In this document: one piece after another, positions 1-64,000 of the stretch
Position numbering within the stretch: position 1 is the first letter of the stretch
Layout of the letters: every line of letters starts with the position of its first letter
Source of the DNA: Actinomycetota bacterium
GTDB taxonomy: Bacteria > Actinomycetota > Actinomycetes > S36-B12 > UBA10799
Assembly: GCA_020636995.1 (NCBI GenBank)
Contig: JACJWU010000008.1
Location: 555-64,554 of the forward strand
Direction of reading: 5' to 3'
DNA length: 64,000 bases
Position numbers and translations under genes: made by a program
Notes under the pieces: generated by a model
The model's input: the letters and a program-made list of their open reading frames with translations, nothing else
What the model was told of the DNA's origin: nothing
Database searches by the model: none

Positions 1-1631
1 CGGGCGTACAGCGTCTGCGCGACGCCCCGTGGCCACATCAGGAGGCTGACCAGCAGACTGATGCCGAGGCCCAGGGCCACGTCGATCAGACGGGCTGTGG
101 CGGTGTCCAGGCGAGCAGGCGCCATGATCGAGAACATCACGATGACCACGAAGCTGAATCCCGCCTGTCCGATGGCGTAGGACAGGGTGCCCGGTGTGTA
201 CGCCGCCCAGAACAGGGCCAATGGGAACAGCGCCCACCAGATGGCGGTGTTGTCGCCGATCAGCAGGATGCAGACGACCGACAGGACCACGCCGGCCGTG
301 GTTCCCACCAGCGCCTGCCGGGCGGTGCGTCCAGTGCCCATGGCATCGAACCGTAGGGCGCTGAGCGTGCCCAGGACTATCCAGAAGGGGTGCTCGAGAG
401 AGACCGATTTCGCCACCGCGATGCTGATGGACAGCGCGACCGCTGACCGCACCGCATTGCGGAACCACGGCGATGTCCAAGCGAAATGCGCCCGAAGCCG
501 TAGCGCGATACTCGGAGGTCGTAGGGCCGCCATGGTCGGTGTTCCGGGGGGATCGGCGAGGACATCGCCCGGACGGCCCGCGATGTGGATCGTCTGATCG
601 GTGATACGGGAGGTGATGAGGGTCGTGATCCGCACCGGGAAGGTGTCATCGATCTGCGTCCTCAGAGCAGTCGGGTCCTCGTGACCACGTTTGTCCGCCA
701 GCCAGTCGGACATGGCATCGAGGTTGCTGCCCCGGATCTCGAACATGTCCGCCGAGGACAGCGGCTCAGTGGGATGATCACGCAGTCGTTCGGCGCAGCG
801 CCGCAGACTCACCACCACGCGGCGACACAATTCGGCGGTCGCCGACTGGAGTTCGGGGTCGGTGTGGTCGGCCACGTCCTCCCATTTCTGCAGATACCGC
901 AGGCGGGTTGTCTCGTCCACGAGTTGAGCCAGGGCGCGATCCGACGACGTCACCCCGGAAGGTCGCAGGAGGTTCCCGTCGTAGTCGGTGTGCAAGGCAG
1001 CCACGGTGTCGTTCACGTGCGCCCTCAGCGGCTCGAGTTCGTCCGGGGGTGCGCCCTGGATCCAGCGCGCCTCACTGGCGTCGGCGACGGCGTCCAACAC
1101 GTCGGCCACACGCCGGCGGATCGGCCGCTTGCTGTGCGTGGGCCACAACAGCACCGCGGAGAGCGCCGCGGCCAGCCCGCCCACCAGCCAGCACACGAGA
1201 TCCGGACCCAGTAGCGCCGGGGTCGAGGCGGTGATCGCCAGAACCGTCGCCAGCAGGAGCACCGACTGTGCAGCCGCGATGAGTCCTCGCAGTACCCCCA
1301 GCAGGCCGATCACCATCGCGACCAACGCCATGGCCGCCACCGACGTCCACACGTTCTGGCCGGCGTACGCACCCAGTACCAGCAGGGGAACCCCGGCCAG
1401 GGTCGTGACGATGTTGGCGGTGAACCGCTGCCGCAGTGGTCCGCCGAAGTCGGCGAAGACGAGCAGGGCCAGACTGGCGAACGCTCCCATGAGCGCTCCC
1501 TGGGACACCCACGGAATCTGCAGGAGCACGGCCATCGTCACCGGTACGACTAGCGCGACCCGCAGGCCACGGCCCAACGCCCGACCGCGCGGGTCGTTGG
1601 CCAGCAGGGCCTTCCGGAGGGATTGCAGCAC
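1..1631 (-). CDS. FUSC-family (aromatic acid/fusaric acid exporter) membrane protein, 3' end outside window
   Basis: Not in the ORF track. Manual reading from GTG 1631 (MLQSLRKALLANDPRGRALGRGLRVALVVP...) and at the window edge (...YAIGQAGFSFVVIVMFSIM...ARLIDVALGLGISLLVSLLMWPRG) gives the same frame; hydrophobic pattern and RLIDVALG..LLWP are typical of FUSC. Confidence 0.75.
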   Translation of the reverse strand, partial: MLQSLRKALLANDPRGRALGRGLRVALVVPVTMAVLLQIPWVSQGALMGAFASLALLVFADFGGPLRQRFTANIVTTLAGVPLLVLGAYAGQNVWTSVAAMALVAMVIGLLGVLRGLIAAAQSVLLLATVLAITASTPALLGPDLVCWLVGGLAAALSAVLLWPTHSKRPIRRRVADVLDAVADASEARWIQGAPPDELEPLRAHVNDTVAALHTDYDGNLLRPSGVTSSDRALAQLVDETTRLRYLQKWEDVADHTDPELQSATAELCRRVVVSLRRCAERLRDHPTEPLSSADMFEIRGSNLDAMSDWLADKRGHEDPTALRTQIDDTFPVRITTLITSRITDQTIHIAGRPGDVLADPPGTPTMAALRPPSIALRLRAHFAWTSPWFRNAVRSAVALSISIAVAKSVSLEHPFWIVLGTLSALRFDAMGTGRTARQALVGTTAGVVLSVVCILLIGDNTAIWWALFPLALFWAAYTPGTLSYAIGQAGFSFVVIVMFSIMAPARLDTATARLIDVALGLGISLLVSLLMWPRGVAQTLYA

Positions 1632-1648
1632 CTTCGGAAGCGTAGTGC

Positions 1649-2617
1649 TCAGACCAGCACGAAGGCGCCGCGGACGTCACCGGCTTCGAGACGTTCCATT
1701 GCGCGCGGGGCCTCGGACAGTGGCAGCGTCTCGAACTGCGTGCGGACGCCGGCCTGGGGCACCAGGGCCAGGAAGTCCCGCACGTCGGCGCGGGTCACAT
1801 TGGCCACCGAGCGCAGGCTGCGTTCCCACCACAGATCGTCGTAGTTCAACTGCGGGATCCGGTCGAGGTGGATGGCGTTGATCGCGACAGGGGCGCCGCG
1901 GTCGACGGACTTCAGGGCAGCCACGACGACATCGCCGCTCGGGGCGAACGTCACAGCGGCGTCCAGCGGGACCGGAACCTGCTCGTCGTAGGTGCCGGCC
2001 CACACCGCCCCGAGGTCGCGCGCACGTTCGGCTTCCGCGGGCGAGCGTGTCACCACATAGCTCTCACAGCCCCAGTAGTTGGCCACCTGGATAGCGATTG
2101 TTGCCGAGGCCCCGAACCCGAAGAGGCCCAGACGCTTGCCCGCCGAATCGGCGCCGATGCCGGCCACCCGCAGGCTGCGGAAGCCGATGACCCCGCCGCA
2201 CAACAGGGGGGCGATCTCGGCCGGGTCGCCCTCGGGAAGTGGGTGCACGAAATCGGCGTGCGCGGTGACGAGTCCGGCATGGCCGCCATCGATGTCGTAG
2301 CCGGTGAACTTGGCGTGTTCGCAGAGGTTCTCCCGGTCGCTTCGGCAGAAACGACAGGCGCCGCACGAGTGAGCCAGCCACACCAGCCCGACACGGCGTC
2401 CCTGCAACGGGCCTTCGGACAGGACTTCGCCGACGACCTGGTGCCCCGGGATAAGCGGCAATCGGTGCGGCGGCAGATCCCCGTGCAGGATCTGCAGATC
2501 GGTGCGGCACACTGCCGACGCCTCCACCCGGATGAGGACCTCGCCGGGTCCGGGCTGCGGGTCGGGCCTTTCCTCGACGGTCAGGTGATCGACGGCGGTC
2601 ATCGTGGCGGCGTACAT
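1649..2617 (-). CDS. Zinc-binding alcohol dehydrogenase (AdhP-like MDR family)
   Basis: VCRTD, GHQVVG, structural Zn motif CGACRFCRSDRENLC, GLFGFG nucleotide-binding motif. Confidence 0.9.
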   Translation of the reverse strand: MYAATMTAVDHLTVEERPDPQPGPGEVLIRVEASAVCRTDLQILHGDLPPHRLPLIPGHQVVGEVLSEGPLQGRRVGLVWLAHSCGACRFCRSDRENLCEHAKFTGYDIDGGHAGLVTAHADFVHPLPEGDPAEIAPLLCGGVIGFRSLRVAGIGADSAGKRLGLFGFGASATIAIQVANYWGCESYVVTRSPAEAERARDLGAVWAGTYDEQVPVPLDAAVTFAPSGDVVVAALKSVDRGAPVAINAIHLDRIPQLNYDDLWWERSLRSVANVTRADVRDFLALVPQAGVRTQFETLPLSEAPRAMERLEAGDVRGAFVLV

Positions 2618-2646
2618 GGTGCCAGTGTGCCCCCGGACAGCGCGCG

Positions 2647-2894
2647 GTGACGGTTGAGCCCGGTTGGGGATTGCCGCGTGACGGTCGAGCCGGGTTGGGG
2701 ATCGGCCTGTGACGGTCGAGCCGGGTTGGGGATCGGCCTGTGACGGTCGAGCCGGGTTGGGGATCGGCCTGTGACGGTCGAGCCCGGTTGGGGATCGGCC
2801 TGTGACGGTCGAGCCGGGTTGGGGATCGGCCTGTGACGGTCGAGCCCGGTTAGGGATCGGCCTGTGACGGTCGAGCCCGGTTAGAGATCGGCAT
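2647..2894. repeat. Tandem array of 8 x 31-bp units (GTGACGGTCGAGCC(C/G)GGTTGGGGATCGGCCT); the last unit merges into palindromic element A1
   Basis: Units start at 2647, 2678, 2709, 2740, 2771, 2802, 2833 and 2864; no unique spacers. Confidence 0.95.
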
Positions 2895-2989
2895 CTTGGT
2901 TAGTCGGCGGCTGGTTGGTTAGAGTCCCACGGCCGTATAGGACTAACCGGAGTGCCGTGTCTCTAACCAGGATGCCGATCTCTAACCGG
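2877..2989. repeat. Nested palindromic REP/MITE-like element family A, copy 1 (113 bp)
   Basis: Terminal inverted repeat CCGGTTAGAGATCGGCATC...GATGCCGATCTCTAACCGG; three GGTTAG on the left, three CTAACC on the right; central GTCCCACGGCCGTA. Confidence 0.95.
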
Positions 2990-3030
2990 AGTGCCGTACG
3001 GCGCCCGCGGAGTTCACACGACTTGCCGCG

Positions 3031-3039
3031 TTATCCACA
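3031..3039 (+). promoter_or_regulatory. Perfect DnaA box (TTATCCACA) upstream of the nuclease gene
   Basis: Exact match to the DnaA-box consensus about 50 bp before the likely GTG at 3090. Function is untested. Confidence 0.5.
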
Positions 3040-3089
3040 GAATTGCGGCGGCATCCCACCTACGAGCCGGCTGCCACAACACTGGGCGG

Positions 3090-3998
3090 GTGTTCCGTAG
3101 ATCAGATCTCGCCTCATCAGGAGCCTCCCGCGCCCAGATCGACCAGCTCTGCAAGGAGTCCGAAAGACTCCGACGAGACGTCTGGATCGCCAAGGACATG
3201 GACCCCTGGGAGCGGCACGATGTGTTGGCGGGGGTGGTGTTGTCCGACCTGCAGCCGAGCGCGATGCTGACCGGTCCCACCGCCGCCTACCTACTCGGCC
3301 TGCCCCGCCCGAAGGTGCCTCCGGGGCAGATCTTTGTCCGCGGTGTTCCGCGCGGCGCGTATGGGGACGATGTGAAGGTGCTCGGCGGCGCGGCCCCGAT
3401 GACGATCCGTGACGGCGTGCGCATGGCCGACCCTGCGGTGGTGGTGGCGGACTGTGCTCGATGCCTGTCGGCACGGGACAGCTTGGCCATCGCCGATGCG
3501 GCAACCCACCAGCGCATGTGTGGTGTCGATGACCTTGCGGATGTCGCCGAGTCCTTCCACGGAAGACACGGTGTACGCCGGGTCGCATGGCTTGCCGAAA
3601 ACGTCGATCCGGCGGCCGAATCGCCGGGCGAGACCTGGACCTGCATCGTCCTGACGATGCTGGGCTATGCTCCGACATCCCAGGTGGTGGTTCGTGATGC
3701 GGGCAGGACCGCACGGGTTGACTTCCTCTTGGAGGATGGCCGCACCATTGTCGAGTTCGATGGGCTGATCAAGTATCAGACATCGGCGGCGACCGAAGTG
3801 AACAGCGAGAAGGACCGGCAAGCCTGGCTGGAATCTCTCGGCTACGTCGTGGTGCGGGTTCTGTGGAAGCATCTGGCTGATCCCGAGACCCTTGCCGCCC
3901 GGCTGGCTCGCCTTGGTGCGGTGCCTACAGGCAAGCCGATGGTGCTTCCCGCTGGCTGGCACCTGGTGGATCCCGTTAGAGATCGGCATCTTGGTTAG
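3090..3998 (+). CDS. AbiEi-like / DUF559 (Vsr-like PD-(D/E)XK) endonuclease-domain protein
   Basis: Motifs AESPGET, RVDF, VEFDGLIKY and EKDRQAWLESLGYVVVRVLW. The ORF is open from 2991, but GTG 3090 has a -10-like AACACT 6 nt upstream. The stop codon lies inside element A2. Confidence 0.8.
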   Translation: MFRRSDLASSGASRAQIDQLCKESERLRRDVWIAKDMDPWERHDVLAGVVLSDLQPSAMLTGPTAAYLLGLPRPKVPPGQIFVRGVPRGAYGDDVKVLGGAAPMTIRDGVRMADPAVVVADCARCLSARDSLAIADAATHQRMCGVDDLADVAESFHGRHGVRRVAWLAENVDPAAESPGETWTCIVLTMLGYAPTSQVVVRDAGRTARVDFLLEDGRTIVEFDGLIKYQTSAATEVNSEKDRQAWLESLGYVVVRVLWKHLADPETLAARLARLGAVPTGKPMVLPAGWHLVDPVRDRHLG

Positions 3999-4103
3999 TC
4001 GGCGGCTGGTTGGTTAGAGTCCCACGGCCGTATAGGGCTAACCGGAGTGCTGTATGTCTAACCAGGGTGCCGATCTCTAACCAGGCTGCCGATCTCTAAC
4101 CGG
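3973..4103. repeat. Family A palindromic element, copy 2, with a duplicated right arm
   Basis: Same sequence and orientation as copy 1, plus an extra 19-bp GCTGCCGATCTCTAACCGG at the right end. Confidence 0.95.
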
Positions 4104-4117
4104 AGTGCCCCGGGCTC

Positions 4118-5092
4118 TCAGCGCACCGCAGCACGAGCCAAACGATCCCGAACGGCGACCGCCAGCGCTGAACCATCCGCAGGGGGCTGAGCCCACACCA
4201 CCGGGAGACCCAGGGCGTCGGCGTCGCGCAGAGACCGGTACACCACCGCGGCGTAGGCGCGTGTGTCCTCGGGTTCGGCCAGTCGCACGGCTCCCGGTGG
4301 CGTCGGCACGCCGGTCAAAGCCAGGAACCCCTCGCCGGGGGCGGCGCCGTTCCCGAGATGTACGGCTGCGCGAGGCGCGTAGTGCGATGCCAGACCGCCA
4401 GGGGCTCGCACCGCCGAGCTCGCAGTCGACACCGGCCGGCCCCCGACGCGCTCGATCTCGTCGACCTCAACGGCTCCCCATCGAAGCACCCGAGGTCTGT
4501 CGTCAGTGCAGTCCAGGATGGTGGACTCCACGCCCACCGGGCACGGGCCGCCGTCGAGTACGAGGTCGTGGACAGGGTCGAGGCGGTCGCCGATGTCCGC
4601 GATCACGTCGGCTGCGGTGGTGGGTGAGACCTGGCCGAACCGGTTGGCGCTCGGCGCCGCCACAGCCCCGGCAGCCTCGATCACGGCCAGGGCGACCGGG
4701 TGCGCCGGGCAGCGCAGCCCGACCGTGTCCTGCCCGCCGGTCAGGTATCGCGGGACATCGTCCGCAGCGGGCACGACCAGGGTCAGGGGTCCCGGCCACA
4801 GCGCCGCCGCCAGGCGGGCCGCGTAGCCGGGGACGTTCTTGCCCCACGCCGGGAGGTCCGCCGGGCCGCTCACATGCACGATCACGGGGTGGTCGGACGG
4901 GCGGCCCTTGATCGTGAAGACCCTCCCCACGGCCGCACGGTCACGGGCCGCGGCGGCCAGTCCGTACACGGTTTCGGTGGGCAGGCCGACCACGCCGCCC
5001 GCAGCCAGGGCGTCGGCCGCGCGCGCAACCGCACCAGGTTCGACATGGCCGGAGCGCCACGCCGGGGTCACAAGGTCATCGGACATAGCCAT
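4118..5092 (-). CDS. sua5: L-threonylcarbamoyladenylate synthase (Sua5/TsaC)
   Basis: PTETVYGL, KGRPSDHPVIVH, WPGPLT, APSANRFG, GVESTI and C-terminal SHYAP motifs. Confidence 0.93.
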   Translation of the reverse strand: MAMSDDLVTPAWRSGHVEPGAVARAADALAAGGVVGLPTETVYGLAAAARDRAAVGRVFTIKGRPSDHPVIVHVSGPADLPAWGKNVPGYAARLAAALWPGPLTLVVPAADDVPRYLTGGQDTVGLRCPAHPVALAVIEAAGAVAAPSANRFGQVSPTTAADVIADIGDRLDPVHDLVLDGGPCPVGVESTILDCTDDRPRVLRWGAVEVDEIERVGGRPVSTASSAVRAPGGLASHYAPRAAVHLGNGAAPGEGFLALTGVPTPPGAVRLAEPEDTRAYAAVVYRSLRDADALGLPVVWAQPPADGSALAVAVRDRLARAAVR

Positions 5093-6525
5093 CGATCGAC
5101 CACATTGCTCCTGATCCGCGTGCAGTTGTCGTAGTCAATGGTCCCGATCGCCGGATCCACCTGCGACGGCGGCCTCCCGGTGACCACCCACACCCGGGGA
5201 GCATCAGTGAGTTCGGACACCAGCCATCCCCGCAAGGGTGTCCCCGTGAAGTCCTTCTGAACCACATGCACTGTCGCCTCCGCGGGGAGATTGCCGGGCA
5301 GCAGGAAGGTGGCGGGGTACTGCCCGTCGACGAGCACGACGTCGCCCGGCCGCACGGCGTCGAAGGCGCCGGGCTCCACCGCGAACCATGTGTCGCCGAA
5401 CGCCACCCGCCGCCCTTGCGCCGACTGGGTCGCAACACCCGTGACCACGATCGCGATCACGGCGACCGCCATGGCGATGCGGTGGCTCAAGACCAGCGTC
5501 AAGCACCAGACCAGGAGCACGCCCACAAGCATCTCCGCGGGGATCGCGTAACGGAGCACCCCGAAGACGGCCAGCCAGAGCACCGCGCCTACGGCGGCGA
5601 ACGTCATCACAGCAACTGCTGGTCGGGTCACCGAGCGGTACCCGATGAGGGCCAGCAACAGGATGAGCCCGAGGGCCAGCCACCGCGGATCCCGCACCGA
5701 CAGGTCCAGGACGCGGGCCGTCCCGGTGGCCATGTCCCACGGCCAGTGCAGCCATTCCCGAGCGCCGGTCACGCCGTAACGCTCGTCGGTCAGTGTTTCG
5801 GCGGGATACCAGCGGCTGCCGAAGATCGTGTTCCAGAAGGGGAAGGCCGGGCTCTCGTAGGTGCGCCACAACTGCCAGGCCCACCATGCCCCGGTGAGCA
5901 TCCAGCCGACCGCCGCGCCGATCAGCCACATCCCCAGCCGTACCAGCCGCCGGTCCCCCATCACGAACAGGGCGGCCACGGCCGCGATCGCGAACGGGGC
6001 ACTGGTGTACTTCAGTCCGACCGCCGCGCCGGCCAGGACACCGGCCCACGCCGCCGGCCACACGCCGTCGCGCAGCAGGAGCAGGAGACCGCCCAGCAGC
6101 ATGGTCGCCAGCCAGACATCGCTGTAGCTCGTACCGACCTCGCTGCGGAAGCCCGCGCCCACCATTGCGGCGGCGGCAGCGGTGGTACTGAGCGTGAGCA
6201 ACCATCCGCCGGTGGCCGGGATGATCCGCGCGGCGATGCGGCGCGACACCACCGCGGCGGTCCCGGCCATGGCGCCGAGAACGGCTTGCGCGGCGACCGG
6301 GGGCAGGTACGTGACCAGCACGTAGAAGGGCACCTGGGGCAAGGGGTTCTGGAACCGTCCCCCGTACAGGTCGGGGTCGGTGAAACCGCCGTGGAACAAC
6401 TGCCACGGGTACCAGTAGTGGTACTGCAGCTGATCCCAGTTGGCGTCCTGTCCGAGCAGTGCGGCCACGAGTGCGCAGACGCCGATCAGCGCGAGGTCGA
6501 CGACGAGGTTCCAGCGGCGCACCAC
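5068..6525 (-). CDS. Multi-pass membrane protein, putative GT-C-type glycosyltransferase
   Basis: DANWDQLQYHYW N-terminal loop, GLKYT, FPFWN and RDPRW motifs, many TM segments. Confidence 0.6.
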   Translation of the reverse strand: MVRRWNLVVDLALIGVCALVAALLGQDANWDQLQYHYWYPWQLFHGGFTDPDLYGGRFQNPLPQVPFYVLVTYLPPVAAQAVLGAMAGTAAVVSRRIAARIIPATGGWLLTLSTTAAAAAMVGAGFRSEVGTSYSDVWLATMLLGGLLLLLRDGVWPAAWAGVLAGAAVGLKYTSAPFAIAAVAALFVMGDRRLVRLGMWLIGAAVGWMLTGAWWAWQLWRTYESPAFPFWNTIFGSRWYPAETLTDERYGVTGAREWLHWPWDMATGTARVLDLSVRDPRWLALGLILLLALIGYRSVTRPAVAVMTFAAVGAVLWLAVFGVLRYAIPAEMLVGVLLVWCLTLVLSHRIAMAVAVIAIVVTGVATQSAQGRRVAFGDTWFAVEPGAFDAVRPGDVVLVDGQYPATFLLPGNLPAEATVHVVQKDFTGTPLRGWLVSELTDAPRVWVVTGRPPSQVDPAIGTIDYDNCTRIRSNVVDRWLCPMTL

Positions 6526-6579
6526 GCCATTGTTGCGTGGCGGGATCGCTACGCCGGTGATTGCTCCGCTGCTACAGCC

Positions 6580-7290
6580 CTAGGAACGGTAGACGTAGAC
6601 CTTGGTCCCGATCGGGGAGGACCGGTAGATCTCCCGGGCATCGCGGTACACCCGGACGTTGACACACCCCAGCGAGGCGCCGTTGTAGCCGTCGCGGTGG
6701 AAGCCGGGGGAGTAGTGCACCGCCTGGCCGCCGCTGAAGAACAGTGAGTACGGCATCGGTGTGTGCGCCAGGTCGCTGATCAAGTAGCGGATCTTTGAGA
6801 ACACCCGGAACCTGCCGTTGCGGGTGGGGGTCTGCTCGGCGCCGAACCTGACATCCGTCACCAACTGCTGCTTGCCGTTCTTCATCATGCGCAGCACCAA
6901 CTGCGTCTTGTCGATGCACAGCACGCGGCCGTCCTTGCAGGCCGCCGGCAACTTCCCGTTGCCGTAGAGCTTCTTGAGTTTCAGCGCCGGTGCCTTGGTC
7001 ACGTTGCCCGTGGGCCAGTAGCCGAACTTGTCCTGGAAGGACTTGTACGCCTTGACGGTCTTCTTGTCGAACACGCCCGTTGTGGGGGCCGTCTTGCCGA
7101 CCCCATTGAGCTGCTCCTGGATCCGCTCCACCGAGCGGCCCTGCATCCCGGGCCGGATCTTGGCCTTGCCCTTGTAGACGTCCTGCAGTGGTGGGGCCTT
7201 CTTGACTTCTTCAGCCGTCGGCGTCGGGGTCGGGGCAGGGGTCTCCTCGGCGGGGAGCAGGAAGACGGCAGCGGCCAGGGCGTCGATCAC
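6580..7290 (-). CDS. L,D-transpeptidase with peptidoglycan-binding domain, secreted
   Basis: Pro/Thr-rich N-terminus, PG-binding-like domain, catalytic HYSP...SLGCVN motif; start GTG 7290. Confidence 0.85.
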   Translation of the reverse strand: MIDALAAAVFLLPAEETPAPTPTPTAEEVKKAPPLQDVYKGKAKIRPGMQGRSVERIQEQLNGVGKTAPTTGVFDKKTVKAYKSFQDKFGYWPTGNVTKAPALKLKKLYGNGKLPAACKDGRVLCIDKTQLVLRMMKNGKQQLVTDVRFGAEQTPTRNGRFRVFSKIRYLISDLAHTPMPYSLFFSGGQAVHYSPGFHRDGYNGASLGCVNVRVYRDAREIYRSSPIGTKVYVYRS

Positions 7291-7366
7291 CCTTCCAGTG
7301 TCACCCGAGCGTCGCGGCGGATCAACACCGCCTTCGGATGAGTCCCACGCCATTAGGCTGTGACGC

Positions 7367-7816
7367 GTGTTATCGCCAGGGGAGGAGCCGGTCGACCCGG
7401 ATGTGATCCCCGGCGACGTTCCGCAGTCGCGTGTCTGGGACATTCTGCTCGTCGTGGCCCTCGGGGGCGCCCTCGGCGGGGCCGCCCGGGAAGCCGTCAA
7501 TCTCGCGCTGGCGGGACATCTCTTCCCCTGGGCCACCTTCACTGTCAACGTCGTCGGCTCCCTGTTGATCGGGGTGCTCATGTACTACGTGGTCGAGGTG
7601 AACCCCGACCACAGGTACGTGCGGCCGTTCCTCGGCGTCGGCGTGTTGGGGGGTTTCACGACGTTCTCCGCCTATGCCGTGGAGACCCGCGGGTTGCTCA
7701 CGGACGGACAGGTCCCGTTGGCGCTGCTCTACGTGTTCGGCAGTCTCCTGCTGGCGCTGCTGGCCACGTGGGCCGGACTCGGGCTCGGTCGACGGCTGAT
7801 GGGGGGCGACCGGTGA
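7367..7816 (+). CDS. crcB: Fluoride channel Fluc/CrcB, subunit 1
   Basis: GGALGGAAR, PWATFTVN and GVLGGFTTFS motifs. Confidence 0.92.
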   Translation: MLSPGEEPVDPDVIPGDVPQSRVWDILLVVALGGALGGAAREAVNLALAGHLFPWATFTVNVVGSLLIGVLMYYVVEVNPDHRYVRPFLGVGVLGGFTTFSAYAVETRGLLTDGQVPLALLYVFGSLLLALLATWAGLGLGRRLMGGDR

Positions 7817-8166
7817 GTCTGCTGCTCGTGGCGCTCGGGGCTGCCGTCGGTGCGGTGAGCCGCTGGCTGACCGACCGCTTCGTGCAGTCGCGCCACACGA
7901 GCTTCTTCCCGTGGGGGACGTTCACCGTCAACGTCCTCGGGTCGTTGGTTCTGGGCTTCTTGCTCGGACTCGATACGGCTCCCGACCTCCTGCTGGTGCT
8001 CGGCACCGGCTTCTGCGGAGGTTTCACGACGTTCAGCACGTTCAGCTTCGAGACCGTGGTGCTTGCCGGTGAGGGCCGCAGCGCGGTAGCGCGCATCTAC
8101 GTGGTCGCGAGCCTGGCGGCCGGGCTCGCGGCGGCCTACCTCGGCTGGTGGCTCGGAACGCTGTGA
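7813..8166 (+). CDS. crcB: Fluoride channel Fluc/CrcB, subunit 2
   Basis: GAAVGAVSR, FPWGTFTVN and GFCGGFTTFSTF; GTGA overlap with subunit 1. Confidence 0.92.
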   Translation: MSLLLVALGAAVGAVSRWLTDRFVQSRHTSFFPWGTFTVNVLGSLVLGFLLGLDTAPDLLLVLGTGFCGGFTTFSTFSFETVVLAGEGRSAVARIYVVASLAAGLAAAYLGWWLGTL

Positions 8167-8178
8167 GGCTGGCGCGTC

Positions 8179-10821
8179 CTAGCCCATCCGCCCGATGATC
8201 AGGTCGGCCACCAGGCCGGTCCACCCGGTCTGATGACTCGCGCCGAGGCCGGCGCCGTTGTCACCGTGGAAGTACTCGAAGAAGTAGGGCGCGAAGTTCC
8301 AGCGGGGATCGGTCTGGAACTTCTCGGTGTCGCCGAAGACCGGCCGCCGGCCGTCCTGGTCGGGCAAGAAGATGCTGATCAACCGGCGCCGCAGTTCCTC
8401 GGCCACCTCGCGCATGTTGGCCATCTCGCCGCTGCCGGTGGGGCATTCCACCTGGAAGGAATCCCCGAGGTACATGTAGTAGCGCTCGAGGGCCTCGATC
8501 ACGAGGTGGTTGATCGGGAACCATACCGGCCCTCGCCAGTTGGAGTTGCCCCCGTACATGGGGGTCGCCGACTCGGCCGGCTCGTAGTCCACATCGAACG
8601 ACTGGCCGTCGATCTTGACGCTGAACGGGGCAGCCTTGTGCCGTTTCGACAGGCTGCGCAACCCGTGCGGTGACAGGAAGGAGTCCTCGCTGAGGACCTC
8701 CAGCATGACCCGGCGCAGGCGTTCCGGGTCCAGCACCGTGAGCAGCAGTTTGCTCTGCTCGGGCGAGCGGTAGACGAAGCCGGCGCGTCCCGAGTCGATC
8801 GTGTCCAGCCCGCGGCGGCGTAGGAAGTCGGCGAAGCGCTCATACAGACGAGCGTTGCGTTGCAGGGCCTTGTCGGTCTCGATCCAGGCCGCGGCCAGGA
8901 TCGGGATCAGCCCGACGATCGAGCGGACCCGCAGCGCCTCCTTGGTGCCGTCGGGGCGCAGCAACTGGTCGTAGAAGAAGCCCTCCTGCCAGTCCCACAT
9001 GCCACTGGCGGCCATCCCGTCGGTGATGGACGCGAAGTGCTCGGCGAACTTCAAGGCCATCGCGTCGTAGACCGGGTCGTGCTCGGCCAGTCGCAGCGCG
9101 ATGCGCAGCATGCTCAGGCAGTAGAACGCCATCCATGCGGTGCCGTCGGCCTGTTCCAGCCCGCAGCCGGCTGGCAGTTGCGAGCGGTTGATCGGGCCCA
9201 CGTTGTCCAGGCCCAGGAATCCGCCCTGGAAGACGTTGTTGCCCTCGGAGTCCACGCGGTTGACCCACCAGGTGAAGTTCATCAGCAGCTTCTGGAAGAC
9301 CTCCTGCAGGAAGTCGTAGTCCTTCGTGCCGTCGATCTCGAAGACCCGCAAGGCGGCCCACGCGTGGACCGGCGGGTTGATGTCGCTGAAGTTCCACTCG
9401 TACGCGGGCAGTGCACCGTTGGGGTGCATGTACCACTCGCGGCACATGAGCAACAACTGGTACTTGGCGTAGCTGGGATCGATGTGTGTGAACACCACCG
9501 TGTGGAAGGCGAGATCCCACGCCGCGAACCAGGGGTACTCCCAGGCGTCCGGCATCGAGATCACGTCGTAGGCGTCCACCTGCTGCCAGGTGTGGTTGCG
9601 CCGTTCCTCCGGCGGTGGCGGCGGGGGCTGGCCCGGATCGCCGGCCAGCCAGCGTTGGATGTCGTAGCGGTAGAACTGCTTGGTCCAGACCATCCCGGCG
9701 AACGCCGCACGCATAGCCTCCAACTCCGGCCCCGGGCAGTTGTCGGGGGCCAGATCGCCGTAGAACTCGTCGGCTTCGGCCTGGCGGGTGGCGAACAGTT
9801 CGTCGAAGTCCCTGCCGAGGGCGTCCGGATTGCGCTTGTTCTCCGGCGACTTCCACAGCCGCAGGCGGATCTCCTGGGACGCGCCGGCGGGTACGGTCAG
9901 CCGGTACCACCAGGCGCCTTTGGTGCCGCGGTTCTCCGGGTTGACGCTGGGTTCGCCGAGGCGCACGTGCCGGTCGATCCCGTCCTTGGGGTAGGAGGTG
10001 ATGTTCTCGGTTCCGAAGATCAGCTCATCGTTGGTCTCGTTGTTGCACAGCACCGGCGTCGGTGCCTGCCCGTCCGGCAGCGGACCCGGGTCGAGATGGT
10101 AGGTCCCTGATCGCCAGTGGGTGGCGATCAGCGCACCGGAGTCCATGCGCATCTCCGGTACGGGGTGCCCCCGGCCCCAACCCCAGGTGTTGCGGAACCA
10201 CACGGTCGGCAGCACGTCGATGGTGGCCTCGTCGGGTCCCGCGTTGGTCACCGTGACCCGGATGCTGATGTCGGTGGGTGTGGCCTTGGCGTAGTCGACA
10301 TCCACGACCCAGTAGCGGTCGTCGTCGAAGACGCCGGTGTCGATGAGTTCGTACTCCGGCTGGGTGCGGTCGCGTTCGCCGTTGGTCGCGATGAGGTCGT
10401 CGTAGGGGAAGGCCGCCTGCGGGTAGTGGTACCGCCATCGCAGCCAGGCATGCGACGGCAGCGCATCGCGGTACCAGTAGTACTCCTTGACATCCTCGCC
10501 GTGGTTGCCCTGTGAGCCGTCGAGGCCGAAAAGGCGCTCCTTGATCACCCGGTCCTGGCCGTTCCACAGGGCGATGGCGAAGCACGTGTCCTGCAGCAGG
10601 TCGGACAGTCCGGCCAGGCCGTCCTCGCTCCACCGGAAAGTGCGGGCATGGGCGTGTTCGAAGGGGAAATACTTCCAGGCGTCGCCGTCCGCGGAGTAGT
10701 CCTCGCGCACCGTGCCCCACGCGCGCTCGGACAGGTAGGGACCCCACTGGTACCACGGTCCTGCCTGCTCGGGCCCGCCGGCGATGCCGCCGGCCTGCTT
10801 CATCCGCTCGTACTCGCTCAC
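8179..10821 (-). CDS. GH63-like (MGH1-type) glucosidase
   Basis: WGPYLSERAWGTVREDYS, WEYPWFAAWDLAFH, NWRGPVWFP and GASHQTGWTG motifs. Start is GTG 10821 or TTG 10842. Confidence 0.85.
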   Translation of the reverse strand: MSEYERMKQAGGIAGGPEQAGPWYQWGPYLSERAWGTVREDYSADGDAWKYFPFEHAHARTFRWSEDGLAGLSDLLQDTCFAIALWNGQDRVIKERLFGLDGSQGNHGEDVKEYYWYRDALPSHAWLRWRYHYPQAAFPYDDLIATNGERDRTQPEYELIDTGVFDDDRYWVVDVDYAKATPTDISIRVTVTNAGPDEATIDVLPTVWFRNTWGWGRGHPVPEMRMDSGALIATHWRSGTYHLDPGPLPDGQAPTPVLCNNETNDELIFGTENITSYPKDGIDRHVRLGEPSVNPENRGTKGAWWYRLTVPAGASQEIRLRLWKSPENKRNPDALGRDFDELFATRQAEADEFYGDLAPDNCPGPELEAMRAAFAGMVWTKQFYRYDIQRWLAGDPGQPPPPPPEERRNHTWQQVDAYDVISMPDAWEYPWFAAWDLAFHTVVFTHIDPSYAKYQLLLMCREWYMHPNGALPAYEWNFSDINPPVHAWAALRVFEIDGTKDYDFLQEVFQKLLMNFTWWVNRVDSEGNNVFQGGFLGLDNVGPINRSQLPAGCGLEQADGTAWMAFYCLSMLRIALRLAEHDPVYDAMALKFAEHFASITDGMAASGMWDWQEGFFYDQLLRPDGTKEALRVRSIVGLIPILAAAWIETDKALQRNARLYERFADFLRRRGLDTIDSGRAGFVYRSPEQSKLLLTVLDPERLRRVMLEVLSEDSFLSPHGLRSLSKRHKAAPFSVKIDGQSFDVDYEPAESATPMYGGNSNWRGPVWFPINHLVIEALERYYMYLGDSFQVECPTGSGEMANMREVAEELRRRLISIFLPDQDGRRPVFGDTEKFQTDPRWNFAPYFFEYFHGDNGAGLGASHQTGWTGLVADLIIGRMG

Positions 10822-10918
10822 CGTGGCAGGGTAGTCCGGCAACAGACGTTGTGGCGCGGTCTACATCGAAGGAAATAGGGTAGTAGAGCAACGTGAAGGC
10901 GACATGGGGTGATTCGCA

Positions 10919-12226
10919 ATGGCCGCCCGGAGGCGCAAGCAACGTATAGCCATGATCTCGACCCACGGGTACGTGGCGGCAGAACCACCTTTGGGGGCGC
11001 CCGACACGGGCGGCCAGGTGGTCTACGTCCTGGAGTTGTCCCGCAAACTCGCCCAACTCGGGTACCGCGTGGACATCTGGACCCGCAGGTTCGAGAAACA
11101 GCGGCAGATCGAGGTCGTGGACGAGGACGTGCGGATCATCCGCATGCCCTGTGGTGGTCCGGACTTCATTCCCAAGGAGTACCTGTACAAGAAGCTGCCG
11201 GAGTGGGGGGAGAACGCTCTGCGCTTCATCCGCGACCGGCGGCTGGACTACGAGTTCATCAACAGTCACTACTGGGACGCCGGACTGGCCGGACAGCGGT
11301 TGTCCGAGGTGCTGGGGATCCCACATGTGCACACGCCGCACTCGCTGGGGATGTGGAAACAGGAACAGATGTCGCAGGACAGCGACAAGAGCGACGACGA
11401 GTTCGAGCAGCAGTACAACTTCAGCCGGCGCATCCATCACGAAACGACACTGTTCCGCGAGTGCGACCTGGTGATCGCCACGTCGCCGCAGCAGTTCGAT
11501 CTGCTGGAGACCGGCTACGAGGTGCCCGCCTCCCGCATGAAGATGATCCCGCCGGGCTACGACGACAACCGCTTCTTCCCGGTGAGTGGGGCGACCCGGC
11601 GCAGTATCCGGGAGGCGCTGGGCTACGAGGGCCTGGTCGTGGCCTCCATCGGTCGACTGGCCCGCAACAAGGGGTTCGACCTGCTCGTCGACGCGTTCAG
11701 CGTCGTGGCCGATCGGGTGCCGGAGGCGCGGCTGCGGATCGCATGCGGTGCGGAGTCGTCGGACTACGGCGACGACGAGATCTTCACCGAGATCACCGAC
11801 AAGATCCGCGACTACGGCCTCGAGGACCGAGTGATCTTGTCGGGGTCGCTCGAGGACGACGAGATGGCGGACTTCTACCGGGCAGCCGACGTGTTCGCAC
11901 TGTCCAGCCGGTACGAGCCGTTCGGGATGACCGCGGTGGAGGCGATGGCCTGCGGCGCGCCGACCGTGATGACCATCCATGGCGGTCTGTGGCGTTCGGT
12001 GTACTTCGGGCAGCAGGCGCTGTACGCCGACACCACCGACAAGGAGGAGTTCGGGATCGCGCTGCTGCAGGCACTGAAGTACAGCCGCTTGCGGGCGCGG
12101 ATGCATCGTGAGGGTGCGCACCGGGTGCGTGCGCTGTTCACGTGGACCGGGATCGCCCAGCAGCTGATCAGCGCCGTGGAGGAGCGCGGGGCTCCGGGCT
12201 TCGATCTCGGCGACGATTTCGATTGA
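10919..12226 (+). CDS. mfpsA: Mannosylfructose-phosphate synthase-like GT4 glycosyltransferase (SPS family)
   Basis: ISTHGYVA.PPLGA.DTGGQVVYVLEL, FIPKEYL, HTPHSLG.WK, PPGYDDNRFFPVS, SRYEPFGMTA and LFTWTGIAQQL match my recollection of Agrobacterium MfpsA. Confidence 0.8.
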   Translation: MAARRRKQRIAMISTHGYVAAEPPLGAPDTGGQVVYVLELSRKLAQLGYRVDIWTRRFEKQRQIEVVDEDVRIIRMPCGGPDFIPKEYLYKKLPEWGENALRFIRDRRLDYEFINSHYWDAGLAGQRLSEVLGIPHVHTPHSLGMWKQEQMSQDSDKSDDEFEQQYNFSRRIHHETTLFRECDLVIATSPQQFDLLETGYEVPASRMKMIPPGYDDNRFFPVSGATRRSIREALGYEGLVVASIGRLARNKGFDLLVDAFSVVADRVPEARLRIACGAESSDYGDDEIFTEITDKIRDYGLEDRVILSGSLEDDEMADFYRAADVFALSSRYEPFGMTAVEAMACGAPTVMTIHGGLWRSVYFGQQALYADTTDKEEFGIALLQALKYSRLRARMHREGAHRVRALFTWTGIAQQLISAVEERGAPGFDLGDDFD

Positions 12227-12275
12227 GTCGGCAAACCGCAGTACTGTGCTGCCGGGTAGGCAGGAGAGGGTGCTG

Positions 12276-14345
12276 ATGGGTGCGGCGATGTTCTGTTCGG
12301 ATCTCGACGGGACGCTGCTGGGCAAACCGGACGCGACCGCGCGGTTCACGAGGGTGTGGCGTGGCCTCGACCGTGCGCCCCTGCTGACCTACACCACCGG
12401 GCGGCTGCTCAACGACGCCCTGAAAGTGATCGCCATCGCAGAGTTGCCGCAGCCGGACTTCCTCATCTGCGGTGTCGGCACGGTCATCTACGACCTGCGC
12501 AACCAGACGTTGCTCAAGCAGTTCTCCGAGGTCATGGAGGAAGGCTGGGACAAGCAGTCCATCGAGCGGATCATGCAGTCGTCCACCTCAGCGGTCCGGC
12601 AGCCTCCCCAGTTCCAGCACCGCTACAAGTCCAGCTGGTATCTCGAAGGGGCGTCCGAGGACGGCATCTCGACGCTGGAGGACCTGCTCAACGCGGAGGG
12701 ACTGGCGGTCAATGTCGTGTACTCCAGCGCCCGCGATCTGGACATTCTGCCCAAGATGGCGAACAAGGGGAACTCCGTGACCTGGCTGTTGCAGGAGCTG
12801 GGGATCCCCACCGACCAGGTGATCGTGGCCGGTGACTCCGGCAACGATGCGGCCATGTTCCTGCTCCCAGGCGTGCGCGGAATCATCGTCGAGAACGCGC
12901 AGCCCGAGTTGGCTGCGCGCACGTTGGGGGCGAACATCTACCTTGCCGAAGGGCATTTCGCCGACGGGGTGCTCGAAGGGCTGCAGCACTTCGGTGTCGT
13001 CGGGGATCTGCCCGAGTACGCGGACGAGCATGCGCATGCCAGACCCGCGGACCCGGCCATCGGTCGCATCTTCGACGTCGAGCGTGCCGACGGGTTGTCG
13101 GCAGAAGATGCCGAACTGCTGGAGGTCGCCTACGAGAAGGCACTCGAGGCGTTGCGGCGCAACATCACCCCGATGGGCTTCTCCGCGTGTTCGTTGGAGC
13201 ACAACTTCGCGCACGGGACCGACGTCAACTACCGCAGTGTCTGGGCCCGGGACGGCTCCATCGCCGTGGTCGGATCGATGCATGTCGACGATCCGGAGAT
13301 CCGGCAGTGCGCACGCACCACCCTGGTGACGTTGCTGGATCACATGAACCCCGTCGGCCAGGTGCCCGCCAACGTCAGCATCGATGACGGCATCCCCGAC
13401 TACTCCGGGATCGGTGGGATCAGTTCGATCGACTCCGGCCTGTGGACGATCATCGCGATGTACGAGTACGTGCGGGTGTCCGGGGACGTCGGCTTCCTGC
13501 GCGAGCGGCTGTGGCAACTGCAGCGGGCCATGGACTGGCTCAGCGCGCACGACAGCAACAACGACGCGATGCTGGAGATCCCCGAGGCCGGAGACTGGAC
13601 CGACCTGTTCGGACGCAGCTACAACGTGCTGGTGGACGAGGTCCTCTGGTACCGCGCGAATGTCGCGTACGGACGGCTGCTGGAGCTGGCCGGCGAGCCG
13701 GAACGGGCGGCGGACTATCTGCGCTGGTCGCAGACCATCAAGTCGGTGCTGCTGGACAGATTCTGGCCCACCACCAAGCCGCGCGGCGACGAGGGCGCGG
13801 GGACACTGTTCACCGAGCGACAACTCGGCGTGGGCGACACCCGGTACCTGCTGGCCCAAGTGACCCCGTTCGACTTCGACTGGCGCTGCGACGTGTACGG
13901 CAACGTGCTGGCGGTGTTGTTCAACGTACTCGACGTGGCCCGGGCGCGGATCGCCTTCCGGTTCATGTGGGGGGTGGGGATCAACGATCCGTGGCCGGTC
14001 AAGAACCTCTATCCGGTGGTCCACTCCGGCGATCCTTCGTGGCGGCCGTACTACACCGTGAACCTGCTCAACCTCCCGCACCACTACCACAACGGCGGGA
14101 TCTGGCCGTTCATCGGAGGGCAGTGGGTGCGGTTCATCCAGCGCCTCGGCTATCGCGGGATCGCCTTCCAGGAGTTGGTGAAGCTGGCGAGACTCAACCA
14201 AGCCGGGATCTACGGCGAGTGGGAGTTCAACGAGTGGGCGCACGGGGAGACCGGCCGTCCCATGGGGAAGGCCTACCAGGCGTGGTCGGCCTCCGAGTTC
14301 CTGCTCGCCTGCCACGAGTTGCGCCTCGGGTCAGTGAGTCACTGA
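12276..14345 (+). CDS. Fusion of HAD-IIB (SPP/MfppA-like) phosphatase and C-terminal GH100/GDE-like (alpha/alpha)6 glycoside hydrolase
   Basis: N-terminal SDLDGTL, DILP..NKG and GDSGND; C-terminal VWARDG, DSGLW, YHNGGIWPF and QAWSA; one uninterrupted frame with an SD before ATG 12276. Confidence 0.8.
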   Translation: MGAAMFCSDLDGTLLGKPDATARFTRVWRGLDRAPLLTYTTGRLLNDALKVIAIAELPQPDFLICGVGTVIYDLRNQTLLKQFSEVMEEGWDKQSIERIMQSSTSAVRQPPQFQHRYKSSWYLEGASEDGISTLEDLLNAEGLAVNVVYSSARDLDILPKMANKGNSVTWLLQELGIPTDQVIVAGDSGNDAAMFLLPGVRGIIVENAQPELAARTLGANIYLAEGHFADGVLEGLQHFGVVGDLPEYADEHAHARPADPAIGRIFDVERADGLSAEDAELLEVAYEKALEALRRNITPMGFSACSLEHNFAHGTDVNYRSVWARDGSIAVVGSMHVDDPEIRQCARTTLVTLLDHMNPVGQVPANVSIDDGIPDYSGIGGISSIDSGLWTIIAMYEYVRVSGDVGFLRERLWQLQRAMDWLSAHDSNNDAMLEIPEAGDWTDLFGRSYNVLVDEVLWYRANVAYGRLLELAGEPERAADYLRWSQTIKSVLLDRFWPTTKPRGDEGAGTLFTERQLGVGDTRYLLAQVTPFDFDWRCDVYGNVLAVLFNVLDVARARIAFRFMWGVGINDPWPVKNLYPVVHSGDPSWRPYYTVNLLNLPHHYHNGGIWPFIGGQWVRFIQRLGYRGIAFQELVKLARLNQAGIYGEWEFNEWAHGETGRPMGKAYQAWSASEFLLACHELRLGSVSH

Positions 14346-14448
14346 CACCGCGTTCACCGAGGGCGAAGTCCGGAAGCCCACAAGACGCCTCGTGGTTGTC
14401 GTGGTACGAGGCTAAAGTGAGAAGTCTTCAGGCGATGGGAGTCATCGG

Positions 14449-16944
14449 ATGTTTGAGAGGTTCACCGACCGGGCCCGCCGCGTGGTTGTGCTCGCGCAAG
14501 AAGAGGCGCGGATGCTCAATCACAACTACATCGGCACCGAGCACATCCTGCTCGGGCTGATCCACGAGGGCGAGGGTGTGGCCGCGAAGGCTCTCGAGAG
14601 CCTGAACATCTCGTTGGACGCCGTACGCCAGCAGGTGGAGGAGATGATCGGCCAGGGCCAGCAGGCTCCCAGCGGTCACATTCCCTTCACCCCGCGCGCC
14701 AAGAAGGTCCTCGAGTTGTCGCTGCGTGAGGCGTTGCAGCTCGGGCACAACTACATCGGCACCGAGCACATCCTGCTCGGCCTGATCCGCGAGGGCGAAG
14801 GGGTTGCCGCCCAAGTGCTGGTGAAGCTCGGCGCCGACCTGAACAAGGTCCGTCAGCAAGTCATCCAGCTGCTGTCCGGTTACCAGGGCAAGGAGCCCGC
14901 CACCGCCGGTGGGCCGCAGGAGGGGACTCCGTCGAGTTCGCTGGTGCTCGACCAGTTCGGACGCAACCTGACGCAGGCGGCCAGAGAGGCCAAACTCGAC
15001 CCGGTCATCGGTCGTGAGAAAGAGATCGAGCGGGTCATGCAGGTGCTGTCCCGCCGCACGAAGAACAACCCGGTGCTCATCGGCGAACCCGGCGTCGGCA
15101 AGACCGCGGTCGTCGAGGGCCTCGCGCAGATGATCGTGCGCAACGAGGTGCCGGAGACGCTGAAGGACAAGCAGCTCTACACCCTCGACCTCGGCGCCCT
15201 GGTCGCGGGCAGCCGCTACCGCGGTGACTTCGAGGAGCGCCTGAAGAAGGTGCTCAAGGAGATCCGCACCCGCGGCGACATCATCCTGTTCATCGACGAG
15301 ATGCACACGCTGGTCGGTGCCGGCGCGGCCGAGGGTGCGATCGACGCCGCCAGCATCCTGAAGCCCATGCTGGCCCGCGGTGAACTGCAGACGATCGGTG
15401 CGACGACGCTCGACGAGTACCGCAAGTACGTCGAGAAGGATGCCGCGCTGGAGCGCCGGTTCCAGCCGATCCAGGTGCAGGAGCCGACCCTGGCCCACAC
15501 CATCGAGATCCTCAAGGGTCTGCGCGACCGCTACGAGAACCACCACCGCGTCACGATCACCGACAGCGCGCTGGTGGCCTCGGCCACCCTGGCCGATCGG
15601 TACATCAACGACCGGTTCCTTCCGGACAAGGCCATCGACCTGATCGACGAGGCCGGTTCGCGGTTGCGCATCCGCCGGATGACCGCGCCGCCGGACCTGC
15701 GCGAACTCGACGAGCGGATCGCCGGCGTGCGCCGCGAGAAGGAGTCCGCGATCGACGAGCAGGACTTCGAGAAGGCCGCGGCGCTGCGCGACAACGAGAA
15801 GAAGCTCATGTCCGAGCGTGCCGAGCGCGAGCGGCAGTGGAAGGCCGGCGACATGGACGTCGTGGCGCAGGTCGATGAGGAGTTGATCGCAGAGGTTCTG
15901 GCCACCGCCACCGGCATCCCGATCTTCAAACTCACCGAGGAGGAGTCGCAGCGGCTGCTCAAGATGGAGGAGGAGCTGCACAAGCGCGTCATCGGCCAGG
16001 AGCAGGCCATCCACGCACTGTCGCAGGCGATCCGCCGTACCCGCGCCGGACTCAAGGACCCGAAGCGTCCCGGCGGTTCGTTCATCTTCGCCGGGCCGTC
16101 CGGGGTCGGGAAGACCGAGTTGTCCAAGACCCTGGCCGAGTTCCTGTTCGGCGACGAGGACAGCCTCATCAGCCTGGACATGAGTGAGTTCTCCGAGAAG
16201 CACACCGTGTCGCGGCTGTTCGGTTCGCCCCCCGGCTACGTCGGGTACGACGAGGGCGGGCAGTTGACCGAGAAGGTGCGGCGCAAGCCGTTCTCGGTGG
16301 TGCTGTTCGACGAGGTGGAGAAGGCACACCCGGACATCTTCAACTCGCTGTTGCAGATCCTGGAGGACGGTCGCCTGACCGACTCGCAGGGCCGCGTGGT
16401 GGACTTCAAGAACACCGTCATCATCATGACCACGAACCTCGGTACCCGCGACATCGCGCGCGGTGTGAACCTCGGGTTCGCCAACGAGGACGACACGAAG
16501 ACCTCGTACGAGCGGATGAAGGCAAAGGTCAACGAGGAGCTCAAGAACCACTTCCGACCCGAGTTCCTCAACCGCATCGACGACATCATCGTGTTCCACC
16601 AGCTGACCCGCGAGGAGATCGTCCAGATCGTCGACCTGATGGTCGCGAAGCTCGACGAGCGGCTGCGGGACAAGGACATGGGCATCGAGTTGACGCAGGC
16701 CGCCAAGGACGCCCTGGCGATCCGCGGTTACGACCCGGTGCTCGGCGCGCGGCCCCTGCGTCGCACCATCCAGCGCGACATCGAAGACGCCCTGAGCGAG
16801 AAGATCCTCTTCGGGGAACTCGGGCCGGGACAGATCGTTCTGGTCGACGCAGAGGGCGAGGGCACCAACGCGGTGTTCACCTTCACGGGCACGGCGTCCG
16901 CTCAGGCGCCGGATGTCCCGCCGGTGGAGGCCGCGGAGGGCTGA
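14449..16944 (+). CDS. clpC: ATP-dependent Clp protease ATP-binding subunit ClpC
   Basis: [21 protein letters not shown] start; two Walker A motifs ([16 protein letters not shown]). Confidence 0.98.
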
Positions 16945-16955
16945 GCGACTACCAG

Positions 16956-16990
16956 CGAAGGGTCGGGTGCTTCGGCGCCCGGCCCTTTCG
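16956..16990 (+). terminator. Intrinsic terminator hairpin after clpC
   Basis: CGAAGGGTCGGGTGC-TTCG-GCGCCCGGCCCTTTCG. Confidence 0.75.
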
Positions 16991-17023
16991 TGTGCCGGCC
17001 GGTGCCTGGTGCTGCCCGCGACC

Positions 17024-17084
17024 GTTGAGTGCTGCGCGGTTACGGGTTTGAGGCACAGGAATCGGTAACCGTGCAGCAGTGAAC
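17024..17084. repeat. Solo imperfect inverted repeat between convergent clpC and mutY
   Basis: GTTGAGTGCTGCGCGGTTAC pairs with GTAACCGTGCAGCAGTGAAC (17 of 20). Confidence 0.55.
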
Positions 17085-17161
17085 TGTATGCATCGGCCGT
17101 CCGGGATGGGTTTCCCGGTTCTGGTGCTGGTGTTCGTCGTACGTGCGTGCGTGCATGCCGC

Positions 17162-17980
17162 CTAGGGAAGAGACCACTGCCGTTCGCGCACGATGAGACC
17201 ATCGGCGAGCAGGGAGTCGAGTGCGCGCTGGAGTTGTTCGGCGTCGGGCCATTCGAACGCGTCCGCCGGTCCCTCGCGCAGTACCGCCAGGACGGCGCCC
17301 CTGGCCTGCCGGTCTGTGCCCTCGTAGGCCTGCGGACGACTGGTCCGCTGCCCGGTCGGTACCCAGTTGCACACCTCAGCGAGCGGACAGTTGGCGCAAT
17401 CCGGGTTCCGCGCGGTGCAGACCAATGCACCGAACTCCATCGCCGCCGCCGCCCACAGCGCAGCTGGCACTTCCACGTCGGCGTGGACCTCCGCGGCGAG
17501 GGTGCGCTCGGCCGCGGTGAAGCTGGGTGCCGGATCCCCGCCGGTCAGGACTCGCACCAGGAGGCGGCGGACATTGACGTCGACCACGACGGCGTCCCGG
17601 CCGTAGGCGAAGGCCGCGACCGCAGCAGCCGTGTACTCCCCGACCCCTGGCAGGGACAACAGGTCGGCCTCGTCTGCGGGGACCTCGCCGCCGAAACGAT
17701 CCCGCATGATCACTGCCGCTTCGTGCAGGCGTTTGGCTCGTCGCGGGTAGCCCAGCCGGCCCCATGCCCGGATCGCCTCCCCGGGGGTGTCATCCGCGAG
17801 GGCCGCGGGCGTCGGCCACCGCCGCAGCCACTCGTGCCACGCGGGTAGCACGCGGACCACCGGCGTCTGTTGCAGCATGATCTCGCTGACGTAGACACCC
17901 CACGGCGTGCTGGTCCGCCAGGGCAGATCCCGCCGGTGTTCGGCGAACCATTCGGTGACGATCCGGTCGAGGTGTGCCAT
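17162..17980 (-). CDS. mutY: A/G-specific adenine glycosylase
   Basis: RDLPWR, VSEIMLQQT, LGYPRRA, LPGVGEYTA and Fe-S motif CTARNPDCANCPLAEVC. Confidence 0.93.
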   Translation of the reverse strand: MAHLDRIVTEWFAEHRRDLPWRTSTPWGVYVSEIMLQQTPVVRVLPAWHEWLRRWPTPAALADDTPGEAIRAWGRLGYPRRAKRLHEAAVIMRDRFGGEVPADEADLLSLPGVGEYTAAAVAAFAYGRDAVVVDVNVRRLLVRVLTGGDPAPSFTAAERTLAAEVHADVEVPAALWAAAAMEFGALVCTARNPDCANCPLAEVCNWVPTGQRTSRPQAYEGTDRQARGAVLAVLREGPADAFEWPDAEQLQRALDSLLADGLIVRERQWSLP

Positions 17981-18065
17981 CACGGCCATTCTTGCGGCCG
18001 CCGGAGCGTCGGCAACCCGGACCCGGCGCGGTCGCCGGGGGAACGCCTTGCATACCGTGGCTGTC

Positions 18066-18680
18066 ATGAGTTCGTTGCTGCATCCGGTGGGGCCGGAACC
18101 GGCCAGCGTCTACTGGCGACGGCGCATCATCGTCGTCATCGGGATCCTGGTGGTTCTCGGACTGCTGTGGTGGCTGATCTCCCCGAGTGGGGGGTCCGCT
18201 CCGGCTGCATCATCGGCCAGCCCCACCCCGCTGCCCACGTTGAGCAGCGCGGCTCCGAGCGTCTCGCCGTCGGCGTCCGTGTCCGGGGCCCAGTGCGCCG
18301 ACTCCGACATCGCCGTCACGGTGACGACCGAGCAGCAGGCCTACTCCGTGGGCGGGCCGGTTGAGTTCGTGATGAAGATCAGCAACACCGGCGGCGTGCC
18401 GTGCGTGCGCGATGTCGGAACGATCGCGAACACGTTCGTCGTGACCTCCGGCGGATTCGATGTGTGGAACTCCGACGCGTGTTCCGGCACCGACGAGGTG
18501 CAGGAGGCACAGGAGGAGGAGATCCCGGCTGGGGAGGCATTCGCGGTCAAGGGCACCTGGGACGGAACCGTGACGGCCAACGGTTGTGAGAACGCCACCC
18601 CGGCAGAGGCCGGCGCCTATCAGGTGGAGGCGAGCAACGGCGACGTCGTCAGCGAGCCTGTGACCTTCAGCCTCGGCTGA
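18066..18680 (+). CDS. Conserved actinobacterial membrane-anchored protein (Rv3587c-like)
   Basis: VGPEPASVYWRRR plus a TM helix, C.D and VWNSD.C motifs; located between mutY and disA. Confidence 0.7.
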   Translation: MSSLLHPVGPEPASVYWRRRIIVVIGILVVLGLLWWLISPSGGSAPAASSASPTPLPTLSSAAPSVSPSASVSGAQCADSDIAVTVTTEQQAYSVGGPVEFVMKISNTGGVPCVRDVGTIANTFVVTSGGFDVWNSDACSGTDEVQEAQEEEIPAGEAFAVKGTWDGTVTANGCENATPAEAGAYQVEASNGDVVSEPVTFSLG

Positions 18681-19742
18681 TCACTGGTAGCGGTCCAGGA
18701 TCGAGGACTCGGCGAGGCGCGACAACGCGTCGCGCACGCTGCGGGCTCGCGCCTCACCCACGCCTTCGACGGACTGCAGATCGTCAATCGAGGCCGCCAG
18801 CAACTTCTGCAGGCTCCCGAAGTGCTCGATGAGGCGTTCCACCACAGGCTCCGGAAGCCGGGGGACCCTGCCCAGCAGTCGGTACCCGCGCGGGCTCAGG
18901 GGGCGGTCGAGTCCGTCGAGATCGGAGGCGAGTCCCATCATCTGCCCCAGTTGTGGCAGGTCCACCAGGGCGGAATCCTCCACCTGGTCCAGGACCGCGA
19001 CCGTCTGCTCGAGATGTCCGGGGTCTGGCAGGTAATCGCGCAATAGCAGCACCTGATCTCCGCCGACGCCGGTGACCACCTCTTGCAGTTGCAGGTCCAG
19101 CAACCGGCCGTCGACGCCGAGTTCCACCACGAATTCGTCGATCTCCGCGGTCATCCGGCGGACCATCTCCAGGCGCTGCGTCACCAGCAGGACGTCGCGT
19201 ACGGTCACGAGGTCCTCGACCTCGAGAGCGGACAGGGTCGCCCCGACCTCATCGAGTCGTTGCCGGTAGCGCTCCAGGGTGGCAAGCGCCTGGTTGGCCT
19301 TGCCAAGAATGACTGTGGAGTCCTCCAGGACCTTCCGCTGGCCTTCGAAATACAGCGCGATGGTCTGCATGGACTTGCTGACGCTGATCACGGGGAAGCC
19401 GGTCTGCACTGCGACGCGTTCCGCGGTGCGATGGCGGGTGCCGGTCTCCTGGGTGGGAATGGCGGGGTCGGGCAGCAGTTGCACCGCAGCCCGCACGATC
19501 CGGGTGGCGCTGTTGTCGAGGATCACCGCGCCGTCCATTTTGGCCAGTTCCCGCAAGCCGGTGGAGGTGAACTCGACATCCATGCCGAAGCCGCCACCGG
19601 AGATGCGCTCCACGACCTCGTCGCTGCCGATGACGATCAACCCGCCGGTGCGGCCCCGCAGAATGCGCTCCAGTCCTTCCCGCAGAGGCGTTCCGGGCGC
19701 CACCTGCGCCAATGCGGCCCGGATCCGCGACCCTCTGTCCAT
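18681..19742 (-). CDS. disA: DNA integrity scanning diadenylate cyclase DisA
   Basis: VAPGT.LREGLERI, ELAKMDGA, ETGTRHRTAER and C-terminal HhH. Confidence 0.96.
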   Translation of the reverse strand: MDRGSRIRAALAQVAPGTPLREGLERILRGRTGGLIVIGSDEVVERISGGGFGMDVEFTSTGLRELAKMDGAVILDNSATRIVRAAVQLLPDPAIPTQETGTRHRTAERVAVQTGFPVISVSKSMQTIALYFEGQRKVLEDSTVILGKANQALATLERYRQRLDEVGATLSALEVEDLVTVRDVLLVTQRLEMVRRMTAEIDEFVVELGVDGRLLDLQLQEVVTGVGGDQVLLLRDYLPDPGHLEQTVAVLDQVEDSALVDLPQLGQMMGLASDLDGLDRPLSPRGYRLLGRVPRLPEPVVERLIEHFGSLQKLLAASIDDLQSVEGVGEARARSVRDALSRLAESSILDRYQ

Positions 19743-19802
19743 GGACTCTCCCTCGTGTTGAGGGCATTATCGCCCGAGGTCCGCCGCCTCGGCGCGTTGA
19801 TT

Positions 19803-21266
19803 TCAGAAGGGGGCGTCGACCGCGTGCAGTTGGGCCCGTCGGGCGGTTTCCGGCGCGGGTGCCCGCCGCATCGCCCCGAGCAGGTCGCTGAGTCGGTGGA
19901 TCGGTTGCACCGACAGGCCGTCCGTGGCCCGTACGACCTCGGCCTGGCGTCCGGCGTCCGCCGGAATGATCACGCGCTTGAACCCTAGCCGGGCTGCTTC
20001 TGCCACTCGCTTGGCTAACCCGGGGACGACGCGCAGATCGCCGGACAGGGTCACCTCGCCGATCGCCACGGTGTCGGTCCACAGCGGCGCATCCAGGCGT
20101 GCCGACGCCACCGCGAGGCAGAGTGCGAGATCCGCACCGGGGTCGCTGATCTTTGCCCCACCCACCGTCGCGACGTACACGTCCCGGTTGCCCAGTTGCA
20201 GGGCGCCGGCCTTCTCGGTCACCGTCACCAACATCGTGCTCCGGCTGAGCTCGAGCCCGGTGGCGGCTCGACGTGGGGTCTGGGCGATGCTGCCGGCCAC
20301 CAGGGCCTGCACCTCGGCGACCAGCGGTCGGCGGCCCTCCATCGTCACGGTCAGGCACGACCCCGGCACGGGTGTCTCACGGACCTTGCGGAACAACTCG
20401 GAGGGATCCGCCACCTCCCGCAGGCCCTCCTCATCGTGCTCGAAACAGGCGACCTCGTCGGTCGGGCCGAACCGGTTCTTCACCGAGCGCAGCAGCCGCA
20501 GCGCCGAGGTGCGGTCGCCCTCGAAGGTGACCACGGTGTCGACGAGGTGCTCGAGGGCGCGCGGGCCGGCCACGGAGTTCTCGCGCGTGGACTGGCCCAC
20601 CAGCAGAGTCGGCAGGTGATGGCTCTTGGCCCATTGGGTGATGACCTGCGTGACTTCGTGGACCTGTGCGACACCGCCGGCCCGGGAGTCGATCGCAGAG
20701 GTGGCAATGGTCTGGACCGAGTCCACGATCAGTAGTGAGGGGCGGGTCTGGGCCACATGGGCCAGGACCTGCTCGAGCTCGGTCTCGTCGGCGATCAGCA
20801 GGTTGGGGTGCATCGCCCCGATCCGGCGGGCCCGCAGGCCGATCTGTTCAGCCGACTCCTCGCCGGAGATGTACAGAACGGTTCCGCGGCGTTCGGCGAA
20901 CCTGTGGCCGACGTCGAGCAGGAGGGTGGACTTGCCGACCCCCGGTTCCCCGGCCACCAGCACGACTTGCCCCGGTACCAGACCGCCCCCGAGTACCCGG
21001 TCGAACTCGGCAACGCCGGTGCTGCGGCGGGCGTGTTCCTCCGCGCGCAGGTCGACGACCGCTCGTGCCGCTCGGGTGGGCCCGCCCGAGGGTCCCTTGG
21101 TCTTGGACCCGGCCTTGGGCCGGTGGGACGCTGCGGCCTCCGAGATCGTGCCGAACGTTCCGCATGAGGCACACTTCCCCAGCCATTTCGCCGTGCGGTT
21201 GCCGCACGCGGAGCACTCGTACTCGGTCTTGGGCACGTTCGTCAGCCTAGGTGCCGGGTGCGACAT
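19803..21266 (-). CDS. radA: DNA repair protein RadA/Sms
   Basis: N-terminal C4 zinc finger, GEPGVGKST, KNRFG motif. Confidence 0.96.
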   Translation of the reverse strand: MSHPAPRLTNVPKTEYECSACGNRTAKWLGKCASCGTFGTISEAAASHRPKAGSKTKGPSGGPTRAARAVVDLRAEEHARRSTGVAEFDRVLGGGLVPGQVVLVAGEPGVGKSTLLLDVGHRFAERRGTVLYISGEESAEQIGLRARRIGAMHPNLLIADETELEQVLAHVAQTRPSLLIVDSVQTIATSAIDSRAGGVAQVHEVTQVITQWAKSHHLPTLLVGQSTRENSVAGPRALEHLVDTVVTFEGDRTSALRLLRSVKNRFGPTDEVACFEHDEEGLREVADPSELFRKVRETPVPGSCLTVTMEGRRPLVAEVQALVAGSIAQTPRRAATGLELSRSTMLVTVTEKAGALQLGNRDVYVATVGGAKISDPGADLALCLAVASARLDAPLWTDTVAIGEVTLSGDLRVVPGLAKRVAEAARLGFKRVIIPADAGRQAEVVRATDGLSVQPIHRLSDLLGAMRRAPAPETARRAQLHAVDAPF

Positions 21267-21393
21267 CGCCGGTGTGCCGCGCCCGGGCTGTGGATGAGCG
21301 CCGCCGTGGGACGTGCGTGGGGTGGATGGAGTGTCCAGGGAGGGTGGTCAGGTAGCTCCGGTTGATGGGTGGTCGCTGCGCCTGGTGATGGGT

Positions 21394-21483
21394 GGAGATC
21401 CAGGCCCGTGGTCAGCCCGGTGTCGGTCAGGATCTCCGTGGGCAGTCCGGTTACGGTCAGGATCCCCGTGGGCAGCCCGGTTA
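21394..21483. repeat. Degenerate ~30-bp tandem units abutting the left end of element A3
   Basis: CGGTCAGGATCTCCGTGGGCAGTCCGGTTA (21424) and CGGTCAGGATCCCCGTGGGCAGCCCGGTTA (21454), plus a more degenerate unit at 21394. Confidence 0.75.
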
Positions 21484-21589
21484 GAGATCGGCATGTTGGT
21501 TAGTCGGCGGCATCTTGGTTAGAGTCCCACGGCCGTACAGGGCTAACCGGAGTGCTGTTTCTCTAACCGGGATGCCGATCTCTAACCGG
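21477..21589. repeat. Family A palindromic element, copy 3 (113 bp)
   Basis: Same terminal inverted repeats and core as A1, same orientation. Confidence 0.95.
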
Positions 21590-21659
21590 AGTGTCGCCGA
21601 TTAACCGGACCCGCCCCTCGCCATTGCCGCGGAGCCCGCGGGCACTCGAGTCCGGCACG

Positions 21660-21772
21660 TTGGTTAGAGTCCGGCATGTTGGTTAGTCGGCGGCATCTTG
21701 GTTAGAGTCCCACGGCCGTACAGGGCTAACCGGAGTGCTGTTTCTCTAACCGGAGTGCCGATCTCTAACCGG
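21660..21772. repeat. Family A palindromic element, copy 4
   Basis: Near-identical to A3, about 70 bp downstream; outer left arm is degenerate. Confidence 0.9.
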
Positions 21773-21849
21773 AGTGCCGGCGCCAGCCCGTACCGTGACC
21801 AACCTGTCTGGACAGAACAACTGGCGTGCCGGATCCTGGACGGCCGGCG

Positions 21850-22602
21850 TCAGGCCGGGTCGGCGGGGTGCCGGGCGATGTCCAGGCCCTTGCGCCGCGC
21901 CTTCTCCCGGTCCTGGCAGGCCTGCGCCAGCACGTCGTAGGCGTGTCGTCCCATCATCTCCACCAGCCCGTCGCGTTCGGTGACGTACACCGGTTCCCGC
22001 GCGACGTGCGCCTCAGTGTTCGACGAGCAGTACCAATTGAGGTCGTGGCCACCCGGCCCCCAGCCGCGGCGGTCGTACTCGCCGATCCCCACCACGAGCA
22101 CCGTCGTGCCATCGGGTCGTTCCACGTGCTCGAACGTGCGCCGGATCGGCAGCTGCCAGCACACATCCGGCTTGGTCTGCACAGGCGACAGCCCCTCCCG
22201 CAGGGCCAGTGCGTGCAGCGCGCACCCCTGTGGGCCCTCGAACCCGCTTCGGTTGAGGAAGATGCAGGCGCCGTCCACCACCCGGGTCTGCTTGCTTCCC
22301 TCAGGGTCCTTCATCACGATGCCTTTGGCCTGTCCGACCGCCTTGAACTGCCAGTCGGCCTCGGTCAGCTTGTCGGCCCAGGCCAGGACCCGCTTGCGGT
22401 CGTCCTTGTCGCTGAAATGGGCTCCCAGGGTGCAGCAGCCGCCGTCGGGCATGTGCTCGGAGATCCCACCGCACCCGCGCCCGAAGACGCAGGTCCAGCG
22501 GCTCGTCAGCCAGGTGAGGTCACAGCGATACACGCGCTCGGGGTCGGCGGGATCGGTGAACTCCAGCCAATCGCGAGGGAAATCCAAAGGAACTTCAGGC
22601 AC
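21850..22602 (-). CDS. Conserved Cys-rich hypothetical protein (Rv0495c-like)
   Basis: [31 protein letters not shown] and KPDVCWQLP; divergent from ppx. Confidence 0.75.
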
Positions 22603-22633
22603 CGGCCCAGACTACGAGGCATACCCTGGTCGC

Positions 22634-23569
22634 ATGCGACTAGGCGTGCTGGACATCGGATCCAACACTGTGCACCTGCTGATCGTCGACGCCCATCACG
22701 GGGCGGCGCCCGTCCCGGCGCTGTCGCACAAACTCGAACTGCGGCTCGCGGAGCACCTCGACGAGGACGGACGCATCGACTCCGAGGCCTCGGACGCGCT
22801 GGTCGGCTTCATCAAGGATTCCCTGGAGATCGCTGAGGACGCCGGGGTCACGGAGGTGACCGCGTTCGCGACAAGTGCCATCCGGGAAGCTCCGAACGGC
22901 GACGACGTGCTCGACCAGGTGAAGCGCCGGACCGGTGTGGAGGTCGACCTCATGAGCGGCCCGCGAGAAGCGCAGGTCACGTTCCTGGCGGTGCGCCGGT
23001 GGTTCGGGTGGTCCAGTGGCCGGTTGCTGGTCGTCGACATCGGGGGCGGGTCGTTGGAGCTCGCCTCGGGCGCCGACGAGGACCCCGATGTGGCGCTGTC
23101 ACTTCCGTTGGGGGCGGGACGGCTGACACGTGATCATCTGAGCGACGACCCCCCGAAAGCAGGCGAGCTCAAGGCGCTGCGCAAGAAGATCCGGGCCGAT
23201 GTCGCAGCGGAGGTGGGTCGGCTGATCCGGTTCGGACAACCCGAGATGGCGGTGGCCACCAGCAAGACGCTGCGGCAACTCGCCCGCATCGCCGGTGCGG
23301 CTCCCAGCGCGGAGGGCCTGTACGTGCGACGTGTGCTGACCAGGTCGGACCTGGGGGTCTGGCTGCCCAAGCTGTCCGAGATGACCGCGTCCAAGCGCGC
23401 GGAGTTGCCGGGCGTGTCGCAGGGGCGCTCGCGGCAACTGGTCGCGGGTGCCTTGGTGGCGGAGGCCGTGATGGACATCGGCGGGCTGCCGGAACTGGTG
23501 TTGTGTCCGTGGGCGTTACGGGAGGGTGTGATCCTCGAACGGCTCGATGCGCTGGCTCCGGGCTCCTGA
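22634..23569 (+). CDS. ppx: Ppx/GppA exopolyphosphatase
   Basis: [28 protein letters not shown] and ALREG. Confidence 0.93.
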
Positions 23570-23650
23570 GCGCATGGCCGGCATGCGGACGCAGCGACGA
23601 CGGGGCGGGGGGTTGCCCGCCACGGCCTCGTGCATTGTCACACTGGTCCG

Positions 23651-24463
23651 GTGAGCACCTCGCGACGCCGTCAGCGCATCAAGGTCGCGCTGTCCTCGGT
23701 ATCGGTGTATCCGGAGTCGACGGCCGCGGCATTCGAAATGGCCTCGCGTCTGGGGTACGACGGCGTCGAGGTGATGGTCATGAACGACGCGGTGTCGCAG
23801 GACCCGGACGCCTTGCGCCGACTGTCCGACCACTACGCGATTCCGATCCTCGCCGTGCACGCTCCCTGCTTGCTCATCACCCAACGTGTCTGGGGCAGCG
23901 ACCCGTGGGCCAAACTCGTGCGCGCGAGAGCAGCGGCCGAGACACTCGGCGCGGACACGGTGGTGGTGCATCCGCCCTTCCGGTGGCAGCGCGAGTATGC
24001 CCGAGACTTCCTTCGTGGGCTGCGGCGGATGCAGGACGAGACCGACATCCGGTTCGCGGTGGAGAACATGTATCCGTGGCGCGCAGGTGGCCGGGAGATG
24101 GCGGCGTACTCGCCGGGCTGGGACATCCGCGACGAGGACTATCCCCACACGACCCTGGACCTGTCACATACGGCGGTGTCGGGTACCGATCCGCAGCGCA
24201 TGGCTCGTGACCTCGGGGACTCGCTCGCCCACATCCACCTCGCGGATGGCAGCGGCAGCAACCGTGATGAGCACCTCATCCCGGGACGGGGCACCCAGCC
24301 CTGCGGCGAGGTCCTGGACTCCCTGGCGGCCTCGGACTTCGACGGTGTCGTGGTGGTCGAGGTCAGCACCCGGAAATCGGCCAACCGCACCGAGCGGGAG
24401 CGGGACCTGGTGGAGGCACTGGCGTTCGCGCGTCTGCACCTCGACGTGCCTGGAATCGGCTGA
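23651..24463 (+). CDS. Sugar phosphate isomerase/epimerase (AP-endonuclease 2 TIM barrel)
   Basis: [34 protein letters not shown] and DEHL.PG. Confidence 0.85.
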
Positions 24464-24526
24464 GAGCCGTGCCGTGGCGGCTTCGAAAACCGTGCATTGC
24501 TGATCGAGGGCAATAGGCTGGTCCGC

Positions 24527-25117
24527 ATGGGAACCGACGACGTCCGGGATGCGGTGCTGGACGCCGCCCGTGCCGCCTTCCACGCGCGTGGCTATGTGCG
24601 CACCTCGATGAAGGGTGTGGCTGCGGCGGCCGGTGTGGCACCCGAGGTCGTGAACCGCTATTGGAACTCCAAGGAGTCCTTGTTCGCCGCGGCCATGCAA
24701 CTGCCCTTCGATCCCGCCAGCGCGATGCCGCAACTGGTGGCGCCGGGTCTCGACGGGATGGGCGAGCGGCTCACCCGCGCGACCCTCGACATGCTGGCCG
24801 ACGAGCAGACCCGCAACGACTTCATCGCGCTGTTCCAGGCCGGAGCGTCGGCGACGAAGGCGGCCCGGGGGATGCAGGACTTCATCGAGCGATCCATGGT
24901 GGACCGGCTCGTGCGGGTGCTGGGTGTGCCCGACGCCCGCCTGCGGGTCAACCTGATCATGGCCTACCTGATGGGGATCGCCACCACCCGGTACATCGTG
25001 CGGTTGGAGCCGGTGGCCTCGATGCCCGAGGACGATCTGGTCCGTCTGGTCGCCCCGACGATCCAGAACTGGCTGGACGTGACGAAGCCGCTGCAGAAGC
25101 CCAAGGACATCGCGTAG
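24527..25117 (+). CDS. TetR-family transcriptional regulator
   Basis: N-terminal HTH (LDAARAAF..RGY...VAAAAGV...Y..SKESLF). Confidence 0.85.
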   Translation: MGTDDVRDAVLDAARAAFHARGYVRTSMKGVAAAAGVAPEVVNRYWNSKESLFAAAMQLPFDPASAMPQLVAPGLDGMGERLTRATLDMLADEQTRNDFIALFQAGASATKAARGMQDFIERSMVDRLVRVLGVPDARLRVNLIMAYLMGIATTRYIVRLEPVASMPEDDLVRLVAPTIQNWLDVTKPLQKPKDIA

Positions 25118-25195
25118 GCGAGGGCGAAGACCGGCGAGCCAAAGGCGCATGTCGAGGGCTAGCCTTGCGGGGGGAAACACGGCGAGGAGGTCCTT

Positions 25196-26125
25196 TTGAT
25201 CCGGCAAGCGCTCTTGAGTCTCTCGCGGCAGAAGAAGATCCAGGAGATCTCGGCCAACGCCCCCATCAGCCGCTCGGTCGTCGCCCGGTTCATCGCGGGG
25301 GAGACCGAGGAGGATGCGGTCCGTGCAGCTGGTGATCTTGCCAGTGAGGGCCTGCTGAGCACGATCGATCACCTGGGTGAGGACACCCTGGACCGTGCCC
25401 AGGCCGATGCCACCCGGGATGCCTACCTGCGGTTGCTGAAGGGTATCGATGAGGCGGGGTTGGCCCCGGCCGTCGAGGTGTCCGTGAAACTGTCCGCGAT
25501 GGGGCAGGCGCTGTCCGGCGACGGTGAGAAGATCGCCATTGACAACGCGCGGGCCATCTGCGAGTCAGCCACAGCGATCGGCACGACGGTCACGCTCGAC
25601 ATGGAGGACCACACCACCACCGACTCGACACTGGGGATCCTGCGGGAGTTGCGTAAGGACTTCCCGGACACCGGGGCGGTGCTGCAGGCCTACCTGTACC
25701 GCACCGAGCAGGACTGCCGGGACCTTGCGTACGAAGGCTCGCGCATCCGGTTGTGCAAGGGCGCCTACAAGGAGCCGGAGTCGGTGGCGTTCCAGGCCAA
25801 GGAAGACGTCGACAAGTCGTACGTGCGATGCATGCGGATCCTGTTCGACTCCCCGTGCTACCCCATGATCGCCTCGCACGACCCCCGGCTCGTTGAGATC
25901 GCGGGAGCTCTGGCCACCCGCGCCGACCGTCCCAAGGGCACGTACGAGCACCAGATGCTCTACGGCGTGCGTCCCGACGAGCAGCGACGGTTGGCCAAAG
26001 CCGGTGAGCGCATGCGGGTGTACATCCCGTACGGCGCGGAGTGGTACGGCTACATGGTGCGCCGGATGGCCGAGAAGCCGGCCAACATGGCGTTGTTCGT
26101 GAAGTCGATGACGTCGAAGAGTTGA
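25196..26125 (+). CDS. Proline dehydrogenase (monofunctional)
   Basis: SVKLS, DMEDH, VLQAYL.RT, RLCKGAY.EP, ASHD and YMVRRMAE.PAN. Confidence 0.93.
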   Translation: MIRQALLSLSRQKKIQEISANAPISRSVVARFIAGETEEDAVRAAGDLASEGLLSTIDHLGEDTLDRAQADATRDAYLRLLKGIDEAGLAPAVEVSVKLSAMGQALSGDGEKIAIDNARAICESATAIGTTVTLDMEDHTTTDSTLGILRELRKDFPDTGAVLQAYLYRTEQDCRDLAYEGSRIRLCKGAYKEPESVAFQAKEDVDKSYVRCMRILFDSPCYPMIASHDPRLVEIAGALATRADRPKGTYEHQMLYGVRPDEQRRLAKAGERMRVYIPYGAEWYGYMVRRMAEKPANMALFVKSMTSKS

Positions 26126-26188
26126 GTCAGCCACCGTCGGCTGCGAGGGCGGTCAAACGGGGAGCGCCGTTTCGTGGCGGCAGCGCCA

Positions 26189-26305
26189 TTGTGGCGTTGT
26201 TGCTAGGCACAAGCCCACGATTGTGACGTAGTTGCGGGGTCCCACGGCCGCGGACCCCGCACCTTCGTCACAACGGGGGTCGCAGGCGTGACAACAACGT
26301 CACAA
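26189..26305. repeat. Nested palindromic element family D (TTGTGACG...CGTCACAA arms), copy 1
   Basis: Inner 22-bp stem 26221-26273 with loop CACGGCCGC; outer arms offset by 32 nt on each side. Confidence 0.8.
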
Positions 26306-26341
26306 GCGGCTCGTTTCGCGCGTCATCGAACGAGCCGAACC

Positions 26342-26397
26342 CAGCCGCGGGCACGCTCGATCGACGGGTTGGAGGCTGCCTCCAGAGCCGACAGGAA
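26342..26397 (-). repeat. Degenerate direct duplicate of the proC 3' end
   Basis: 49 of 56 nt identical to 26466-26521. Confidence 0.85.
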
Positions 26398-26407
26398 GAC
26401 CACAGTG

Positions 26408-26439
26408 GGTGGGGTTCGTCGGGCGCTGAACCCCATCGG
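26408..26439. repeat. Palindromic element family C (GGTGGGGTTCGTCGGGCGCTGAACCCCATCGG), copy 1
   Basis: Identical 32-mer at 59522-59553. Confidence 0.85.
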
Positions 26440-26464
26440 ACGGTGCAGTGGGTGGGTGGCTCGG

Positions 26465-27265
26465 TCAGCCGCCGGCAAGCTCGATCGACCGGTTGCGGGC
26501 CGCCTCCAGGGCCGACAGGAAAGCCGCGCGCACTTTGTGGTCCTCCAGGACCCGCAGGGCGGCAGCAGTGGTGCCCGCCGGTGACGTGACGTTCTCACGC
26601 AGGACCACCGGGTGCTCTCCGGTCTCGCGCAGCATCGTCGCCGCGCCGTACACGGTCTGCAGGGTCAGCTCCGTGGCCAGACGGCGGGGCAGACCTAGCC
26701 CGACGCCGGCCTCGATCATGGCCTCGACGGTGTAGAAGATGTACGCCGGCCCGGACCCGGAGATCGCGGTCACCGCGTCCTGCATCTTCTCGGGGACCTC
26801 GACCACCTTGCCCACACATGCCATGAGTCGCACCGCCAGGGCCACGTGCTCGGCCGTGCAGTGCGCGCCGGGGGACACCGCAGACATACCCTCGTCGACC
26901 AGGGCCGGCGTGTTCGGCATGACCCGCACGACGGGGATCCCGTCCGGCAGTAGCGCCTCCAACGACTCGGTCGTGACACCCGCGGCCAGCGACACCACGA
27001 GCGCGGTGGATTTGAGGTCCGGCGCGATCTCCGCCACGACGGCGAAGATGTCCTGCGGCTTGACCACGAGCACCACGACATCGGCCTCGCGGGCGGCCTC
27101 GGTGTTCGTGGCCGTGTCCACGCCGTACCGGTCCTTGAGCTCCGCCACGCGGTCCTGGCGCTTGTCGGCGACCACGAAGGTGTCGCCCATGCGATCCCCG
27201 CGCAGCAGCCCCGAAAGCAGTGCTTCACCCATGACGCCGGCCCCGATGACCGCAACCACACCCAT
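26465..27265 (-). CDS. proC: Pyrroline-5-carboxylate reductase
   Basis: IGAG.MG, VKPQD, RVMPNTP, SGSGPAY and SPAGTT. Confidence 0.96.
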   Translation of the reverse strand: MGVVAVIGAGVMGEALLSGLLRGDRMGDTFVVADKRQDRVAELKDRYGVDTATNTEAAREADVVVLVVKPQDIFAVVAEIAPDLKSTALVVSLAAGVTTESLEALLPDGIPVVRVMPNTPALVDEGMSAVSPGAHCTAEHVALAVRLMACVGKVVEVPEKMQDAVTAISGSGPAYIFYTVEAMIEAGVGLGLPRRLATELTLQTVYGAATMLRETGEHPVVLRENVTSPAGTTAAALRVLEDHKVRAAFLSALEAARNRSIELAGG

Positions 27266-27295
27266 GGCGCACACCGTACTGCAGGTGCGCGGGAC

Positions 27296-28258
27296 TCAGA
27301 CGACGGTACTGACGATCGCGCAGTAGCACAGGATGGTCAGAAGGTCCTGTATCACGGTGGCCAGCGGACCGGAGCCGTAGGCGGGATCGCGTCCCAGGCG
27401 GGACAGGACGTACGGCAGAACCATCGCCACCACCGAGGCGACCGCACAGGAGACGAACAACGCCAGTCCGACAGCGAGCATGATCTGGGCGTCGCCGAAG
27501 AAGAGGATCCCCAACGGCACGAACAGCACTGCCACCAGGGTTCCGATGATCAGGCCGGTCAGTGACTCCTTCGGCGCGACCTGCCGCACACTCACCCCCA
27601 CGCTCAAGCCGCGCACCACCACGGTCTCGGTCTGGGTACCGACCGCGTCGGCCATGTACACCACGCCGGGCAGGAAGAAGGCCAGGATCACCTGTCGGCT
27701 GATGGCGTCCTCGTAGCCGGCCACCACGAATGCCGCCAGCATCGCCCCGGCCAGGCCCACGAGCAGCCAGGGGATGCGATGCAGCACCCTTCGGCGCACC
27801 GATTCGATCGTCGCCGTGCGCACCTGCTGGGTGTCGTGCACGACCCCGGCCAGGCGCGACAGGTCCTCCTCGTGTTCTACGAACAGCACCTCGAGCATGG
27901 CGGCGGGAGTCACGATCCCCAGCAGTGCGCCGGCGTCGTCCACCACAGCGAGCGCCCGGTGCCCCATCCGCACCATCTCCCACGCGGCGATCTCCTGGTC
28001 GGTGTCACGGTGCACGGTGATCGCGGGCGTCATCAGATCGGCCATCGTCTGGAGCCCTCCGGCGGGCAGGAGGTCTTCGATCGCCACCGTCCCCGCCAGG
28101 ATCGCACCGTCCATCACCGCCACGGCGCACACCCACTCGTGGGGCTCAGCGGTCAATCGCGTTCGCACGTCTTCGGCCGTCTCGTGCATGTCCGCCCGCG
28201 GGACGTCGCTGGTGGCGCGTGCCAGCACCGATTCGGGGGCGGCGATGGTGTCGCTCAT
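27296..28258 (-). CDS. mgtE: MgtE-family magnesium transporter (CBS pair plus membrane domain)
   Basis: Two CBS repeats, RIPWLLVGL, GTQTET, DPAYGSGPLATVIQD. Confidence 0.8.
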   Translation of the reverse strand: MSDTIAAPESVLARATSDVPRADMHETAEDVRTRLTAEPHEWVCAVAVMDGAILAGTVAIEDLLPAGGLQTMADLMTPAITVHRDTDQEIAAWEMVRMGHRALAVVDDAGALLGIVTPAAMLEVLFVEHEEDLSRLAGVVHDTQQVRTATIESVRRRVLHRIPWLLVGLAGAMLAAFVVAGYEDAISRQVILAFFLPGVVYMADAVGTQTETVVVRGLSVGVSVRQVAPKESLTGLIIGTLVAVLFVPLGILFFGDAQIMLAVGLALFVSCAVASVVAMVLPYVLSRLGRDPAYGSGPLATVIQDLLTILCYCAIVSTVV

Positions 28259-28396
28259 GCCGCCAGTCTGCTCCTGATCCTGCCCACCGCTCCAGGCCAG
28301 CACGACGGTGCACTGCGGCCCGCGCAGGACCGGCGAGCGGGGGTTTCGAGTGGAACGTTGGGCACGTGCGGGGTGATTGTGGATAGCGTGTCGAGC

Positions 28397-29572
28397 ATGA
28401 GCCACCGCGTCGCCTTCGTGTGGGATGACGCCCTGCGGCACTACGACTTCGGCCCGGGCCATCCCCTGGCTCCGGTGCGGGTGCAGTTGGCCTACCGGTT
28501 GTCCCGGGACTTCGGGCTGCTCGACGATCCCAATCTGACGATGGTCACTCCGGCCGACATGCCGGACGGCCTGCTCAGCAGCGTGCACACCGCCGATTTC
28601 GTGTCGGCCGTGCAACGGGAGGCGGGCGGCAGCCACGGCCTGGGCACCGACGACGTCCCGACCTTCGCAGACATGCACGAGCACTCCGAACGGGTGTGCG
28701 CGGCGTCCCTGGCGGTGACACAGGCGGTGTATCGCGAGGAGGCCGACCACGGCGTGAACTTCGCGGGTGGACTGCACCATTCGATGCCGGATCGGGCATC
28801 CGGGTTCTGCGTCTACAACGACCTCGCTGTGAGCATCAAGTGGTTGCTCGACCAGGGGGTGGAGCGGGTGGCCTACGTCGACGTCGACGTCCACCACGGC
28901 GACGGTGTACAGCAGCATTTCTGGGACGACCCCCGGGTGCTGACGATCTCGATTCATGAGAGTCCGCGCACGCTGTTCCCGGGGACCGGGTGGCCCACTG
29001 AGATCGGTGGGGAGGGTGCCGAGGGCACGGCCATCAACGTCGCCCTGCCGCCGGGCACGGCCGACAACCACTGGTTGCGCGCTTTCGATGCCATCGTGCC
29101 TCCGGCGCTGCACGCCTTCCGGCCGCAGTTCCTGGTCTCCCAGCAGGGCTGCGACAGTCACTACGCCGATCCCCTGGCGCACCTGTCGCTCAGCCTCGAG
29201 GGCCAGCGGATGTCCTACAGCGCCCTGCACCGCCTGGCACACACCTACGCCGGGGGTCGCTGGATCGCCACCGGTGGGGGCGGATACGAGTGGGTCGACG
29301 TGGTGCCGTTGGCGTGGACCCACCTGCTGGCCGAGGCCCTCGACCGTCCGATCGATCCCGCTGAGGCGACGCCGGAGGCGTTCCAGGGGCTTGTGCGCAA
29401 CGTTCTCCAACGCGATCCCCCGTTGACCATGGGCAACGGCCGTGACCCCTGGTTGCGCAACTGGGAGACGGGATACAACCCCGACGATCCCGTGGACAGT
29501 GCCGTGCTGGCGACCCGGCGTGCGGCGTTCCCGCATCTCGGGATCGACCCGGACCCGGATCCGATGTTCTGA
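28397..29572 (+). CDS. acuC: Acetoin utilization protein AcuC (histone deacetylase family)
   Basis: GGLHH, ASGFCVYND, DVDVHHGDG, FPGTG and GGGGY. Confidence 0.92.
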   Translation: MSHRVAFVWDDALRHYDFGPGHPLAPVRVQLAYRLSRDFGLLDDPNLTMVTPADMPDGLLSSVHTADFVSAVQREAGGSHGLGTDDVPTFADMHEHSERVCAASLAVTQAVYREEADHGVNFAGGLHHSMPDRASGFCVYNDLAVSIKWLLDQGVERVAYVDVDVHHGDGVQQHFWDDPRVLTISIHESPRTLFPGTGWPTEIGGEGAEGTAINVALPPGTADNHWLRAFDAIVPPALHAFRPQFLVSQQGCDSHYADPLAHLSLSLEGQRMSYSALHRLAHTYAGGRWIATGGGGYEWVDVVPLAWTHLLAEALDRPIDPAEATPEAFQGLVRNVLQRDPPLTMGNGRDPWLRNWETGYNPDDPVDSAVLATRRAAFPHLGIDPDPDPMF

Positions 29573-29615
29573 GCCGATTACCCTGTAAAGGATTCCAGCC
29601 AACGAGGAGGCCCGT

Positions 29616-29714
29616 ATGGGTTCGGTGGTCAAGAAGCGCCGCAAGCGCATGGCCAAGAAGAAGCACCGCAAGCTGCTGCGCAAGACCCGCGTACAGCGTC
29701 GTAACAAGAAGTAG
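29616..29714 (+). CDS. 30S ribosomal protein bS22 (AURKAIP1/COX24-like, 32 aa)
   Basis: Below the ORF-track cutoff: [32 protein letters not shown], with SD GAGGAGG. Confidence 0.93.
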
Positions 29715-29717
29715 GCC

Positions 29718-30752
29718 ATGGGGCAGGTCGTCCTGGTCACCGGCGTCTCCCGCTACCTGGGCGGGCGGATGGCCCAGATCCTCACGCAGGATCCAGGCGT
29801 CGACCGCGTCATCGGCGTCGACGTGGTCGCCCCCCGTCAGGAGATCGGCGGGGCGGAGTTCGTACGCGCGGACATCCGCAACCCGATCATCGCCAAGGTG
29901 ATCGAGGCCGCCCAGGTCGACACCGTGGTGCACATGGGCGTGATCGCCACACCCATGCAGGCCGGCGGGCGGATGTCGATGAAGGAGATCAACGTCATCG
30001 GCACGATGCAGTTGCTGGCGGCATGCCAGAAATCCCCGACGGTGCGCAAACTCGTGGTCAAGTCCACGTCGTCGGTCTACGGTGCCGGTCCCCGGGACCC
30101 TGCCATGTTCACCGAGGAGATGGAGCCCAAGCACGCTCCGACGTCCGGCTGGGCCAAGGACAGCGTGGAGGTCGAGGCCTATGTGCGCGGTTTCGCGCGC
30201 CGTCGCCCGGATGTCGGGGTGACCACGCTGCGCTTCGCGAACTTCTTCGGTCCCCGGGTCCAGACCCCGATGAGCACCTACTTCTCGCTGCCGGTCATCC
30301 CGGTGGTACTCGGATTCGATGCCCGGTTGCAGTTCATCCACGAGGACGACGGCCTCGACGCCCTGCGGCGGGCCACCGTGGAGGACCACCCGGGCACGTT
30401 CAACGTCGCGGGCGACGGCGTCATTCTGGTGTCGCAGGCCGCGCGGCGGGTGGGCCGTCCGGTCTTCCCGATCGCCAGCCCCTTCGCCTTCGCGGTCGGG
30501 GCGACGTTCCGCCGGCTCGGCCTGGCCGACTTCTCGCCGGAGCAGGTCCGCTTCCTGACCTACGGCCGAGGCATCGACACCACGCGCATGCGCACGGAGT
30601 TCGGCTTCGTGCCGCAGCACACCACCCCGGAGACGTTCGACGCCTTCGTGGAGGCACACAACCTCAACCGACTTCTGCCCGCGGAGCGGGTGGAGAACAT
30701 CGAGGACCAGTTGCTATCGCTGCTGACCGGAAAGGGTGGGGCCGGTGCCTGA
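29718..30752 (+). CDS. NAD-dependent epimerase/dehydratase
   Basis: LVTGVSRYLG, KEINVIGTMQL and KSTSSVYG. Confidence 0.88.
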   Translation: MGQVVLVTGVSRYLGGRMAQILTQDPGVDRVIGVDVVAPRQEIGGAEFVRADIRNPIIAKVIEAAQVDTVVHMGVIATPMQAGGRMSMKEINVIGTMQLLAACQKSPTVRKLVVKSTSSVYGAGPRDPAMFTEEMEPKHAPTSGWAKDSVEVEAYVRGFARRRPDVGVTTLRFANFFGPRVQTPMSTYFSLPVIPVVLGFDARLQFIHEDDGLDALRRATVEDHPGTFNVAGDGVILVSQAARRVGRPVFPIASPFAFAVGATFRRLGLADFSPEQVRFLTYGRGIDTTRMRTEFGFVPQHTTPETFDAFVEAHNLNRLLPAERVENIEDQLLSLLTGKGGAGA

Positions 30753-31752
30753 CGCGCGAGTCATCCCGATCAAGGGCAAAGAACCCAAGAAGAAGAAGCC
30801 GGCGACGAAGAAGTCCGCCCCGCGTTCCGGAGCGCGGGCCAGTCGGTCCAGTGCCGCGCCGGCGGTCGAACCGCAGGACGAGGCCACGCCGCTGCCCGGC
30901 ACCGAGGAGCACGTCGACTGGGACACCCGGGTCGCCGGTGCGCTGGCGTTCCTGCGCCGCCGCATCACGGGGGAGTACCAGGTCGATGACTTCGGCTTCG
31001 ACCCGGAGCTGACCGACCGGATCCTGCTGGCACCGCTGCGTCCGCTCTACAAGAAGTGGTTCCGCATCGAGACCCGTGGCCTGGAGAACATCCCTGACAC
31101 CGGGGGTGCGCTGCTGGTCGCCAACCACTCGGGGACTGTCGCGGTCGACTCGATGATGACGCAGTTGGCGATCTGGGATCACCACCCCGCGCACCGGCAC
31201 CTGCGGATGCTCGGCGCGGACTTCGTCTTCCAGTTGCCGCTGGTCGGCGAACTCGCGCGTAAGGGCGGGCACACGCTGGCGTGCGCCCCCGACGCTGAGC
31301 GCCTGCTGTCCTCAGGCGAGTTGGTGGGGGTCTGGCCGGAGGGGTTCAAGGGCATCGGAAAACCCTTCAGCGAGCGGTACAAACTGCAGCGCTTCGGCCG
31401 GGGCGGGTTCGTCGCTGCCGCCCTGCGGACCAAGACCCCGATCATTCCCTGCTCGATCGTCGGAGCTGAGGAGATCTACCCGATCATCGGCAACGCGAAG
31501 CTGATGGCGCGGCTGGTGGGGGCGCCGTACTTCCCGATCACGCCGACGTTCCCCTGGCTCGGGCCGCTGGGCATGGTGCCGCTGCCGAGCAAGTGGATCA
31601 TCGAGTTCGGCGAGCCCATCCGCACCGACGAGTTCCCGGAAGGGGCCGCGGACGATCCCATGCTGGTCTTCGACCTCACCGACCAGGTGCGAGAGACGAT
31701 CCAGCAGACGCTCTACCGGCTGTTGGTGGCCCGGAGGTCGGTGTTCTTCTAG
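30745..31752 (+). CDS. Lysophospholipid/phospholipid acyltransferase
   Basis: LVANHSGT, VWPEGFKG and RFGRGGF. Confidence 0.88.
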   Translation: MPDARVIPIKGKEPKKKKPATKKSAPRSGARASRSSAAPAVEPQDEATPLPGTEEHVDWDTRVAGALAFLRRRITGEYQVDDFGFDPELTDRILLAPLRPLYKKWFRIETRGLENIPDTGGALLVANHSGTVAVDSMMTQLAIWDHHPAHRHLRMLGADFVFQLPLVGELARKGGHTLACAPDAERLLSSGELVGVWPEGFKGIGKPFSERYKLQRFGRGGFVAAALRTKTPIIPCSIVGAEEIYPIIGNAKLMARLVGAPYFPITPTFPWLGPLGMVPLPSKWIIEFGEPIRTDEFPEGAADDPMLVFDLTDQVRETIQQTLYRLLVARRSVFF

Positions 31753-31767
31753 CCCGGCGAGTCACGG

Positions 31768-31844
31768 ATCCGTGAGCGTTCCGGTCATCCGTGAGCCCTT
31801 GGGCGGCGTGGAACGGCTAACGGATTTCCGAAGTGCTAACGGAT
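31768..31844. repeat. Nested palindromic element family E: (ATCCGTGAGC)x2...(GCTAACGGAT)x2
   Basis: Arms at 31768 and 31787, and at 31816 and 31835 (19-nt period), between convergent genes. Confidence 0.7.
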
Positions 31845-31878
31845 GCCGCACTCCGTGGCAATCGTGGGATCCCGCCGA

Positions 31879-32724
31879 TCAGGTCCGCATCGCGCGCCGG
31901 GCCATGACCGACCCCACCGCGATGCCGGTGGCCAGCCCCGCCACCCCGACCGCGGGGGCCGTGATCTTGACGACCCGCCGCGCCGTCCGGTAGTCCCGCA
32001 CGGTCCAACCGTTGCGGCGGGCATGCACGCGCAGGGTGCGGTCGGGGTTGACCGCCACCGGGGTGCCCACCAGCGACAGCATCGGGATGTCGTTCGCGGA
32101 GTCCGAATAGGCCGCACACCGACTCAGGTCGAGCCCTTCCTGTTCAGCGAGCGCCTGCACTGCCTCCGCCTTTGCCTCGCCGTGCAACGGCCGACCCACC
32201 AGTCGGCCTGTGTATACGCCGTTCACCTGTTCGGAGACCGTTCCCAGGGCCCCCGACAGCCCCAGGTGTTCGGCGATGAGTTCGGCCAGTTCGATGGGCG
32301 CCGCGGAGACCAACCAGACGCGCTGCCCGGCATCGACGTGTCCCTGGGCCAGGGCCACGGTGCCCGGCCAGAAGCGATCGATCATGTACTCGTTGAAGAT
32401 CTCGCGCGTCAACTGCACGAGTTCGGCCTGATTACGGCCCTTCACTAGGGCGAGCGCCTCCTCGGTGACGTCATGGACGTCCTCCACGTGCTCCTTGCCG
32501 ACCACGATGAACCGGGTCTGTTTCCATACGAAGTCGAGGATCTGCCCTTTGGACAGGTATTTGTGCTTGGCCAGCCCGCGCGCCCAGTGGAACATGGACG
32601 CGCCGTGGATCAGTGTGTTGTCGATGTCGAAGAACGCGGCCGCCCGCGGATCGGCCTGCTGCGGCGCCGGTTCGGCGATCTCAGCGGTATCCCACTGTGG
32701 TTCTGCGGCCTTGTCCAACTCCAC
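31879..32724 (-). CDS. HAD-IB family hydrolase (SerB1-like)
   Basis: FFDIDNTL, LVSAAP, AYSDSANDIPML and AVNPD. Confidence 0.88.
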   Translation of the reverse strand: MELDKAAEPQWDTAEIAEPAPQQADPRAAAFFDIDNTLIHGASMFHWARGLAKHKYLSKGQILDFVWKQTRFIVVGKEHVEDVHDVTEEALALVKGRNQAELVQLTREIFNEYMIDRFWPGTVALAQGHVDAGQRVWLVSAAPIELAELIAEHLGLSGALGTVSEQVNGVYTGRLVGRPLHGEAKAEAVQALAEQEGLDLSRCAAYSDSANDIPMLSLVGTPVAVNPDRTLRVHARRNGWTVRDYRTARRVVKITAPAVGVAGLATGIAVGSVMARRAMRT

Positions 32725-32766
32725 CTGTGCAGGCTAGCCCAGCGGCAGGTGTGAAAGACTGCGGGC

Positions 32767-34257
32767 GTGGTGGCCAACCTTGCTGATTTGGTGCGCGTCG
32801 CGGCCGATTCGCGTCCTCGGCACCCAGCCATCGTGACCGATCAGCGGATCACGAGCTGGAGCGAGGTGGACTGGCAGGTGCGGGCGGTGGCCGGCGGGCT
32901 CATCGCTCGCGGGCTCGAACCGGGGGCACGCATCGGCATCCTGCAGCGCAACACCCTGGAGTTCGTGACGAGCTACTTCGGCATCCTGCGCGCCGGCATG
33001 GTGGCGGTCCCGTTCAATGTCGGCTACACGGCCGCGGAGTTGGCCCTCATGGTCTCCGACGTCGACGTCCAGCTCGTACTGGCGGATCCCGCGGTGGCGC
33101 CGGTGCTCGACGGCCTCGGTGTGGAGGTCATCAGGACCGGCACGGAGGAGTGGCGCCGATTCACCGTCGGCAGCGCGGCCCTGCCCACTGATCCCACCGA
33201 TCCCGAGTCGCTGGCGGTGCTGCTGTTCACCTCCGGCACCTCCGGTCGGCCCAAGGCCGCCATGCTGACCCACCGGGCCCTGGCTGCCAACCTCGATCAA
33301 CTCAGCGCCCTGACCGACCCGCCGGCGATGACCGCCGACGACGTGATGCTGTGCGTGTTGCCGCTGTTCCACATCTACGCCCTCAACGCCGCGCTCGGCA
33401 TGGTCGCCCGGCATGCCGCGACCATGGTCCTGACCCAACGTTTCGATCCCGGCGCGGCGCTTGCGGCCATCTCCAAACACCGCGTCACGAACGTGGCGGG
33501 TGCACCGCCGATGTACGTGGCGTGGTCTGCCGAGGAGGGACTCGGAGAGGCCCTCGCCGATGTCCGCCTGCTCGTTTCGGGTGCCGCCGCCCTGCCCCTG
33601 AACGTGATGGAACAGTTCGAAACGCTGGCCGGTCGGCCCATCTGGGAGGGCTACGGGATGACCGAGTGCTCCCCGGTCATCGCCGCCTCGTTGGTCTCCG
33701 GAACGCCGAAGCCGGGCTCCGTCGGCCGACCACTTCCGGGAATCGAACTGGAGTTGCGCGACGAGGACGGCGATCCGGTCGAGGAGGGTGATCCCGGGGA
33801 GATCTTCGTGCGGGGGGCCAACGTGTTCAGCGGCTACTGGCCGGAAGGCTCCGACGGCCCGGACGACGATGGCTGGTTCGCGACGGGGGATGTGGCCTAC
33901 GCCGACGACGACGGGGATCTGCGACTCGTCGACCGCCGGCGGGAGTTGATCATCGTGAGCGGTTTCAACGTATACCCGCGCGAGGTCGAGGACGCACTGT
34001 TGGGCATGGATGGCGTGCTGGAGGTGGCGGTCATGGGGGTGACGCACCCTTACACCGGCGAGGCGGTGAAGGCGTTCGTGGTGCCCGCGCCGGGTGCCGA
34101 CGTCTCCGGGGACGACGTCGTGACGTTCGCAGCCACCCGGCTCGCGCGGTTCAAGTGCCCGACCATCGTCGAGGTCGTGGACGGTCTGCCGCACTCGGTG
34201 ACCGGCAAGGTGGCCAAGGGCCGGCTGCGGGAGGGCTGGGAGGTGACCTCGCTCTGA
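32767..34257 (+). CDS. AMP-binding long-chain fatty acid-CoA ligase
   Basis: FTSGTSGRPK, EGYGMTE, TGD, SGFNVYPREVE and GKV.K. Confidence 0.92.
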   Translation: MVANLADLVRVAADSRPRHPAIVTDQRITSWSEVDWQVRAVAGGLIARGLEPGARIGILQRNTLEFVTSYFGILRAGMVAVPFNVGYTAAELALMVSDVDVQLVLADPAVAPVLDGLGVEVIRTGTEEWRRFTVGSAALPTDPTDPESLAVLLFTSGTSGRPKAAMLTHRALAANLDQLSALTDPPAMTADDVMLCVLPLFHIYALNAALGMVARHAATMVLTQRFDPGAALAAISKHRVTNVAGAPPMYVAWSAEEGLGEALADVRLLVSGAAALPLNVMEQFETLAGRPIWEGYGMTECSPVIAASLVSGTPKPGSVGRPLPGIELELRDEDGDPVEEGDPGEIFVRGANVFSGYWPEGSDGPDDDGWFATGDVAYADDDGDLRLVDRRRELIIVSGFNVYPREVEDALLGMDGVLEVAVMGVTHPYTGEAVKAFVVPAPGADVSGDDVVTFAATRLARFKCPTIVEVVDGLPHSVTGKVAKGRLREGWEVTSL

Positions 34258-34493
34258 GCGCGCGGGTCATCCTCGTGGGCAAGCCCGGCTGTCACCTGTG
34301 TGACGTCGCGCGGGAGGTCATCGACATGGTCTGCGCGCAGGCGGATACCGAGTGGGTGGAGGTGTCCATCACGGACGACCCGCGCCTGGCCCAGCGGTAC
34401 GCCGACCAGATCCCGGTGGTGCTGGTGGACGGCCGGGTGCACGACATCTACCGGGTGAACCCGGACCGGTTGCGGGACGCGCTTGGGGTGTGA
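34254..34493 (+). CDS. Glutaredoxin-like protein (DUF836 type)
   Basis: KPGCHLC, QIPVVLVDG; the start appears to be CTG in a CTGA overlap. Confidence 0.75.
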   Translation: MSARVILVGKPGCHLCDVAREVIDMVCAQADTEWVEVSITDDPRLAQRYADQIPVVLVDGRVHDIYRVNPDRLRDALGV

Positions 34494-34494
34494 G

Positions 34495-34626
34495 CGTACG
34501 GAACCGGTTGGCGAAGGCCGATTGCCAACCAGTTCCAGACACTAATCCGTTCGAAATGCCCCTTTTGTCGACCTCCAGCCGTACGGAACTGGTTGGAGCG
34601 GACCGGCCGTCAACCAGTTCTGTACG
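34495..34626. repeat. REP doublet family B (CGTACGGAACTGGTTG...CAACCAGTTC), copy 1
   Basis: Two hairpins starting at 34495 and 34580. Confidence 0.85.
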
Positions 34627-34747
34627 TTCGCGGGCTGGCAACACACGGGAGGACCGGTAACCGGACGGCCCCGCCCGCATTCCAGTTTGGGCCCGCTTGT
34701 GAAATCGGTAGCATGGAGATCCCGGCCCTATGACGAAACGGTGACAG

Positions 34748-35413
34748 GTGTCTCTCCCGCGACTTCGACGACGCGAGCTGCCCGACGCCACGATCGCCCG
34801 CCTGCCCCAGTACATCCGTTGCCTGTCCCAGCTGGAGAACGCCGGCCTGCGAACGGTCCACAGCGCCGACCTCGCAGCCCATGTCGGGGTCAGTGGTGCG
34901 GTCGTGCGCCGGGACCTCAGTTACGTGGGTAGCTACGGAACGCGTGGGGTCGGCTACCCGGTGTCCGAACTTCGCGACAGCGTCAACCGGGCATTGGGCC
35001 TGGCCACCGAACACCGCATGGTGATCGTCGGGGTGGGCCACATGGGGCGCGCGATCGCCGGCTACACGGGTTTCGCCGAGCGGGGTCTGCGGGTGGTGGG
35101 GTTGTTCGACATCGATCCGGAACTCATCGGTTCCAAAGCGGGGAATCCCGGCTCCGAGGTGCTGGAGATCATGCCACTGGCCGACCTGGCGGCGTTCGTG
35201 CACACCAACGACGTCGCCATCGCCGTCGTCGCGACGCCCGCCAGTGCGGCCCAATCCGTGGCCGACCTGCTTGTCGACGCCGGGATCACGAGCATCCTGA
35301 ACCTGTCTGCGGTGCACCTGAGCGTGCCCGACACCGTGGTGGTCCGGCCCGTGGATCTGGCCACAGAGATACAGATCCTTGCCGTACACGCGGCCGCCAG
35401 GGGGCGCCGATGA
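34748..35413 (+). CDS. rex: Redox-sensing transcriptional repressor Rex
   Basis: PDATIARLP.Y, DLSYVGSYGTRGVGY, Rossmann motif VGVGHMG; upstream of hemA. Confidence 0.92.
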   Translation: MSLPRLRRRELPDATIARLPQYIRCLSQLENAGLRTVHSADLAAHVGVSGAVVRRDLSYVGSYGTRGVGYPVSELRDSVNRALGLATEHRMVIVGVGHMGRAIAGYTGFAERGLRVVGLFDIDPELIGSKAGNPGSEVLEIMPLADLAAFVHTNDVAIAVVATPASAAQSVADLLVDAGITSILNLSAVHLSVPDTVVVRPVDLATEIQILAVHAAARGRR

Positions 35414-36705
35414 GTCTGCTGGTGATGGGGATCAGCCACCACAGCGCCCCGATCGAGGTGCTCGAACAGGTTGCGGCCATAGATGCCGAAGAGACCCTCC
35501 CGGTTCTCGGTGCCGGAGATGCGGTCGGCGAGGTTCTGCTGCTGTCGACATGTAACCGCATCGAGGTGTACACCGAGGTGTCGCGGTTCCACGCCGCAGT
35601 CGAATCGCTGACGGCGGTGCTGGCCAAGCACGCGGGGCTGGCGGCCGACCAGTTGTCCAAGCACCTCTACGTGCACTACGAGGACGCCGCGGTCCGCCAC
35701 GCGTTCCGGGTCGCCAGCGGCCTCGACTCGATGGTCGTCGGTGACGAGCAGATCCTGGGGCAGTTCCGGGAGGCGTTCAAGGTGGCAGTGGACCAGGGGC
35801 AGGCGGGCCGCAGCCTGCACGAGCTGGCGCAGAACGCGCTGCGCGTGGGCAAACGTGTCCACAGCGACACCGGAATCGGTCGCCATGGCGCGTCCGTCGT
35901 GGAGGTGGCGCTGTCCGAGGCCGGTCGTCACCATGGGACCCTGGCAGGCCGTCGGGTCGTCATCATCGGCTCCGGTGCGATGTCGTCGCTGGCCGCATCC
36001 GTCGCGTCGGCCGCGGGTGCGGGAGTCACCATCGTGGGGCGCACGGCCGCTTCCGTGCACCGCCTCGCGCAGGCTGTGAACGGCCATGGCGTGCAATTGG
36101 TCGACCTCGACGCCCATCTGCGGCACGCCGATGTGGTGGTCAGTGCCACCGGCGCCACGGGTCTGCTGATCACCAAGGAGCACTTGCAGAGGGTGCTCGG
36201 CGATGACCGCCCCGACGTGTACGTGTGCGACCTCGCCCTGCCCCACGACACGGACCCGCGGATCGCCGAGATCCCCGGGGTGCAACGGCTCGACCTGTCG
36301 GGGATCGCCGCGCTGCCACAGGCGCAGATCGCCGGGGAGAGTGTCACCACGGCCGAGTCCATCGTGCTGGAGGCCACAGCCGAGTTCCTGCAGAGGCAGA
36401 TGGGTGCCAAGGTCGAGCCGGTCGTGGTCGCGTTGCGGTCCCGGGCTGAAGCGGTGGTCGAGGAGGAGTTGCAGCGCCTGCGTCTGCGAAACCCTGATCT
36501 GTCCGAGGAACAGTTCGCCGAGATCGCGCGCGGCATGCGTCGGGTCGTGGCGACGCTTCTGCACACGCCGACGGTGCGCATGAAAGAACTTGCCGGCGAT
36601 CCGGGCGGCGACCGCTATGCGGCGGCACTGCATGCGCTGTTCGACCTTGATCCGGCTGCCGTGACCGCCCTGACTGAGAATCCCGGCGGGAGCCCGCGTG
36701 CCTGA
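35410..36705 (+). CDS. hemA: Glutamyl-tRNA reductase
   Basis: SHHSAP, LSTCNRIE, GLDSMVVGDEQILGQ and DLALPHD. Confidence 0.96.
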   Translation: MSLLVMGISHHSAPIEVLEQVAAIDAEETLPVLGAGDAVGEVLLLSTCNRIEVYTEVSRFHAAVESLTAVLAKHAGLAADQLSKHLYVHYEDAAVRHAFRVASGLDSMVVGDEQILGQFREAFKVAVDQGQAGRSLHELAQNALRVGKRVHSDTGIGRHGASVVEVALSEAGRHHGTLAGRRVVIIGSGAMSSLAASVASAAGAGVTIVGRTAASVHRLAQAVNGHGVQLVDLDAHLRHADVVVSATGATGLLITKEHLQRVLGDDRPDVYVCDLALPHDTDPRIAEIPGVQRLDLSGIAALPQAQIAGESVTTAESIVLEATAEFLQRQMGAKVEPVVVALRSRAEAVVEEELQRLRLRNPDLSEEQFAEIARGMRRVVATLLHTPTVRMKELAGDPGGDRYAAALHALFDLDPAAVTALTENPGGSPRA

Positions 36706-37597
36706 TTTCACTGTGGCCACGCGGGCCAGCGCGTTGGCGCGCGCACAAACGGGCTGGGTGCGGGACCGCCTCGCCGATCTGCTCGGCATCGAGGTGGCCG
36801 AACTGCTGGTCACGTCCGAGGGGGATGTGTCGGACGCTGCCCTGACCTCGTTCGGCGGACAAGGGGTGTTCGTCGCCCGGGTACGGGAGGCCGTCCTCGA
36901 CGGGCGTGCCGATGTGGCCGTGCACTCGATGAAGGACCTACCCACACTGCCGCATCCCGGGACCGCGATCGCGGCAGTGCCCACGCGCGAGGATGTGCGG
37001 GACTTCCTGGTCACAACCCGCGGCGGGCTGGACGATCTGCCGTCGGGGGCCTCAGTCGGTACCGGCTCGCCGCGCCGGGTGGCCTATCTGCGCCGCCGTC
37101 GTCCGGACCTGCGGGTCGTCGCCATCCGGGGCAACGTGGATACGCGGGTCGCTCGGGTCAAGGACGGCGATCTCGATGCCGTCGTGGTGGCCACCGCTGG
37201 CTTGATCCGACTCGGGCTCACACCCCCCGGGGCGCCGTTGGCCGTCGACGACATGCTGCCGGCGGTGGGACAGGGTGCCTTGGCTGTGGAGATGCGCGCC
37301 GATGACGCCCGCATGCCTCGCGTCAGGGGCCTCGATGATGCCGGGACCCGGGCCGAGGTCATCGCAGAACGCGCCCTGCTCGCCGGACTTAGGGCAGGAT
37401 GTAGCGCGCCCGTGGGGGCAACTGCCACCGCGACGGACGACCGACTGGACCTACGGGCGGCTGTGCTGTCCCTGGACGGCTCACAGATGTACGAATGCAC
37501 GACGAACGGGCCGCTGTCCGATGCCGAAGGTGTCGGGCGACGGGCCGCTGACCTCCTGATCGGTCAAGGGGCCGATCAGTTGTTGGGAGAGATGTGA
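36698..37597 (+). CDS. hemC: Hydroxymethylbilane synthase
   Basis: TRASALARAQ, VHSMKDLP, GTGSPRR, RGNVDTR and AGCSAP. Confidence 0.96.
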   Translation: MPDFTVATRASALARAQTGWVRDRLADLLGIEVAELLVTSEGDVSDAALTSFGGQGVFVARVREAVLDGRADVAVHSMKDLPTLPHPGTAIAAVPTREDVRDFLVTTRGGLDDLPSGASVGTGSPRRVAYLRRRRPDLRVVAIRGNVDTRVARVKDGDLDAVVVATAGLIRLGLTPPGAPLAVDDMLPAVGQGALAVEMRADDARMPRVRGLDDAGTRAEVIAERALLAGLRAGCSAPVGATATATDDRLDLRAAVLSLDGSQMYECTTNGPLSDAEGVGRRAADLLIGQGADQLLGEM

Positions 37598-39180
37598 TGA
37601 AGAACCGCAAACCAGTGCCCGCCGTGGCGTTGATCGCCGGAGGCGCCGGGGATCGCGAACTGCTCAGCGTGCGCGCCGCCGCCATGCTCGACTCCGCCGA
37701 AGTCGTGGTCTGCGACCCGGAAGTCACGGGCCTGCTGACCGGCCTCGACGTCGAGGTGCTCGACATCCCGACGGCCCCGACCGACGCCCCTGCAGTGGCG
37801 AAGGCGCTGACCGAGCAGGCGCGGGCGGGCCGGCACGCGGTGCGGATCTTCGCCGGTGATCCGGTGCTCGACGGCCGCGTCTTGGCCGAGGCCAAAGCCC
37901 TGCATCGCTCCAAGGTCCCGTTCGAGATCCTCCCCTGCGCCGCCGGGATCTCCGGCATGGCCGCCTACGCCGGGATCGGACTGACGGGCCCCAAGGCCAA
38001 GCAGTTGCGGGTCGTCGACCTGCTGTCCGGCGAGGTCGACAGCGAGACGCTGGCAGACGCCACTGCGACGCTGGTGATCCGCAACGCCGCCGACTCCGCG
38101 GCAGCCATCGCCAAGGCCGCCCTGGCCGCCGGGCGGACCCCCGGGACCGGCCTGGTGATCGTACGCAGCGGGACGACCGTCGAACAGCAGACGCTCATCA
38201 CCACCCTCGGTGACGCCGCCGCGGACATCAAGGCCGCGAAACTCACCGGCAACGGTGACGTCTTCCTCGGCGACGGGGTGTCCACTGCGGGAGCGCTGGG
38301 ATGGTTCGAGAGCCGGCCCCTGTTCGGCTGGCGCGTACTGGTTCCGCGCACGAAGGATCAGGCCGGCGAGCTCTCGGCCAGGTTGCGTGTGTTCGGCGCG
38401 GTGCCGGTCGAGGTGCCGACCATCAGTGTCGAGCCACCACGCACGCCCCAGCAGATGGAGCGCGCGATCGAAGGGATCGAGGCCGGGCGCTACCAGTGGA
38501 TCGCGTTCACAAGTGTCAACGCCGTGCGGGCGATCCGGGAGCGGTTCGAACAGCGGGGGCTGGATGCCCGCCACCTCGCCGGGCTGAAGATCGCGGCCAT
38601 CGGTGAGAGCACCGCCGAGGCTCTGCGGGAGTTCGGGGTGCGTGCGGATCTGGTGCCGCCGGCGGAGAGCCAGTCCTCGGCCGGGCTGCTGGAGGTGTGG
38701 CCGGAGCGGGACGCCGAACTCGACCCGATCGGCCGGGTGTTCCTGCCGCGTGCCGACATCGCCACGGAGAAACTGGTGGCCGGCCTGGAGGGCCTCGGCT
38801 GGGAGGTCGACGACATCACCGCGTACCGGACCGTACGTGCCGCCCCGCCGGCTGCGGAGATCCGGGAAGCCATCAAGACCGGTGGCTTCGACGCGGTGGT
38901 CTTCACCTCGTCGAGCACGGTGCGCAACCTGGTCGGCATCGCCGGCAAGCCGCACGCCTCGACAGTGATCGCCGCCATCGGCCCGGAGACGGCGGCCACT
39001 GCGGTGGAGCATGGCCTGAAGGTTGCCGTGCAGCCTGCGCAGGCGAAGATCGAGCCGCTCGTGGCGGCTCTCGCCGAGCACGGCGAGCAGTTGCGGCAGG
39101 CCGCGCTCGACAACGGTGAGCGCACCTGGCGGCCGTCGAAGCGGCGAGGCGCCGGACGGCGGCGGGCCGCGAAGTCATGA
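37594..39180 (+). CDS. hemD: Uroporphyrinogen-III synthase with N-terminal methyltransferase-like domain
   Basis: RPLFGWRVLVPRT, FTSVNAV, AIG..TA and FTSSSTV. Confidence 0.9.
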   Translation: MMKNRKPVPAVALIAGGAGDRELLSVRAAAMLDSAEVVVCDPEVTGLLTGLDVEVLDIPTAPTDAPAVAKALTEQARAGRHAVRIFAGDPVLDGRVLAEAKALHRSKVPFEILPCAAGISGMAAYAGIGLTGPKAKQLRVVDLLSGEVDSETLADATATLVIRNAADSAAAIAKAALAAGRTPGTGLVIVRSGTTVEQQTLITTLGDAAADIKAAKLTGNGDVFLGDGVSTAGALGWFESRPLFGWRVLVPRTKDQAGELSARLRVFGAVPVEVPTISVEPPRTPQQMERAIEGIEAGRYQWIAFTSVNAVRAIRERFEQRGLDARHLAGLKIAAIGESTAEALREFGVRADLVPPAESQSSAGLLEVWPERDAELDPIGRVFLPRADIATEKLVAGLEGLGWEVDDITAYRTVRAAPPAAEIREAIKTGGFDAVVFTSSSTVRNLVGIAGKPHASTVIAAIGPETAATAVEHGLKVAVQPAQAKIEPLVAALAEHGEQLRQAALDNGERTWRPSKRRGAGRRRAAKS

Positions 39181-40130
39181 TCCGGCCCCGGCGGCTGCGG
39201 GCCTCGGCGGCGATGCGCCGTCTCGTCAGCGAGGTTCGCGTGCACCCGGCGCAACTCGTGCTGCCGGTGTTCGTCGCGGAGGGACTGGATGCGCCGCGAC
39301 CGATCTCCTCGATGCCGGGGGTCTTCCAGCAGACGCTGGACACCCTGCCGGACGTCATCGAACAGGCGGCCGCGGCGGCTATCGGCGGGGTCATGCTTTT
39401 CGGCGTGCCGATCCACAAGGACGCCGTGGGCACCGGGGCGACCGACCCGGACGGAATCCTGAGCCGTGCGGTCGGGGTGGCTTCGCAGGTGGCGGCTGGA
39501 AGGTTGGTCGTGCAGGCCGATCTGTGCCTGGACGAGTTCACCGATCACGGGCACTGTGGCGTGCTGGACGGCGACCGTGTCGACAACGATGCGACCCTTG
39601 TGCGGTATGCGCAGATGGGCGTGGTGCTTGCGCGCGCAGGAGCGGACATGCTCGGCACCAGCGGCATGATGGACGGCCAGGTCGCCGCGGTGCGCGAGGC
39701 GCTCGATGCGGCCGGTTTCGTCGACACCACGATCCTCGGCTACGGCGCGAAGTACGCGACAGCCCTGTACGGCCCGTTCCGGGAGGCCGTCAACTCCTCG
39801 CTCACCGGTGACCGCCGCACCTATCAGCAGGACCCCGCCAACGGCAGGGAGGCGCTGCGGGAGGTTCGGCTCGATCTGGCGGAGGGGGCGGACGTCATCA
39901 TGGTCAAGCCCGCGTTCCTCGACGTCGTGTCGGCGGTGGCAGAGGTCTCGGATGTGCCCGTCGCGGTCTATCAGGTGTCGGGCGAGTACGCCATGGTGGA
40001 GGCGGCCGCCGCCAACGGGTGGATCGATCGGCGGGCCATGATCCTGGAATCGCTCACCGGGTGTGTGCGGGCCGGCGCCGACATCGTGCTCACCTACTGG
40101 GCGCTGGAAGCCGCCGAGTGGCTCGGTTGA
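39177..40130 (+). CDS. hemB: Porphobilinogen synthase
   Basis: RPRRLR, DLCLDEFTDHGHCG, SGMMDG, MVKPA and YQVSGEY. Confidence 0.96.
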   Translation: MIRPRRLRASAAMRRLVSEVRVHPAQLVLPVFVAEGLDAPRPISSMPGVFQQTLDTLPDVIEQAAAAAIGGVMLFGVPIHKDAVGTGATDPDGILSRAVGVASQVAAGRLVVQADLCLDEFTDHGHCGVLDGDRVDNDATLVRYAQMGVVLARAGADMLGTSGMMDGQVAAVREALDAAGFVDTTILGYGAKYATALYGPFREAVNSSLTGDRRTYQQDPANGREALREVRLDLAEGADVIMVKPAFLDVVSAVAEVSDVPVAVYQVSGEYAMVEAAAANGWIDRRAMILESLTGCVRAGADIVLTYWALEAAEWLG

Positions 40131-40220
40131 TTGTGGCCGTATCGCAATCGAGACTCACCCGACTTCAGCCGATCATGGAAGCGTAGGCTCTGATTCTCAG
40201 AAATGAAAGGTGTCCGACCC

Positions 40221-40520
40221 ATGCGTAAGCCCATTGCTCTGGCGCTGGCTCTGCCCCTGGCTGCTTCGCCGCTGCTCGCCATCGGGCCGGCATCGGCCAA
40301 GTCCGTGGTGAAAGAAGTCAAACTCGAGAACAGCATCCGTCGCGGCTTCAAGTCGCAGGCCGGCAAGAGCGTGACGGTGAACTGCCCTTCGAAGGTCACG
40401 TGGGTCAAGGGCAAGATCTTCTACTGCAAGGCCAAGGCCGCCGACGGAACCAAGTACCGCGTGCGGGTGAAGCTGGGTAACGAGGCTGCCGGCAACCTGC
40501 GCTGGAAGGTCGTCGCGTAG
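40221..40520 (+). CDS. Small secreted Lys-rich protein, DUF4333-like
   Basis: Signal peptide and VNCP...GKIFYC pattern; SD GAAAGG. Confidence 0.6.
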   Translation: MRKPIALALALPLAASPLLAIGPASAKSVVKEVKLENSIRRGFKSQAGKSVTVNCPSKVTWVKGKIFYCKAKAADGTKYRVRVKLGNEAAGNLRWKVVA

Positions 40521-40539
40521 TTCGCAGTTCCGCGCCGCG

Positions 40540-41811
40540 TCAGCGGCGCTTCACCCGAAACTTCGCCTTGGCGGGTGACGGGTCCACGCCGGTGCCGAGT
40601 TTCGACCGCACCAGGAAGGTGTACTTGCCCTTCTTGAGCCGGTAGACCTTCGGTGAACTGCACTTGCGCCACTTCACCTTCGACGTCTTCTTCGGCTTCT
40701 TCGCGAGCTTGCACTCGAAGTTCGCTCCTGTGGTGCCTGTGAAGCGCACCTTGACCTTCGCCCGCGGCTTGCTGGTGCGCACCACCTTCTTCGGTGCCTT
40801 CGTGATGGTTGTGGTCAACGCCGGGTCCGGCGTGGGTGTGGGGGTTGGGGTTGGTGCGGGTGCCGGCTCCACCCCGGTGACCCGCCCGATCTTCTCGGTG
40901 AGGTCGAGAGTGACCCACAGGGTGTTGTTCGGGCCTGGCGCAAGGTGCCGCGGACCTGAGTTGGCCGGCATCGCCAACGTGCTGTAGTCCCCGTTCGGCG
41001 TCAGGCGTCCCAGGTTGTTCGTGGCGAACTGTGCGGCCCAGTAGGCGCCATCGGCCCCGAAAGCGACGCCGAACGGGTCCGTGCCCGGAACGAGCGTCTG
41101 TTGCTCGGCGACTGTCGCGGTCCTGCGCCCGATGTAGTAAGGGGCGACCCCCTGCTGGCTGTAGGCGACCTGGCCGTCCGGCCCCGCCGCGATGCCCTGC
41201 GATCCGCCCGCGATCGGGAAGACCTGACCGGTACCGTCCGTGGCCACCCGCACCACCTGGGCGACCCCGAAGTCGGCCAGCCAGAGGAAGCCGTCGGAAC
41301 TCGTGGTGATCCAGCGGGCCCCGGAAAGGCCGGTTGCGCCGTAGGACGTGAAACCGGCGGGATTCGCCGGCGGGATCTTCACGACTTTGTCCGCCGATCC
41401 GGTCCACAGGTTGCCGTCCGGCCCTGAGGTGATCGCGCGCGGATCGGTGATCGCCGCGATCGTGAACTTCTGGGCGTTCACGGGATCCGCGGGCGCGAAC
41501 CGGGCGACGCCGTTGGTCTGTGTGACCCACAGATTCCCGTCGGGTCCGGCCGCGATCCCCACCGGATTGGTCATGTTCGCAGAGTTGTACTCCGTGACCG
41601 TCCCGTCCGGGGCGATCCTGGCGACATCATTGGTTCCTGAGTCCAGGGTCACCCACATGTTGCCGTCGGGTCCGGAGGCGATCTGGTTGTTGGCACCCAC
41701 TCCGCTGACCGGGAACTCGCCGTTCGCCACCGGATCCGCCGACGCCGGCGCCACCGCCAGGGGGACTGCGAGGGCTGAGACCGAAAGGAGGGTGATCATG
41801 CGCAGAGCCAT
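40540..41811 (-). CDS. Secreted Vgb-like beta-propeller protein with PT linker and Lys-rich C-terminal domain
   Basis: Repeated I.AGPDG.LW.T blades, signal peptide, PAPAPTPTPTPTP linker. Confidence 0.75.
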   Translation of the reverse strand: MALRMITLLSVSALAVPLAVAPASADPVANGEFPVSGVGANNQIASGPDGNMWVTLDSGTNDVARIAPDGTVTEYNSANMTNPVGIAAGPDGNLWVTQTNGVARFAPADPVNAQKFTIAAITDPRAITSGPDGNLWTGSADKVVKIPPANPAGFTSYGATGLSGARWITTSSDGFLWLADFGVAQVVRVATDGTGQVFPIAGGSQGIAAGPDGQVAYSQQGVAPYYIGRRTATVAEQQTLVPGTDPFGVAFGADGAYWAAQFATNNLGRLTPNGDYSTLAMPANSGPRHLAPGPNNTLWVTLDLTEKIGRVTGVEPAPAPTPTPTPTPDPALTTTITKAPKKVVRTSKPRAKVKVRFTGTTGANFECKLAKKPKKTSKVKWRKCSSPKVYRLKKGKYTFLVRSKLGTGVDPSPAKAKFRVKRR

Positions 41812-41948
41812 GGGCGTAGTCAACCGTGCTGGTGATCGTTTGGGAACCCCCCGTTCGGACTTGCTGTGCGCCACGCCCGCGCCAATCATCCCCGGCATGT
41901 CCGGGGCGGAACGTACGATGAAGACCCAGCAGGTGGAAGAGGTTCCCG

Positions 41949-43844
41949 GTGTCAGTTGCGGTTGTGCCCAGGCACGCGACCGATGTCCGTCCGCCCGCGC
42001 CCGGCATGGGGTACATCCCGGGACTCGACGGGATCCGGGCGATCGCCGTGTTGGCGGTACTGCTCTACCACTCAGGGGTGGTTGCCGTTCCCGGCGGCTT
42101 CCTCGGTGTCGATGTCTTCTTCGTGCTGTCCGGGTTCCTCATCAGCAGCCTGCTGCTGCAGGAGATCGAGCGCACCTCGGCGGTCTCCTTCGGCCAGTTC
42201 TACCTGCGCCGGGCCAGACGCCTGCTGCCGGCCTTGCTGGCGACGCTGGCGCTGTCGAGCGTGCTCGTCCTGATCTTCGCGCGCGACGCGGCGGCGCAGT
42301 TCCGGCACGACGCGATCGCCTCGCTGTTCTACGTCACGAACTGGTGGTACGTCCTTCAGGACCTGTCCTACTTCGAAGCCATGGGCCGGCCCCCGATGCT
42401 GCAACACCTGTGGTCGCTGGCGGTGGAGGAGCAGTTCTACCTGCTGTGGCCGTTGGCGCTGGTCTTCCTGTACCGCTGGCGGGGCCGACCGGGTGTGGGA
42501 CGCGTCGCTCTGACCGTGGCGCTGGTCAGCACCCTGTTGATGGCGATCGGGTCGTTCGTGTGGAACCTCCCCGCGGCCGGGGACGCCAGTCGTCTCTACT
42601 TCGGGACGGACACCCATTGCATGGGCCTGCTGCTGGGGGCGGCGCTGGCGACGGTGTGGCGGCCGGGTGCCCTGCCCCGGGACGTCGCACTGCCGGCCAA
42701 GGCTGTCCTGTGGGCCGCGGCCGCAGCTGCCGTGTTCGCACTCTTCGCGATCTTCCACAACGTCGGTGAGACCAGCGCATGGCTCTACCGCGGCGGCTTC
42801 CTGGTGGTCAGCGCGGTCACCGCGGTCATCATCGCCCTGGCCACCCACCCCGCGATCGGTTTCGGGAAGTTGCTCGCGGTGCAACCCATGCGCTACATCG
42901 GCGAGCGGTCGTACGGCCTGTACCTGTACCACTGGCCGATCTTCGTCGTGACCCGTCCGGGCATCGATCTTCCGTTTGACGGCCTGCCCGCCTGGATCCT
43001 GCGAATGGGGCTGACCTTCGGGGTCGCGGAGGTGTCGTACCGGTATCTGGAGATGCCGATCCGGCGTGGGGCCTTGGGCGCGACCTGGAACCGGTGGCGC
43101 GACGCCGGGGTGGGACACGCAGTGGCACGCGGCGCCGGGGTGCTGGCGGCCGCTGGTGCGGCGATCTTCATGACAGGTGCCGCCCTGGCCGCGATCCCGG
43201 CACCGAACGCCAACGACTACCTGGGTGGACTGACCGAGACCGGGCAGGACCTGCAGGCCGAGGCCGCTGCCAAGAAGGACGAGAAGAAGGAGGAGCCCGA
43301 GGCCGCCCAAACACCACCGGCGGTGGGCGCCGACCTGAGCAAGCAGCCCATGACCTCTATCGGTGATTCAGTGATGCTGGGGGCCAGTGGTGCTCTGGAG
43401 AAGGCCTTCGACACCACCGTGGACGCGGCCGTGTCGCGGCAGTTCCCGCAGATCATCGAGCGCATCAACGCCCGCAAGGCCGCCGGTCAGCTGGAGGACG
43501 TGGTGGTCATCCACGCCGGCACCAACGGCACGGCGTACTGGGACATGCTCAAGAACACCCTGGACGGCCTGCGCGACCGGCAGGTGGTGCTGGTCACGGT
43601 GCACACGCCGAACTCCTGGATGGACGACTCCAACCGGAACATCCGCGGGATGCTCAACCAGTTCGACAACGTCCGCATCGCTGACTGGGAGGCTGCCTCG
43701 GAAGGTCATCGGGAGTATTTCGTGTACGACGGCACGCACCTCACGACCGAGGGCATCAAGGCCTACGTGCAGACGATCCGCGATGCGCTCAAGGGCGATG
43801 GCTCGGCGCCGGAGCCATCCGGGCAGTCCGCCCCGCCAGCCTGA
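41949..43844 (+). CDS. Acyltransferase-3 plus SGNH hydrolase fusion (OatA-like O-acetyltransferase)
   Basis: GLDGIRAIAV, GVDVFFVLSGFLI, HLWSLAVEEQFY; GDSVM, GTNG and DGTH catalytic motifs. Confidence 0.9.
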   Translation: MSVAVVPRHATDVRPPAPGMGYIPGLDGIRAIAVLAVLLYHSGVVAVPGGFLGVDVFFVLSGFLISSLLLQEIERTSAVSFGQFYLRRARRLLPALLATLALSSVLVLIFARDAAAQFRHDAIASLFYVTNWWYVLQDLSYFEAMGRPPMLQHLWSLAVEEQFYLLWPLALVFLYRWRGRPGVGRVALTVALVSTLLMAIGSFVWNLPAAGDASRLYFGTDTHCMGLLLGAALATVWRPGALPRDVALPAKAVLWAAAAAAVFALFAIFHNVGETSAWLYRGGFLVVSAVTAVIIALATHPAIGFGKLLAVQPMRYIGERSYGLYLYHWPIFVVTRPGIDLPFDGLPAWILRMGLTFGVAEVSYRYLEMPIRRGALGATWNRWRDAGVGHAVARGAGVLAAAGAAIFMTGAALAAIPAPNANDYLGGLTETGQDLQAEAAAKKDEKKEEPEAAQTPPAVGADLSKQPMTSIGDSVMLGASGALEKAFDTTVDAAVSRQFPQIIERINARKAAGQLEDVVVIHAGTNGTAYWDMLKNTLDGLRDRQVVLVTVHTPNSWMDDSNRNIRGMLNQFDNVRIADWEAASEGHREYFVYDGTHLTTEGIKAYVQTIRDALKGDGSAPEPSGQSAPPA

Positions 43845-43862
43845 TAGTTAGGCTCGTAGGCG

Positions 43863-46400
43863 ATGGTCAAGATCGCGCTGCGCAGCCTGGGTGCGCACAA
43901 ACTCCGCCTGCTGCTCACCGCGGCCGCGGTGTTTCTGGGCGTCGCCTTCGTCACGGGCATGCTCATGCTGACCAACGCACTGGACCGGACGTTCACCGAC
44001 ATTTTCGAGAGCTCGGCCCAAGACGTGCTGGTCAGCCGAACCGCGGCCGTGACCGAGGACATCACCCAGAGCACCGGCGACGACCAGGTGCAGCCCGTCA
44101 GCCAGAAGACCGTCGAACAGATCCGCGCGGTCGACGGTGTTGAGGCCGCAGATGGCGCGATCTTCCAGAACGGCGCCTATCTGCTGGACGCCGAGGGCGA
44201 GGTCGTGGGTGGCAATGGCCCGCCGTCGGCCGGGGTCAACTGGCAGCCCGATCCCGCGCTGGCGGTCGCGAACATCACGCAAGGTCGTGCGCCGGAGGCG
44301 GACAACGAGATCGTGGTCGACGAGATCACCTTCCCCAAGCTCGATATCCCCCTCGACCAGACCGTGACCATGGTGGTTCCGAGTGGCCGGATCAAGGTCA
44401 CCCTGGTCGGGGTCTTCCGATACGGGGAGACCGGTGGGCTGGCCGGTGCCACCATCACCGCCTTCACGCCGCAGCGGGCCCAGGAACTGTTCACAGCACC
44501 CGGTGAGTGGCAGGCGGTGGAGGTCGCCGCCGCCGACGGCTTCAGCGACCAGCAGGTCGCCGACAACATCGCTGCGGAACTCGGGGACGGGTGGACCGTC
44601 AAGACCCGCGAGCAGCAGGTCGAGGAGGCCTCGGCGGCACTGCAGCAGGGTCTCGGGTTCGTCACGTACGCCCTCTTGGGATTCTCCGGGATCTCGCTGT
44701 TCGTCGCGGCGTTCCTGATCTACAACACCTTCGCGATGCTGGTGGCTCAGCGTGGCAAGGAGATGGCCCTGCTGCGCGCCGTGGGCGCCTCCCGCCGGCA
44801 GGTCCTCACGTCGGTGCTCCTCGAAGCCTTCGTGTTGGCGCTCGTCGCCGCCGCCATCGGGGTCGGACTCGGATACCTGCTGGCGCGGCTGCTGACCGCG
44901 GGACTTCAACAGGTGGGGCTTTCGCTGACCTCCGGGGTCGAACTGACCCCGCAGGCCGTGGTCACAGCCGTGGTGCTCGCGATCGTTGTGACGGTGTTGT
45001 CCGCGCTGCTGCCGGCGTTGCGGGCCGCTCACACCCCGCCGGTGGCCGCTCTGCGGGAGGCGACCACACCCGTGGAGCGACCAGGAAAGGTCCGCAGCAT
45101 CATCGGCGGCCTGCTGGCGGTCGCAGCCCTGGTCGGGCTGGGGACCTCGTTCGGCGACGATCCCAGCGTCAGTCTGGTGGCTCTGTCCGCGCTGGTGCTG
45201 CTGATCGCAACTGTTCTGCTCGCGCCGCTGATCGCCAAAGGTGCAGCACGTGCCTCCGGTGGTCTGATGCGCGTGGGCGGGGTCTCGGGGCAGTTGGCCG
45301 GGCGCAACGCCGAGCGCGGCCCACGGCGGGTGGCGGCCACGGCCTCGGCGCTGCTCATCGGGCTGGCGCTGGTCACGACGGTGGCCGTGGTGGTGGCCAG
45401 CGCGCGCGAATCCATCAATCAACTCATCGATCGCGCTTTCGGTGCCGACTACATCGTCTCCACGCAGACCGGCAATCCGTTCAGTCAGGGCATCGCGACC
45501 AAACTGCGGGATGTCTCCGGCGTCGAGTACGTGCTGTCCCAGTCGCTCGGCCCGGCGCGGGTGGACGGTGAGGATCAGTTGATCACGGCGATCGGTGGCG
45601 GACCGGTCAGTGCGGTGTTCGAACTCGACGTGACGGCCGGCGAGGTGGGAGAACTCACCCAGGGTACGGCCATCGTCGATGAGGAATGGGCGGCCGACGC
45701 AGACGTCGGTGTCGGGGACCGGGTCACGGCATTGTTCCCCTCCGGCCAGAGCCGGGCCTTCACGATCACTGGTGTCTTCGTGCCCCCGGAGGCGGGCCTG
45801 CTCAGCGGCGTCATCATTCCCAAGGAGGACTACCGCTCGGTCGGTGGTGCGGCGCAGGACACCCTGCTGTACATCGCCCTCGCGCCCGACGCCGACCCCG
45901 CGACCGTGCTGCCCGACATCGAGGCGGTGACGGACGAGAACCCATTGCTGCAGGTGCTGGACCAGACCCAGATCAAGGAGCAGAACTCCCAGCAGATCGA
46001 CAACCTGCTCTACCTGATCTACGGCATGCTCGGCCTGTCCATCATCATCGCCGCGTTGGGGGTGGTGAACACGATGGCGCTGTCGGTGCTGGAACGCACC
46101 CGGGAGATCGGTCTGCTGCGGGCGGTGGGTGCATCCCGCCGGCAGGTTCGCCGGATGATCCGGTGGGAGGCGGTGCTGGTGGCCTTCACCGGCGCGTTGG
46201 TCGGTGTGTTGATCGGGTTGATCGCCGGAGTCGCGTTGCGGCAGGCGCTGTCCGGGGATGGGATCGACGTGCTGGTCATCCCGATCGTCACGGTGCTGGT
46301 GATCCTCAGCCTGGCGATCGTGCTGGGTATCCTGGCCGCTGCTCTGCCGGCGCGGCGGGCAGCACGGTTGGACATCCTCGAAGCCATCGCCACGGAGTGA
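43863..46400 (+). CDS. ABC transporter permease, double FtsX/MacB-like domain
   Basis: YNTFAMLVAQR..E.ALLRAVGAS and NTMALSVLERTREIGLLRAVGAS. Confidence 0.92.
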   Translation: MVKIALRSLGAHKLRLLLTAAAVFLGVAFVTGMLMLTNALDRTFTDIFESSAQDVLVSRTAAVTEDITQSTGDDQVQPVSQKTVEQIRAVDGVEAADGAIFQNGAYLLDAEGEVVGGNGPPSAGVNWQPDPALAVANITQGRAPEADNEIVVDEITFPKLDIPLDQTVTMVVPSGRIKVTLVGVFRYGETGGLAGATITAFTPQRAQELFTAPGEWQAVEVAAADGFSDQQVADNIAAELGDGWTVKTREQQVEEASAALQQGLGFVTYALLGFSGISLFVAAFLIYNTFAMLVAQRGKEMALLRAVGASRRQVLTSVLLEAFVLALVAAAIGVGLGYLLARLLTAGLQQVGLSLTSGVELTPQAVVTAVVLAIVVTVLSALLPALRAAHTPPVAALREATTPVERPGKVRSIIGGLLAVAALVGLGTSFGDDPSVSLVALSALVLLIATVLLAPLIAKGAARASGGLMRVGGVSGQLAGRNAERGPRRVAATASALLIGLALVTTVAVVVASARESINQLIDRAFGADYIVSTQTGNPFSQGIATKLRDVSGVEYVLSQSLGPARVDGEDQLITAIGGGPVSAVFELDVTAGEVGELTQGTAIVDEEWAADADVGVGDRVTALFPSGQSRAFTITGVFVPPEAGLLSGVIIPKEDYRSVGGAAQDTLLYIALAPDADPATVLPDIEAVTDENPLLQVLDQTQIKEQNSQQIDNLLYLIYGMLGLSIIIAALGVVNTMALSVLERTREIGLLRAVGASRRQVRRMIRWEAVLVAFTGALVGVLIGLIAGVALRQALSGDGIDVLVIPIVTVLVILSLAIVLGILAAALPARRAARLDILEAIATE

Positions 46401-46449
46401 GGGCGAGGTGGGCTGGAACGGATTCCGCTCACCCAGTACCGTCGGCATC

Positions 46450-46629
46450 ATGAAGCGCTCCCAGTTGGCTCTGGTCGCAGCGATCATCTTCGCGATCGTC
46501 TGCTTGGTCAACCTGTACGTGGGTCTCACCAGTGGGTGGTCGGGCTGGACCATCGCCGCTTTCGTGCTGTGCGGGCTCGCGGCAGTCGCCAACTTCTGGT
46601 CCTACACGAAGTTGCGGGATCAGGCCTAG
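46450..46629 (+). CDS. Small two-TM membrane protein
   Basis: MKRSQLALVAAIIFAIVCLVNLYVGLTSGWSGWTIAAFVLCGLAAVANFW; GC-rich third positions. Confidence 0.6.
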   Translation: MKRSQLALVAAIIFAIVCLVNLYVGLTSGWSGWTIAAFVLCGLAAVANFWSYTKLRDQA

Positions 46630-46649
46630 AACTTCCGGGGGTTGGGGGA

Positions 46650-47921
46650 TCAGATGCGGTCCGCCACCAGGTCGACCAGCGTCTGGAAGTCTTCGCCCAG
46701 CAAGTGGTCGTGTTCAGCCTGTCGCACGGCGCTGTAGGAGACATGCAGGTCACCCATCGCCTCGGCGAACACCGGCGACGACCGGAACCTGGCAAGAACC
46801 TCCGCGGGGTCGCTCGGCATCGCGTTGATGCCGAGTTCGGCGCGTTCGCTGTCGCTCAACAGGCCGGGATCCCCGACCAAGGGCGGCGGGAGTTCAGCGC
46901 CTGTCGCCACGCCGTCCAGTCCCGCAGCGAGCAGGCATCCCAACATCACGTACGGGTTCGCCGTCGCGTCACCCGCCTTGTACTCCACGTCCCGCGGCGG
47001 GCCGGCGTCGGTCGCAACCACCCGCAGCGGAGCCTCCTTGTTGTCGTTGCCCCAACCCTGGTAGGCCCCCGCCCAGTAGTGGGGCCGGAAGCGGCGCAGG
47101 GAGAGCAGCGATGGGGCGGTGGCTGCCAGTAGTGCAGGCAAATGGTCGAGCACCCCCGCGATGAACGGCGCACCGTACTGCCCGAAGCCGTCGTCCGGGT
47201 CACCGGTGAACGATAGGTGCACGTGCATCCCAGCGCCGACCCCGTCCGGCGCGTTCATCGGCAGGAAGCTCACGGTCATGCCGTGCCGGGCGGCAACGGC
47301 ACGGACGGTCTGACGCGTCGCGATGATGGCGTCAGCGGCGCCCACAACCGGCAGGTGCTGCAACGAGATCTCCCACTGCCCTGGCCCGGACTCGGGGTGA
47401 CACTGCGCCACCCCTACGTCCTGATCTCGCAGGGCCCGCAACACGCTCCGCATCACGTCGGCGTCGAGATCGAAGGCCGCGTCCTGCGCGAACGCGGCGT
47501 TGTCGATGGGGACCCCGTCGCGCAGCAGTGAGAACTCCATCTCCGTGCCTACCCTGATGTCCATGCCGGCGTCCCGGGCCCGGTCGTCCATACGGCGCAG
47601 GAACGTCCGGGGGCAGTGAGCCCACGGATGATCGCCGTCGACGATGTCGCACGCGACCACGGCCTGGCCATCGGAGATCTCACGCAGCGTCGTCCAGTCC
47701 GGGGCGAGGGTGACATCGTGCTCGGGCAGCAGTCCGGTGGCGAAGACCACGGCATCGGCATATACGGGAAGTGCGAACTGCGCCTGGGAGATCCGCACCG
47801 CCCGGTCGAGCGTCGACCATGGGGGTGTCGACCCGACCATCGGCACGGACTTGGAACGGATCACGTTCGCGTTGTCCACCCATAAGAACCGCAGAAGGTC
47901 CACGTCCTCGAGGTCCACCAT
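46650..47921 (-). CDS. Glutamine synthetase-family gamma-glutamyl ligase
   Basis: GTEMEF, HPESGPGQWE, GAGMHVHLS, NKEAPLR and VEYKAGDATANPY. Confidence 0.85.
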   Translation of the reverse strand: MVDLEDVDLLRFLWVDNANVIRSKSVPMVGSTPPWSTLDRAVRISQAQFALPVYADAVVFATGLLPEHDVTLAPDWTTLREISDGQAVVACDIVDGDHPWAHCPRTFLRRMDDRARDAGMDIRVGTEMEFSLLRDGVPIDNAAFAQDAAFDLDADVMRSVLRALRDQDVGVAQCHPESGPGQWEISLQHLPVVGAADAIIATRQTVRAVAARHGMTVSFLPMNAPDGVGAGMHVHLSFTGDPDDGFGQYGAPFIAGVLDHLPALLAATAPSLLSLRRFRPHYWAGAYQGWGNDNKEAPLRVVATDAGPPRDVEYKAGDATANPYVMLGCLLAAGLDGVATGAELPPPLVGDPGLLSDSERAELGINAMPSDPAEVLARFRSSPVFAEAMGDLHVSYSAVRQAEHDHLLGEDFQTLVDLVADRI

Positions 47922-47986
47922 GCCCAAATGCTAGCGGCGGGCGTTGCGGGTTCAGGCGCGTTGTGAGCCCGCCCACCGGTGGCGGT

Positions 47987-48475
47987 TCAGCTTCTGCTGG
48001 TGGTTTCTTCCTTGGCTTCCTCGGGCAGTGTGATCGAACAGGTCATCTCCCCGCGCAGCCGCACCATCAGGGCCCAGGTCAGCACACCCAAGCCTGCGAC
48101 GGCGAGGTACGGCTGGATCGGCGCGAAGAACTGCATCGCTCCCGAGGCGCCCAGGGCGATGAGTACGAGTTTGTTGCAGACGGGGCAACCGATCGCGAAG
48201 TACGACAGCAGTGCGCCGACCGTCCCCTTCTTGTCCAGGCCCTCCTCGCGTCCGGTCGCGACGTACGTCGCGGTGAGCAGTCCCGTGAGCGCCGAGGTCG
48301 CGATCAGCACCTCCATCGCCCAATCGGTGGGGGCGACGCTGCGACCGAAGACCGGGTTCGGGATCACCGCAGTACTGAGTCCGAGGAGCAGGAACGTGGC
48401 CACCGCAGTTCCAGCGGCCACCAGCCAGCGGCGTGCGGTCCACGAGGCGAAGGCTGTCAGAGGACAGGTCGGCAT
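47987..48475 (-). CDS. Hypothetical membrane protein with CPVC motif
   Basis: Four hydrophobic segments and GCPVCNKL. Confidence 0.65.
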   Translation of the reverse strand: MPTCPLTAFASWTARRWLVAAGTAVATFLLLGLSTAVIPNPVFGRSVAPTDWAMEVLIATSALTGLLTATYVATGREEGLDKKGTVGALLSYFAIGCPVCNKLVLIALGASGAMQFFAPIQPYLAVAGLGVLTWALMVRLRGEMTCSITLPEEAKEETTSRS

Positions 48476-48490
48476 GGGTCGAGTATACCC

Positions 48491-49138
48491 CTAGTGGGTA
48501 TCTGCGCGGGTCGTTCGACGGCTGCCTTCCACCGCGAGGAGGCTGCCGGTCACGAACACTGCGACCACATTGGTGAGGATGATCGGTACGTCCGGACGGA
48601 AGATGCCGTACGAGAGCCAGAGCAACTGTCCTGTGAGCAGGAGGCCGAGCGTGGCGAGCGAGACCTCGGACGGCAGTCCGGCGCGCCGACGGCTCAGCGA
48701 CTCGACCAGTTGCGGCACGGTGGTCAGCAATCCGCACGTGACCCCGATACTGGCGGACACCCCGGCCGGCAGCTGCAGCAGGAGGGCCACGATCGCCGCG
48801 GCCACCAGTGCGGGGACTGCGATCGCCGCCGGCCAGGGCCATGCCCGCTGCCTGACCAGCAGGAGCATGACGACCGGCAGCGTCGTGCTCAGGAACGGGA
48901 TGTTTCCGACGATGATGCCCGGGGCCTGCACGAGCAGTCCGTACGCGAACCAACTGGCACCGGACAGCGCGAAGATCATCCAGGTCAGCAGGCTCACTCC
49001 CGCTGCGCTGCGGTCGCGCAGGATGCGGGCGATCTGCGGCAACGACATCGACGTCATCAGCACCGAACCCGCGTACGCGAGCCACTCGACGTTCACCGCC
49101 CTCACGATACTGATGGGGCGAGGCCCGGTCCCGCTCAT
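48491..49138 (-). CDS. Two-repeat PQ-loop / SWEET-like transporter
   Basis: LPQ...S..GVS...W..YG...N occurs twice, with an intervening TM helix. Confidence 0.75.
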   Translation of the reverse strand: MSGTGPRPISIVRAVNVEWLAYAGSVLMTSMSLPQIARILRDRSAAGVSLLTWMIFALSGASWFAYGLLVQAPGIIVGNIPFLSTTLPVVMLLLVRQRAWPWPAAIAVPALVAAAIVALLLQLPAGVSASIGVTCGLLTTVPQLVESLSRRRAGLPSEVSLATLGLLLTGQLLWLSYGIFRPDVPIILTNVVAVFVTGSLLAVEGSRRTTRADTH

Positions 49139-49231
49139 GCGTGTCCATGCCGGCCAGCCACGGCCCGCGGCATTGCCCGGTCCCGCTCATGCGTGCCCAT
49201 GCCGCCAGCGCGGCCCGCGGCATTGCCCGGT
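49124..49231. repeat. Tandem duplication (52 and 50 bp) abutting the left end of element A5
   Basis: CCCGGTCCCGCTCATGCGTG...GGCCCGCGGCATTG at 49124 and 49176; includes the PQ-loop start codon. Confidence 0.85.
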
Positions 49232-49235
49232 TGTT

Positions 49236-49348
49236 CCGGTTAGAGATCGGCATCTTGGTTAGTCGGCGGCAGGTTGGTTAGAGTCCCACGGCCGTATAGG
49301 ACTAACGGGAGTGCTGTATGTCTAACCGAGATGCCGATCTCTAACCGG
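49236..49348. repeat. Family A palindromic element, copy 5 (113 bp)
   Basis: Same terminal inverted repeats and core, same orientation. Confidence 0.95.
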
Positions 49349-49567
49349 GATGAGCGGTGACCACCCCCGGCGCAACTGCTCCACCGCTCGATCGCAGGAG
49401 GTCCCCGGCAATCGGGTTGCTCTTGTCGTCGTGGATCTCCAGGTACGCCACCTGGGAGTTCCGCCGCCATGACCAACCCGCCTGGACATCACACCTAGGA
49501 CTCACGGGACTGCCGCCCGAACTGTGATGGACGGCTGGCCCGCTGGAAGCGGCAAGGGTTACGCTGT

Positions 49568-49662
49568 ACGGGCAAGGGGAGCTCGGGGCAGCCGGGCTGA
49601 GAGGGTCACCGACGCGCGTGGCCGACCCACCGAACCTGATCTGGGTAATGCCAGCGGAGGAA
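49568..49662 (+). ncRNA. TPP riboswitch
   Basis: GGGGAGC...CTGAGAG...GACCC...ACCTGATCTGGGTAATGCCAGCGGAGG, directly upstream of a thiamine ABC operon; SD lies inside the aptamer 3' end. Confidence 0.93.
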
Positions 49663-49664
49663 CT

Positions 49665-50687
49665 GTGAAGAAACTGCTGCTCCTGCCTCTCGTGGCCGCA
49701 CTGGCGGCGTGCTCCTCGACCGCACCCGAGATCGAATCGTCGCCTCCGACTGAGGTCGTGCTCGTGACCCATGACTCCTTCTCGGTGTCGAAGAAGGTGC
49801 TGCGGGAGTTCAGCGAGCAGACCGGCTACGAGGTGACAATCGTGCAGAACGGGGACACCGGTCAGGTCGTGAACTCCGCGATCCTGTCGGCAGGTGTCCC
49901 GCAGGGGGACGTGCTGTTCGGAGTCGACAACACCTTCCTGAGCCGGGCCCAGGAAGGCGGGGTGTTCGAGGACTACCAAGCCGCGGGCGCGCCCGAGCAG
50001 CTCGCCCAGGCCGCGCCGGGTGTCACCCCGATCGACACCGGCGCGGTGTGCCTGAACTACGACCGGGAGTACTTCGCGGACTCCCCGCCGCCGGCGACGC
50101 CTGCGGACCTGGTGAAGCCGCAGTACAAGGACCTCACGGTGGTGCAGAACCCCGCCACCTCGTCGCCGGGGCTGGCCTTCCTGCTGTCAACCGTGTCGCG
50201 TCAACCCGATTGGCAGACCTACTGGGAGCAGTTGAAGGCCAACGGCGTGAAGGTCGTGGACGGCTGGGAGAACGCCTACTACCAACAGTTCTCCGGCGGA
50301 TCCGGAGAAGGCACGCGGCCGATCGTCGTCTCGTATTCGACGAGTCCGGCCGCTGAGGTCATGTTCAGCGAAGACCCGGAGGCGCCGGCCCCAACAGCCA
50401 ATGTCGACTCCGACTGCTTCCAGCAGGTGGAGTACGCCGGTGTCCTGGCCGGGGCGCGCAATCCGGAAGGGGCGCGGGCCTTCATCGACTACATGCTCTC
50501 CGCCACTTTCCAGGACGACATCGCCGAGCAGATGTTCGTGTATCCGGTGGTACCCGACGCAGCGGTACCGCCGGCATTCGAGGAGTACTCCGCGCCGCCC
50601 ACTGATCCTGTGGTGATGGCACCCGAACAGATCGCCGCCGGGCGTGAGGAATGGATCGACGAGTGGTCGGCGATCATGGGTCAGTAG
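49665..50687 (+). CDS. thiB: Thiamine ABC transporter substrate-binding lipoprotein
   Basis: Lipobox LAAC, THDSF, GVDNTFL, PATSSPG.AFL and SYSTSP. Confidence 0.92.
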   Translation: MKKLLLLPLVAALAACSSTAPEIESSPPTEVVLVTHDSFSVSKKVLREFSEQTGYEVTIVQNGDTGQVVNSAILSAGVPQGDVLFGVDNTFLSRAQEGGVFEDYQAAGAPEQLAQAAPGVTPIDTGAVCLNYDREYFADSPPPATPADLVKPQYKDLTVVQNPATSSPGLAFLLSTVSRQPDWQTYWEQLKANGVKVVDGWENAYYQQFSGGSGEGTRPIVVSYSTSPAAEVMFSEDPEAPAPTANVDSDCFQQVEYAGVLAGARNPEGARAFIDYMLSATFQDDIAEQMFVYPVVPDAAVPPAFEEYSAPPTDPVVMAPEQIAAGREEWIDEWSAIMGQ

Positions 50688-52273
50688 GCCGCACGGCCGT
50701 CCTGGCCGTGCCAGTCGTCTTCTTGCTGGTGCTGTTCGTGGTGCCGGTGGCCGCGGTTGTCCGGGTCGGCCTCAGCGAGGGTCCGGCGGGCATGCTCGGG
50801 GTCCTGGTGGACGCGCGCACCTGGGGCGTCCTCGGCTTCACGCTGCTGCAGGCGGCGCTGTCAACGGTGGCGACCCTGATCGTGGCCATCCCGGCAGCGG
50901 TGGTGATCGCCGGCTATCGCTTCCCGGGTCGCGGACTGCTGCGCGCACTTGTCCTCGTGCCGTTCGTGATGCCGACTGTGGTGGTCGCCGCCGCTTTCCT
51001 CGCGCTCATCGGCCCGACGGGGCTGCTCGGGGTGGACCTGTCCGGCAGCATCTGGGGGTTGGTCCTGGCCCACATGTTCCTCAACCTGGCGGTCGTCATC
51101 CGGGTGCTGGGAGCCGCGCTGGCCACCCTGGACCCGGACCTTGAGAACGCCGCGCGACTTCTGGGTGCCTCCCGCTGGCAGGCGTGGCGGAGAGTCACGT
51201 GGCCGCTGGTCGCGCCCTCGGTGCGGGCCGCGTCGGCGATCGTGTTCTTGTTCTGCTTCACCTCCTTCGGGGTCGTGCAGGTACTGGGTGACGGCCAGTT
51301 GCGCACCCTTGAGGTGCAGATCTACCGGAGCACCGCCTACCTGCTGGATCTGCCGGCAGCGGCGGCTCTGGCGCTGCTGCAGTTGATCGCTGTCGTCGCG
51401 ATGCTGGTGGTTGTCGGCCGGGGGCGAAGCGTGGTGGCGGGCAGCGCCGTCGACATCTCCCGCCGACCGCGGGGGTGGCGGGAGATATCGCTGGTCGCGG
51501 GGGTCGTGGTCGGTACGGCCCTGTTGGTCGTCACCCCGTTACTTGTGATCGCTGGCCGCTCGCTGCTGGTCGGCGGGCAGTGGTCGACCGCCGGGTGGCA
51601 GGTGCTGTTCTCGCCGGGGGAGACCACCAATGCGGTGGACCCCTGGGCCGCTGTGCTGGCCTCGCTGCGTACATCGATCCTGGCGACCGTGCTCGCGATG
51701 CTCGTCGGGGGTGCCGCAGCGATCGGGCTGGCGATGGGGCGGCGTGGCACATGGCTGCGCTCCGTGGACGCGATGCTTCTCCTGCCGCTGGGAACGTCCG
51801 CGGTGACCGTTGGGCTGGGGATGCTGCTGGCGTTCGGGCGCCCGCCCATCGATTTGCGCAACACCGGGCTGCTGATCGTGCTCGCCCAAGCGCTGGTCGC
51901 GATGCCGTTCGTGGTGCGTGTCCTGACGCCGGGGTTCGAGTCGTTCGACCGTCGCTATCTCGAAGTGGCCGCCGTGCTCGGGCGGACACCCCGACACGCA
52001 CTGCGGACCGTCGCCGCGCCGTTGCTCCTTCCGCTGATCACGGTGGCTGTCGGATTCGCGTTCGCGGTGACCCTCGGAGAGTTCGGTGCCACTGTGTTCC
52101 TGGCCACGCCGGCCGACCCGACCCTGCCGGTGGCGATCTCCAGGCTGTTGGCGAGGCCGGGAGAAGTCACGGTCGCGGCCGCCTACGCCGCGAGCACGAT
52201 GCTCATGCTGATCACCGCCGTGGTCGTCGTGGGGATCGACCGGCTGCGCGCCGGCAAGGCGGTGGTGTTCTGA
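50651..52273 (+). CDS. thiP: Thiamine ABC transporter permease
   Basis: Two EAA-loop halves; FCFTSFG and LGEFGAT; start codon uncertain. Confidence 0.88.
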   Translation: MDRRVVGDHGSVGRTAVLAVPVVFLLVLFVVPVAAVVRVGLSEGPAGMLGVLVDARTWGVLGFTLLQAALSTVATLIVAIPAAVVIAGYRFPGRGLLRALVLVPFVMPTVVVAAAFLALIGPTGLLGVDLSGSIWGLVLAHMFLNLAVVIRVLGAALATLDPDLENAARLLGASRWQAWRRVTWPLVAPSVRAASAIVFLFCFTSFGVVQVLGDGQLRTLEVQIYRSTAYLLDLPAAAALALLQLIAVVAMLVVVGRGRSVVAGSAVDISRRPRGWREISLVAGVVVGTALLVVTPLLVIAGRSLLVGGQWSTAGWQVLFSPGETTNAVDPWAAVLASLRTSILATVLAMLVGGAAAIGLAMGRRGTWLRSVDAMLLLPLGTSAVTVGLGMLLAFGRPPIDLRNTGLLIVLAQALVAMPFVVRVLTPGFESFDRRYLEVAAVLGRTPRHALRTVAAPLLLPLITVAVGFAFAVTLGEFGATVFLATPADPTLPVAISRLLARPGEVTVAAAYAASTMLMLITAVVVVGIDRLRAGKAVVF

Positions 52274-53148
52274 TGCTGCGGTTGCAGGCTGTCACCGCCT
52301 CCTACGACCAGCCCGTCCTGCGCGGTATCGATCTGAACGTGGCGCGGGGGGAGATCGTGTGCATCCTCGGTCCCAGCGGTGGCGGCAAGTCCACGCTGTT
52401 GCGCGCCGTGGCCGGGCTGGTGCCCCATGGCGGGCTGATCGAGGTGGCGGGAGAGGCGATGGTCGGTGTGCCGCCACACCGCCGGGGTGTCGGCATGATG
52501 TTCCAGGACGACCTGCTCTTCCCGCACCTCGACGTTGCGGGCAACGTGGGTTTCGGGCTGCGACCGGCCGATCCCGCGCGGGTCGCGCAGATGCTGGATC
52601 TGGTTGGCTTGTCCGGCTTCGGGCCGCGTGGCGTCGACACCCTCAGCGGGGGGCAGGCCCAGCGTGTGGCACTTGCGCGGGCGCTGGCCCCGCAGCCACG
52701 CCTGCTGCTTCTCGACGAGCCGTTCGGCGCCCTCGACGTGGTCCTGAAGGCGGGTTTGGTCCTTGACGTCCAGCGGGTTCTGCGGGAACTGGGAATGACT
52801 GTTCTGGCTGTCACACACGACCGGCAGGAGGCCTTCACGCTGGCCGACCGGGTCGCGGTCCTGCGGGACGGGACGTTGGTCCAGGTCGGCACACCGGACG
52901 AACTGTGGAACGAACCTGCGGATATGTACGTCGCGCGCCTCGTGGGGCTGTCGGTACTCGAGGGCCGGGCCTATCGTCCCGAGCAGATCCGGATGTCCGC
53001 GGGTGGACCGTGGTCGGCGCGGGTCACGGGCCGTACCTTCCGCGACGGACACCACCTGGTGTCGGCGCGGGTGGCGGGGGAGACAGTCGTGTTCGTCTGT
53101 GACCGGGCCCTCGAACCCGGAACCGAGGTGCGCCTGGCGGTCACCTAG
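52273..53148 (+). CDS. thiQ: Thiamine ABC transporter ATPase
   Basis: GPSGGGKST, LSGGQAQR and LLLDEPF. Confidence 0.88.
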   Translation: MLRLQAVTASYDQPVLRGIDLNVARGEIVCILGPSGGGKSTLLRAVAGLVPHGGLIEVAGEAMVGVPPHRRGVGMMFQDDLLFPHLDVAGNVGFGLRPADPARVAQMLDLVGLSGFGPRGVDTLSGGQAQRVALARALAPQPRLLLLDEPFGALDVVLKAGLVLDVQRVLRELGMTVLAVTHDRQEAFTLADRVAVLRDGTLVQVGTPDELWNEPADMYVARLVGLSVLEGRAYRPEQIRMSAGGPWSARVTGRTFRDGHHLVSARVAGETVVFVCDRALEPGTEVRLAVT

Positions 53149-53501
53149 TCCGCTGCCGGCGAGCGGCGCCGGAGTACCAGTGCTGCGATCCCGCGCCATC
53201 CGAGCAGGGTCAGCGCCAGGAATCCGGCCGCGACCAGGATGAACGTGAACGCCGTGCCATCGCCGCCGACCCTGCGCAGAAGCATGCCGCCGACCAGCGT
53301 GACCAGCCAGATCACGAAACCCGCACGCAGGGACTCCGCGGGCTTCAACGGGATCGCGATCACCCACCCGATGGCCAGTGCCGCCACGAAGGGTGCTGCC
53401 ACCCGCACCAGGGAGTCGTCTTCGCCATGGGACGAGATGCCAACCGCCACGAAGGCGACGACGCACACCAGGTCCAGGATCGCTGCAGCCCACGTCTTCA
53501 C
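53145..53501 (-). CDS. DUF3054-like membrane protein
   Basis: D.V.V..F...G..SH, four TM segments, GWR. Confidence 0.7.
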   Translation of the reverse strand: MKTWAAAILDLVCVVAFVAVGISSHGEDDSLVRVAAPFVAALAIGWVIAIPLKPAESLRAGFVIWLVTLVGGMLLRRVGGDGTAFTFILVAAGFLALTLLGWRGIAALVLRRRSPAAD

Positions 53502-53550
53502 GCCCCCGACTGTAGTTGCGCGATGTCAGTGGCGGCCGCAGGCTGGGCGG

Positions 53551-53925
53551 GTGGCGATCCACGAGTTCATCGGCGTGTACCACGCGGACGGCGGTCTGCG
53601 GGGCGAGGTGCGGTACGTGGTCGGACATCTGCTGGGACGCACCGAGTGCGCCCTGTGCGACATCACCCATTCGCCGATTCGCCGCAAGAAGCAGTGGGAC
53701 GGTTTCGTTGCAGACCTAGGCGTGCCTTTCCGCCTTCTGCACCTCAACGAGATGCCGCCGGACGTCGCATCGGCCGTGAGCCGTGTCGGCAGCCCCCTCG
53801 TGCTCGCCCGGACCGAGAGCGGCCTGCAGGTTCTGCTTTCGCCGCGCGAACTGGCCCGGCTCGACGGTTCGGTCGACGCATTCGCGGCGGCACTGGCCAC
53901 CGCTTCAGCCGCGATCACGCTGTGA
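53551..53925 (+). CDS. Conserved hypothetical protein (GVY.ADG...C.LCDITH)
   Basis: Coding-like frame with conserved-looking Cys/His motif. Confidence 0.65.
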   Translation: MAIHEFIGVYHADGGLRGEVRYVVGHLLGRTECALCDITHSPIRRKKQWDGFVADLGVPFRLLHLNEMPPDVASAVSRVGSPLVLARTESGLQVLLSPRELARLDGSVDAFAAALATASAAITL

Positions 53926-53947
53926 GTGTTCGCTAGCGTTGGCGTCC

Positions 53948-55110
53948 GTGGACCCCATCCGGCGCACCGAGACGTGGTTCTCACGCAACGGCTTCCCGCA
54001 GTTCGTCGACGGGTACAACTCGGCCGAACACATCTGGACCCGGGCGCTGCCGGCCATGGCGGTGGTGGCCGCGGTGCAACTGGTGTCCGCCCTGTCGCTG
54101 GCCGTGACCAACGGCACCCGCCTGGTCCCGGTACTGGTCCTGGTGGTGCCCGGGCTGGTGCTGGTGAGCTGGGGTTTCTGGTCGAAGTCGCGGCGCGGGT
54201 ACTGGTTCGCCCCTGCGGATCGCGTGGGCTGGCCCATCCTTGCGGGCTTCCTGGCAGTGGGGGTGGTGGCTGAACTCGTCCAGATCGGGCAGCGTGTGGA
54301 CGGCGAGGTGGTCGATTGGCTGTCCGTGTTCGGAGCCTTGATCGTGCAGGCCCTGCTCCTCGGGCTGATCTACCTGTTCACTCGCTTCGCGATCCTGGCG
54401 ATGATCGTCTGGGCGGTCCGGCAGACGGTCCGAAGTGCAGGTGACCTGTACGTCGTCACCACGAAGGCGTTGCCCCTGCTGCTGATCGTGCTGATCGTGC
54501 TGTTCATCAACACAGAGGTATGGCAGGTGGCAAGTAGCCTCGACTCGCTGTTGCTGTGGGCCAGCAGCGGGTTGCTCCTGCTGCTCGGGGTGCTGGTCAC
54601 GGTGGAGCGCACGCATGATCAGATCGCGATGCTGCAGCAGGACGGGCCTGCGGACGACGTGCGCGCGGCCTGTCGCCGGACTCCCCTTTCCGGCGTGGTC
54701 GATGGGGTCGAGCAGTTCGTCGGGCCCCAACTGGGGCGACCGCAGCGGCGCAACATGCTCATCTCCGCACTTGCCACGCAGGCCATCCAGGCCGCGTTGA
54801 TCGGCATCCTGGTATGGCTGTTCTTCATCGTTTTCGGGGTTGTGGCGATCACGTACCCGGTTCAGGCCGCGTGGGTGGGAGACCTCGGTGCCACTGACGT
54901 GTTCTTCACCATCGGCGACGACCATGTGCTCTCCCGTGCACTGATCCGGGTGGCCACGTTCCTCGGTGCGTTCGCGGCGTTCTACACGACCATCTACGCC
55001 TCGAGCGATCCTGTGTACCGGGCGTCCTTCTCCGATGACGCGGGGCGTCGCTTCAGAAGGCCGTGGATGTCCGGCGGGCGTACCTGACGCTGAAGACGGC
55101 CGATGGCTGA
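53948..55110 (+). CDS. Integral membrane protein with one apparent frameshift near 55043
   Basis: RALP/KALPLLL...FINTEVWQ motif; adding one G restores ...ASLQKAVDVRRAYLTLKTADG-stop overlapping the next ATG. Confidence 0.7.
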
Positions 55111-55525
55111 CCGGGGACGGGATGCCACCGGCCGGCCGCTGAACCCACGGGCGAGGGACAGCCTCGGCCGCCCACTGCCCACCGGCGCCCGGGGTCGCGC
55201 CCCTGCCGGAGCCCATCGACCCTTCGCCGGAAGCGGTGGTCGCGCTGGTCGGCCGGCTACTCGACGAGGGCCTGCCGTTCCAGGCTCACGAAGCCCTCGA
55301 GGCAGCCTGGAAATCGGCACCGGGCGAGCAGCGCGCGGCCTGGCAGGGGATGGCGCAACTCGCGGTGGCCCTGACCCACGCGCTGCGGGGCAATCCACCG
55401 GCGCCAGGCGCCTTCGGCAGCAGGCGGAGGTGAATCCCGCGCCGGGAGGGCTGCCGCGGGTGGCCGACGGTCTGCGGGAGCGGCTGCGCGGGTTGTGTGA
55501 CGACGCGGGTGCGCTGGCAGAGTGA
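55103..55525 (+). CDS. DUF309-like protein, split by apparent frameshifts
   Basis: RD..GRP.N.R.RD.LGRPLP in one frame; LLDEGLPFQAHEALEAAWK...WQGMAQLAVALTH in another. Confidence 0.7.
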   Translation: MADRGRDATGRPLNPRARDSLGRPLPTGARGRAPAGAHRPFAGSGGRAGRPATRRGPAVPGSRSPRGSLEIGTGRAARGLAGDGATRGGPDPRAAGQSTGARRLRQQAEVNPAPGGLPRVADGLRERLRGLCDDAGALAE

Positions 55526-55531
55526 CATTGG

Positions 55532-55663
55532 CGTACGGAACTGGTTGGGGTCCAGGCTGCGCCAACCAGTAACACGCGGTTGCCGGTCGACGGTGTCCGC
55601 CAACTGCGGCGTGTCGCGTACGGAACTGGTCAGGGCCGAGGGTGCGCCAACCAGTTCCGTACG
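55532..55663. repeat. REP doublet family B, copy 2
   Basis: Hairpins starting at 55532 and 55617, with the same arms as 34495/34580. Confidence 0.85.
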
Positions 55664-55665
55664 GC

Positions 55666-57254
55666 TCAACTGTTCATCCGCTTGTAGAAGCCCTTCACCG
55701 ACCCGTAGAGCTTCTTGTACTCGCGCATGTGATGGGCGTACACCTCACGGTCGGCCGGGTCGGGTCGAAGGTCCGCGCGACGGGTACCCGCGCTGCTGCC
55801 TCGTCCAGGGTGATCTCACCCATGCACACCAGGGCCCACAGCGCGATCCCCGCAGTTGTGCGTTGAGTGGGTCCGCCACCTGCTCGATGCGACGGTCCAG
55901 TGTGGAGGCGATGATCGAGCACCACAGGTCGGACTGCGCGCCACCACCCATGATCCGGATGCTGGGCACCTTACGTTTGACGAATTTTTCGTAGTAGCCG
56001 AAGAGCCAGTTGATGTTCAGCGCCACCCCTCCATGACGGCCCGCACGAGCATCGCCCGATCGGTCCGCAGAGAGAGGTTGAGGAAAGCCGCGCGCAAGTT
56101 CTTGTCCTCGATCGGGCTGCGTTCCCGGCCAGCCAGGGAGTGAAGATGACGCCCTCCGAGCCGGCCGGGGCCGTCGCCGCCAATTCGGTGAGCGCGGCGT
56201 ACGTCGGCTGTTCGGTCACCGGCGCCGCACCGTCGGCACCGATCCCGCTGCCGCCTCCCAGTAGTCCGTCGGAAGGCGCGATGATCTGCTCCCCAGCCAC
56301 GACAGCGCCGCGCCGCCGGTCTCGATGTTGTTACCCACGATGTTCATGTCGGGGCTCAGGCCTGGCAGCGTCGCCATCCCGTGCAGGATATCGGTGCGCT
56401 TGAACGGAACCGGCGCGGAGAGCCACGCGGTGGTCGACACCGCCATATGCGTGTCGTAGGCCTTGACTGCTCCACTACCCACGATGGCCGCGTGGATGTC
56501 CGGGATGCCACAGGCGACGGGCACCCCGGGCTTGAGGCCCAGACGTTCGGCCGGTTCGTCGAGCAGCGGACCCTGGATCGAGCCGGTAGGGATCAACTCG
56601 GGCAGCAACTCGGGTTTGCGGCCCGACCGCTTGACGAGGTCTGCGACGTACTCGGGCTTGCTGCCGATGTGGTTGTCGGTGAGCCACGAGGCGGTCATCG
56701 AGACCGGCGTGGCGGCCGCCCGCCCGTGTGAGCAGGAAGGCGAGGTAGTCGACGGGTTCCAACAGGACCCCTGCAGCGCTCGCCGATGTCGGACAACTCG
56801 TTCTGCAGAAGCAACGCGTGCCCGGTCGGGTCGGCGCCGGCAGGGTTCGGGCGCCGCCGGTGATCCGGACCCGGCGGCAGCACCTTGTGGGCGCGTACCC
56901 GCCGAAACTGATCGGACCGCCGAGGATGCGCGCGACGTTGCGCCGAGACCGCGTGTCCCACCACAGAATCACTGGTCCGGCAGGATCGTCATCGGGACCG
57001 ACAGGGACGGTGGAACCCCATTGCCCGGTGATCCCGATCGCGACCAGATCGTCCTTCGGGACATCGGCGATGACCTCAGCCACGGCTGCGCGCAGCGCGA
57101 CCTCCCATTCGATGGCGTCCTGGGTGGCGGTGCCGTCAAGGCCGACGTAGACGGACACCGGCTTGAACGCGGTCGCCAGTATCGTGCCGGTAAACTCGAC
57201 CGCGGCCACTTTCAGGCCGCCATTGCCGAGGTCGATCCCCAGGACCCACCTCAC
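55666..57254 (-). CDS. FGGY-family carbohydrate kinase (xylulokinase-like), multiple apparent frameshifts
   Basis: LGIDLG...K, ITGQW..TVPV, W.DTR, EPVDYL, G.PD, FTPWL.G and MGGGAQSDLWC fragments in successive frames. Confidence 0.75.
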
Positions 57255-58641
57255 TCGGGGGCCACCTCATGCATGGCGTCCAGCACCCCGGACATCAGGG
57301 TGTTGAGCGTCTCGTTCGCCTGTGGGTGTGACCGAAGCCGTACATGGCGCCACTGGCGGCCGGCGTACCCACGTTGTCCATGGCGTACTGCACCGCCTCT
57401 CGCAGGTCGGACAGGAACGCCTCGGCCACACCGGGTCGGGTGTTCGGGCGGGTCACGCAGAAGTGCAGGGCGGCCGGCAGTTGCAGGGCGTTCATGCGCC
57501 AACCGGCCTTCTTCAGCGCGTCGTTGACCAAGTAGATGTCGAGGTCGTCGCGATCGGACATGAAGGCGATGAGGAACTTGGGGTCGCCGATGACCTGCAG
57601 GCCGTCCATCGCCTCGATGCCCTCGCGGATCGTCGTGGCGGTCTGCATGATCCCGCGAGCCGCCTCGAGGTAGCCGGCACGCCCGGTCGTCACCATCCCG
57701 GCCCACGTCGCGGCGATCAGGCCTCCGGAGCGCGAGCCCGCCAGGCCCGGCGAGAGGTAGAGCCCGCCAGGCCAGTCCGGGTAGGTGAAGTACTGGTGCC
57801 GGCGCAGGTCCTTGTTGCGGTAGGACAGTGTGGAGGTTCCTTTGAGGGCATAGCCGTACTTGTGTGTGTCGGCGGAGATCGACGTCACCCCGGGGACGCG
57901 GAAGTCCCACAGCGGGATGTCGTAGCCGAGTTCTTCTGCCCAGGGCCAGAGCATGCCGCCGAGGCAGCCGTCCACGTGCATCCCGATCCCGTGCTCCTGG
58001 GCCAGCGCGGCGATGTCCTCGATCGGGTCGATCAGTCCATGGGCGTAGTCCCCGGCCGATCCGACCAGAGCGATGGTCTGGTCGTCGATCAGTTCGGCCA
58101 TCGCGTCGACGTCAGCGGTGTAGGCGTCGGTCAGCGGGGCGTGGCGGACCTCGATGTCCATCCAGTACGCACCCTTGTCCAGCGCCACGTGCGCCGTGAT
58201 GGGCATGACCACGTTGGGCTTTGTGACACCGCGCTCGCGGGCGGCCTCCCGGTAGGTGTAGAGCGCGGTGATCAGGCTTTCGGAACCGCCGCTGGTCACC
58301 ACCCCACAGGCGTTCGCGTCGCCGTGCAACAGGTCGAGGACCATGGCCACGATCTCGCCCTCGAACTTCGTGGCCGACGGGTACATGTCGCGCTGCAGGA
58401 CGTTCGCGTGGGAGAACTGGGAGAAGACCTCGCCGAGGTACGCGTAGTGCTCGTGGTCACCGCTGTACAGCGAGCCCGACACCTTTCCCTCATCGCCGGT
58501 CGCGTCCTCGCGCTGGGCCATTGAGGTGATCTCGGCCAGCACGTCGGCGCGATCGCGGGGTTCGTCGGGGATCCGCCGGTAGTTGGTGGTCTCCTTGCGG
58601 TACGGGTAGAAGCCGTCGATGAAGTCGTCGAAGTCGCTCAC
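57251..58641 (-). CDS. PLP-dependent sphingosine-1-phosphate lyase-like / group II decarboxylase, one apparent frameshift near 57325
   Basis: VSGSLY, TSGGSESL, HVDGCLGG, SADTHKYGY..KG.S and GSRSGG. Confidence 0.85.
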
Positions 58642-58725
58642 GCGTCCGAGGTTAGTCGCAGTGGCCCGGTGTTGCGTCGGCGCGCAGGACTGCCATCGAG
58701 CCGCCTCAGGTGGCAGTCTGGAGGC

Positions 58726-59493
58726 ATGCGCAAGACCTTCCCGATAATCCTGATCCTGCTCGGCGTAGTGATGTTCGGAGTGGGTCTGGCACAGGCCGTC
58801 GGTGGCGTCACGTCCACCATCGGGTCGATCGCCTCCACCACGATGATCAGCAACCCGTTCACCGCCCCGGGATCCACGGAGGTGGAGTTGAGCCCGGGGA
58901 CGTACACGGTCTACGAGAACATCGGGTTCGCCGGCTCCAACCCTGGCAACGTGACCGTGGATCCGGAGTCGCTGACCGTGTCCGGGCCCGACGGCGAGCG
59001 GATCAGTACGACATGCATCTCCTGTGGCGCGTCGAGTTCCACTCTGACCCTCGGTTCCACCACCTACATCGGGGTCATCTCCTTCACCGCGCCCGAACAG
59101 GGTAAGTACACGGTTGCGGCCACTGACGACGGCGGGGCCAACCTCGTCGTGGGGCCGTCCTTCGCCGAGGCCATCGGCGGGATCGTCAATGAAGTCGGTG
59201 GCGCCTTCGGCTGGGTGGGATTGGCGATCCTCGGCGGCTTCCTCGCTGTCGCGGGCATCATCTGGTTGATCGTGGCGGCGGTGACCGGGTCGGGATCCAA
59301 GCCTGCTCCCGTGCCGGGCATCCCGTATTACGACGCTGCGGCCGGCCAAGGTCCAGTTGTGCAGGCCGGGGGCGCCGAAATGCCGGTCGGTGGACCGACC
59401 CCGGTCGGCTCCTGGTACCCCGACCCGGAGGACCCCAGCCAGTTGCGCTGGTGGGACGGGCGGCAATGGACCGATCAACGCCGGCCGCGCTGA
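58726..59493 (+). CDS. Membrane protein with C-terminal DUF2510 motif
   Basis: GSWYPDPEDPSQLRWWDGRQWT; N-terminal and internal TM helices. Confidence 0.82.
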   Translation: MRKTFPIILILLGVVMFGVGLAQAVGGVTSTIGSIASTTMISNPFTAPGSTEVELSPGTYTVYENIGFAGSNPGNVTVDPESLTVSGPDGERISTTCISCGASSSTLTLGSTTYIGVISFTAPEQGKYTVAATDDGGANLVVGPSFAEAIGGIVNEVGGAFGWVGLAILGGFLAVAGIIWLIVAAVTGSGSKPAPVPGIPYYDAAAGQGPVVQAGGAEMPVGGPTPVGSWYPDPEDPSQLRWWDGRQWTDQRRPR

Positions 59494-59502
59494 TCGGTGT
59501 TG

Positions 59503-59572
59503 GGTGGGGTTCGTGCAGCCAGGTGGGGTTCGTCGGGCGCTGAACCCCATCGGTCTACCTGAACCCCATCGG
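59503..59572. repeat. Family C element, copy 2, with nested double arms
   Basis: GGTGGGGTTCG twice and TGAACCCCATCGG twice, each with a 19-nt period. Confidence 0.85.
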
Positions 59573-59712
59573 TCGCCGCCTCCGTGGACAGCGGTGGCTC
59601 CGGCCCGGGGTTCGTCCGCCACCACGTGCCCAACAACCCCGCCGAACGGCTACTGGTGCCCGAGTGATCACCTCGGGTAGAGTCCGGGAACCGTACCCCA
59701 GGAGGAACCGTA

Positions 59713-60106
59713 ATGAAGAAGATGCTCGGACTCGTCGTGGTCGTGCCGCTGCTGTTCGGCGGTCTCGCCGCCTGCGGTGGCAGCGACAGCGGCAGTTCCA
59801 CCACCGAGACCACGGCAGCGGCGACGCCTGCCGAGACCATGGCCGAAACCACCGAACCCACTGCCGAGCAGGGGGACTCCATGTCCGCCGTGGACGCGTA
59901 CTGCCAGAAGGTCGATGAGTACGCGGCCGAGGCGAAGAAGTTGATCGAGGACCCGACGTCCGGCAATGCCAGTGACCCTGCAGGCCAAGGCCCAGGAACT
60001 GCAGGACACCGCGTCGCAGTTGACCCAGGAGCTCATCGACGACCCGTCGAAGGCCGAGCAGGTGCAGGAGTGCACCACCAAGTTGCAGGAAGCGCTGGCC
60101 GGCTGA
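59713..60106 (+). CDS. Small lipoprotein, one apparent frameshift near 59978
   Basis: SD AGGAGG, lipobox LAAC, Ser/Thr-rich linker, helical C-terminus LQAKAQELQD...QECTTKLQEALAG. Confidence 0.7.
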
Positions 60107-60117
60107 ATCAGACGCAG

Positions 60118-60151
60118 AGGAGGGGATCCGGGTGACCGGGTCCCTCCTTTC
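60118..60151 (+). terminator. Intrinsic terminator
   Basis: GGAGGGGATCCGG...CCGGGTCCCTCC followed by TTT. Confidence 0.6.
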
Positions 60152-60174
60152 GCGTGCGAGGGGACTGGCCGGCG

Positions 60175-60330
60175 ATTGTCGCGAAGTTGGCGGCCCGTCC
60201 ACCCCGATTGTCACGAAGGTGCTGGGTCCGACGGCCTGAAACCCCTCACCTTCGTGACAAAGAGGTTCCGGACCGTCGCAACTTCGTCACAATGGCCGGC
60301 GGTCCGGACCGTCGCAAACTTCGTCACAAT
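60175..60330. repeat. Family D nested palindromic element, copy 2, with an extra right-arm duplication
   Basis: ATTGTC(G/A)CGAAG at 60175 and 60207; CTTCGT(G/C)ACAA ending at 60260, 60292 and 60329. Confidence 0.8.
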
Positions 60331-60419
60331 GGCCGGCGTGGGCCGGCCCGTCACGACGCGGGCCGTGAGACGACCCGTGAGCCGGGCCGAGCGCATTTCC
60401 CGAGGGGGGGCCGCATTTA

Positions 60420-60433
60420 TTACTTGCCAGTAA
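60420..60433. promoter_or_regulatory. Putative operator palindrome TTACT-N4-AGTAA upstream of fadA
   Basis: AT-rich palindrome overlapping a -10-like TAACAT. Confidence 0.5.
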
Positions 60434-60485
60434 CATAGGCGGCACCGCGCTCCGTTCGTAGAGCGCACACGCCACGGAGGCTCAG

Positions 60486-61693
60486 TTGAGCGAAGCGTTT
60501 ATCTATGAGGCGATCCGCACGCCGCGCGGACGAGGAAAGGCCAACGGATCCTTGCACGGGGTCAAGCCGGTCACCTTGGTCACCGGGCTGATCGACGAAC
60601 TGCGCACCCGCCACCCGGGGATGGACCCCAACGCCATCGACGATCTTGTGCTCGGATGTGTGACTCCGTGGGGACCAGGGGGCGGACATCGCCAAGACGG
60701 CCGCGATTTTCGCCGGCCTGCCGGACACCGTGGCCGGCACCCAGATCAACCGCTTCTGCGCCTCGGCCCTCGAGGCCGTCAACATGGCCGCGCAGAAGGT
60801 CCGCGCCGGCTGGGACCAGTTGGTCATCGCCGGTGGTGTGGAGTGCATGAGCCGCGTCCCGATGGGTTCCGACGGCGGCGCGTGGGCCATGGACCCGGAG
60901 ACCGCGTACGACACCTACTTCGTGCCGCAGGGCATCAGCGCCGACCTCATCGCGACCACCGAAGGCTTCACCCGCGAGGACGTGGACGCCTACGCCGTGC
61001 AGTCGCAGCAGCGGTCTGCCGCGGCCTGGAGTGCGGGCAACTTCGCCAAGTCCGTGGTTCCGGTCAAGGACCGCAACGGCGTGACCCTGCTCGACCACGA
61101 CGAGCACATGCGCCCGACACCACCATGGAGTCGCTGGCCTCCCTCAAGCCCTCCTTCGCCGGGATCGGCGAGATGGGCGGGTTCGACGCGGTGGCTCTGC
61201 AGAAGTTCCACTGGGTCGAGAAGATCGACCACGTCCACACCCCGGGCAACTCGTCCGGGATCGTCGACGGTGCGGCCCTGGTCGTCGTCGGTAGTGAGCA
61301 GGTCGGCAAGGACTTCGGCATGGTTCCGCGCGCTCGCGTGGTCGCCACGGCCGTCTCCGGCGCCGATCCGACGATCATGCTGACCGGACCGACTCCGGCC
61401 ACCGAGAAGGCTTTGCGGCTTGCCGGTCTGACCAAGGACGACATCGATGTGTGGAGCTGAACGAGGCTTTCGCGGCGGTCGTGCTGAAGTGGGTCAAGGA
61501 CTTCGACCTGCCCATGGAGAAGGTCAACATCAACGGCGGCGCGATCGCCATGGGCCACCTGCTGGGAGCCACCGGCGCCATGATCCTGGGCACCGTGGTC
61601 GATGAACTCGAACGCTCCGGCGGACGGTACGGCCTGGTCACCCTGTGCATCGGTGGCGGCATGGGCCTCGCGACGATCATCGAGCGGGTGTGA
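60486..61693 (+). CDS. fadA: Acetyl-CoA C-acyltransferase (thiolase), apparent frameshifts
   Basis: [54 protein letters not shown] and LCIGGGMG. Confidence 0.9.
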
Positions 61694-61696
61694 GGA

Positions 61697-63853
61697 ATGA
61701 CGAACATGATTGCGTGGGACAAGGACGCGGACGGAATCGTCACGCTGACCATGGACGACCCCGACCAGGGCGCCAACACGATGAACGAGACGTTCCAGAA
61801 CTCGTTTCAAGCCACAGTCGAGCGGCTCGTGGCTGAGAAGGATGACATCACCGGTGTCGTCCTGACCTCGGGGAAGAAGACCTTCTTCGCGGGCGGGACC
61901 TCACCCTGCTGAGCAAAGCCACGCCGGCGGACGCCGAGGAACTCACGGCGCAGTTGCAGAAGTTCAAGGGCCTGACCCGGCAGCTCGAGACGCTGGGCAA
62001 GCCCGTTGTGGCCGCCATCAACGGCGCCGCCCTCGGCGGCGGTCTGGAGATCGCGCTGTCCTGTCACCACCGTGTGGCCCTCGACGTCAAGGGCAGCGAG
62101 ATCGGTCTGCCTGAGGTGTCGCTGGGTCTGCTGCCCGGCGGCGGCGGCGTGGCGCGCACGGTGCGGATGTTCGGACCGCAGAAGGCCCTGATGGAGATCC
62201 TGCTGCAGGGTCAGCGGCGCAAGCCCGCGGCGGCGCTCGAAGTCGGGCTCGTCGACGAACTGGTCTCCGACCCGGCCGAGTTGATCCCCGCGGCCAAGGC
62301 GTGGATCACAGCCAACCCGGACGCCGCCCAGCCGTGGGACGCCAAGGGCTACAAGATCCCCGGCGGCACCCCGTCGAACCCCAGGAGTTCGCCGCGATGC
62401 TGCCCGCGTTCCCGGCGAACCTGCGCAAGCAGATCAAGGGTGCGCCGATGCCGGGGCCCGAGGCGATCATGGCCGCGGCCGTCGAGGGTTCCCAGGTGGA
62501 CATCAACAATGCGCTGCTGATCGAGACCCAGTACTTCGTCAGCCTCGCGACCGGCCAGGTCAGCAAGAACATGATCAAGGCCTTCTTCTTCGACCTGCAG
62601 GGCATCATGAAGGGCGGGAGCCGTCCAGCGGGCTTCGAACCGTACCGCGCGCAGAAGATCGTGGTCCTCGGCGCGGGCATGATGGGCGCCGGCATCGCCT
62701 ACGTCTCAGCGCGTTCCGGCATGGAGGTCATCCTCAAGGACGTGTCGCTGGAGTCGGCGCAGAAGGGCAAGGCGTACAGCGAGAAGTTGCTCTCGAAAGC
62801 GGTGTCCCGCGGCAAGATGACCCAGGAGGCCGCCGACGAGGTGCTCGGTCGGATCACCGCCACGGACAACCCGGCGGACGCCAAGGGAGCCGACCTGCTC
62901 ATCGAGGCGGTCTTCGAGGACCCCGCGCTGAAGCACAAGGTGTACGCGGAGATCGAGCCGTTCATGGCTGAGGGCTCGCTGCTCGCGTCGAACACCTCGA
63001 CCCTGCCGATCACGGGTCTGGCTGAGGGATCAGCCGCCCGGCGGACTTCATCGGGATGCACTTCTTCTCCCCGGTGGACAAGATGCCGCTGCTGGAGATC
63101 GTGGTGGGGGAGCAGACCTCCGACGCCGCCATCGCCAAGGCCGTGGACGTGGCCCTGCAGATCAAGAAGACCCCGATCGTCGTCAATGACAGCCGGGGCT
63201 TCTTCACCAGCCGGGTCATCGGCACGTTCATGGGTGAGGCTGCGGCGATGCTCGGCGAGGGCATCCCCGCGCCCAGCATCGAGCAGGCCGCACTGCAGGC
63301 GGGGTACCCGACCGGTCCGCTGGCGCTGTTCGACGAGGTCAGCCTGACGCTGGCACGCCGGATCCGGGAGGCATCGCGGGAGGCGGCGGCCGCGGAGGGC
63401 TGGGACTTCCCGGAGCACCCGTCCTATCCGGTGATCGACAAGATGGTCGTCGAGTTCGACCGCGGCGGTCGTGCTGCCGGCGCGGGCTTCTACGACTACA
63501 CCGACGGCAAGCGGGTCGGGCTGTGGTCCGGACTGGGCGAGACGTGGCAGAACGTCGACCCGCAGGACGTCGACCTGACCGAGTTGCAGGAGCGGATGCT
63601 GTTCGTCGAGGCGATCGATTCGGTGCGCTGTTTCGACGAGGGCGTTCTGCGCAACGTGCCCGACGCCAACATCGGCTCCATCTTCGGCATCGGATTCCCG
63701 CCCTGGACCGGTGGGGTGCTGCAGTACATCAACGGATACGGGCTCGCGGAGTTCGTCGCCCGTGCACGTGAACTCGCAGCCGCCTTCGGGCCGCGCTTCG
63801 ATCCGCCTGCGTCGCTGGTGGCGCGCGCGGAGAGCGGCGAACAGTACGTCTGA
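61697..63853 (+). CDS. fadB: Enoyl-CoA hydratase / 3-hydroxyacyl-CoA dehydrogenase, apparent frameshifts
   Basis: FFAGGD, INGAALGGGLE, GLPEV.LGLLPG, VLGAGMMGAGIA, EAVFE, SNTSTLPI and MHFFSPVDKM. Confidence 0.9.
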
Positions 63854-63859
63854 ACCGCA

Positions 63860-63893
63860 CGAAGGGGCCGGGCCGGTGGGTTCGGCCCCTTCG
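63860..63893 (+). terminator. Hairpin terminator after fadB
   Basis: CGAAGGGGCCG...CGGCCCCTTCG. Confidence 0.7.
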
Positions 63894-63919
63894 GCCTGTC
63901 CAGCCACTAGGGTGCGGGC

Positions 63920-64000
63920 ATGGCCTCGGTCTGGACCCGCACGGTCTACCCGCGTGAGGACGGTGTCGCGTTCGATCGCGTCGTGTTCTTCTCCGACGCG
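63920..64000 (+). CDS. TMEM175-family channel, 5' fragment
   Basis: MASVWTRTVYPREDGVAFDRVVFFSDA; R..F(F)SDA signature and leaderless TAGGGT -10. Confidence 0.6.
   Translation, partial: MASVWTRTVYPREDGVAFDRVVFFSDA

Follow-up and report, generated by a model that had tools for sequence, protein, structure and literature searches.

A Vsr-like nuclease gene framed by its own dispersed palindrome family in an actinobacterial genome: a possible counterpart of REP/RAYT partnerships

The window, a 64,000-nt stretch of DNA from an Actinomycetota bacterium, carries a nuclease gene (P1) that lies between two direct copies of a palindrome (F1) found at many other loci of the same genome. This genome holds seven P1-type nuclease paralogs (P1–P7), every one with its own palindrome family alongside. 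We lean, with some reserve, toward the view that P1, together with the F1 palindrome on either side of it, makes up one unit of a repeat-and-enzyme partnership, and on balance the system looks like an undescribed counterpart of REP/RAYT partnerships, built on an unrelated enzyme.

The P1 Locus and the F1 Palindrome

Repeat search and alignment of the window give five copies of F1 (starts at 2867/2877, 3962/3972, 21467/21477, 21650/21662, and 49226/49236). The features concerned are the following.

2647..2894, + strand: tandem array of about eight units of 31 bp, consensus GTGACGGTCGAGCCCGGTTGGGGATCGGCCT
2877..2989, + strand: A1, the upstream F1 copy, a 113-nt palindrome with limits taken from the family consensus
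3031..3040, + strand: TTATCCACAG box, DnaA-box-like, between A1 and the P1 start codon
3090..3998, + strand: P1 nuclease gene (302 aa), with an AbiEi-like winged-helix module followed by a Vsr/DUF559-type PD-(D/E)XK domain at the C-terminus
3972..4103, + strand: A2, the downstream F1 copy, a 113-nt core (3972-4084) extended by a further 19-nt terminal unit
21327..21819, + strand: composite unit with 25-nt inverted ends (TGTTCTGTCCAGGGAGGTTGGTCAC-like) and two solo F1 cores inside
21477-21589 and 21662-21772, strand not given: the two solo F1 cores of the composite unit
49236..49348, + strand: solo F1 copy within an insert of ~440 nt

The original prediction had placed the nuclease gene at 3090-3998 between direct palindrome copies, with its stop codon supplied by the downstream copy and with three gene-less copies at 21477, 21660, and 49236. 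All of this held, the second gene-less core being placed at 21662. F1 is a single 113-nt hairpin of six boxed 19–20-nt units: in A1, three GGTTAG boxes with a 19-nt period are followed by a central loop and then by three CTAACC boxes. Because A1 and A2 match the consensus at ~95.5% in the + orientation and at only ~72% in the opposite one, they are direct copies of an imperfect palindrome. A2 occupies the entire gap up to the convergent Sua5/TsaC-like gene (stop at 4118). The P1 stop codon (TAG, 3996-3998) falls inside its second GGTTAG box, and the C-terminal eight residues of P1 (P followed by VRDRHLG) are encoded by A2; these residues (295–302) are the sole disordered part of the AlphaFold model of P1 (pLDDT <50, against 88.8 for the model). 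On the other side, the 31-bp array, which is unique to the P1 locus within the genome, merges gradually into A1, as its late units bear GGTTAG and its final unit is the first 19-nt unit of A1.

F1 is found at 104 loci across the 2.99-Mb genome, with 78–86 copies close to full length and identities to the consensus mostly of 90%–98%. It is almost wholly intergenic, with 4 of the 104 loci within long open frames versus 87% of random intervals. The single-stranded consensus has a folding energy of −38.1 kcal/mol (z = −9.2 versus shuffles). No compensatory base-pair changes are present among 43 distinct copies, the family being too young to inform on this point, and a search of Rfam with F1 returned only sub-threshold hairpin look-alikes. 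About 20 F1 cores are situated within units bounded by 25-nt terminal inverted repeats (TIRs), and the genome has ~20 such units, 226–468 nt long. The ~440-nt insert around the solo copy at 49236-49348 is missing from the orthologous intergenic site in three other genomes (G001, G002, and G004). No target-site duplications are visible at 78 aligned F1 junctions, where many flanks are themselves repeated modules, and no clean insertion junction could be read at the examined sites.

The reading frame of P1 is open already from a GTG at 2991, and the GTG at 3090 is the probable start, in agreement with the N-termini of orthologs. The YYRTCCACAG box that precedes it is a regular feature of these genes, as it is found on the sense strand upstream of 80 of 97 homologs and downstream of only one. 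The N-terminal and middle part of P1 constitutes the AbiEi-like module and the C-terminal part the nuclease domain. The top match in a fold search was Rv2827c (1zel; E = 6e-4, 224 columns, TM 0.36), and it is on this similarity of fold that the AbiEi label rests, without a Pfam match: AbiEi_4 has no match in P1, and AbiEi_1 matches 1 of 15 relatives. The other half of the predicted AbiEi/DUF559 label narrowly passes in Pfam (PF04480; 22.6–22.8 bits for a cut-off of 20.6), with matches in 8 of the 15 relatives. DUF559 and MTES_1575 are the only Pfam matches of P1; NCBIfam provided no useful match and PADLOC no match. Both by profile and by fold, the C-terminal domain matches I-Bth0305I (PDB 3r3p; TM 0.71, rmsd 2.9 Å) and NGO0050 (PDB 3hrl), a DUF559 protein. 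Five residues are invariant in the alignment of P1 with its relatives (E181, D211, E222, D224, and G225), and in the P1–P4 subgroup K takes the place of the histidine that follows the ExDG motif. Between P1 and its G002 ortholog, dN/dS is 0.11. Conservation of the catalytic residues and purifying selection on the nuclease are thus established, and together with the model and the fold matches they make it plausible that P1 is active, catalysis itself being inferred. The neighbors of P1 are housekeeping genes, an alcohol dehydrogenase (ADH) and the Sua5/TsaC-like gene, and no gene for an AbiEii/DUF1814 toxin is present in the neighborhood.

Paralogs, Palindrome Families, and the Search for a Conventional Mobilizer

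The matrix of paralogs by families is diagonal for P1–P6, each having only its own family within 350 nt, and P7 is paired with family G4. Direct palindrome copies stand on both sides of five of the seven paralogs (P1, P2, P4, P5, and P7). P3 has an F3 doublet, upstream only, and P6 has only a downstream hairpin, with one other copy in the genome. Six of the seven paralog-associated families are dispersed, at 11–104 loci (F1, 104; F2, 54; F3, 15; F4, 43; F5, 11; G4, 31), and there is a single nuclease gene per family. The layout, the presence of one gene per family, and the strict pairing of genes with families are therefore established. Two of the other families are also represented in the window.

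26221..26308, no strand assigned: F4 copy with TTGTGACGAAGGTGCG boxes (F4 frames P4, on contig C10)
34495..34626, + strand: F3 doublet, CGTACGGAACTGGTTGG...CCAACCAGTTCCGTACG (F3 is the family upstream of P3, on contig C11)
55532-55663, strand not given: second F3 doublet
60171-60295, strand not given: further F4 copy

In a family as large as F1, chance alone would give ~5 pairs with a gap of 500–2,000 nt, and a lone pair with ~1 kb between its members could readily arise in this way. What is significant, across families, is the content of the stretch that a same-family pair encloses, and not the spacing itself. The whole genome has ten same-family pairs 500–2,000 nt apart, among which five enclose a paralog, four an insertion sequence (IS), and one an unrelated gene.

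Three further palindrome families have no partner in the genome (G1, 45 loci; G2, 26; G3, 38), and dispersed palindromes total ~400 loci in 3 Mb, an abundance whose origin has found no explanation in Actinomycetota. Copies are on average 75%–91% identical to their consensus in partnered families and 81%–83% in orphan ones; hence, by this measure, there is no trend for partnered families to be younger.

No conventional mobilizer was identified. RAYT (Y1_Tnp, PF01797) has no match genome-wide at E ≤ 1, and no IS in the genome shares the ends of F1 or the 25-nt TIRs; the assembly is 91.5% complete, with 8.5% missing. A transposase for the TIR-bounded units was considered and rejected, there being no paired ends more than 468 nt apart and no longer partner. 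Copies of IS110, IS256, and IS3 are inserted into palindromes, and the IS110-family element has all three of its copies at the GGT^TAG box of F1. Units of 1.66 kb in C10 and C12 that start and end in F1 had suggested IS110 as the parent of F1. This was also rejected, since base by base the identity is limited to the IS, which is inserted at GGT^TAG in F1 copies with differing flanks.

Distribution in Other Species

Relatives of P1 number more than 500 in one scan of species genomes with a profile from eight sequences. Flanks were compared by the similarity of upstream and downstream repeats, with the 99th percentile of a control as the cut-off. Matching flanks above this value are found at 14 of 23 homolog loci in the genus and order, and at 26 of 76 homologous loci across Actinomycetota, a set that includes Brevibacterium, Janibacter, Rhodococcus, and Cellulomonas.

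The site between Sua5 and ADH can be followed among congeners, where it is either empty or filled by a palindrome-gene-palindrome cassette with species-specific boxes. The boxes are GGTTAG in the genome studied here (G000), GGTGAG in every box of both copies in G002 (where the nuclease has 88% amino acid identity), GCGTTAG in G004 and G006, and GCGTTGGA on both sides in G001. Six congeners have empty sites, with 13–90 nt between Sua5 and ADH and no clear palindrome. Filled and empty states are scattered over the species tree, whose branching the nuclease tree does not follow. Because empty sites exist and the two states are scattered in this way, the cassette at this site is an insertion; because most empty sites lack any palindrome, the repeat and the gene seem to arrive together. 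A contig of the G002 bin (C67), in which Sua5 and ADH are within tens to ~150 nt and a solo three-box arm is retained, was considered as an empty allele of the G002 population. We rejected this, as its 73% identity to contig C22 indicates another organism in the bin.

Expansion of the repeats is also species-specific. High-copy F1 is found in G000 only, the repeat flanking the G004 gene has 21 matches, confined to G004, and the one flanking the G001 gene matches ~94 times in G001 and 74 times in G009, with no match in 12 congeners. The G001 and G004 repeats are thus dispersed almost only in their own species, except that the G001 family is abundant in G009. Variation of boxes in step with genes across species, species-specific expansion, and the existence of both filled and empty sites are established by these data. 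G009 has its ~74 matches of the GCGTTGGA family, yet no close ortholog of the nuclease. Given this family and the orphans G1–G3, repeats can persist, and perhaps spread, without the gene; the two assemblies with orphan families (this genome and G009) are both incomplete, at ~92%.

The original prediction had further proposed a RAYT-REPIN-like layout with a Vsr-like nuclease as partner. It called for a count of copies, for an inspection of the flanks of paralogs and homologs, and for a comparison of empty and filled sites, and it named as refuting outcomes a RAYT or IS with matching ends or a copy number independent of the gene. The proposal is supported and survived these in-silico tests: the counts and flanks are as given above (with an adjacent family for 7 of 7 paralogs here), gene and repeat co-vary between species at the syntenic site, both site states exist in congeners, and no such RAYT or IS was found in the genome. 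The number of copies does not strictly follow the presence of a gene, as seen for the orphan families and for the GCGTTGGA family in G009.

No presence-absence alleles were seen in wastewater metagenome contigs, which were available only as assemblies that break at repeats. One such contig has a joint that skips 976 nt (2994 to 3971), which we consider unreliable, its anchor being only a 28-nt stretch that lies inside the repeat.

Interpretation and Rival Explanations

In the reading we prefer, the parts of the unit always follow one another as palindrome, TCCACAG box, nuclease gene, and second palindrome, and the ~100 solo F1 copies would be gene-less derivatives of the flanking repeat. The AbiEi-like winged-helix module would read the 6–8-bp box (GGTTAG in F1), and with three boxes per arm every 19–20 bp, or about two helical turns, each arm could accommodate several protein molecules next to one another. 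Nicks or cuts at or beside the bound arms would be made by the Vsr-type PD-(D/E)XK domain, and when followed by host repair or replication such cutting may copy or move solo palindromes in trans and, less often, the cassette as a whole. Binding to the flanking copies would probably also autoregulate the gene, as in AbiEi antitoxins. Binding, cleavage, and mobilization of F1 by P1 are inferred only, in the absence of biochemical or in vivo data, and PD-(D/E)XK nucleases alone are not known to perform strand transfer. Other points count against the partnership: the ~20 TIR-bounded F1 cores could possibly have been moved by an ordinary transposase, there are orphan families and no trend of age, and neither junctions or duplications, nor alleles, nor compensatory changes have been observed.

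The closest known systems are the REP/REPIN-RAYT systems, or REPtrons, of Proteobacteria (Bertels & Rainey 2011, PMC3116915). As in REPtrons, a single-copy enzyme gene lies between cognate palindromic repeats, several paralogs per genome are each paired with their own dispersed family, and the repeats are species-variable and intergenic, with tens to hundreds of copies in doublets and clusters (F3 occurs as doublets). The enzyme, however, is an AbiEi-like winged helix with a Vsr/DUF559 PD-(D/E)XK domain and not an HUH Y1 transposase. F1-type repeats consist of 19–20-nt units in arrays, both arms carrying iterations of a short box, and do not fit the short hairpin with a 5′ GTAG-type head, arranged in inverted doublets (REPINs), of REPtrons; the flanking copies here are direct. 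There is one gene per family, but the cassette is patchy and its tree is discordant with that of the species, which suggests that descent has not been strictly vertical. In type IV AbiE systems, the AbiEi antitoxins bind multiple inverted repeats close to the gene that encodes them (PMC7319586); one of these antitoxins, M. tuberculosis Rv2827c (PDB 1zel), is the protein whose structure best matches the N-terminal and middle portions of P1. In contrast with AbiEi systems, P1 lacks an AbiEii (DUF1814) toxin gene and the Pfam AbiEi_4 domain, its C-terminal domain is a nuclease, and the repeats that it putatively binds, for which there are no binding data, are dispersed genome-wide. The nuclease domain keeps the active-site acidic residues of I-Bth0305I (Vsr-like EDxHD) and NGO0050, but unlike the homing endonuclease I-Bth0305I, P1 is outside any intron or intein and is fused to an AbiEi-like module. 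Like MITEs, BIMEs, and Correia elements, F1 is short, gene-less, palindromic, and multi-copy, with some copies in modular units with terminal inverted repeats; unlike for MITEs, no parent IS with the same ends was found and no target-site duplication was visible, and each family frames a gene that is not a transposase. IS110-family elements such as IS621 target REP sequences, and the IS110-family element found here is a secondary parasite of F1 and not its own partner.

Among the rival explanations, one that remains possible is that P1 is a regulator or nucleoid protein, the palindromes being binding sites for autoregulation or genome structuring that spread via recombination, replication slippage, or another enzyme, with some other role for the nuclease domain. 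It is favored by the fold likeness to Rv2827c/AbiEi, the binding of AbiEi proteins to multiple inverted repeats (PMC7319586), the constant way in which palindrome and TCCACAG box are placed before the start codon, and the existence of gene-less orphan families. Yet a second copy downstream and 10–100 others would be superfluous for autoregulation, the acidic residues of the catalytic site do not vary and are subject to purifying selection, and the palindrome is absent from most empty sites. Less likely is a parasite of repeats, in which families spread independently and a homing-type nuclease gene inserts into copies of one family, in the manner of IS110 in the F1 boxes, bracketing arising because insertion duplicates the target. 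The nuclease domain does resemble the homing endonuclease I-Bth0305I, other mobile genes target palindromes (IS110 three times in GGT^TAG, IS256, IS3), and C67 keeps a solo three-box arm at an otherwise empty site. However, each family has just one gene for its 11–104 potential targets, the flanking copies are whole and not halves, the six empty sites offer no clear palindrome for homing, and the boxes vary in concert with the gene between species.

It is very improbable that F1 is an ordinary MITE, moved by a conventional transposase encoded elsewhere (in the missing 8.5% or by a lost IS) and flanking P1 by coincidence or through a preference for intergenic insertion. The ~20 F1 cores inside units with clear 25-nt TIRs, the ~5 F1 pairs at 0.5–2 kb expected by chance, and the incompleteness of the assembly (91.5%) are in its favor. 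Against it, the genome has no autonomous element with these ends, the IS copies that touch F1 sit within it and are not bounded by it, and coincidence accounts neither for five families that bracket their own paralog and a sixth just upstream of its own, nor for the dozens of other genomes that share this layout. A defense or toxin-antitoxin role, with P1 a fused AbiE-like or restriction-like protein and the palindromes incidental, can be practically ruled out. The N-terminal module is AbiEi-like and Vsr-type nuclease domains are known from conflict systems (PMC3710099), but there is no PADLOC match and no AbiEii/DUF1814 partner, the neighbors are housekeeping genes, and seven paralogs per genome with a repeat family each, like all the repeat data, would be left wholly unexplained.

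A bolder form of the partnership reading, which we find tempting but would not quite bet on, is that the nuclease is the engine of a new class of mobile DNA, widespread in Actinomycetota. In this form, the PD-(D/E)XK nuclease would cut and copy an autonomous palindrome-bounded cassette and gene-less solo palindromes, guided by the winged helix via boxes iterated every two helical turns, with no known transposase or recombinase family involved and with several non-cross-reacting systems per genome.

What is known of REP/RAYT biology comes from Proteobacteria and concerns a single enzyme family. In the literature searched (DUF559, AbiEi_4, MTES_1575, REPIN/RAYT), we found no published description of an association of nuclease and palindrome. 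If the partnership is real, the one-to-one pairing of an unrelated enzyme with repeat families would mean that within-genome replicators evolved more than once, and the hypothetical proteins labeled "DUF559/AbiEi-like", a very large family, would gain a function. It would also provide naturally non-cross-reacting pairs of protein and DNA box, seven of them here; because the boxes are legible in the sequence, swaps of specificity are directly testable. The host organism is abundant in wastewater plants (at least six studies), and from these studies population data exist for tracking the dynamics of the elements.

The P1 gene and its flanking palindromes

The original prediction had placed a nuclease gene, here P1 (3090-3998, + strand), between direct copies of a palindrome, the second of which supplies its stop codon, and had counted five copies in the window, which covers positions 555-64554 of contig C16. 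This observation is confirmed: all five copies were recovered by repeat search and alignment, and P1 is framed by copies A1 (upstream) and A2 (downstream) of a dispersed family, F1. The limits of A1 and A2 were set against the F1 consensus, to which both are about 95.5% identical in + orientation vs about 72% when reversed.

Features of the window
2617, minus strand: start codon of the alcohol dehydrogenase (ADH) gene
2647-2894: 31-bp tandem array, about eight units, abutting and grading into A1; found only at this locus in the genome
2877-2989, + orientation: A1
3031-3040, sense strand: TTATCCACAG, a YYRTCCACAG box downstream of A1 and ahead of the P1 start codon
3090, + strand: GTG start codon of P1, consistent with the orthologs
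3972-4084, + orientation: A2, with one additional 19-nt unit reaching 4103
3996-3998, + strand: TAG stop codon of P1, inside the second GGTTAG box of A2
21327-21819: composite unit with 25-nt inverted ends; about 20 other such loci exist
49236: solo F1; its host insert, about 440 nt long, is missing from congeners G002, G004, and G001

The 31-bp array, in which each unit consists of an F1 terminal unit with 12 nt added, begins about 30 nt upstream of the start codon of ADH. The array appears to be a local amplification taking in the first unit of A1.

F1 is an imperfect palindrome of 113 nt. Its left half consists of three 19-nt units, each opened by GGTTAG, its centre is a loop, and its right half has three mirrored units, each closed by CTAACC. 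Folded as single-stranded DNA it reaches -38 kcal/mol (z = -9.2). Among its 104 loci in the genome, 78-86 are near full length, most copies are 90-98% identical to the consensus, and many carry one to five additional terminal units. The boxes are identical across copies, differences being limited to a few spacer positions, and no compensatory changes were found among copies. Only 4 of the 104 loci lie within long frames, vs 87% of random intervals. A search of Rfam gave no family for the palindrome. About 20 F1 cores sit, singly or in pairs, in larger units of 226-468 nt ending in 25-nt inverted repeats (TGTTCTGTCCAGGGAGGTTGGTCAC). These units are a second level of MITE-like packaging, for which no longer gene-bearing or autonomous partner with the same ends was found in the genome. 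To the right of the solo F1 insert, at about 49590-49700, four congeners conserve the sequence GGGGAGCTCGGGGCAGCCGGGCTGAGAGGGTCACCG...ACCTGAT, which by its look may be a TPP riboswitch.

In Pfam, P1 matches DUF559 barely over the cut-off and the Vsr-type nuclease domain MTES_1575 under it. A profile built from 15 relatives matches the DUF559-like protein of PDB 3hrl and the Vsr-like homing endonuclease I-Bth0305I (3r3p). AlphaFold models P1 with confidence (pLDDT 88.8, pTM 0.85), the tail encoded by A2 being the sole disordered stretch of the model. For its N-terminal and middle parts the best match is Rv2827c, an AbiEi antitoxin of M. tuberculosis, and the C-terminal domain resembles I-Bth0305I (TM 0.71) and other PD-(D/E)XK nucleases. 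Relatives as distant as 20% identity all retain E181, D211, E222, D224, and G225. AbiEi proteins bind several inverted repeats close to their own gene (PMC7319586). The P1 locus has no AbiEii partner gene, and P1 has no match in PADLOC.

Seven paralogs, each with its own palindrome

The genome (2.99 Mb in 17 contigs, 67% G+C, 91.5% complete) codes for seven such nucleases, as found by combining tblastn, a Pfam genome scan, HMM search, and jackhmmer. The check proposed in the original prediction, whether each paralog is flanked by palindromes of its own, came out in favour in this genome: all seven have a family adjoining, five of them on both sides.

Nuclease paralogs, their palindrome families, loci in the genome, and position relative to the gene
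P1: F1, 104 loci, both sides
P2: F2, 54 loci, both sides
P3: F3, 15 loci, doublet upstream
P4: F4, 43 loci, both sides
P5: F5, 11 loci, both sides
P6: hairpin with one other genomic copy, downstream only
P7: G4, 31 loci, both sides

The matrix of paralogs against families is strictly diagonal. The six paralogs with a dispersed family share a common order: the palindrome is followed after 5-45 nt by a TCCACA(G) box, after a further 50-90 nt or so by the start codon, and then by the ORF. Except in P3, a downstream palindrome follows in the same orientation as the upstream one, and it contains the stop codon in P1, P2, and P5. Ten same-family pairs lie 500-2000 nt apart; they enclose a paralog (five), an insertion sequence (IS) inserted into a repeat (four), or an unrelated gene (one, with about one expected by chance). 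The literature searched does not describe this nuclease-repeat pairing.

A separate observation concerns an F4 pair 1.2 kb apart (contig C12, 291191-292201). It encloses a 336-aa ORF, the only bracketed gene among same-family pairs that is neither nuclease nor IS; judged by eye, it is possibly a methyltransferase.

Homologs and the Sua5/ADH site

For each homolog, the 400 nt upstream were compared with the 400 nt downstream, with the upstream flank of locus i against the downstream flank of locus j as control. Similarity exceeds the 99th percentile of the control in 14 of 23 loci of the genus and order. Across Actinomycetota, in a set including cultured Brevibacterium, Janibacter, Rhodococcus, Cellulomonas, Cellulosimicrobium, and Oryzobacter, it does so in 26 of 76 loci, and 44 of the 76 exceed the 95th percentile. 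Of 97 loci, 80 have a sense-strand YYRTCCACAG in the 200 nt upstream and one has it downstream. By sequence likeness alone this motif is a putative actinobacterial DnaA box (TTGTCCACA), which DnaA or the nuclease itself might bind.

In five genomes the cassette lies between a Sua5/TsaC-like gene and the ADH gene. The 19-nt architecture of the flanking palindromes is kept in all five, and the box sequence changes by species.

Boxes at the filled Sua5/ADH sites
G000 (this genome): GGTTAG
G002: GGTGAG in every box of both copies; protein 88% identical
G004: GCGTTAG
G006: GCGTTAGAG downstream, GGTTCG array upstream
G001: GCGTTGGA on both sides

The dispersal of these repeats is also species-specific, save that the G001 repeat is abundant in G009 (74 matches) as well as in G001 (about 94); 12 other congeners have none. 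The G004 repeat has 21 matches, all in G004, F1 is in high copy only in the present genome, and the GGTGAG form was seen only at the cassette in the fragmented G002 assembly. The proposed comparison of empty and filled sites found both states. In six congeners (G012, G003, G007, G010, G005, and G008) the gap between the two genes is 13-90 nt, without the gene or any clear palindrome. The G002 bin also has a second contig (C67, locus L151) where a gap of about 150 nt holds a solo three-box arm and no cassette. Its Sua5 region is just 73% identical to that of the cassette-bearing locus (L011, contig C22); this bin is a mixture of two related organisms. Filled and empty states are scattered in the tree of flanking genes, and the nuclease tree disagrees with it, the syntenic G001 gene clustering with genes that lie at other sites in G003, G007, and G010. 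Hence, the cassette, palindromes included, has been repeatedly gained or lost.

Between P1 and its G002 ortholog dN/dS is 0.11, and it is equally low in housekeeping neighbours. The dS of 0.61 (3090-3971 against L011:4290-5174) is below that of the neighbours Sua5 and a membrane protein (0.82-0.88), and dN is 0.068 vs 0.10-0.12. The ancestor of the cassette may thus be more recent than that of its flanks.

Other elements, orphan families, and an inferred mechanism

A RAYT (the HUH Y1 transposase that partners REP/REPIN repeats in REPtrons) explaining the family would have refuted the original prediction; none is present in the genome. Other transposases do occur in the repeats, all outside the window.

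Insertion sequences within repeats
C10, about 228985-230520: IS110-family element (about 1.5 kb, DEDD-type transposase), copy 1
C12, about 38303-39840: IS110-family element, copy 2
End of C15, about 92862-92927: IS110-family element, copy 3
C10, 374584-376020: IS256-family element, inserted centrally in an F1 copy
C14, 12379-13777: IS3-family element, within a G3 repeat

The three IS110-family copies share one insertion point, GGT^TAG inside the F1 box, and this element is possibly a site-specific parasite of F1. Some IS110 relatives are site-specific parasites of REPs. As a source of the repeats, the three IS families are ruled out, since they are inserted into them, as parasites.

The pairing of gene and repeat is about as firm as sequence analysis can make it, and the RAYT-REPIN-like layout with a Vsr-like nuclease as partner held to that extent. 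The mechanism is only inferred: the winged helix would read the iterated boxes, and the nuclease would cut at the repeats, thereby spreading or maintaining the palindromes, a scheme that could as well be wrong as right. The reading that the nuclease mobilises the repeats is weakened by families that lack a partner and by partnered families being no more homogeneous than orphan ones. In the present assembly no paralog adjoins G1 (about 45 loci, 61 nt), G2 (26-41 loci, 58-nt units in tandem), or G3 (about 38 loci, with 19-nt GATGGGGTTC units arrayed as mirror images about a loop); examples of orphan loci are C1:497451-497728, C1:614865-615049, and C10:250275-250421. Similarly, G009 has its GCGTTGGA palindromes yet no close ortholog of the G001 nuclease; its Sua5 gene was not found, and the family may be an orphan or the assembly may have a gap there. 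The same reading is further weakened because no insertion junction is readable to the single base, metagenome contigs have not shown alleles, and a PD-(D/E)XK nuclease acting alone is not known to carry out strand transfer. The way of working proposed for the nuclease-palindrome system is that of REPtrons, but the system falls outside that family, since it lacks the enzyme by which REPtrons are defined.

Partnered families and G1-G3 together make up about 400 repeat loci in this 3-Mb genome. Activated-sludge bins labelled as uncultured Micrococcales / 'Nanopelagicales' are its closest relatives, and wastewater metagenomes of at least six studies contain near-identical sequence.

Follow-up and report, generated by a model that had tools for sequence, protein, structure and literature searches.

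The array described here lies upstream of an alcohol dehydrogenase gene in the genome of a wastewater actinobacterium, within the 64,000-nt stretch of DNA that we analysed (the window). Its neighbours are the FUSC, ADH, DUF559 and Sua5 genes. The start of the zinc-type alcohol dehydrogenase (ADH) gene, with orthologues of 75–86% identity in 11 sister species, is located 29 nt from the array, which adds 217 bp between this gene and its former upstream DNA. The DUF559/AbiEi-like gene, divergent from ADH and about 200 bp from the array, is bracketed by two copies (A1 and A2) of a palindromic element termed family A, and it is the only DUF559 gene bracketed in this way. A hexamer reading CA(C/G)ACT or AAGACT is found 6–7 nt before the ADH start codon throughout the genus (2618–2634 in the window; loci L002–L012). 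This conserved hexamer suggests a leaderless-type promoter, and with the promoter positioned by the −10-like motif, unit 1 of the array would overlap the presumed −35 region of the ADH gene. A consensus promoter scan of the locus detected no sigma-70-type site. The coordinates are collected in Table 1.

Table 1. Features of the array locus and of two further arrays at family A ends, in positions of the window
Feature	Position	Strand	Basis
Zinc-type alcohol dehydrogenase (ADH) gene	1649..2617	-	Pfam ADH_N, 9.6e-24
CACACT, −10-like hexamer, 6 nt upstream of the ADH ATG	2624..2629	-	Conserved in sister species; putative function
31-bp × 8 tandem array (minisatellite)	2647..2894	.	TRF, printed units, same in independent assemblies
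Unit 1, distal, most degenerate	2647..2677	.	7 differences from unit 8, 5–6 from the remaining units
Units 2–6, homogenised interior (2, 3, 4 and 6 with GCCGGG...TGGGG; 5 keeps CCC)	2678..2832	.	Unit alignment; shared-word depths of ~3x and ~4x
Unit 7, intermediate state (TAGGG, GGCCT)	2833..2863	.	Unit alignment
Flank part of unit 8, 13 nt (GTGACGGTCGAGC), unique to the locus	2864..2876	.	Exact copies only within the array
Family A palindromic element A1	2877..2998	+	Inverted repeat I4, 27-nt arms (2877-2903 vs 2963-2989), 96% complementary
DUF559/AbiEi-like gene	3090..3998	+	Pfam DUF559, 1e-4
Family A element A2, direct copy of A1	3974..4111	+	93% over 120 nt, blastn
Second foot-anchored array, 30 bp × 2.6, left end of A3 (21479-21593)	21405..21483	.	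TRF, sequence
Third array, 52 bp × 2.1, ending 6 nt before the left end of A5 (49235-49348)	49123..49231	.	TRF, boundary scan

TRF called a repeat of period 31 at 2647–2892 (7.9 copies, 94% matches, score 408), and a separate repeat search in the window found the 31-bp spacing across the whole array. The eight units are arranged head-to-tail, each composed of 13 nt of local flank and the first 18 nt of the family A left arm. This composition had been proposed in a preliminary description of the DNA, and both the register and the start of the inverted-repeat arm at position 2877 agree with it, the arm part of unit 8 occupying 2877–2894. Unit 1 reads GTGACGGTTGAGCCCGGTTGGGGATTGCCGC, units 2, 3, 4 and 6 all read GTGACGGTCGAGCCGGGTTGGGGATCGGCCT, and unit 5 has the latter sequence except for one base (CCC). 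Unit 7 (...CCCGGTTAGGGATCGGCCT) carries TAGGG, and unit 8 (...CCCGGTTAGAGATCGGCAT; TAGAG...GGCAT) runs on, in register, into element A1. The core changes toward the distal end from TAGAG (unit 8) via TAGGG (unit 7) to TGGGG (units 1–6); the alignment of the units bears out this series and the greatest degeneration of unit 1, as originally noticed. Units 1–7 differ from unit 8 at 7, 4, 4, 4, 3, 4 and 2 positions, respectively. Divergence from unit 8 increases with distance (Spearman rho 0.81, exact permutation p 0.019), a real gradient that is not strictly monotonic because unit 5 sits among the G-type units.

The 13-nt segment is identical in units 2–8, and unit 1 is one base off. The 13-mer has seven exact copies, all within the array and none elsewhere in the 2.99-Mb genome. 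We rejected the idea that the 13-mer itself is family A sequence, as 534 of 5,000 shuffles aligned locally with the family's conserved left extension at least as well. Being unique and without significant likeness to the family extension, the segment can therefore be called local flank. The array alone folds no better than shuffled sequences (z 0.0).

Because the genome is a metagenome-assembled genome of 17 contigs with 91.5% completeness, we checked whether the array could be an artefact. An independently assembled JGI contig (Ga0116152_10077436) contains the eight units, identical base for base, as do the ENA assemblies ERZ28655237 and ERZ28655853, so that the same eight units are present in four independent assemblies. 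For a depth check, we used the Logan unitigs (k = 31) of 12 runs on activated sludge or wastewater, with dates from 2015 to 2025. The single-copy junctions round unit 5 and across units 6, 7 and 8 are present in all 12 runs at approximately single-copy depth, and words expected three and four times have depths of 2.3–3.1x and 2.9–4.4x, respectively, relative to the single-copy words of the array. One MEGAHIT contig (ERZ27309230) has five units only (unit 1, two G-type units, unit 7 and unit 8) with flanks otherwise identical to the window, and identical units are not countable in short-read graphs below k of about 62. The five-unit path is, however, what bubble-popping between G-type units and unit 5, together with the collapse of the G loop, is expected to yield in a de Bruijn graph; we therefore regard it as probably an assembler collapse and do not count it as an allele. 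Its interpretation as a strain allele with 11 SNPs was discarded, all 11 lying within the array and resulting from alignment across the indel. Since four assemblies contain eight units and the depths in 12 runs fit, the array is no artefact; the objection of an assembly artefact, raised at the outset, is not upheld and retains a negligible probability, whether for the array itself or for its unit number.

At short-read resolution, the array looks fixed in the sampled population, with eight units and no visible instability; slippage today is therefore slow or selected against. One wastewater run (X3) contains minor unitig variants with differences of one or two bases over units 6–8 (2824–2882) beside the reference form, which is strain-level sequence variation within the array and not copy-number variation.

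Family A consists of hairpins of about 110–140 nt made of 19-bp GGTTAG units, with about 80–86 copies in the genome. As single-stranded DNA, A1 is predicted to fold into a hairpin of −42.1 kcal/mol for the top strand (z −8.2) and −39.3 kcal/mol for the bottom strand (z −7.6). The arms of the family are asymmetric: three 19-bp units that differ from one another make up the left arm in 63 of 80 copies, and the right arm has 3–8 near-identical units (for instance, window 2943–2998, 4038–4109 and 21543–21593) and therefore behaves as a 19-bp variable repeat. Family A has 48 matches in this species, one congener has five weak matches, and 39 other relatives have none; judged by these matches, family A is essentially confined to this species. 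A pattern scan for three GGTTAG repeats in all species' genomes identified a related family only in one Candidatus Nanopelagicales MAG, and pattern matches in other phyla turned out to be unrelated 19-bp repeats. Family A units also occur at 2226–2353 (GGTTAGAGATCGGCATCC × 3.3) of JAGQTO010000317.1, a 2.4-kb contig of the 'Mycobacterium sp.' MAG HKST-UBA35, which probably belongs to this organism or to a close relative and was mis-binned.

A conserved shell surrounds about 20–33 of the 80 family A copies, with ...AGGTTGGTCAC...GTCAGGATCTGTCTGGACAGTCC on the left and GATGACCACC...GTGACCAACCTGTCTGGACAG on the right; in the window it is seen at 21300–21478 and 21780–21815. The reverse translation of the shell resembles a decayed 3' end of an IS481-type transposase (TNGNVERFQRTL...VTNLPGQ). 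Profile rve_3 scored E = 0.087 and 0.49 against the flanks of family A, which hints weakly at an IS481-like origin of the conserved flanks. An intact master copy, or an intact transposase matching the element flanks, was not found in the genome. The RAYT profile (Y1/HUH transposase, PF01797) had no match in the 91.5%-complete genome, with positive controls in 6 of 14 genomes, and an Rfam search of the locus returned nothing.

The preliminary description had proposed a comparison of orthologous loci, and in all 11 sister species the 31-bp array is absent from the orthologous Sua5–ADH spacer. Six of these species have Sua5 directly followed by ADH with a spacer of 30–100 nt, and one congener contains a different palindrome in this spacer. 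The missing array in the sister species indicates that it is young and species-specific, and, since the units contain element-derived sequence, it must have arisen after the arrival of the element. Three of the 11 sister species (G004, G006 and G001) have a DUF559 gene at the orthologous site; it evolves fast, with 48–52% identity compared with 75–86% for ADH. Two of the three DUF559-bearing congeners have their own 19-bp-unit palindromes. Such palindromes of differing sequence (CCGTTAGTCC, GTTCCCGTTCGG and CCGTTGGAG) were observed in the Sua5–ADH spacers of L002, L006 and L007, and a GGTTAGAGG palindrome resides in the ADH–FUSC spacer of G007 (L012), downstream of the ADH orthologue.

The substitutions distinguishing the units are nested. 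A22G and A30C are common to units 2–7, A20G to units 1–6, and C15G to units 2, 3, 4 and 6, and none of the four occurs in the element. Three of the changes fall in the arm, at +4 and +6 (A to G) and at +14 (A to C); true family members conserve these positions in 78, 68 and 71 of 80 copies, respectively. As the derived changes are common to the units but not to the element, the units have been copied from array units; growth templated by the element would need the same changes independently up to six times, which makes unit-to-unit copying the parsimonious reading. Polar growth by nicking and extension on the element, one of the two routes originally suggested, is contradicted by these nested changes. 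The polarity noticed at that time holds as a gradient with position but not as a sign of element-templated array growth. The gradient is better described, on the alignment, by one end held by the conserved element, internal homogenisation and a decaying edge unit: the most derived variant was amplified in the interior, and the two edge units stayed apart. We read unit 5 as left among the G-type units by a multi-unit slip or exchange. In an array of the sister species G003, the interior is homogeneous and the unit beside the true arm differs. Three of the four derived substitutions extend G runs (window 2678–2832), and the amplified variant has GGGTTGGGG every 31 nt; the longer G runs could reflect GC-biased decay or a G-tract structure feeding more slippage.

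Is the position of the array beside a hairpin particular to this locus? We collected the 21 non-coding arrays of period 21–70 bp in this genome and scored an array as foot-anchored when an inverted repeat (arms of at least 12 nt, at most one mismatch) had its outer arm start at −25 to +15 nt of the array end. Such an inverted-repeat foot is found at 14 of the 21 minisatellites, compared with 11.6% of random non-coding sites (P = 4e-9), the non-coding background being a crude ORF mask of our own. When the windows were shifted by 60, 120 and 180 nt, only 3, 1 and 2 of the 21 arrays scored. The notion that comparable arrays might be equally frequent away from element ends, which would have spoken against a link with the element, is thus not supported. 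The arm start falls within the last unit in nine of the 14 foot-anchored arrays. The minimum free energy of 100-nt flanks had been tried as a hairpin detector and abandoned for lack of discrimination in favour of the explicit inverted-repeat search.

The same design recurs beside palindromes other than family A, with units of flank plus the first 9–12 nt of an arm. By eye, the array C12:34496 (34496–34666; 35 bp × 4.9) combines about 26 nt of flank with GGGCAGCAG, the start of another palindrome family, and C12:301061 (301061–301168; 36 bp × 3) combines flank with ATTGTGACGT, the start of a third. In the sister species G003 (800 kb), which is devoid of family A, five of six arrays are foot-anchored, with 2, 0 and 1 in the shifted windows. 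One of them (31 bp × 5) consists of 22 nt of flank and the first 9 nt of the species' own GTTGGAG palindrome, and another (31 bp × 3.3) starts with the last 10 nt of a TTTTGTGAAGAAG palindrome. Roughly 73–89% of the 14-mers of foot-anchored arrays occur nowhere else in the genome, an array of a dispersed 61-bp family excepted; the arrays therefore arose locally and were not spread as parts of mobile elements. The arrays of 31–36 bp units made of flank and an arm end (the first or last 9–12 nt) also include C12:93490–93664 and, in G003, those at C1:729951–730105 and 405200–405300.

Arrays with units other than 19 bp are located at 4 of 80 left ends of family A (31 × 7.9, 52 × 2.1, 30 × 2.6 and 20 × 3.3) and at none of the 80 right ends, a difference that is not significant. 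The enrichment at family A ends has P = 0.0017 against the whole genome and about 0.03 against the crude non-coding mask, and is probably not significant against true intergenic DNA. The unit of the array at A3 is not random flank but the family-conserved left extension (26 of 30 positions identical to the consensus); this extension, GTCAGGATCTG, is present at 33 of the 80 copies. With respect to the direction of replication deduced from GC skew, the arrays have no preferred side (14 are co-directional and 7 opposite, p 0.19).

We consider it probable that hairpin-provoked slippage seeded the array at the foot of family A and that internal slippage expanded it, yielding a repeat with no detectable function that is probably neutral. 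A replicating polymerase would stall at the stem or a few bases inside it, here 18 nt in; the nascent 3' end would slip back by about 31 nt and copy the 13 nt of flank and the 18 nt of arm once more, producing the first duplication. Later growth proceeded by copying array units rather than the element, as the substitutions show. Copies outside the real hairpin lost the three family-conserved bases (A to G or A to C), and the most derived variant then amplified inside. Repeated duplication at the element boundary, the original proposal, is sustained by the arm sequence carried in the units, the empty sites in the sister species and the generality of the hairpin-foot link. Between the two routes then offered, hairpin-driven slippage gains from this link (14 of 21 arrays here and five of six in G003), and nick-and-extend synthesis loses because units were copied from units. 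Replication arrest and a backward slip would be the trigger. In the Viguera, Canceill and Ehrlich model, as summarised in PMC4134008, a polymerase that meets a hairpin in its template pauses at the hairpin base or within the stem, dissociates and misaligns. The proposed trigger fits this established behaviour on hairpin templates as well as the tandem clusters of REPINs with their flanks (PMC3116915). The weak enrichment at family A ends, the lack of a GC-skew bias and the absence of visible present-day instability count against slippage, and we recognised no microhomology at the outer array boundary.

Three other origins deserve weighing against hairpin-provoked slippage. The array could be a variant of the arm repeats in which the hairpin has no role: a 31-mer derived from a double unit of 19 + 20 bp by loss of about 8 bp, or from a 19-bp unit by gain of 12 bp, would have multiplied by unequal exchange, like the 19-bp units of the right arm. 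Family A right arms do range from three to eight units, 79 of the 124 non-coding arrays have a period of 19–20 bp, there are arrays with double (39-bp) and triple (58-bp) units, and ACGG...CCGGTTAG in the unit is loosely like the ACGGCACTCCGGTTAG unit type. We nevertheless judge this origin unlikely, as the 13-mer is unique with no significant likeness to family A, left arms are constant with their three unlike units in 63 of 80 copies, and foot-anchored arrays beside other palindrome families would be left unexplained. A selected function appears less probable still. The eight phased GGTT(A/G)G(A/G)GATCGG motifs might serve as a docking array for a protein, or the array as a spacer or insulator for the ADH and DUF559 promoters, in keeping with its location in a divergent promoter region where unit 1 overlaps the presumed ADH −35, the constant copy number in all samples, and a 31-bp spacing close to three helical turns. 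Yet the units have lost exactly those bases most conserved in true family A members, all sister species lack the array and their ADH genes keep the −10-like motif, and comparable arrays stand at hairpin feet in unrelated contexts.

Enzyme-driven polar growth, in which a structure- or sequence-specific nuclease nicks the element end and local re-synthesis adds units beside the element, is in our estimate very improbable. The array does adjoin the only DUF559 gene bracketed by family A copies, flank-containing arrays occur at 4/80 left and 0/80 right ends, and the element-proximal unit is the most element-like. The left/right difference is not significant, however, and the common derived substitutions testify to copying from unit to unit, not to templating by the element. 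Neither a RAYT/Y1 transposase nor an intact transposase matching the element flanks was found in the genome. Candidates for the enzyme would be the DUF559/Vsr-like protein encoded 200 bp away, with GGTTAGAG units as its putative nick target, or a lost transposase. Moreover, the same design stands beside sequence-unrelated palindromes and in a sister species without family A, and a generic process is therefore favoured. It is likewise hardly probable that foot-anchored arrays are products of an enzyme instead of passive traces of slippage. On this reading, a structure-specific enzyme would incise extruded or single-stranded hairpins a short, fixed way into the stem and prime re-synthesis there; one candidate would be a nuclease of the Vsr/DUF559 type, for example the one encoded between the family A copies here. 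If true, a stem-cutting enzyme would represent a previously undescribed source of tandem arrays at palindrome ends, and could also explain the growth of these 19-bp-unit palindromes.

With direct repeats, a unit within about 10–100 bp, a non-coding location and descent from unit to unit, the array is a minisatellite whose strain-level variability is unproven. Its homogeneous interior and divergent edges (unit 1 and units 7/8) are likewise features of minisatellites or VNTRs. The MIRU-VNTRs of Mycobacterium are intergenic minisatellites of a dispersed family with 40–100 bp units, often in operon spacers, which have reading-frame constraints and are polymorphic between strains. Our array resembles them as an actinobacterial intergenic minisatellite with tens of bp per unit; its 31-bp unit, however, is locus-specific, the 13-mer being found nowhere else and only arm-derived words recurring. 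The BIME-2 elements of E. coli are intergenic tandem arrays of the REP palindromic family with variable motif numbers, and BIME units are complete palindromic units in alternating orientation. The units here, in contrast, are all direct, partial-arm copies, and the array alone has no fold above shuffles. A periodicity of about 30 bp, a degenerate terminal unit and an apparent polarity are reminiscent of CRISPR, but the 13-nt 'spacer' is not variable, the units descend from one another and there are no cas genes nearby.

In Pseudomonas fluorescens SBW25, REPIN clusters contain the palindromic element and its flanks head-to-tail more commonly than expected by chance (Bertels and Rainey 2011, PMC3116915), from which the authors infer a second mechanism separate from transposition (PMC3116915). 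Both there and here, a dispersed palindromic element is repeated together with flanking sequence. The SBW25 unit, however, is a whole REPIN with both flanks, hundreds of bp in 2–4 copies and in the presence of RAYTs (PMC3116915), whereas here 18 nt of one arm of an approximately 120-nt element and 13 nt of flank are repeated eight times in a genome without RAYT; the array is not a member of the REP/REPIN-RAYT class. Hairpin slippage according to Canceill, Viguera and Ehrlich (summarised in PMC4134008) predicts rearrangement end points at the hairpin foot, as observed here; the duplication counterpart is Trinh and Sinden 1993, cited in PMC4134008. What the experimental systems mostly record is the deletion of a hairpin that lies between direct repeats already present, whereas our case would be a backward slip (duplication) that kept the hairpin, in natural and fixed arrays.

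On its own, the array is a small and probably neutral repeat, and it looks like an ordinary product of copying slippage of a kind that recurs next to hairpins throughout the genome. The interest lies mostly in the genome-wide pattern of two species and less in this locus, which is the clearest example of a statistically supported pattern: in this actinobacterium and one sister species, the majority of intergenic minisatellites start at the outer foot of a hairpin repeat and include the first 7–18 nt of the stem. If the pattern is wide, such arrays would be natural footprints of replication stalling on hairpins, and palindromic elements would remodel promoter regions through them. For annotators, the array is a caution against seeing CRISPR-like polarity where a conserved element merely keeps one end of a gradient constant.

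Two minor observations concern the repeats of this genome more generally. A period of 19 or 20 was found in 79 of its 124 non-coding tandem arrays, which fall into several sequence-unrelated families (for example, GGTTAGAGATCGGCA and CCGATGGGGTTCAGGTAGA). Contig k141_307051 of the ENA assembly ERZ27309060 contains at 1100–1310 a family A copy, non-identical to A1, which joins the end of contig C2, adjoining a Pyr_redox_2 gene, to the DUF559 locus; this join reflects either chimeric assembly through the repeat or recombination between two family A copies.

What the first reader, a model, noticed from the sequence alone, without database searches (positions are those of the whole stretch)
12276..14345. 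Phosphatase fused to an invertase/GDE-like hydrolase: synthesis and breakdown in one polypeptide
Seen: intact HAD motifs in the first ~250 aa and an (alpha/alpha)6 hydrolase signature set afterwards, in one frame. Inference: the enzyme finishing the disaccharide may also hydrolyse it (a candidate mannosylfructose hydrolase), implying a regulated switch or futile cycle.
Basis: partly seen in the sequence, partly recalled or inferred. Interest (0 to 1): 0.62.

Follow-up and report, generated by a model that had tools for sequence, protein, structure and literature searches.

The report
Sucrose-type phosphatase fused to invertase-like hydrolase
One gene joins the enzyme that finishes making a sucrose-type sugar to an enzyme predicted to split that sugar again; this untested design is common in many bacterial phyla and reached this actinobacterium as a two-gene cassette, probably to set the size of a protective sugar pool.

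Summary
ORF 12276-14345 (689 aa) is one frame with two domains. The N-terminal domain is a HAD-IIB sucrose-phosphatase-type domain with all four catalytic motifs. The C-terminal domain is a single (alpha/alpha)6 domain whose closest sequence and fold relatives are GH100 alkaline/neutral invertases. Its acid Asp, base Glu and 'fixer' Asp are invariant in 78 relatives.

The gene sits 49 nt downstream of an SPS-like GT4 gene. The GT4 + phosphatase + hydrolase trio is conserved in more than six phyla, either fused or as separate neighbouring genes.

The sugar is more likely sucrose than mannosylfructose. In two Verrucomicrobia genomes the fusion's adjacent synthase is a canonical sucrose-phosphate synthase, and one of them holds no GT4 orthologue at all. 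The donor sugar of this GT4 remains unproven.

- **Dead phosphatase in Chloroflexota:** there the fused phosphatase has lost its catalytic Lys, and an intact phosphatase gene lies next door in most loci. The fusion is therefore kept for more than catalysis.
- **Cassette:** here the two genes form a 3.5-kb insertion/deletion between a GH63-like gene and clpC. It is present in about half of the genus, and its tree position is nested inside Verrucomicrobiota.

No biochemical study of the fusion was found. Verdict: a real, uncharacterised variant of known sucrose enzymes. The regulated-switch mechanism is inferred, not shown.

The parts
10837..14349 (+). 3.5-kb two-gene cassette (GT4 + fusion), an insertion/deletion relative to same-genus genomes
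   Evidence: In G007 and G010 the GH63-like gene (window 8181-10836) and the clpC leader and gene (window 14350-16944) lie about 80 bp apart, with nothing matching 10837-14349. No flanking repeats were found.
10919..12226 (+). SPS-like GT4 glycosyltransferase (435 aa; database gene models start 11 codons later). Predicted to make a hexosyl-fructose-6-phosphate, most likely sucrose-6F-phosphate.
   Evidence: Pfam Glycos_transf_1 / Glyco_transf_4 / GT-B_Sucrose_synth. TIGR02472 SPS_N scores 206.8 bits (cut-off 576), the same as MshA at 206.8. Best PDB hits are T. elongatus SPS 6kih (E 2e-51), MshA 3c48 and H. orenii SPS 2r60. It carries the 'PDTGGQVVYV' motif and the His158, Arg178 and Glu331 equivalents of TeSPS. 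A true MshA lies elsewhere in the genome.
12262..12269 (+). Shine-Dalgarno-like AGGAGAGG, 6 nt before the ATG of the fusion gene
   Evidence: Read directly from the sequence. There is no credible terminator between the two genes.
12276..14345 (+). Fusion gene, 689 aa plus stop
12285..12995 (+). HAD-IIB sucrose-phosphatase-type domain (aa 4-240) with all four catalytic motifs (D9, D11, T41, K164, D187, D191)
   Evidence: Pfam S6PP E 1.5e-65. TIGR01485 scores 156.5 bits, below the 183.65 cut-off. Synechocystis SPP 1s2o: E 4e-31 by sequence; by fold TM (target) 0.82 at 32% identity. Motif columns. It is the only S6PP-type domain in the genome.
12996..13130 (+). Linker (aa 241-285), partly helical, lower model confidence
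   Evidence: AF2 model: pLDDT 56-80 over aa 250-280, helices 250-254, 260-269 and 276-294.
13131..14342 (+). GH100-like single-domain (alpha/alpha)6 hydrolase (aa 286-689). Predicted acid D443 (13602-13604), base E653 (14232-14234), fixer D326.
   Evidence: A profile of 20 C-domains against PDB hits InvA 5goo at E 3.4e-21 over positions 27-411 of 416. Foldseek finds InvA, InvB and AtNIN2 (TM target about 0.65, E about 1e-11) ahead of all other six-hairpin hydrolases. Invariant residues.

Best explanation
The GT4 gene and the fusion gene form a two-gene module that makes and removes a sucrose-type non-reducing disaccharide, most likely sucrose itself. Step 1 (inferred): the GT4 transfers a hexose, probably glucose, from a nucleotide sugar to fructose-6-phosphate. 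Step 2 (inferred from intact motifs): the N-terminal HAD domain, the only SPP-type phosphatase in the genome, removes the phosphate. Step 3 (inferred from conserved catalytic residues): the C-terminal GH100-like domain, an inverting alpha-glycosidase of clan GH-G, splits the free disaccharide into two hexoses. Synthesis and breakdown are made in fixed 1:1 amounts, so the pool size would be set after translation. One likely control is opposite responses to ionic strength or metabolites, as proposed for cyanobacterial Sps/Inv and GgpS/GghA. The phosphatase-like module probably also has a structural or sensing role for the hydrolase, because Chloroflexota keep it fused after it lost its catalytic residues. 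In this actinobacterial genus the module is an accessory cassette that came from a Verrucomicrobiota-like donor.
For: - **Domains:** both domains are real and look catalytically complete.
- **Closest structures:** these are the two sucrose enzymes, Synechocystis SPP and GH100 invertases InvA/InvB/AtNIN2, by sequence and by fold.
- **Gene neighbourhood:** GT4 + HAD + GH co-occur in most of 80 genome loci over at least six phyla. They are fused in Actinomycetota, Verrucomicrobiota, Bacteroidota, Acidobacteriota, Spirochaetota, Lentisphaerota and Chloroflexota. They are three separate genes in varying order in Acidimicrobiia and Pirellulaceae. No fourth gene is conserved.
- **Link to sucrose:** in L022 and L026 the partner is a canonical bimodular SPS (TIGR02472 611 bits, cut-off 576). 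The L022 genome has no GT4 orthologue. L022's fusion is nested among GT4-partnered Verrucomicrobia.
- **GT4 acceptor:** it carries the SPS/SuSy 'PDTGGQ' motif, whose Gln binds fructose in TeSPS (MshA has GGM), plus the catalytic His and Glu.
- **Own genome:** one S6PP domain, one GH100-like domain, no canonical SPS, and a separate true MshA.
- **Non-catalytic role of the HAD module:** all 12 Chloroflexota fusions aligned, and further ones, lack the motif III Lys. Four also lack the second Asp of DxD. An intact stand-alone S6PP gene lies within the fetched locus in 11 of the 17 Chloroflexota loci.
- **Precedent:** salt activates Sps/GgpS and inhibits Inv/GghA in Synechocystis, and ggpS and gghA are neighbours (PMC6753628).
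Against: - No enzyme of this fusion family has been assayed, so every activity is predicted.
- The GT4 scores far below the SPS equivalog cut-off (207 vs 576 bits) and equally well against MshA.
- JGI pipelines label its orthologues 'mannosylfructose-phosphate synthase', and I could not obtain Agrobacterium MfpsA for a tree.
- The donor sugar cannot be read from sequence: in TeSPS the glucose O2 contacts only the UDP phosphate.
- The HAD domain is below the SPP equivalog cut-off (156.5 vs 183.65 bits).
- The GH domain is only about 20% identical to GH100 invertases. It lacks the InvA/InvB Arg430 position (a 3-residue deletion, with K665 beside it).
- The model is poor around the catalytic loops (aa 437-448 and 574-608, pLDDT below 50).
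Confidence: 0.58

Rival explanations
1. One reading: the module makes and hydrolyses mannosylfructose. The GT4 would be a GDP-mannose-dependent mannosylfructose-phosphate synthase, the HAD domain the mannosylfructose-phosphate phosphatase, and the C-domain a mannosylfructose hydrolase.
For: - JGI automatic annotation names many GT4 orthologues 'mannosylfructose-phosphate synthase'.
- The GT4 is clearly outside the canonical SPS equivalog (207 vs 576 bits).
- From my own knowledge of Torres & Salerno 2007: MFPS/MFPP are close relatives of SPS/SPP and also use fructose-6-phosphate, so every motif seen here fits them as well.
- Some clan GH-G relatives (GH63 MgH/GgH type) accept alpha-mannosides.
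Against: - The same pipelines call the fused phosphatase 'sucrose-6F-phosphate phosphohydrolase', so the automatic labels disagree with each other.
- The nearest solved relatives of both fusion domains are sucrose enzymes.
- Within the fusion family the GT4 has been replaced by a bona fide SPS in L022/L026, and the fusion still groups with GT4-partnered Verrucomicrobia, though L022 sits on a long branch (0.88).
- GH100 enzymes bind glucose at subsite -1 (PMC13671375).
Confidence: 0.13
2. The module handles another, so far unnamed glycoside. The GT4 makes a different hexosyl-sugar-phosphate, or the hydrolase domain acts on a different alpha-glucoside than the phosphatase's product, such as glucosylsucrose, kojibiose-type or glycogen-derived oligosaccharides. 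The fusion would then link two steps of one route rather than opposing steps.
For: - All three proteins are below the curated equivalog cut-offs.
- The GH domain is only about 20% identical to invertases and also matches GDE_C and MGH1-like models.
- Clan GH-G subsite +1 is highly variable between families (PMC13671375).
- Caldilineaceae loci add a GH13 enzyme.
- A stand-alone branch of the GH subfamily (L073-L080, 37-40% identity) occurs without GT4 or HAD neighbours.
Against: - The tight three-way gene linkage across phyla, the SPS-type fructose-binding motif and the pairing with canonical SPS are explained most simply by sucrose.
- The profile search places GH100 invertases about 10 orders of magnitude ahead of the next PDB family in E-value.
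Confidence: 0.17
3. One of the two domains in this particular protein is non-catalytic: a dead hydrolase, or a phosphatase-like module acting only as a binding or scaffold domain. The protein would then have a single activity.
For: - Chloroflexota relatives show that a catalytically dead HAD module can persist in the fusion.
- Plant and many bacterial SPS carry an inactive SPP-like domain (my own knowledge; bimodular SPS seen).
Against: - In the window's protein all four HAD motifs and the Asp/Glu/Asp set of the hydrolase are intact and invariant in its clade.
- The genome has no other SPP-type phosphatase to serve the GT4.
Confidence: 0.07

Closest known systems
Cyanobacterial/plant sucrose pathway: SPS (T. 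elongatus Tll1590, PDB 6kih; H. orenii 2r60), SPP (Synechocystis Slr0953, PDB 1s2o) and GH100 alkaline/neutral invertases (Anabaena InvA 5goo-5gor, InvB 5z73; Arabidopsis 6ttj)
   Same: The same three enzyme families in the same logical order. HAD motifs and fold match SPP (TM target 0.82). The GH domain shares the fold, the acid Asp, the base Glu, the RD 'fixer' and the YHNGGxWP motif with GH100. The GT4 shares the fructose-binding GGQ motif and the catalytic His and Glu.
   Different: SPP and invertase are one polypeptide here, whereas they are separate proteins, usually unlinked, in cyanobacteria and plants. All three are divergent and below the equivalog cut-offs: about 32% identity to SPP, 20% to InvA and under 30% to canonical SPS. 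The InvA/InvB Arg430 position is deleted. The hosts are heterotrophic bacteria, which reviews say lack A/N invertases (PMC6753628).
Agrobacterium tumefaciens mannosylfructose pathway (MfpsA/MfppA; Torres & Salerno 2007, not held in the library)
   Same: A two-gene operon of an SPS-like GT4 followed by an SPP-like phosphatase, making a non-reducing hexosyl-fructoside osmolyte. Automatic pipelines give the GT4 this name.
   Different: As far as I know, no hydrolase domain is attached to MfppA. Here the evidence favours glucose over mannose as the donor. Membership could not be tested for lack of the reference sequences.
Synechocystis glucosylglycerol system ggpS/gghA, and the model of inversely ion-regulated synthesis and degradation (PMC6753628)
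   Same: Genes for making and for hydrolysing a compatible solute are neighbours and co-expressed. Pool size is set by opposite post-translational responses of the two activities.
   Different: A different solute and different enzyme families. The genes are adjacent but not fused. Regulation has been shown there and is only inferred here.
Bimodular SPS with a C-terminal SPP-like domain (TIGR02472 + TIGR02471), often catalytically inactive
   Same: An SPP-like HAD module is kept as a fused partner after losing catalytic residues, as in the Chloroflexota branch of this fusion family.
   Different: There the partner is the synthase; here it is the hydrolase.
GH176 / GDE_C archaeal-type 'debranching' enzymes (TgAMY 7vma; Arthrobacter alpha-1,2-glucosidase, PMC13671375)
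   Same: Same clan-type six-hairpin barrel with the Asp/Glu/Asp arrangement. The Pfam GDE_C model matches aa 321-675.
   Different: [quoted passage not shown] The profile hit to 7vma is marginal (E 0.004) against 3e-21 for GH100.

Membership tests
HAD-IIB sucrose-phosphate phosphatase (Pfam S6PP PF05116; NCBIfam TIGR01485) | Four HAD catalytic motifs (DxD nucleophile, Thr/Ser, Lys, DD) | tested here: met
   D9-L-D11, T41, K164 and D187/D191 are conserved across the Actinomycetota/Verrucomicrobiota clade.
HAD-IIB sucrose-phosphate phosphatase (Pfam S6PP PF05116; NCBIfam TIGR01485) | Score above the curated family thresholds | tested here: inconclusive
   Pfam S6PP scores 221.7 bits against a cut-off of 20.3, so it is met. 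NCBIfam equivalog TIGR01485 scores 156.5 against 183.65, so it is not met.
HAD-IIB sucrose-phosphate phosphatase (Pfam S6PP PF05116; NCBIfam TIGR01485) | SPP fold (core plus cap 'sugar tongs') | tested here: met
   Foldseek best hit is 1s2o: E 6e-17, TM (target) 0.82, 32% identity. pLDDT is about 80-95 over aa 1-240.
HAD-IIB sucrose-phosphate phosphatase (Pfam S6PP PF05116; NCBIfam TIGR01485) | Specific hydrolysis of sucrose-6F-phosphate | not testable with these tools
   Needs an enzyme assay.
GH100 alkaline/neutral invertase | Sequence membership (Pfam PF12899 above the gathering score; full-length alignment to solved members) | tested here: met
   57.4 bits against a cut-off of 23.6, best stretch covering only model positions 275-430. 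The family profile aligns to InvA over 27-411 of 416 positions at E 3.4e-21. Identity is only about 20%, so this is a distant subfamily.
GH100 alkaline/neutral invertase | Catalytic acid Asp188 and base Glu414 (InvA numbering) | tested here: met
   D443 and E653 align to them and are invariant in 78 sequences.
GH100 alkaline/neutral invertase | Arg430, reported as needed for activity in InvA/InvB | tested here: not met
   The position falls in a 3-residue deletion (GKearIYQTWS in InvA against GK---AYQAWS here). The nearly invariant K665 lies beside it and may substitute, but that is untested.
GH100 alkaline/neutral invertase | Single-domain (alpha/alpha)6 barrel without a beta-sandwich | tested here: met
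   The model is all-helical from aa 276 to 681. The top Foldseek hits for this half are GH100 structures.
GH100 alkaline/neutral invertase | Hydrolysis of sucrose as an alpha-glucosidase | not testable with these tools
   Needs an enzyme assay.
Sucrose-phosphate synthase (GT4; TIGR02472) | Score above the equivalog cut-off | tested here: not met
   206.8 bits against 576. The canonical SPS of L022 reaches 611.
Sucrose-phosphate synthase (GT4; TIGR02472) | Fructose-6-phosphate acceptor site (GGQ motif Gln, basic residues for the phosphate) and catalytic His and Glu | tested here: met
   PDTGGQVVYV, K (for Arg105), R (Arg178), H in HSLG (His158) and the EPFG Glu (Glu331) align with TeSPS. MshA has GGM at the Gln site.
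Mannosylfructose-phosphate synthase/phosphatase (MfpsA/MfppA) | GDP-mannose donor; orthology to Agrobacterium Atu0661/Atu0660 | not testable with these tools
   The reference sequences and the paper were not obtainable. Only automatic JGI labels exist, and the replacement of the GT4 by a canonical SPS argues against this reading.
MshA (mycothiol GlcNAc-inositol-phosphate synthase) | Score above the equivalog cut-off; the genome's sole candidate | tested here: not met
   206 bits against 462.5. A true MshA (602.8 bits) lies at G000:C13:6737-7951.
GH176 / GDE_C glycogen-debranching-type enzymes | N-terminal beta-sandwich plus barrel; significant similarity to TgAMY | tested here: not met
   There is no beta-sandwich, and the profile hit to 7vma is only E 0.004 over 76 residues.

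The most novel reading that the evidence does not exclude
The SPP-like module is not just a phosphatase that happens to be attached. It would be a ligand-sensing or scaffolding partner that controls the invertase-like domain. For example, it could shut hydrolysis off while sucrose-6-phosphate is being made, or dock the hydrolase onto the synthase. The fusion would then be a self-contained switch that sets the sucrose pool in heterotrophic bacteria of many phyla. The Chloroflexota branch, which keeps a catalytically dead SPP module fused while encoding an active SPP next door, would be the purely regulatory form.
Probability: 0.25. Interest if true: 0.72.

Novelty: new variant of a known kind. 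Interest (0 to 1): 0.52.

Why it matters
Sucrose metabolism is textbook biology for plants and cyanobacteria, and reviews still state that alkaline/neutral invertases are confined to them. Here a distant GH100-like hydrolase is fused or linked to SPP and an SPS-like synthase in more than 2,000 database proteins (90%-identity cluster representatives). These come from Verrucomicrobiota, Chloroflexota, Actinomycetota, Planctomycetota and other phyla.

If the activities are as predicted, many heterotrophic soil, freshwater and marine bacteria make and turn over sucrose with a compact, mobile module. Its fused design gives a directly testable model of how a cell sets the level of a compatible solute without transcriptional control. 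The dead-phosphatase branch offers a natural experiment on what the fusion is for.

Tried and rejected
1. **MshA reading of the GT4.** Rejected: the genome has a separate MshA above the cut-off, and the module occurs in phyla without mycothiol.
2. **GH63/MGH1-like gene (8179-10842) and clpC as parts of the system.** Rejected: they are conserved only in close Actinomycetota and stay adjacent where the cassette is absent.
3. **GDE_C/GH176 membership.** Rejected.
4. **A conserved fourth gene (kinase, transporter, nucleotide-sugar enzyme) to name the sugar.** None is conserved beyond the trio. Only a GH13 gene recurs, in 7 Chloroflexota (mostly Caldilineaceae) loci.
5. **Reading donor specificity from TeSPS contacts.** Not informative: O2 binds only the UDP phosphate.
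6. **Fetching key papers.** Not held: Torres & Salerno 2007, Xie et al. 2016, Fieulaine et al. 2005. Residue-level comparison of the sugar subsites was therefore not possible.
7. **Literature searches for a characterised SPP-GH100 fusion.** Nothing found. Kiritimatiella sucrose synthesis is predicted from its genome only.
8. **Compositional signal of transfer.** None: cassette GC is 65.4% against 67.8% for the window, and GC3 is 0.89 against 0.91.
9. **Flanking repeats, promoter or terminator.** Nothing above chance.
11. **The apparent pseudogene in G003.** This is probably assembly indel error. The neighbouring GH63-like gene is broken into frames in the same 3-contig assembly.
Full report
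**Observation**

The frame from ATG 12276 to the stop at 14343-14345 is open and encodes 689 aa. An AGGAGAGG box lies 6 nt upstream of the ATG.

Pfam assigns S6PP to aa 4-240 (E 1.5e-65). It assigns two overlapping six-hairpin models to the rest: Glyco_hydro_100 (57.4 bits, cut-off 23.6) and GDE_C (44.5 bits, cut-off 21). The NCBIfam SPP equivalog is approached but not reached (156.5 vs 183.65 bits). The four HAD motifs are intact: D9xD11, T41, K164, D187/D191.

**The hydrolase half**

I searched a profile of 20 fused and stand-alone C-domains against all PDB sequences.
- It aligns end to end with Anabaena InvA (E 3.4e-21), InvB and Arabidopsis CINV1.
- The next family, rhamnosidases, is at about 1e-11. 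GH176 7vma and the GH63-type GgH are marginal.

An AlphaFold2 model (pLDDT 79.5, pTM 0.78) gives the same answer by fold. The N-half is closest to Synechocystis SPP 1s2o (TM target 0.82). The C-half is closest to the GH100 structures (TM target about 0.65).

Residue mapping:
- D443 aligns with InvA Asp188, the acid.
- E653 aligns with InvA Glu414, the base (residues named in PMC6995568).
- The RD 'fixer' (R325-D326) and YHNGGxWP are shared. This is the Asp/Glu/Asp logic of clan GH-G described in PMC13671375.
- These residues are invariant in 78 relatives.

Two caveats apply. The InvA/InvB Arg430 position is deleted, with K665 beside it. The model is poor in loops 437-448 and 574-608. It is a distant (about 20% identity) GH100-like subfamily, not a GDE/GH176 enzyme, because it has no beta-sandwich.

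**Context and distribution**

An SPS-like GT4 gene (10919-12226) lies 49 nt upstream on the same strand, with no credible terminator between.
- The fusion has more than 2,000 database relatives, and the top 120 almost all carry both domains at 680-727 aa.
- In the library clustered at 50% identity, about half a dozen clusters are full-length fusions. Dozens are roughly 400-aa stand-alone hydrolases or roughly 250-aa stand-alone phosphatases.
- Among 80 loci from species-representative genomes, the GT4, HAD and GH modules co-occur almost everywhere:
  - fused, with the GT4 upstream, in Actinomycetota, Verrucomicrobiota, Acidobacteriota, Spirochaetota and Lentisphaerota;
  - fused, with the GT4 downstream, in Bacteroidota and Chloroflexota;
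  - as three separate genes in shuffled order in Acidimicrobiia and a Pirellulaceae genome.
- No fourth gene is conserved.

Fusion in some lineages and separate neighbours in others is strong evidence that synthase, phosphatase and hydrolase act on one metabolite.

**Which sugar**

Evidence that the acceptor is fructose-6-phosphate:
- The GT4 scores equally against the SPS N-domain and MshA models (207 bits each, both far below cut-off).
- The genome has a true MshA elsewhere (603 bits) and no canonical SPS.
- The GT4 carries the SPS/sucrose-synthase 'PDTGGQVVYV' motif. Its Gln binds the fructose moiety in T. elongatus SPS, whereas MshA has Met there. It also has the catalytic His and Glu and the phosphate-binding basic residues.

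The same pipelines call the fusion 'sucrose-6F-phosphate phosphohydrolase'.

Two things favour sucrose.
1. Both fusion domains are nearest to the sucrose enzymes.
2. In two Verrucomicrobiia genomes (L022, L026) the gene next to the fusion is a canonical bimodular SPS (611 bits against a cut-off of 576).
   - The L022 genome has no orthologue of the GT4 at all.
   - L022's fusion is nested among GT4-partnered Verrucomicrobia (98/97 support, though on a long branch).

The donor sugar itself cannot be read from sequence, since glucose O2 contacts only the UDP phosphate in TeSPS. I could not obtain Agrobacterium MfpsA for a tree. I therefore put sucrose at roughly 0.6, mannosylfructose at about 0.13 and another glycoside at about 0.17.

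**What the fusion is for**

In every Chloroflexota member the fused HAD module has lost the motif III lysine (KGN changed to I/L/M/S-G). Four members have also lost the second Asp of DxD (DLEG twice, DIKD, DLAG). An intact stand-alone S6PP gene (AGKG, DVDDTL, GDSGND; Pfam about 200 bits) lies within the fetched locus in 11 of the 17 Chloroflexota loci.

So the phosphatase-like module is kept fused to the hydrolase after it stops being a phosphatase. This parallels the inactive SPP-like domain of many SPS proteins. It argues for a structural or ligand-sensing role in addition to catalysis. In the window's clade the module is catalytically complete and is the only SPP-type domain in the genome, so here it must also serve as the pathway phosphatase.

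The published cyanobacterial model fits. Salt activates Sps and GgpS and inhibits Inv and GghA, and ggpS and gghA are neighbours (PMC6753628). That gives a plausible way for co-expressed opposing activities to set a solute pool without a wasteful cycle. This step is inference.

**History in this genome**

The genome is 2.99 Mb in 17 contigs, 91.5% complete.
- The fusion is intact in 6 of 14 same-genus genomes and absent from 47 genomes of other genera in the family and order.
- One further copy (G003) appears frameshifted. The neighbouring gene is broken in the same way in that 3-contig assembly, so this is probably sequencing error.
- In two complete-looking genomes without the fusion, the GH63-like gene and clpC are about 80 bp apart. 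Exactly window 10837-14349 is missing.
- In the protein tree the Actinomycetota clade is nested inside Verrucomicrobiota, sister to Verrucomicrobiaceae (97/93).
- GC content is ameliorated and there are no flanking repeats.

The module is thus an accessory two-gene cassette acquired horizontally some time ago. It sits in the conserved clpC-disA-radA region.

**Known or new**

Full-text searches found no biochemical or genetic study of an SPP-GH100 fusion. A review states that A/N invertases are limited to cyanobacteria and plants. For the PVC group, sucrose synthesis has only been predicted from a genome.

Earlier notes of this scan on other genomes (e1-368463, e1-2726414 and others) reached the same sucrose/fusion reading. 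They are not independent evidence, but they show the family recurs.

I rate it a new variant of a known kind, of moderate interest. The mechanism awaits simple enzyme assays.

**Limits**

All activities are predicted. Three key structural and biochemical papers were not held.

Noticed in passing
window 8179-10842 (-): An 887-aa GH63/MGH1-like six-hairpin hydrolase lies divergent from the cassette. It stays next to clpC in genomes that lack the cassette, and it has a 54-55% identical paralogue elsewhere in sister genomes. Its substrate is unknown; it may act on a glucosyl- or mannosyl-glycerate-type solute.
   Followed up: partly
L022:8039-10246 and L026 (Verrucomicrobiia MAGs): The fusion is followed by a canonical bimodular SPS with an SPP-like C-domain, so these loci carry two SPP-type modules plus the hydrolase.
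   Followed up: partly
L041:3973-5733 and 6 other Chloroflexota (mostly Caldilineaceae) loci: A 587-aa GH13 alpha-amylase-family enzyme with a Malt_amylase_C domain sits beside the module. It may be a second route for using the disaccharide.
   Followed up: no
L073-L080 (Chloroflexota): A more distant branch of stand-alone hydrolases (37-40% identity, about 420 aa) occurs without GT4 or HAD neighbours. The GH subfamily is therefore wider than the trio.
   Followed up: no
G003:C1:1009144-1016408: Both the fusion and the adjacent GH63-like gene are split over several frames in a 3-contig assembly. This is more likely long-read indel error than real pseudogenes.
   Followed up: no
P0281 (representative library, 998 aa): A 998-aa protein matches the SPP-type domain at its N-terminus (32% identity, aa 3-239) and carries a long unexamined remainder. 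It may be another fusion architecture.
   Followed up: no
window 14449-21266: The cassette lies just upstream of the conserved actinobacterial clpC ... disA-radA housekeeping block. The clpC leader (14350-14448) is conserved even in genomes without the cassette.
   Followed up: partly

Follow-up and report, generated by a model that had tools for sequence, protein, structure and literature searches.

The 64,000-nt stretch of DNA analysed here (the window), from the 2.99-Mb genome of an uncultured member of Actinomycetota, raises the question of why palindrome families of distinct sequence should carry nested arms at one and the same spacing of 19 nt. The original prediction, which placed families A, E and C in this window, attributed the shared spacing to a geometric constraint, such as arrayed protein-binding sites, or to a common duplication mechanism. 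Its coordinates for the three families are all confirmed in the sequence of the window, where the relevant features are as follows.

2876..2990, + strand: family A copy upstream of nucA, with left GGTTAG arms at 2879, 2898 and 2917 and right CTAACC arms at 2943, 2963 and 2982
3090..3998, + strand: nuclease gene nucA (302 aa), with an AbiEi-type winged-helix N-terminal part, a C-terminal DUF559/Vsr-like PD-(D/E)xK part and family A on both flanks
3971..4104, + strand: family A copy downstream of nucA, in direct orientation relative to the upstream copy
21476..21592, + strand: family A palindrome, 3+3 arms spaced 19, 19 / 26 / 20, 19, with a DNA fold energy of -34.4 kcal/mol (z -7.05)
21659..21775, + strand: family A palindrome, 3+3 arms, 183 nt beyond copy 21476..21592
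26410..26441, + strand: minimal family C copy, a single arm on each side (GGTGGGGTTCGTCGGGCGCTGAACCCCATCGG)
31768..31844, + strand: family E palindrome, 2+2 arms, ATCCGTGAGC at 31768 and 31787
49235..49350, + strand: family A palindrome, three left and two intact right arms, one right core reading CTAACG
59503..59572, + strand: family C palindrome, 2+2 arms, GGTGGGGTTCGT at 59503 and 59522, CTGAACCCCATCGGTC at 59540 and 59559
60205..60333, + strand: family D palindrome (TTGTCACGAAGGTG / CACCTTCGTGACAA), its outer right arm duplicated at 37 nt

The five family A copies of the window (near 2.9, 4.0, 21.5, 21.7 and 49.3 kb) belong to a genome-wide set of 82–84, and the window holds 32 matches to GGTTAG where 6.3 are expected, a count reached in none of 100 shuffles. 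Genome-wide, same-strand spacings in this family are 19 nt (219 cases), 20 nt (86) or 18 nt (2), the remainder being multiples, and the 20-nt spacings sit at fixed places, in keeping with the 19–20 nt predicted for the right side: right arms are spaced 20/19 and left arms 19/19. The copy downstream of nucA has a degenerate first arm (CCGTTAG) among its three on the left and four arms on the right, at 4038, 4058, 4077 and 4096, and the nucA stop codon falls within one of its arms. Since the 61 canonical copies are at least 90% identical, they are uninformative on covariation or constraint. Tandem arrays also occur beside copies of this family: a 31-nt array (2647–2892) precedes the copy at 2876..2990 and reuses its first arm, and a 52-nt array (49123–49231) adjoins the left end of the copy at 49235..49350.

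Families E and C keep the same register with other sequences. Family E (ATCCGTGAGC arms) occurs at 47 loci genome-wide in a rigid ++-- arrangement spaced 19, 27 and 19 nt; 77 of its 83 spacings are 19 nt and none is 18 or 20 nt, with cores conserved at 90–99% and spacers at 40–70%. The window copy occupies the gap between an acyltransferase gene and a HAD hydrolase gene that converge on it, and has right arms (GCTAACGGAT) at 31816 and 31835, with ATCCGTTAGC there, on the minus strand, as a near-complement of ATCCGTGAGC. Family C (TGGGGTTC core) is found at approximately 25 loci, with 43 of 51 spacings at 19 nt. Its larger window copy begins 10 nt past the stop codon of a DUF2510 protein gene and has cores TGGGGTTC at 59505 and 59524 and GAACCCCA at 59542 and 59561, 19 nt apart on each side. 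Only the cores pair in the hairpins of families C and E, and the family C spacers are conserved yet non-complementary, so that the arm register must be kept without base pairing. The distance between innermost cores also differs (10 nt in C, 19 in E, 20 in A), while the arm period is unchanged.

Across the whole genome, the 19-nt spacing in families A, E and C is far above chance expectation. A de novo run of Tandem Repeats Finder returned 126 arrays of period 19, nearly all of them A, C or E and non-coding, which form a peak, the sole large one at a period that is not a multiple of three; the broad distribution of spacings that would have spoken against the original prediction is absent. The common period does not extend to every family, however. 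Family D (TTGTGACG), with at least 30 copies genome-wide and a single one in the window, is nested with a period of 31–32 nt (31 spacings at 32 nt, four at 31 nt), and the other families are plain hairpins.

The genome encodes seven paralogs of the nuclease, each with a winged-helix (AbiEi-type) and a Vsr-like (DUF559) part, as recovered by profile search (tblastn with nucA alone recovered four). Five of the seven are bracketed by a palindrome of their own: nucA by family A, nuc2 by family E, nuc4 by family D, nuc5 by a plain hairpin and nuc7 by family G; in nuc3 and nuc6 we find no clear repeat common to both flanks. At most loci the upstream palindrome stands directly before the nuclease gene. 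The expectation that nuclease paralogs would be flanked by families C and E is thus borne out for E, whose cognate nuc2 lies just past the window end (contig C16, 65131–66126), and not for C, for which the profile search found no nuclease in this assembly (91.5% complete), as was also the case for family F. At the syntenic site of a nuclease carried by two other genomes, G005 and G006 (L015/L010), the present genome has solo E and C elements.

The nucA product matches Pfam PF04480, and its homologs carry PF13338 and PF04480. The top PDB fold matches of its AlphaFold model (pLDDT 91.9) are Rv2827c (1zel; probability 1.00) and the catalytic domain of I-Bth0305I (3r3p; TM 0.69, normalised on target), with TnsA among the weak matches, and 31 homologs all retain D211, E222, D224 and K228. 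The nucA and nuc2 nucleases are 47.5% identical. The palindrome families were originally called unrelated; their sequences are indeed distinct, but the nucleases of A and E are paralogous and many cores are variants of G-T-T/G-A-G, so that shared descent contributes to the common period.

Does the period follow the protein? Flanks were compared by local alignment of one against the other with a lag score, a detector that replaced a strict k-mer search (exact 8-mer/6-mer quadruples) which had missed family E and many relatives; automatic classes drawn from the best self-palindrome of each flank were noisy, with spurious lags of 8, 12, 15 and 46, and were never used alone. Among 150 testable nuclease loci in Actinomycetota, 81 have a repeat common to both flanks and at the other 69 the local alignment found none. 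The lag scan called periods of 19 (17 loci), 20 (seven), 31 (three) and 32 nt (one) and no others; in the shuffle control, four of 1620 gave a call, at scattered lags. With period labels that are partly hand-curated in this tree and the broader one, a genus tree of 80 nucleases from 14 genomes shows 19-nt nested arms at 16 of the 17 loci of the nucA/nuc2 clade (SH-aLRT 99), the exception lying on a truncated contig, and places every 31–32 nt case in a second clade (n = 13, SH-aLRT 100). The labels require six changes on this tree against a mean of 22 when shuffled, and none of 200 shuffles was equally low. The tree of 146 divides into a branch of 101 rows, which contains every one of the 34 loci with a period of 19 or 20 nt, and a remainder of 45 rows, which contains none. 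Many relatives of the 19-nt loci lack a period in this broad tree, which reflects either frequent loss of the trait or misses by the detector. The 19-nt design also occurs in cultured relatives that belong to Arthrobacter, Cellulomonas, Janibacter and Microbacterium; the period has drifted to 20 and 21 nt in some lineages, with 20 nt in Nocardia and Sanguibacter.

While the period holds, the cores turn over. The nucA/nuc2 clade has approximately ten different core motifs at a constant period, among them GGTTAG, GGTGAG, GCGTTAG, GTTGGAG, GCGTTGGA, CGGGAAGGAAG, GTTGGTTGACG, ATCCGTTAG, TCGCCGGAA and CTGCGCACATC. In the nearest species, whose positional nucA ortholog is 85–88% identical, all arms read GGTGAG instead of GGTTAG with the spacers retained, and six of the 34 amino-acid differences between the orthologs cluster within 16 residues of the predicted winged helix. 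The repeat expansions are species-specific: 82 family A copies here, approximately 100 GAGGTTAGAG arrays in genome G006 (each listed array spaced 19/19), an unexpanded GGTGAG family in genome G002, and, in many relatives, palindromes solely beside the nuclease gene. Solo palindromes of the present genome's own families stand where sister species carry nuclease genes. Arms come and go as whole units: their number ranges from one to ten per side, among 54 sites compared with their orthologs in metagenome contigs, two are longer or shorter by precisely one 19/20-nt arm, and arm-reusing tandem arrays adjoin several copies. Insertion polymorphism was not seen among those 54 sites, all of which are filled in both.

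The best explanation, and the one towards which we lean on balance, is that every palindrome family serves a single nuclease paralog as its private DNA partner, with a spacing set by the protein lineage. Each arm, a core of 6–11 nt plus a spacer, would be the binding site of a single protomer, and the arms would form two head-to-tail arrays converging on a centre, with site spacing fixed by the packing of neighbouring protomers on DNA. This ruler would measure 19 nt (20–21 in some lineages) in the nucA/nuc2 branch and 31–32 nt in the nuc4 branch, other nuclease branches having single arms, and would stay constant as cores co-diversify with the protein and slippage of whole units alters arm number; the nuclease probably drives the copying of its own palindrome into other intergenic sites. 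Of the two causes originally proposed, a geometric constraint from arrayed binding sites is favoured, as the period follows the nuclease clade despite turnover of cores and spacers, and the arms are most likely such sites, one protomer to each, judging from the sequence comparisons. A common duplication mechanism would account for the variable arm number, and constancy of the period within a family follows trivially from unit duplication, but the equal period across families would be left unexplained. The links between nuclease and palindrome are all ones of co-location and co-variation. As 19 bp is approximately 1.8 helical turns, adjacent sites would lie off the same face of B-DNA, and a simple flat array is not to be expected.

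The same unit-wise changes might be read as the history of a frozen accident, in which an ancestral 19-nt unit was inherited, slippage changed the arm number and hairpin symmetry disfavoured one-sided indels, with no protein ruler and a nuclease that is perhaps just associated. The range of arm numbers, the one-arm differences between orthologous sites, the arm-reusing arrays and the drift to 20 and 21 nt fit this account, and the paralogy of the A and E nucleases with their related cores points to a real common descent of the design. Even so, we think it unlikely: no resemblance is left among the cores and spacers of different repeat families and of many actinobacterial families while the period is still 19–21 nt, the much-substituted spacers of family E show no shift to 18 or 20 nt, hairpin symmetry cannot hold the register of the unpaired family C spacers, and a sister nuclease clade has another, equally discrete period. 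It is also conceivable that the flanking palindromes are operators at which the protein represses its own gene and that dispersed copies, spread by recombination or slippage and not mobilised by the nuclease, titrate it. AbiEi-family proteins are autorepressors acting on multi-repeat operators (PMC7319586), which would suit a palindrome placed directly upstream of the gene, as would its confinement to that position in many relatives and the unexpanded family of G002. An operator would be unnecessary downstream of the gene, however, where a palindrome is also found, and the 47–100 copies per family at unrelated intergenic sites in some species, the invariant catalytic residues, which favour a role in cutting DNA, and the solo palindromes where sister species hold nuclease genes make this quite improbable in our judgement.

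Ordinary MITEs moved by some transposase, or terminators and stabilisers acting at the RNA level, would make the proximity of the nuclease incidental. The elements are largely intergenic (inside predicted genes lie 0/82 copies of A, 1/33 of E, 1/18 of C and 0/30 of D) and commoner in convergent than in divergent gaps (26 versus 14 for A, 19 versus 2 for D), and they fold stably as DNA, the energy of family A given above comparing with -21.6 kcal/mol (z -3.2) in E and -17.2 (z -2.2) in C. Against this, orientation relative to transcription has no significant strand bias (26 versus 15), an Rfam search of the window matched no element (its sole match, a TPP riboswitch at 49565–49680, lies outside them), and family E has no detectable target-site duplication, the border direct repeats being no longer than in re-paired flanks. 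Y1/RAYT transposases (PF01797) have no match in the genome, whereas control genomes matched, and chance proximity would hardly account for bracketing by a family-specific repeat at 81 of the 150 loci compared in the phylum; we give this account very little credence. The same results led us to reject a known RNA family, RAYT-driven REPs and, on the target-site criterion in family E, classical MITEs. CRISPR was rejected on the 19-nt period and the absence of unique spacers, an AbiE toxin–antitoxin system on the absence of any match to AbiEii (PF08843, the DUF1814 toxin) anywhere in the genome, and plasmid iterons because the elements are inverted and dispersed over at least 82 chromosomal loci, with no rep gene among the neighbours examined.

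Taken further, the partnership of nuclease and palindrome might be one of many. Tentatively, and as a possibility short of an expectation, we suggest that Actinomycetota harbour widespread, undescribed repeat–enzyme partnerships in which the nucleases polymerise head-to-tail on phased sites with a ruler of 19–21 or 31–32 bp, and in which converging arrays, as duplex or extruded hairpin, are cut and the palindrome re-copied. Core specificity would evolve fast with the protein and the ruler would be fixed lineage-wide, giving an analogue of REPIN–RAYT built on an unrelated enzyme, and the nuclease might be coupled to replication via a DnaA-box-like motif ahead of its gene. Our literature searches found no published description of such a system and no paper that brings together AbiEi and DUF559, or REPIN, RAYT and Actinobacteria, and none of the literature on DUF559 and palindromic repeats concerns such elements. 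To our knowledge, the REP/RAYT pairs of Proteobacteria are the sole case in which the origin and spread of interspersed palindromic repeats are understood, and we know of no driver for the many such repeats of high-GC Gram-positive bacteria. In the present case the partner can be read from the layout of the repeats, as a discrete spacing in step with the protein tree throughout Micrococcaceae, Intrasporangiaceae, Cellulomonadaceae, Microbacteriaceae, Nocardiaceae and uncultured lineages. This predicts one protomer per 19-bp arm and spacing-dependent cooperativity, for which the change between GGTTAG and GGTGAG in closely similar orthologs offers a natural specificity swap and Arthrobacter, Cellulomonas and Janibacter offer cultured hosts. 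If confirmed, this would be a second, mechanistically different repeat–enzyme symbiosis, and a source of programmable winged-helix/nuclease modules with a defined footprint.

Among the closest known systems, RAYT transposases are thought to drive the copying of REPINs. REP/REPIN elements with RAYT transposases are known from Pseudomonas and Enterobacteria (Bertels and Rainey, 2011, PMC3116915). As there, our elements are short palindromes outside genes, numbering tens to hundreds, made of inverted hairpin-forming units, with several distinct families per genome that each bracket their own single-copy enzyme gene, with tandem clusters and, as judged from family E, with no target-site duplication. 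Unlike there, the enzyme joins a winged helix to a PD-(D/E)xK (DUF559/Vsr-like) domain in place of a Y1 HUH transposase, each half of an element is an array of phased sites (19–21 or 31–32 nt) rather than a single REP, and the host belongs to Actinomycetota.

Plasmid iterons are direct repeats of 17–22 bp bound by Rep initiators, and resemble our arms as phased repeats of approximately 19–22 bp that are each thought to bind one winged-helix protomer, with DnaA-box-like motifs nearby; the present elements, however, are dispersed, chromosomal, inverted arrays with no rep gene or origin context. The ends of Tn7 and Mu also carry arrayed transposase-binding sites, and the TnsA protein of Tn7 is a PD-(D/E)xK nuclease. 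Our elements share with them several similar sites of approximately 20 bp in direct order per end, the inversion of the ends and a PD-(D/E)xK nuclease, but a whole element spans 70–130 nt, with no cargo, DDE transposase or target duplications, and complete elements bracket the nuclease gene where two half-ends would enclose it. I-Bth0305I, a Vsr-like EDxHD homing endonuclease (PDB 3r3p), shares the fold of the catalytic domain; in contrast to it, the nuclease gene here lies outside any intron or intein, is flanked by complete palindromes rather than a split target and encodes an AbiEi-type DNA-binding module.

That module leads to the remaining comparison. Rv2827c and AbiEi bind as one protein per 23-bp inverted repeat on multi-repeat operators, which consist of two or four inverted repeats at fixed gaps directly upstream of their own gene (PMC7319586). 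The N-terminal fold is common to nucA, whose best PDB match is Rv2827c (1zel). In the present system, however, an AbiEii toxin partner is missing, a nuclease makes up the C-terminal part, and the putative sites form converging arrays (>>> <<<) instead of tandem pairs, located on the downstream side of the gene as well and at as many as approximately 80 other loci.

The original prediction held that three dispersed palindrome families (A, C and E, each arm being a short core motif plus a spacer) have nested arms repeating every 19 nt, and all three of its examples were found at the positions claimed. The window copies of families E and C are as follows.

31768 and 31787: family E arms, ATCCGTGAGC; near-complement at 31816 and 31835
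59503 and 59522: family C arms, GGTGGGGTTCGT; CTGAACCCCATCGGTC at 59540 and 59559

Family A has five copies in the window, with left arms (GGTTAG) 19 and 19 nt apart and right arms (CTAACC) 20 and 19 nt apart; GGTTAG itself has 32 matches there against 6.3 expected. Across the whole 2.99-Mb assembly (17 contigs, 67% G+C), arm spacings are not broadly distributed and instead show a sharp peak at 19 nt. The 82-84 genomic copies of family A yield 219 same-strand spacings of 19 nt, 86 of 20 nt and two of 18 nt, the remainder being multiples that stem from mutated arms. Family E, at 47 loci, has a rigid ++-- [19,27,19] layout, with 77 of 83 spacings at 19 nt and none at 18 or 20, while family C (approximately 25 loci) has 43 of 51 spacings at 19 nt. 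De novo analysis of the genome with Tandem Repeats Finder gave 126 arrays of period 19, the sole large peak not divisible by three, and clustering of the repeat units assigned nearly all of these arrays to A, C or E.

The nested design is not confined to this period, as the claim of a common 19-nt spacing stands for A, C and E but not for a fourth nested family, D, recovered in the de novo scan. Family D arms (TTGTGACG followed by TTGTTG or AAGGTG) are spaced at 32 nt in 31 cases and at 31 nt in four. Two further families, F and G, are plain hairpins in tandem with periods of 61 nt and 82-83 nt respectively, so that the genome holds at least six palindrome families, three of them with the 19-nt period.

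60205-60333 of the window: family D, single window copy
C13:203781-204020: family F, an example of 17 arrays genome-wide, GTTGACCGTCAGACACCCA...TGGGTGCC...GACAAC
C12:74496-74792: family G, an example, GCAGATTGCG...CGCAATCTGC, bracketing the nuclease gene nuc7

In the window copy of family D the outer right arm is duplicated (60248-60333) with a period of 37 nt rather than the usual 31-32 nt, which is a whole-unit duplication.

Several of these families bracket nucleases. Searching every open frame of the genome with a profile identified exactly seven paralogs (nucA and nuc2 to nuc7) of a nuclease combining an AbiEi-type winged helix with a Vsr-like DUF559 domain, and five of the seven carry the same repeat on both flanks: family A at nucA, E at nuc2, D at nuc4, a plain hairpin at nuc5 and G at nuc7. 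No clear repeat common to both flanks was seen at nuc3 or nuc6.

3090-3998 of the window: nucA, with the DUF559 domain

The suggested check for nuclease paralogs flanked by families C and E gave one for E, namely nuc2 (577 nt past the window end and 47.5% identical to nucA), but none for C, as the profile search of this 91.5%-complete assembly found no nuclease for C or F. Homologs contain PF13338 (AbiEi_4) and PF04480, and residues D211, E222, D224 and K228 are invariant among them. The AlphaFold model of nucA (pLDDT 91.9) has as its top match the AbiEi-type repressor Rv2827c of M. tuberculosis, and for its C-terminal part the match is to I-Bth0305I, a homing endonuclease, in its Vsr-like catalytic domain.

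The stretch separating the upstream palindrome from the nuclease start contains a DnaA-box-like motif, G-T-T-(G/A)-TCCACA-G-A (window 3025-3040, CGCGTTATCCACAGAA). Among 148 related loci it occurs on the coding strand in 75, on the other strand in 27 and in downstream flanks in only three, at a median of 56 nt from the conserved protein region; it may act as a promoter element or tie the genes to the control of replication.

The period follows the nuclease lineage. From 14 genomes of the genus, with two to 11 paralogs each, 75 loci were fetched, and the majority of these nucleases are flanked on either side by one and the same repeat. A maximum-likelihood tree built from 80 proteins groups nucA and nuc2 in a 17-member clade (SH-aLRT 99), in which 16 members have arms nested at 19 nt, the exception being on a truncated contig; all 31-32 nt cases fall in a separate clade of 13 (SH-aLRT 100), and the remaining clades have single-arm hairpins or nothing. 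Period labels change six times on this tree versus 22 times when shuffled, and none of 200 shuffles reached so low a count. The cores found in the 19-nt clade all differ (GGTTAG, GGTGAG, GCGTTAG, GCGTTGGA, GTTGGAG, GTTAGAG, CGGGAAGGAAG, GTTGGTTGACG, ATCCGTTAG and ATCCGTGAGC, among others), and positional orthologs of nucA with the same flanking genes are only 46-52% identical and have unrelated cores. The nearest ortholog, in the closest species (G002:C22), is 85-88% identical, and there GGTGAG replaces GGTTAG in every arm on both flanks, whereas the spacers and centre are unchanged relative to window 2876-4104, a concerted change in specificity. Six of the 34 amino-acid differences between the two proteins fall within 16 consecutive residues of the predicted winged helix, a cluster that is only suggestive because it was spotted after the fact.

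The same pattern extends beyond the genus. More than 512 relatives were recovered by scanning 185,579 species genomes, and the best 80 of them were analysed. With lag scored objectively, a repeat common to both flanks is present at 81 of the 150 loci that could be tested, and the periods called were 19 (17 loci), 20 (seven), 31 (three) and 32 nt (one), with no others; shuffled controls gave any period call in only four of 1620 cases, with scattered lags. The 19-nt period is found in cultured Arthrobacter cupressi, Pseudarthrobacter, Cellulomonas, Nostocoides, Janibacter melonis and Microbacterium hominis, and the 20-nt period in Sanguibacter, Nocardia and Naasia, while Cellulosimicrobium has 21-nt direct arrays. 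The 34 cases of 19 or 20 nt all fall within a single 101-row branch of a 146-protein tree.

Is the period a constraint, or simply inherited? Duplication of units would trivially give a constant period within one family, and whole arms do come and go: comparison with metagenome contigs at 54 orthologous sites showed a difference of exactly one arm, of 19 or 20 nt, at two of them, and family A usually has three arms on the left and two to eight on the right. Comparisons between families and among diverged copies are more informative, and these lead us to favour selection on the spacing itself. Family E cores are 90-99% conserved and paired, its spacers are 40-70% conserved, and no one-base shift in spacing occurs. 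Family C spacers are conserved yet do not complement one another (pairing is 0% at several positions), so that its register is kept without a zipper. The gap between innermost cores varies among families (10, 19 or 20 nt) while the arm period is constant. AbiEi or Rv2827c binds as one molecule per 23-bp repeat, its operators having two or four repeats at fixed gaps (PMC7319586), and by this precedent one protomer per arm is the natural model, in which nuclease protomers would sit one on each arm. The suggestion that the shared spacing in unrelated sequences reflects a geometric constraint from arrayed protein-binding sites is partly supported: the spacing is a real, discrete and protein-lineage-specific feature, but the 19-nt families are related cognates, not unrelated sequences, and other nested families differ in period. 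The arms are best explained as arrayed binding sites, and binding, cleavage and mobilisation are inferences.

The palindromes are intergenic, none of 82 family A copies lying inside a predicted gene. Convergent gaps exceed divergent ones for A (26 versus 14) and D (19 versus 2), against a background of 380 versus 378, and orientation relative to transcription shows no clear bias (26 versus 15). As single strands the palindromes fold into ladder-like hairpins, for which no Rfam match was obtained, and no target-site duplication was found for family E. Copy number is species-specific: the source genome has 82 copies of A, the nearest species has just a few GGTGAG arrays, and a third genome of the genus (G006) has approximately 100 GAGGTTAGAG arrays, all listed ones spaced 19/19. 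Syntenic sites that hold a 19-nt-clade nuclease in sister species lack the gene in the source genome and are occupied instead by solo palindromes from that genome's own families.

C14:39600-40080: gene-less site, families E and C
C14:83690-84030: gene-less site, family D
C14:180950-181210: gene-less site, E-like element

Family A extends past its arms, with approximately 45 nt semi-conserved on the left. In 18 of 82 copies the first arm is preceded, at a distance of 3 nt, by a near-palindromic CTGTCTGGACAG-like motif, which in 21 of 82 follows the last arm by 3-81 nt (for example at window 21776-21810). Tandem arrays abut the left end of three copies, and the first of these arrays is composed of flank plus first arm of the adjacent copy.

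2647-2892 of the window: array, 31-nt unit
21405-21483 of the window: array, 30-nt unit
49123-49231 of the window: array, 52-nt unit

One family A copy is followed, approximately 220 nt downstream, by a TPP riboswitch (window 49565-49680; Rfam RF00059, 57.2 bits).

We found no published description of such a repeat-nuclease pairing in the literature. The system resembles REPIN-RAYT in its way of working, but lacks the enzyme that defines REPIN-RAYT, as no RAYT is present in the genome. It likewise differs from AbiEi repressors in that the genome has no AbiEii toxin, yet the DNA-binding fold is common to both.
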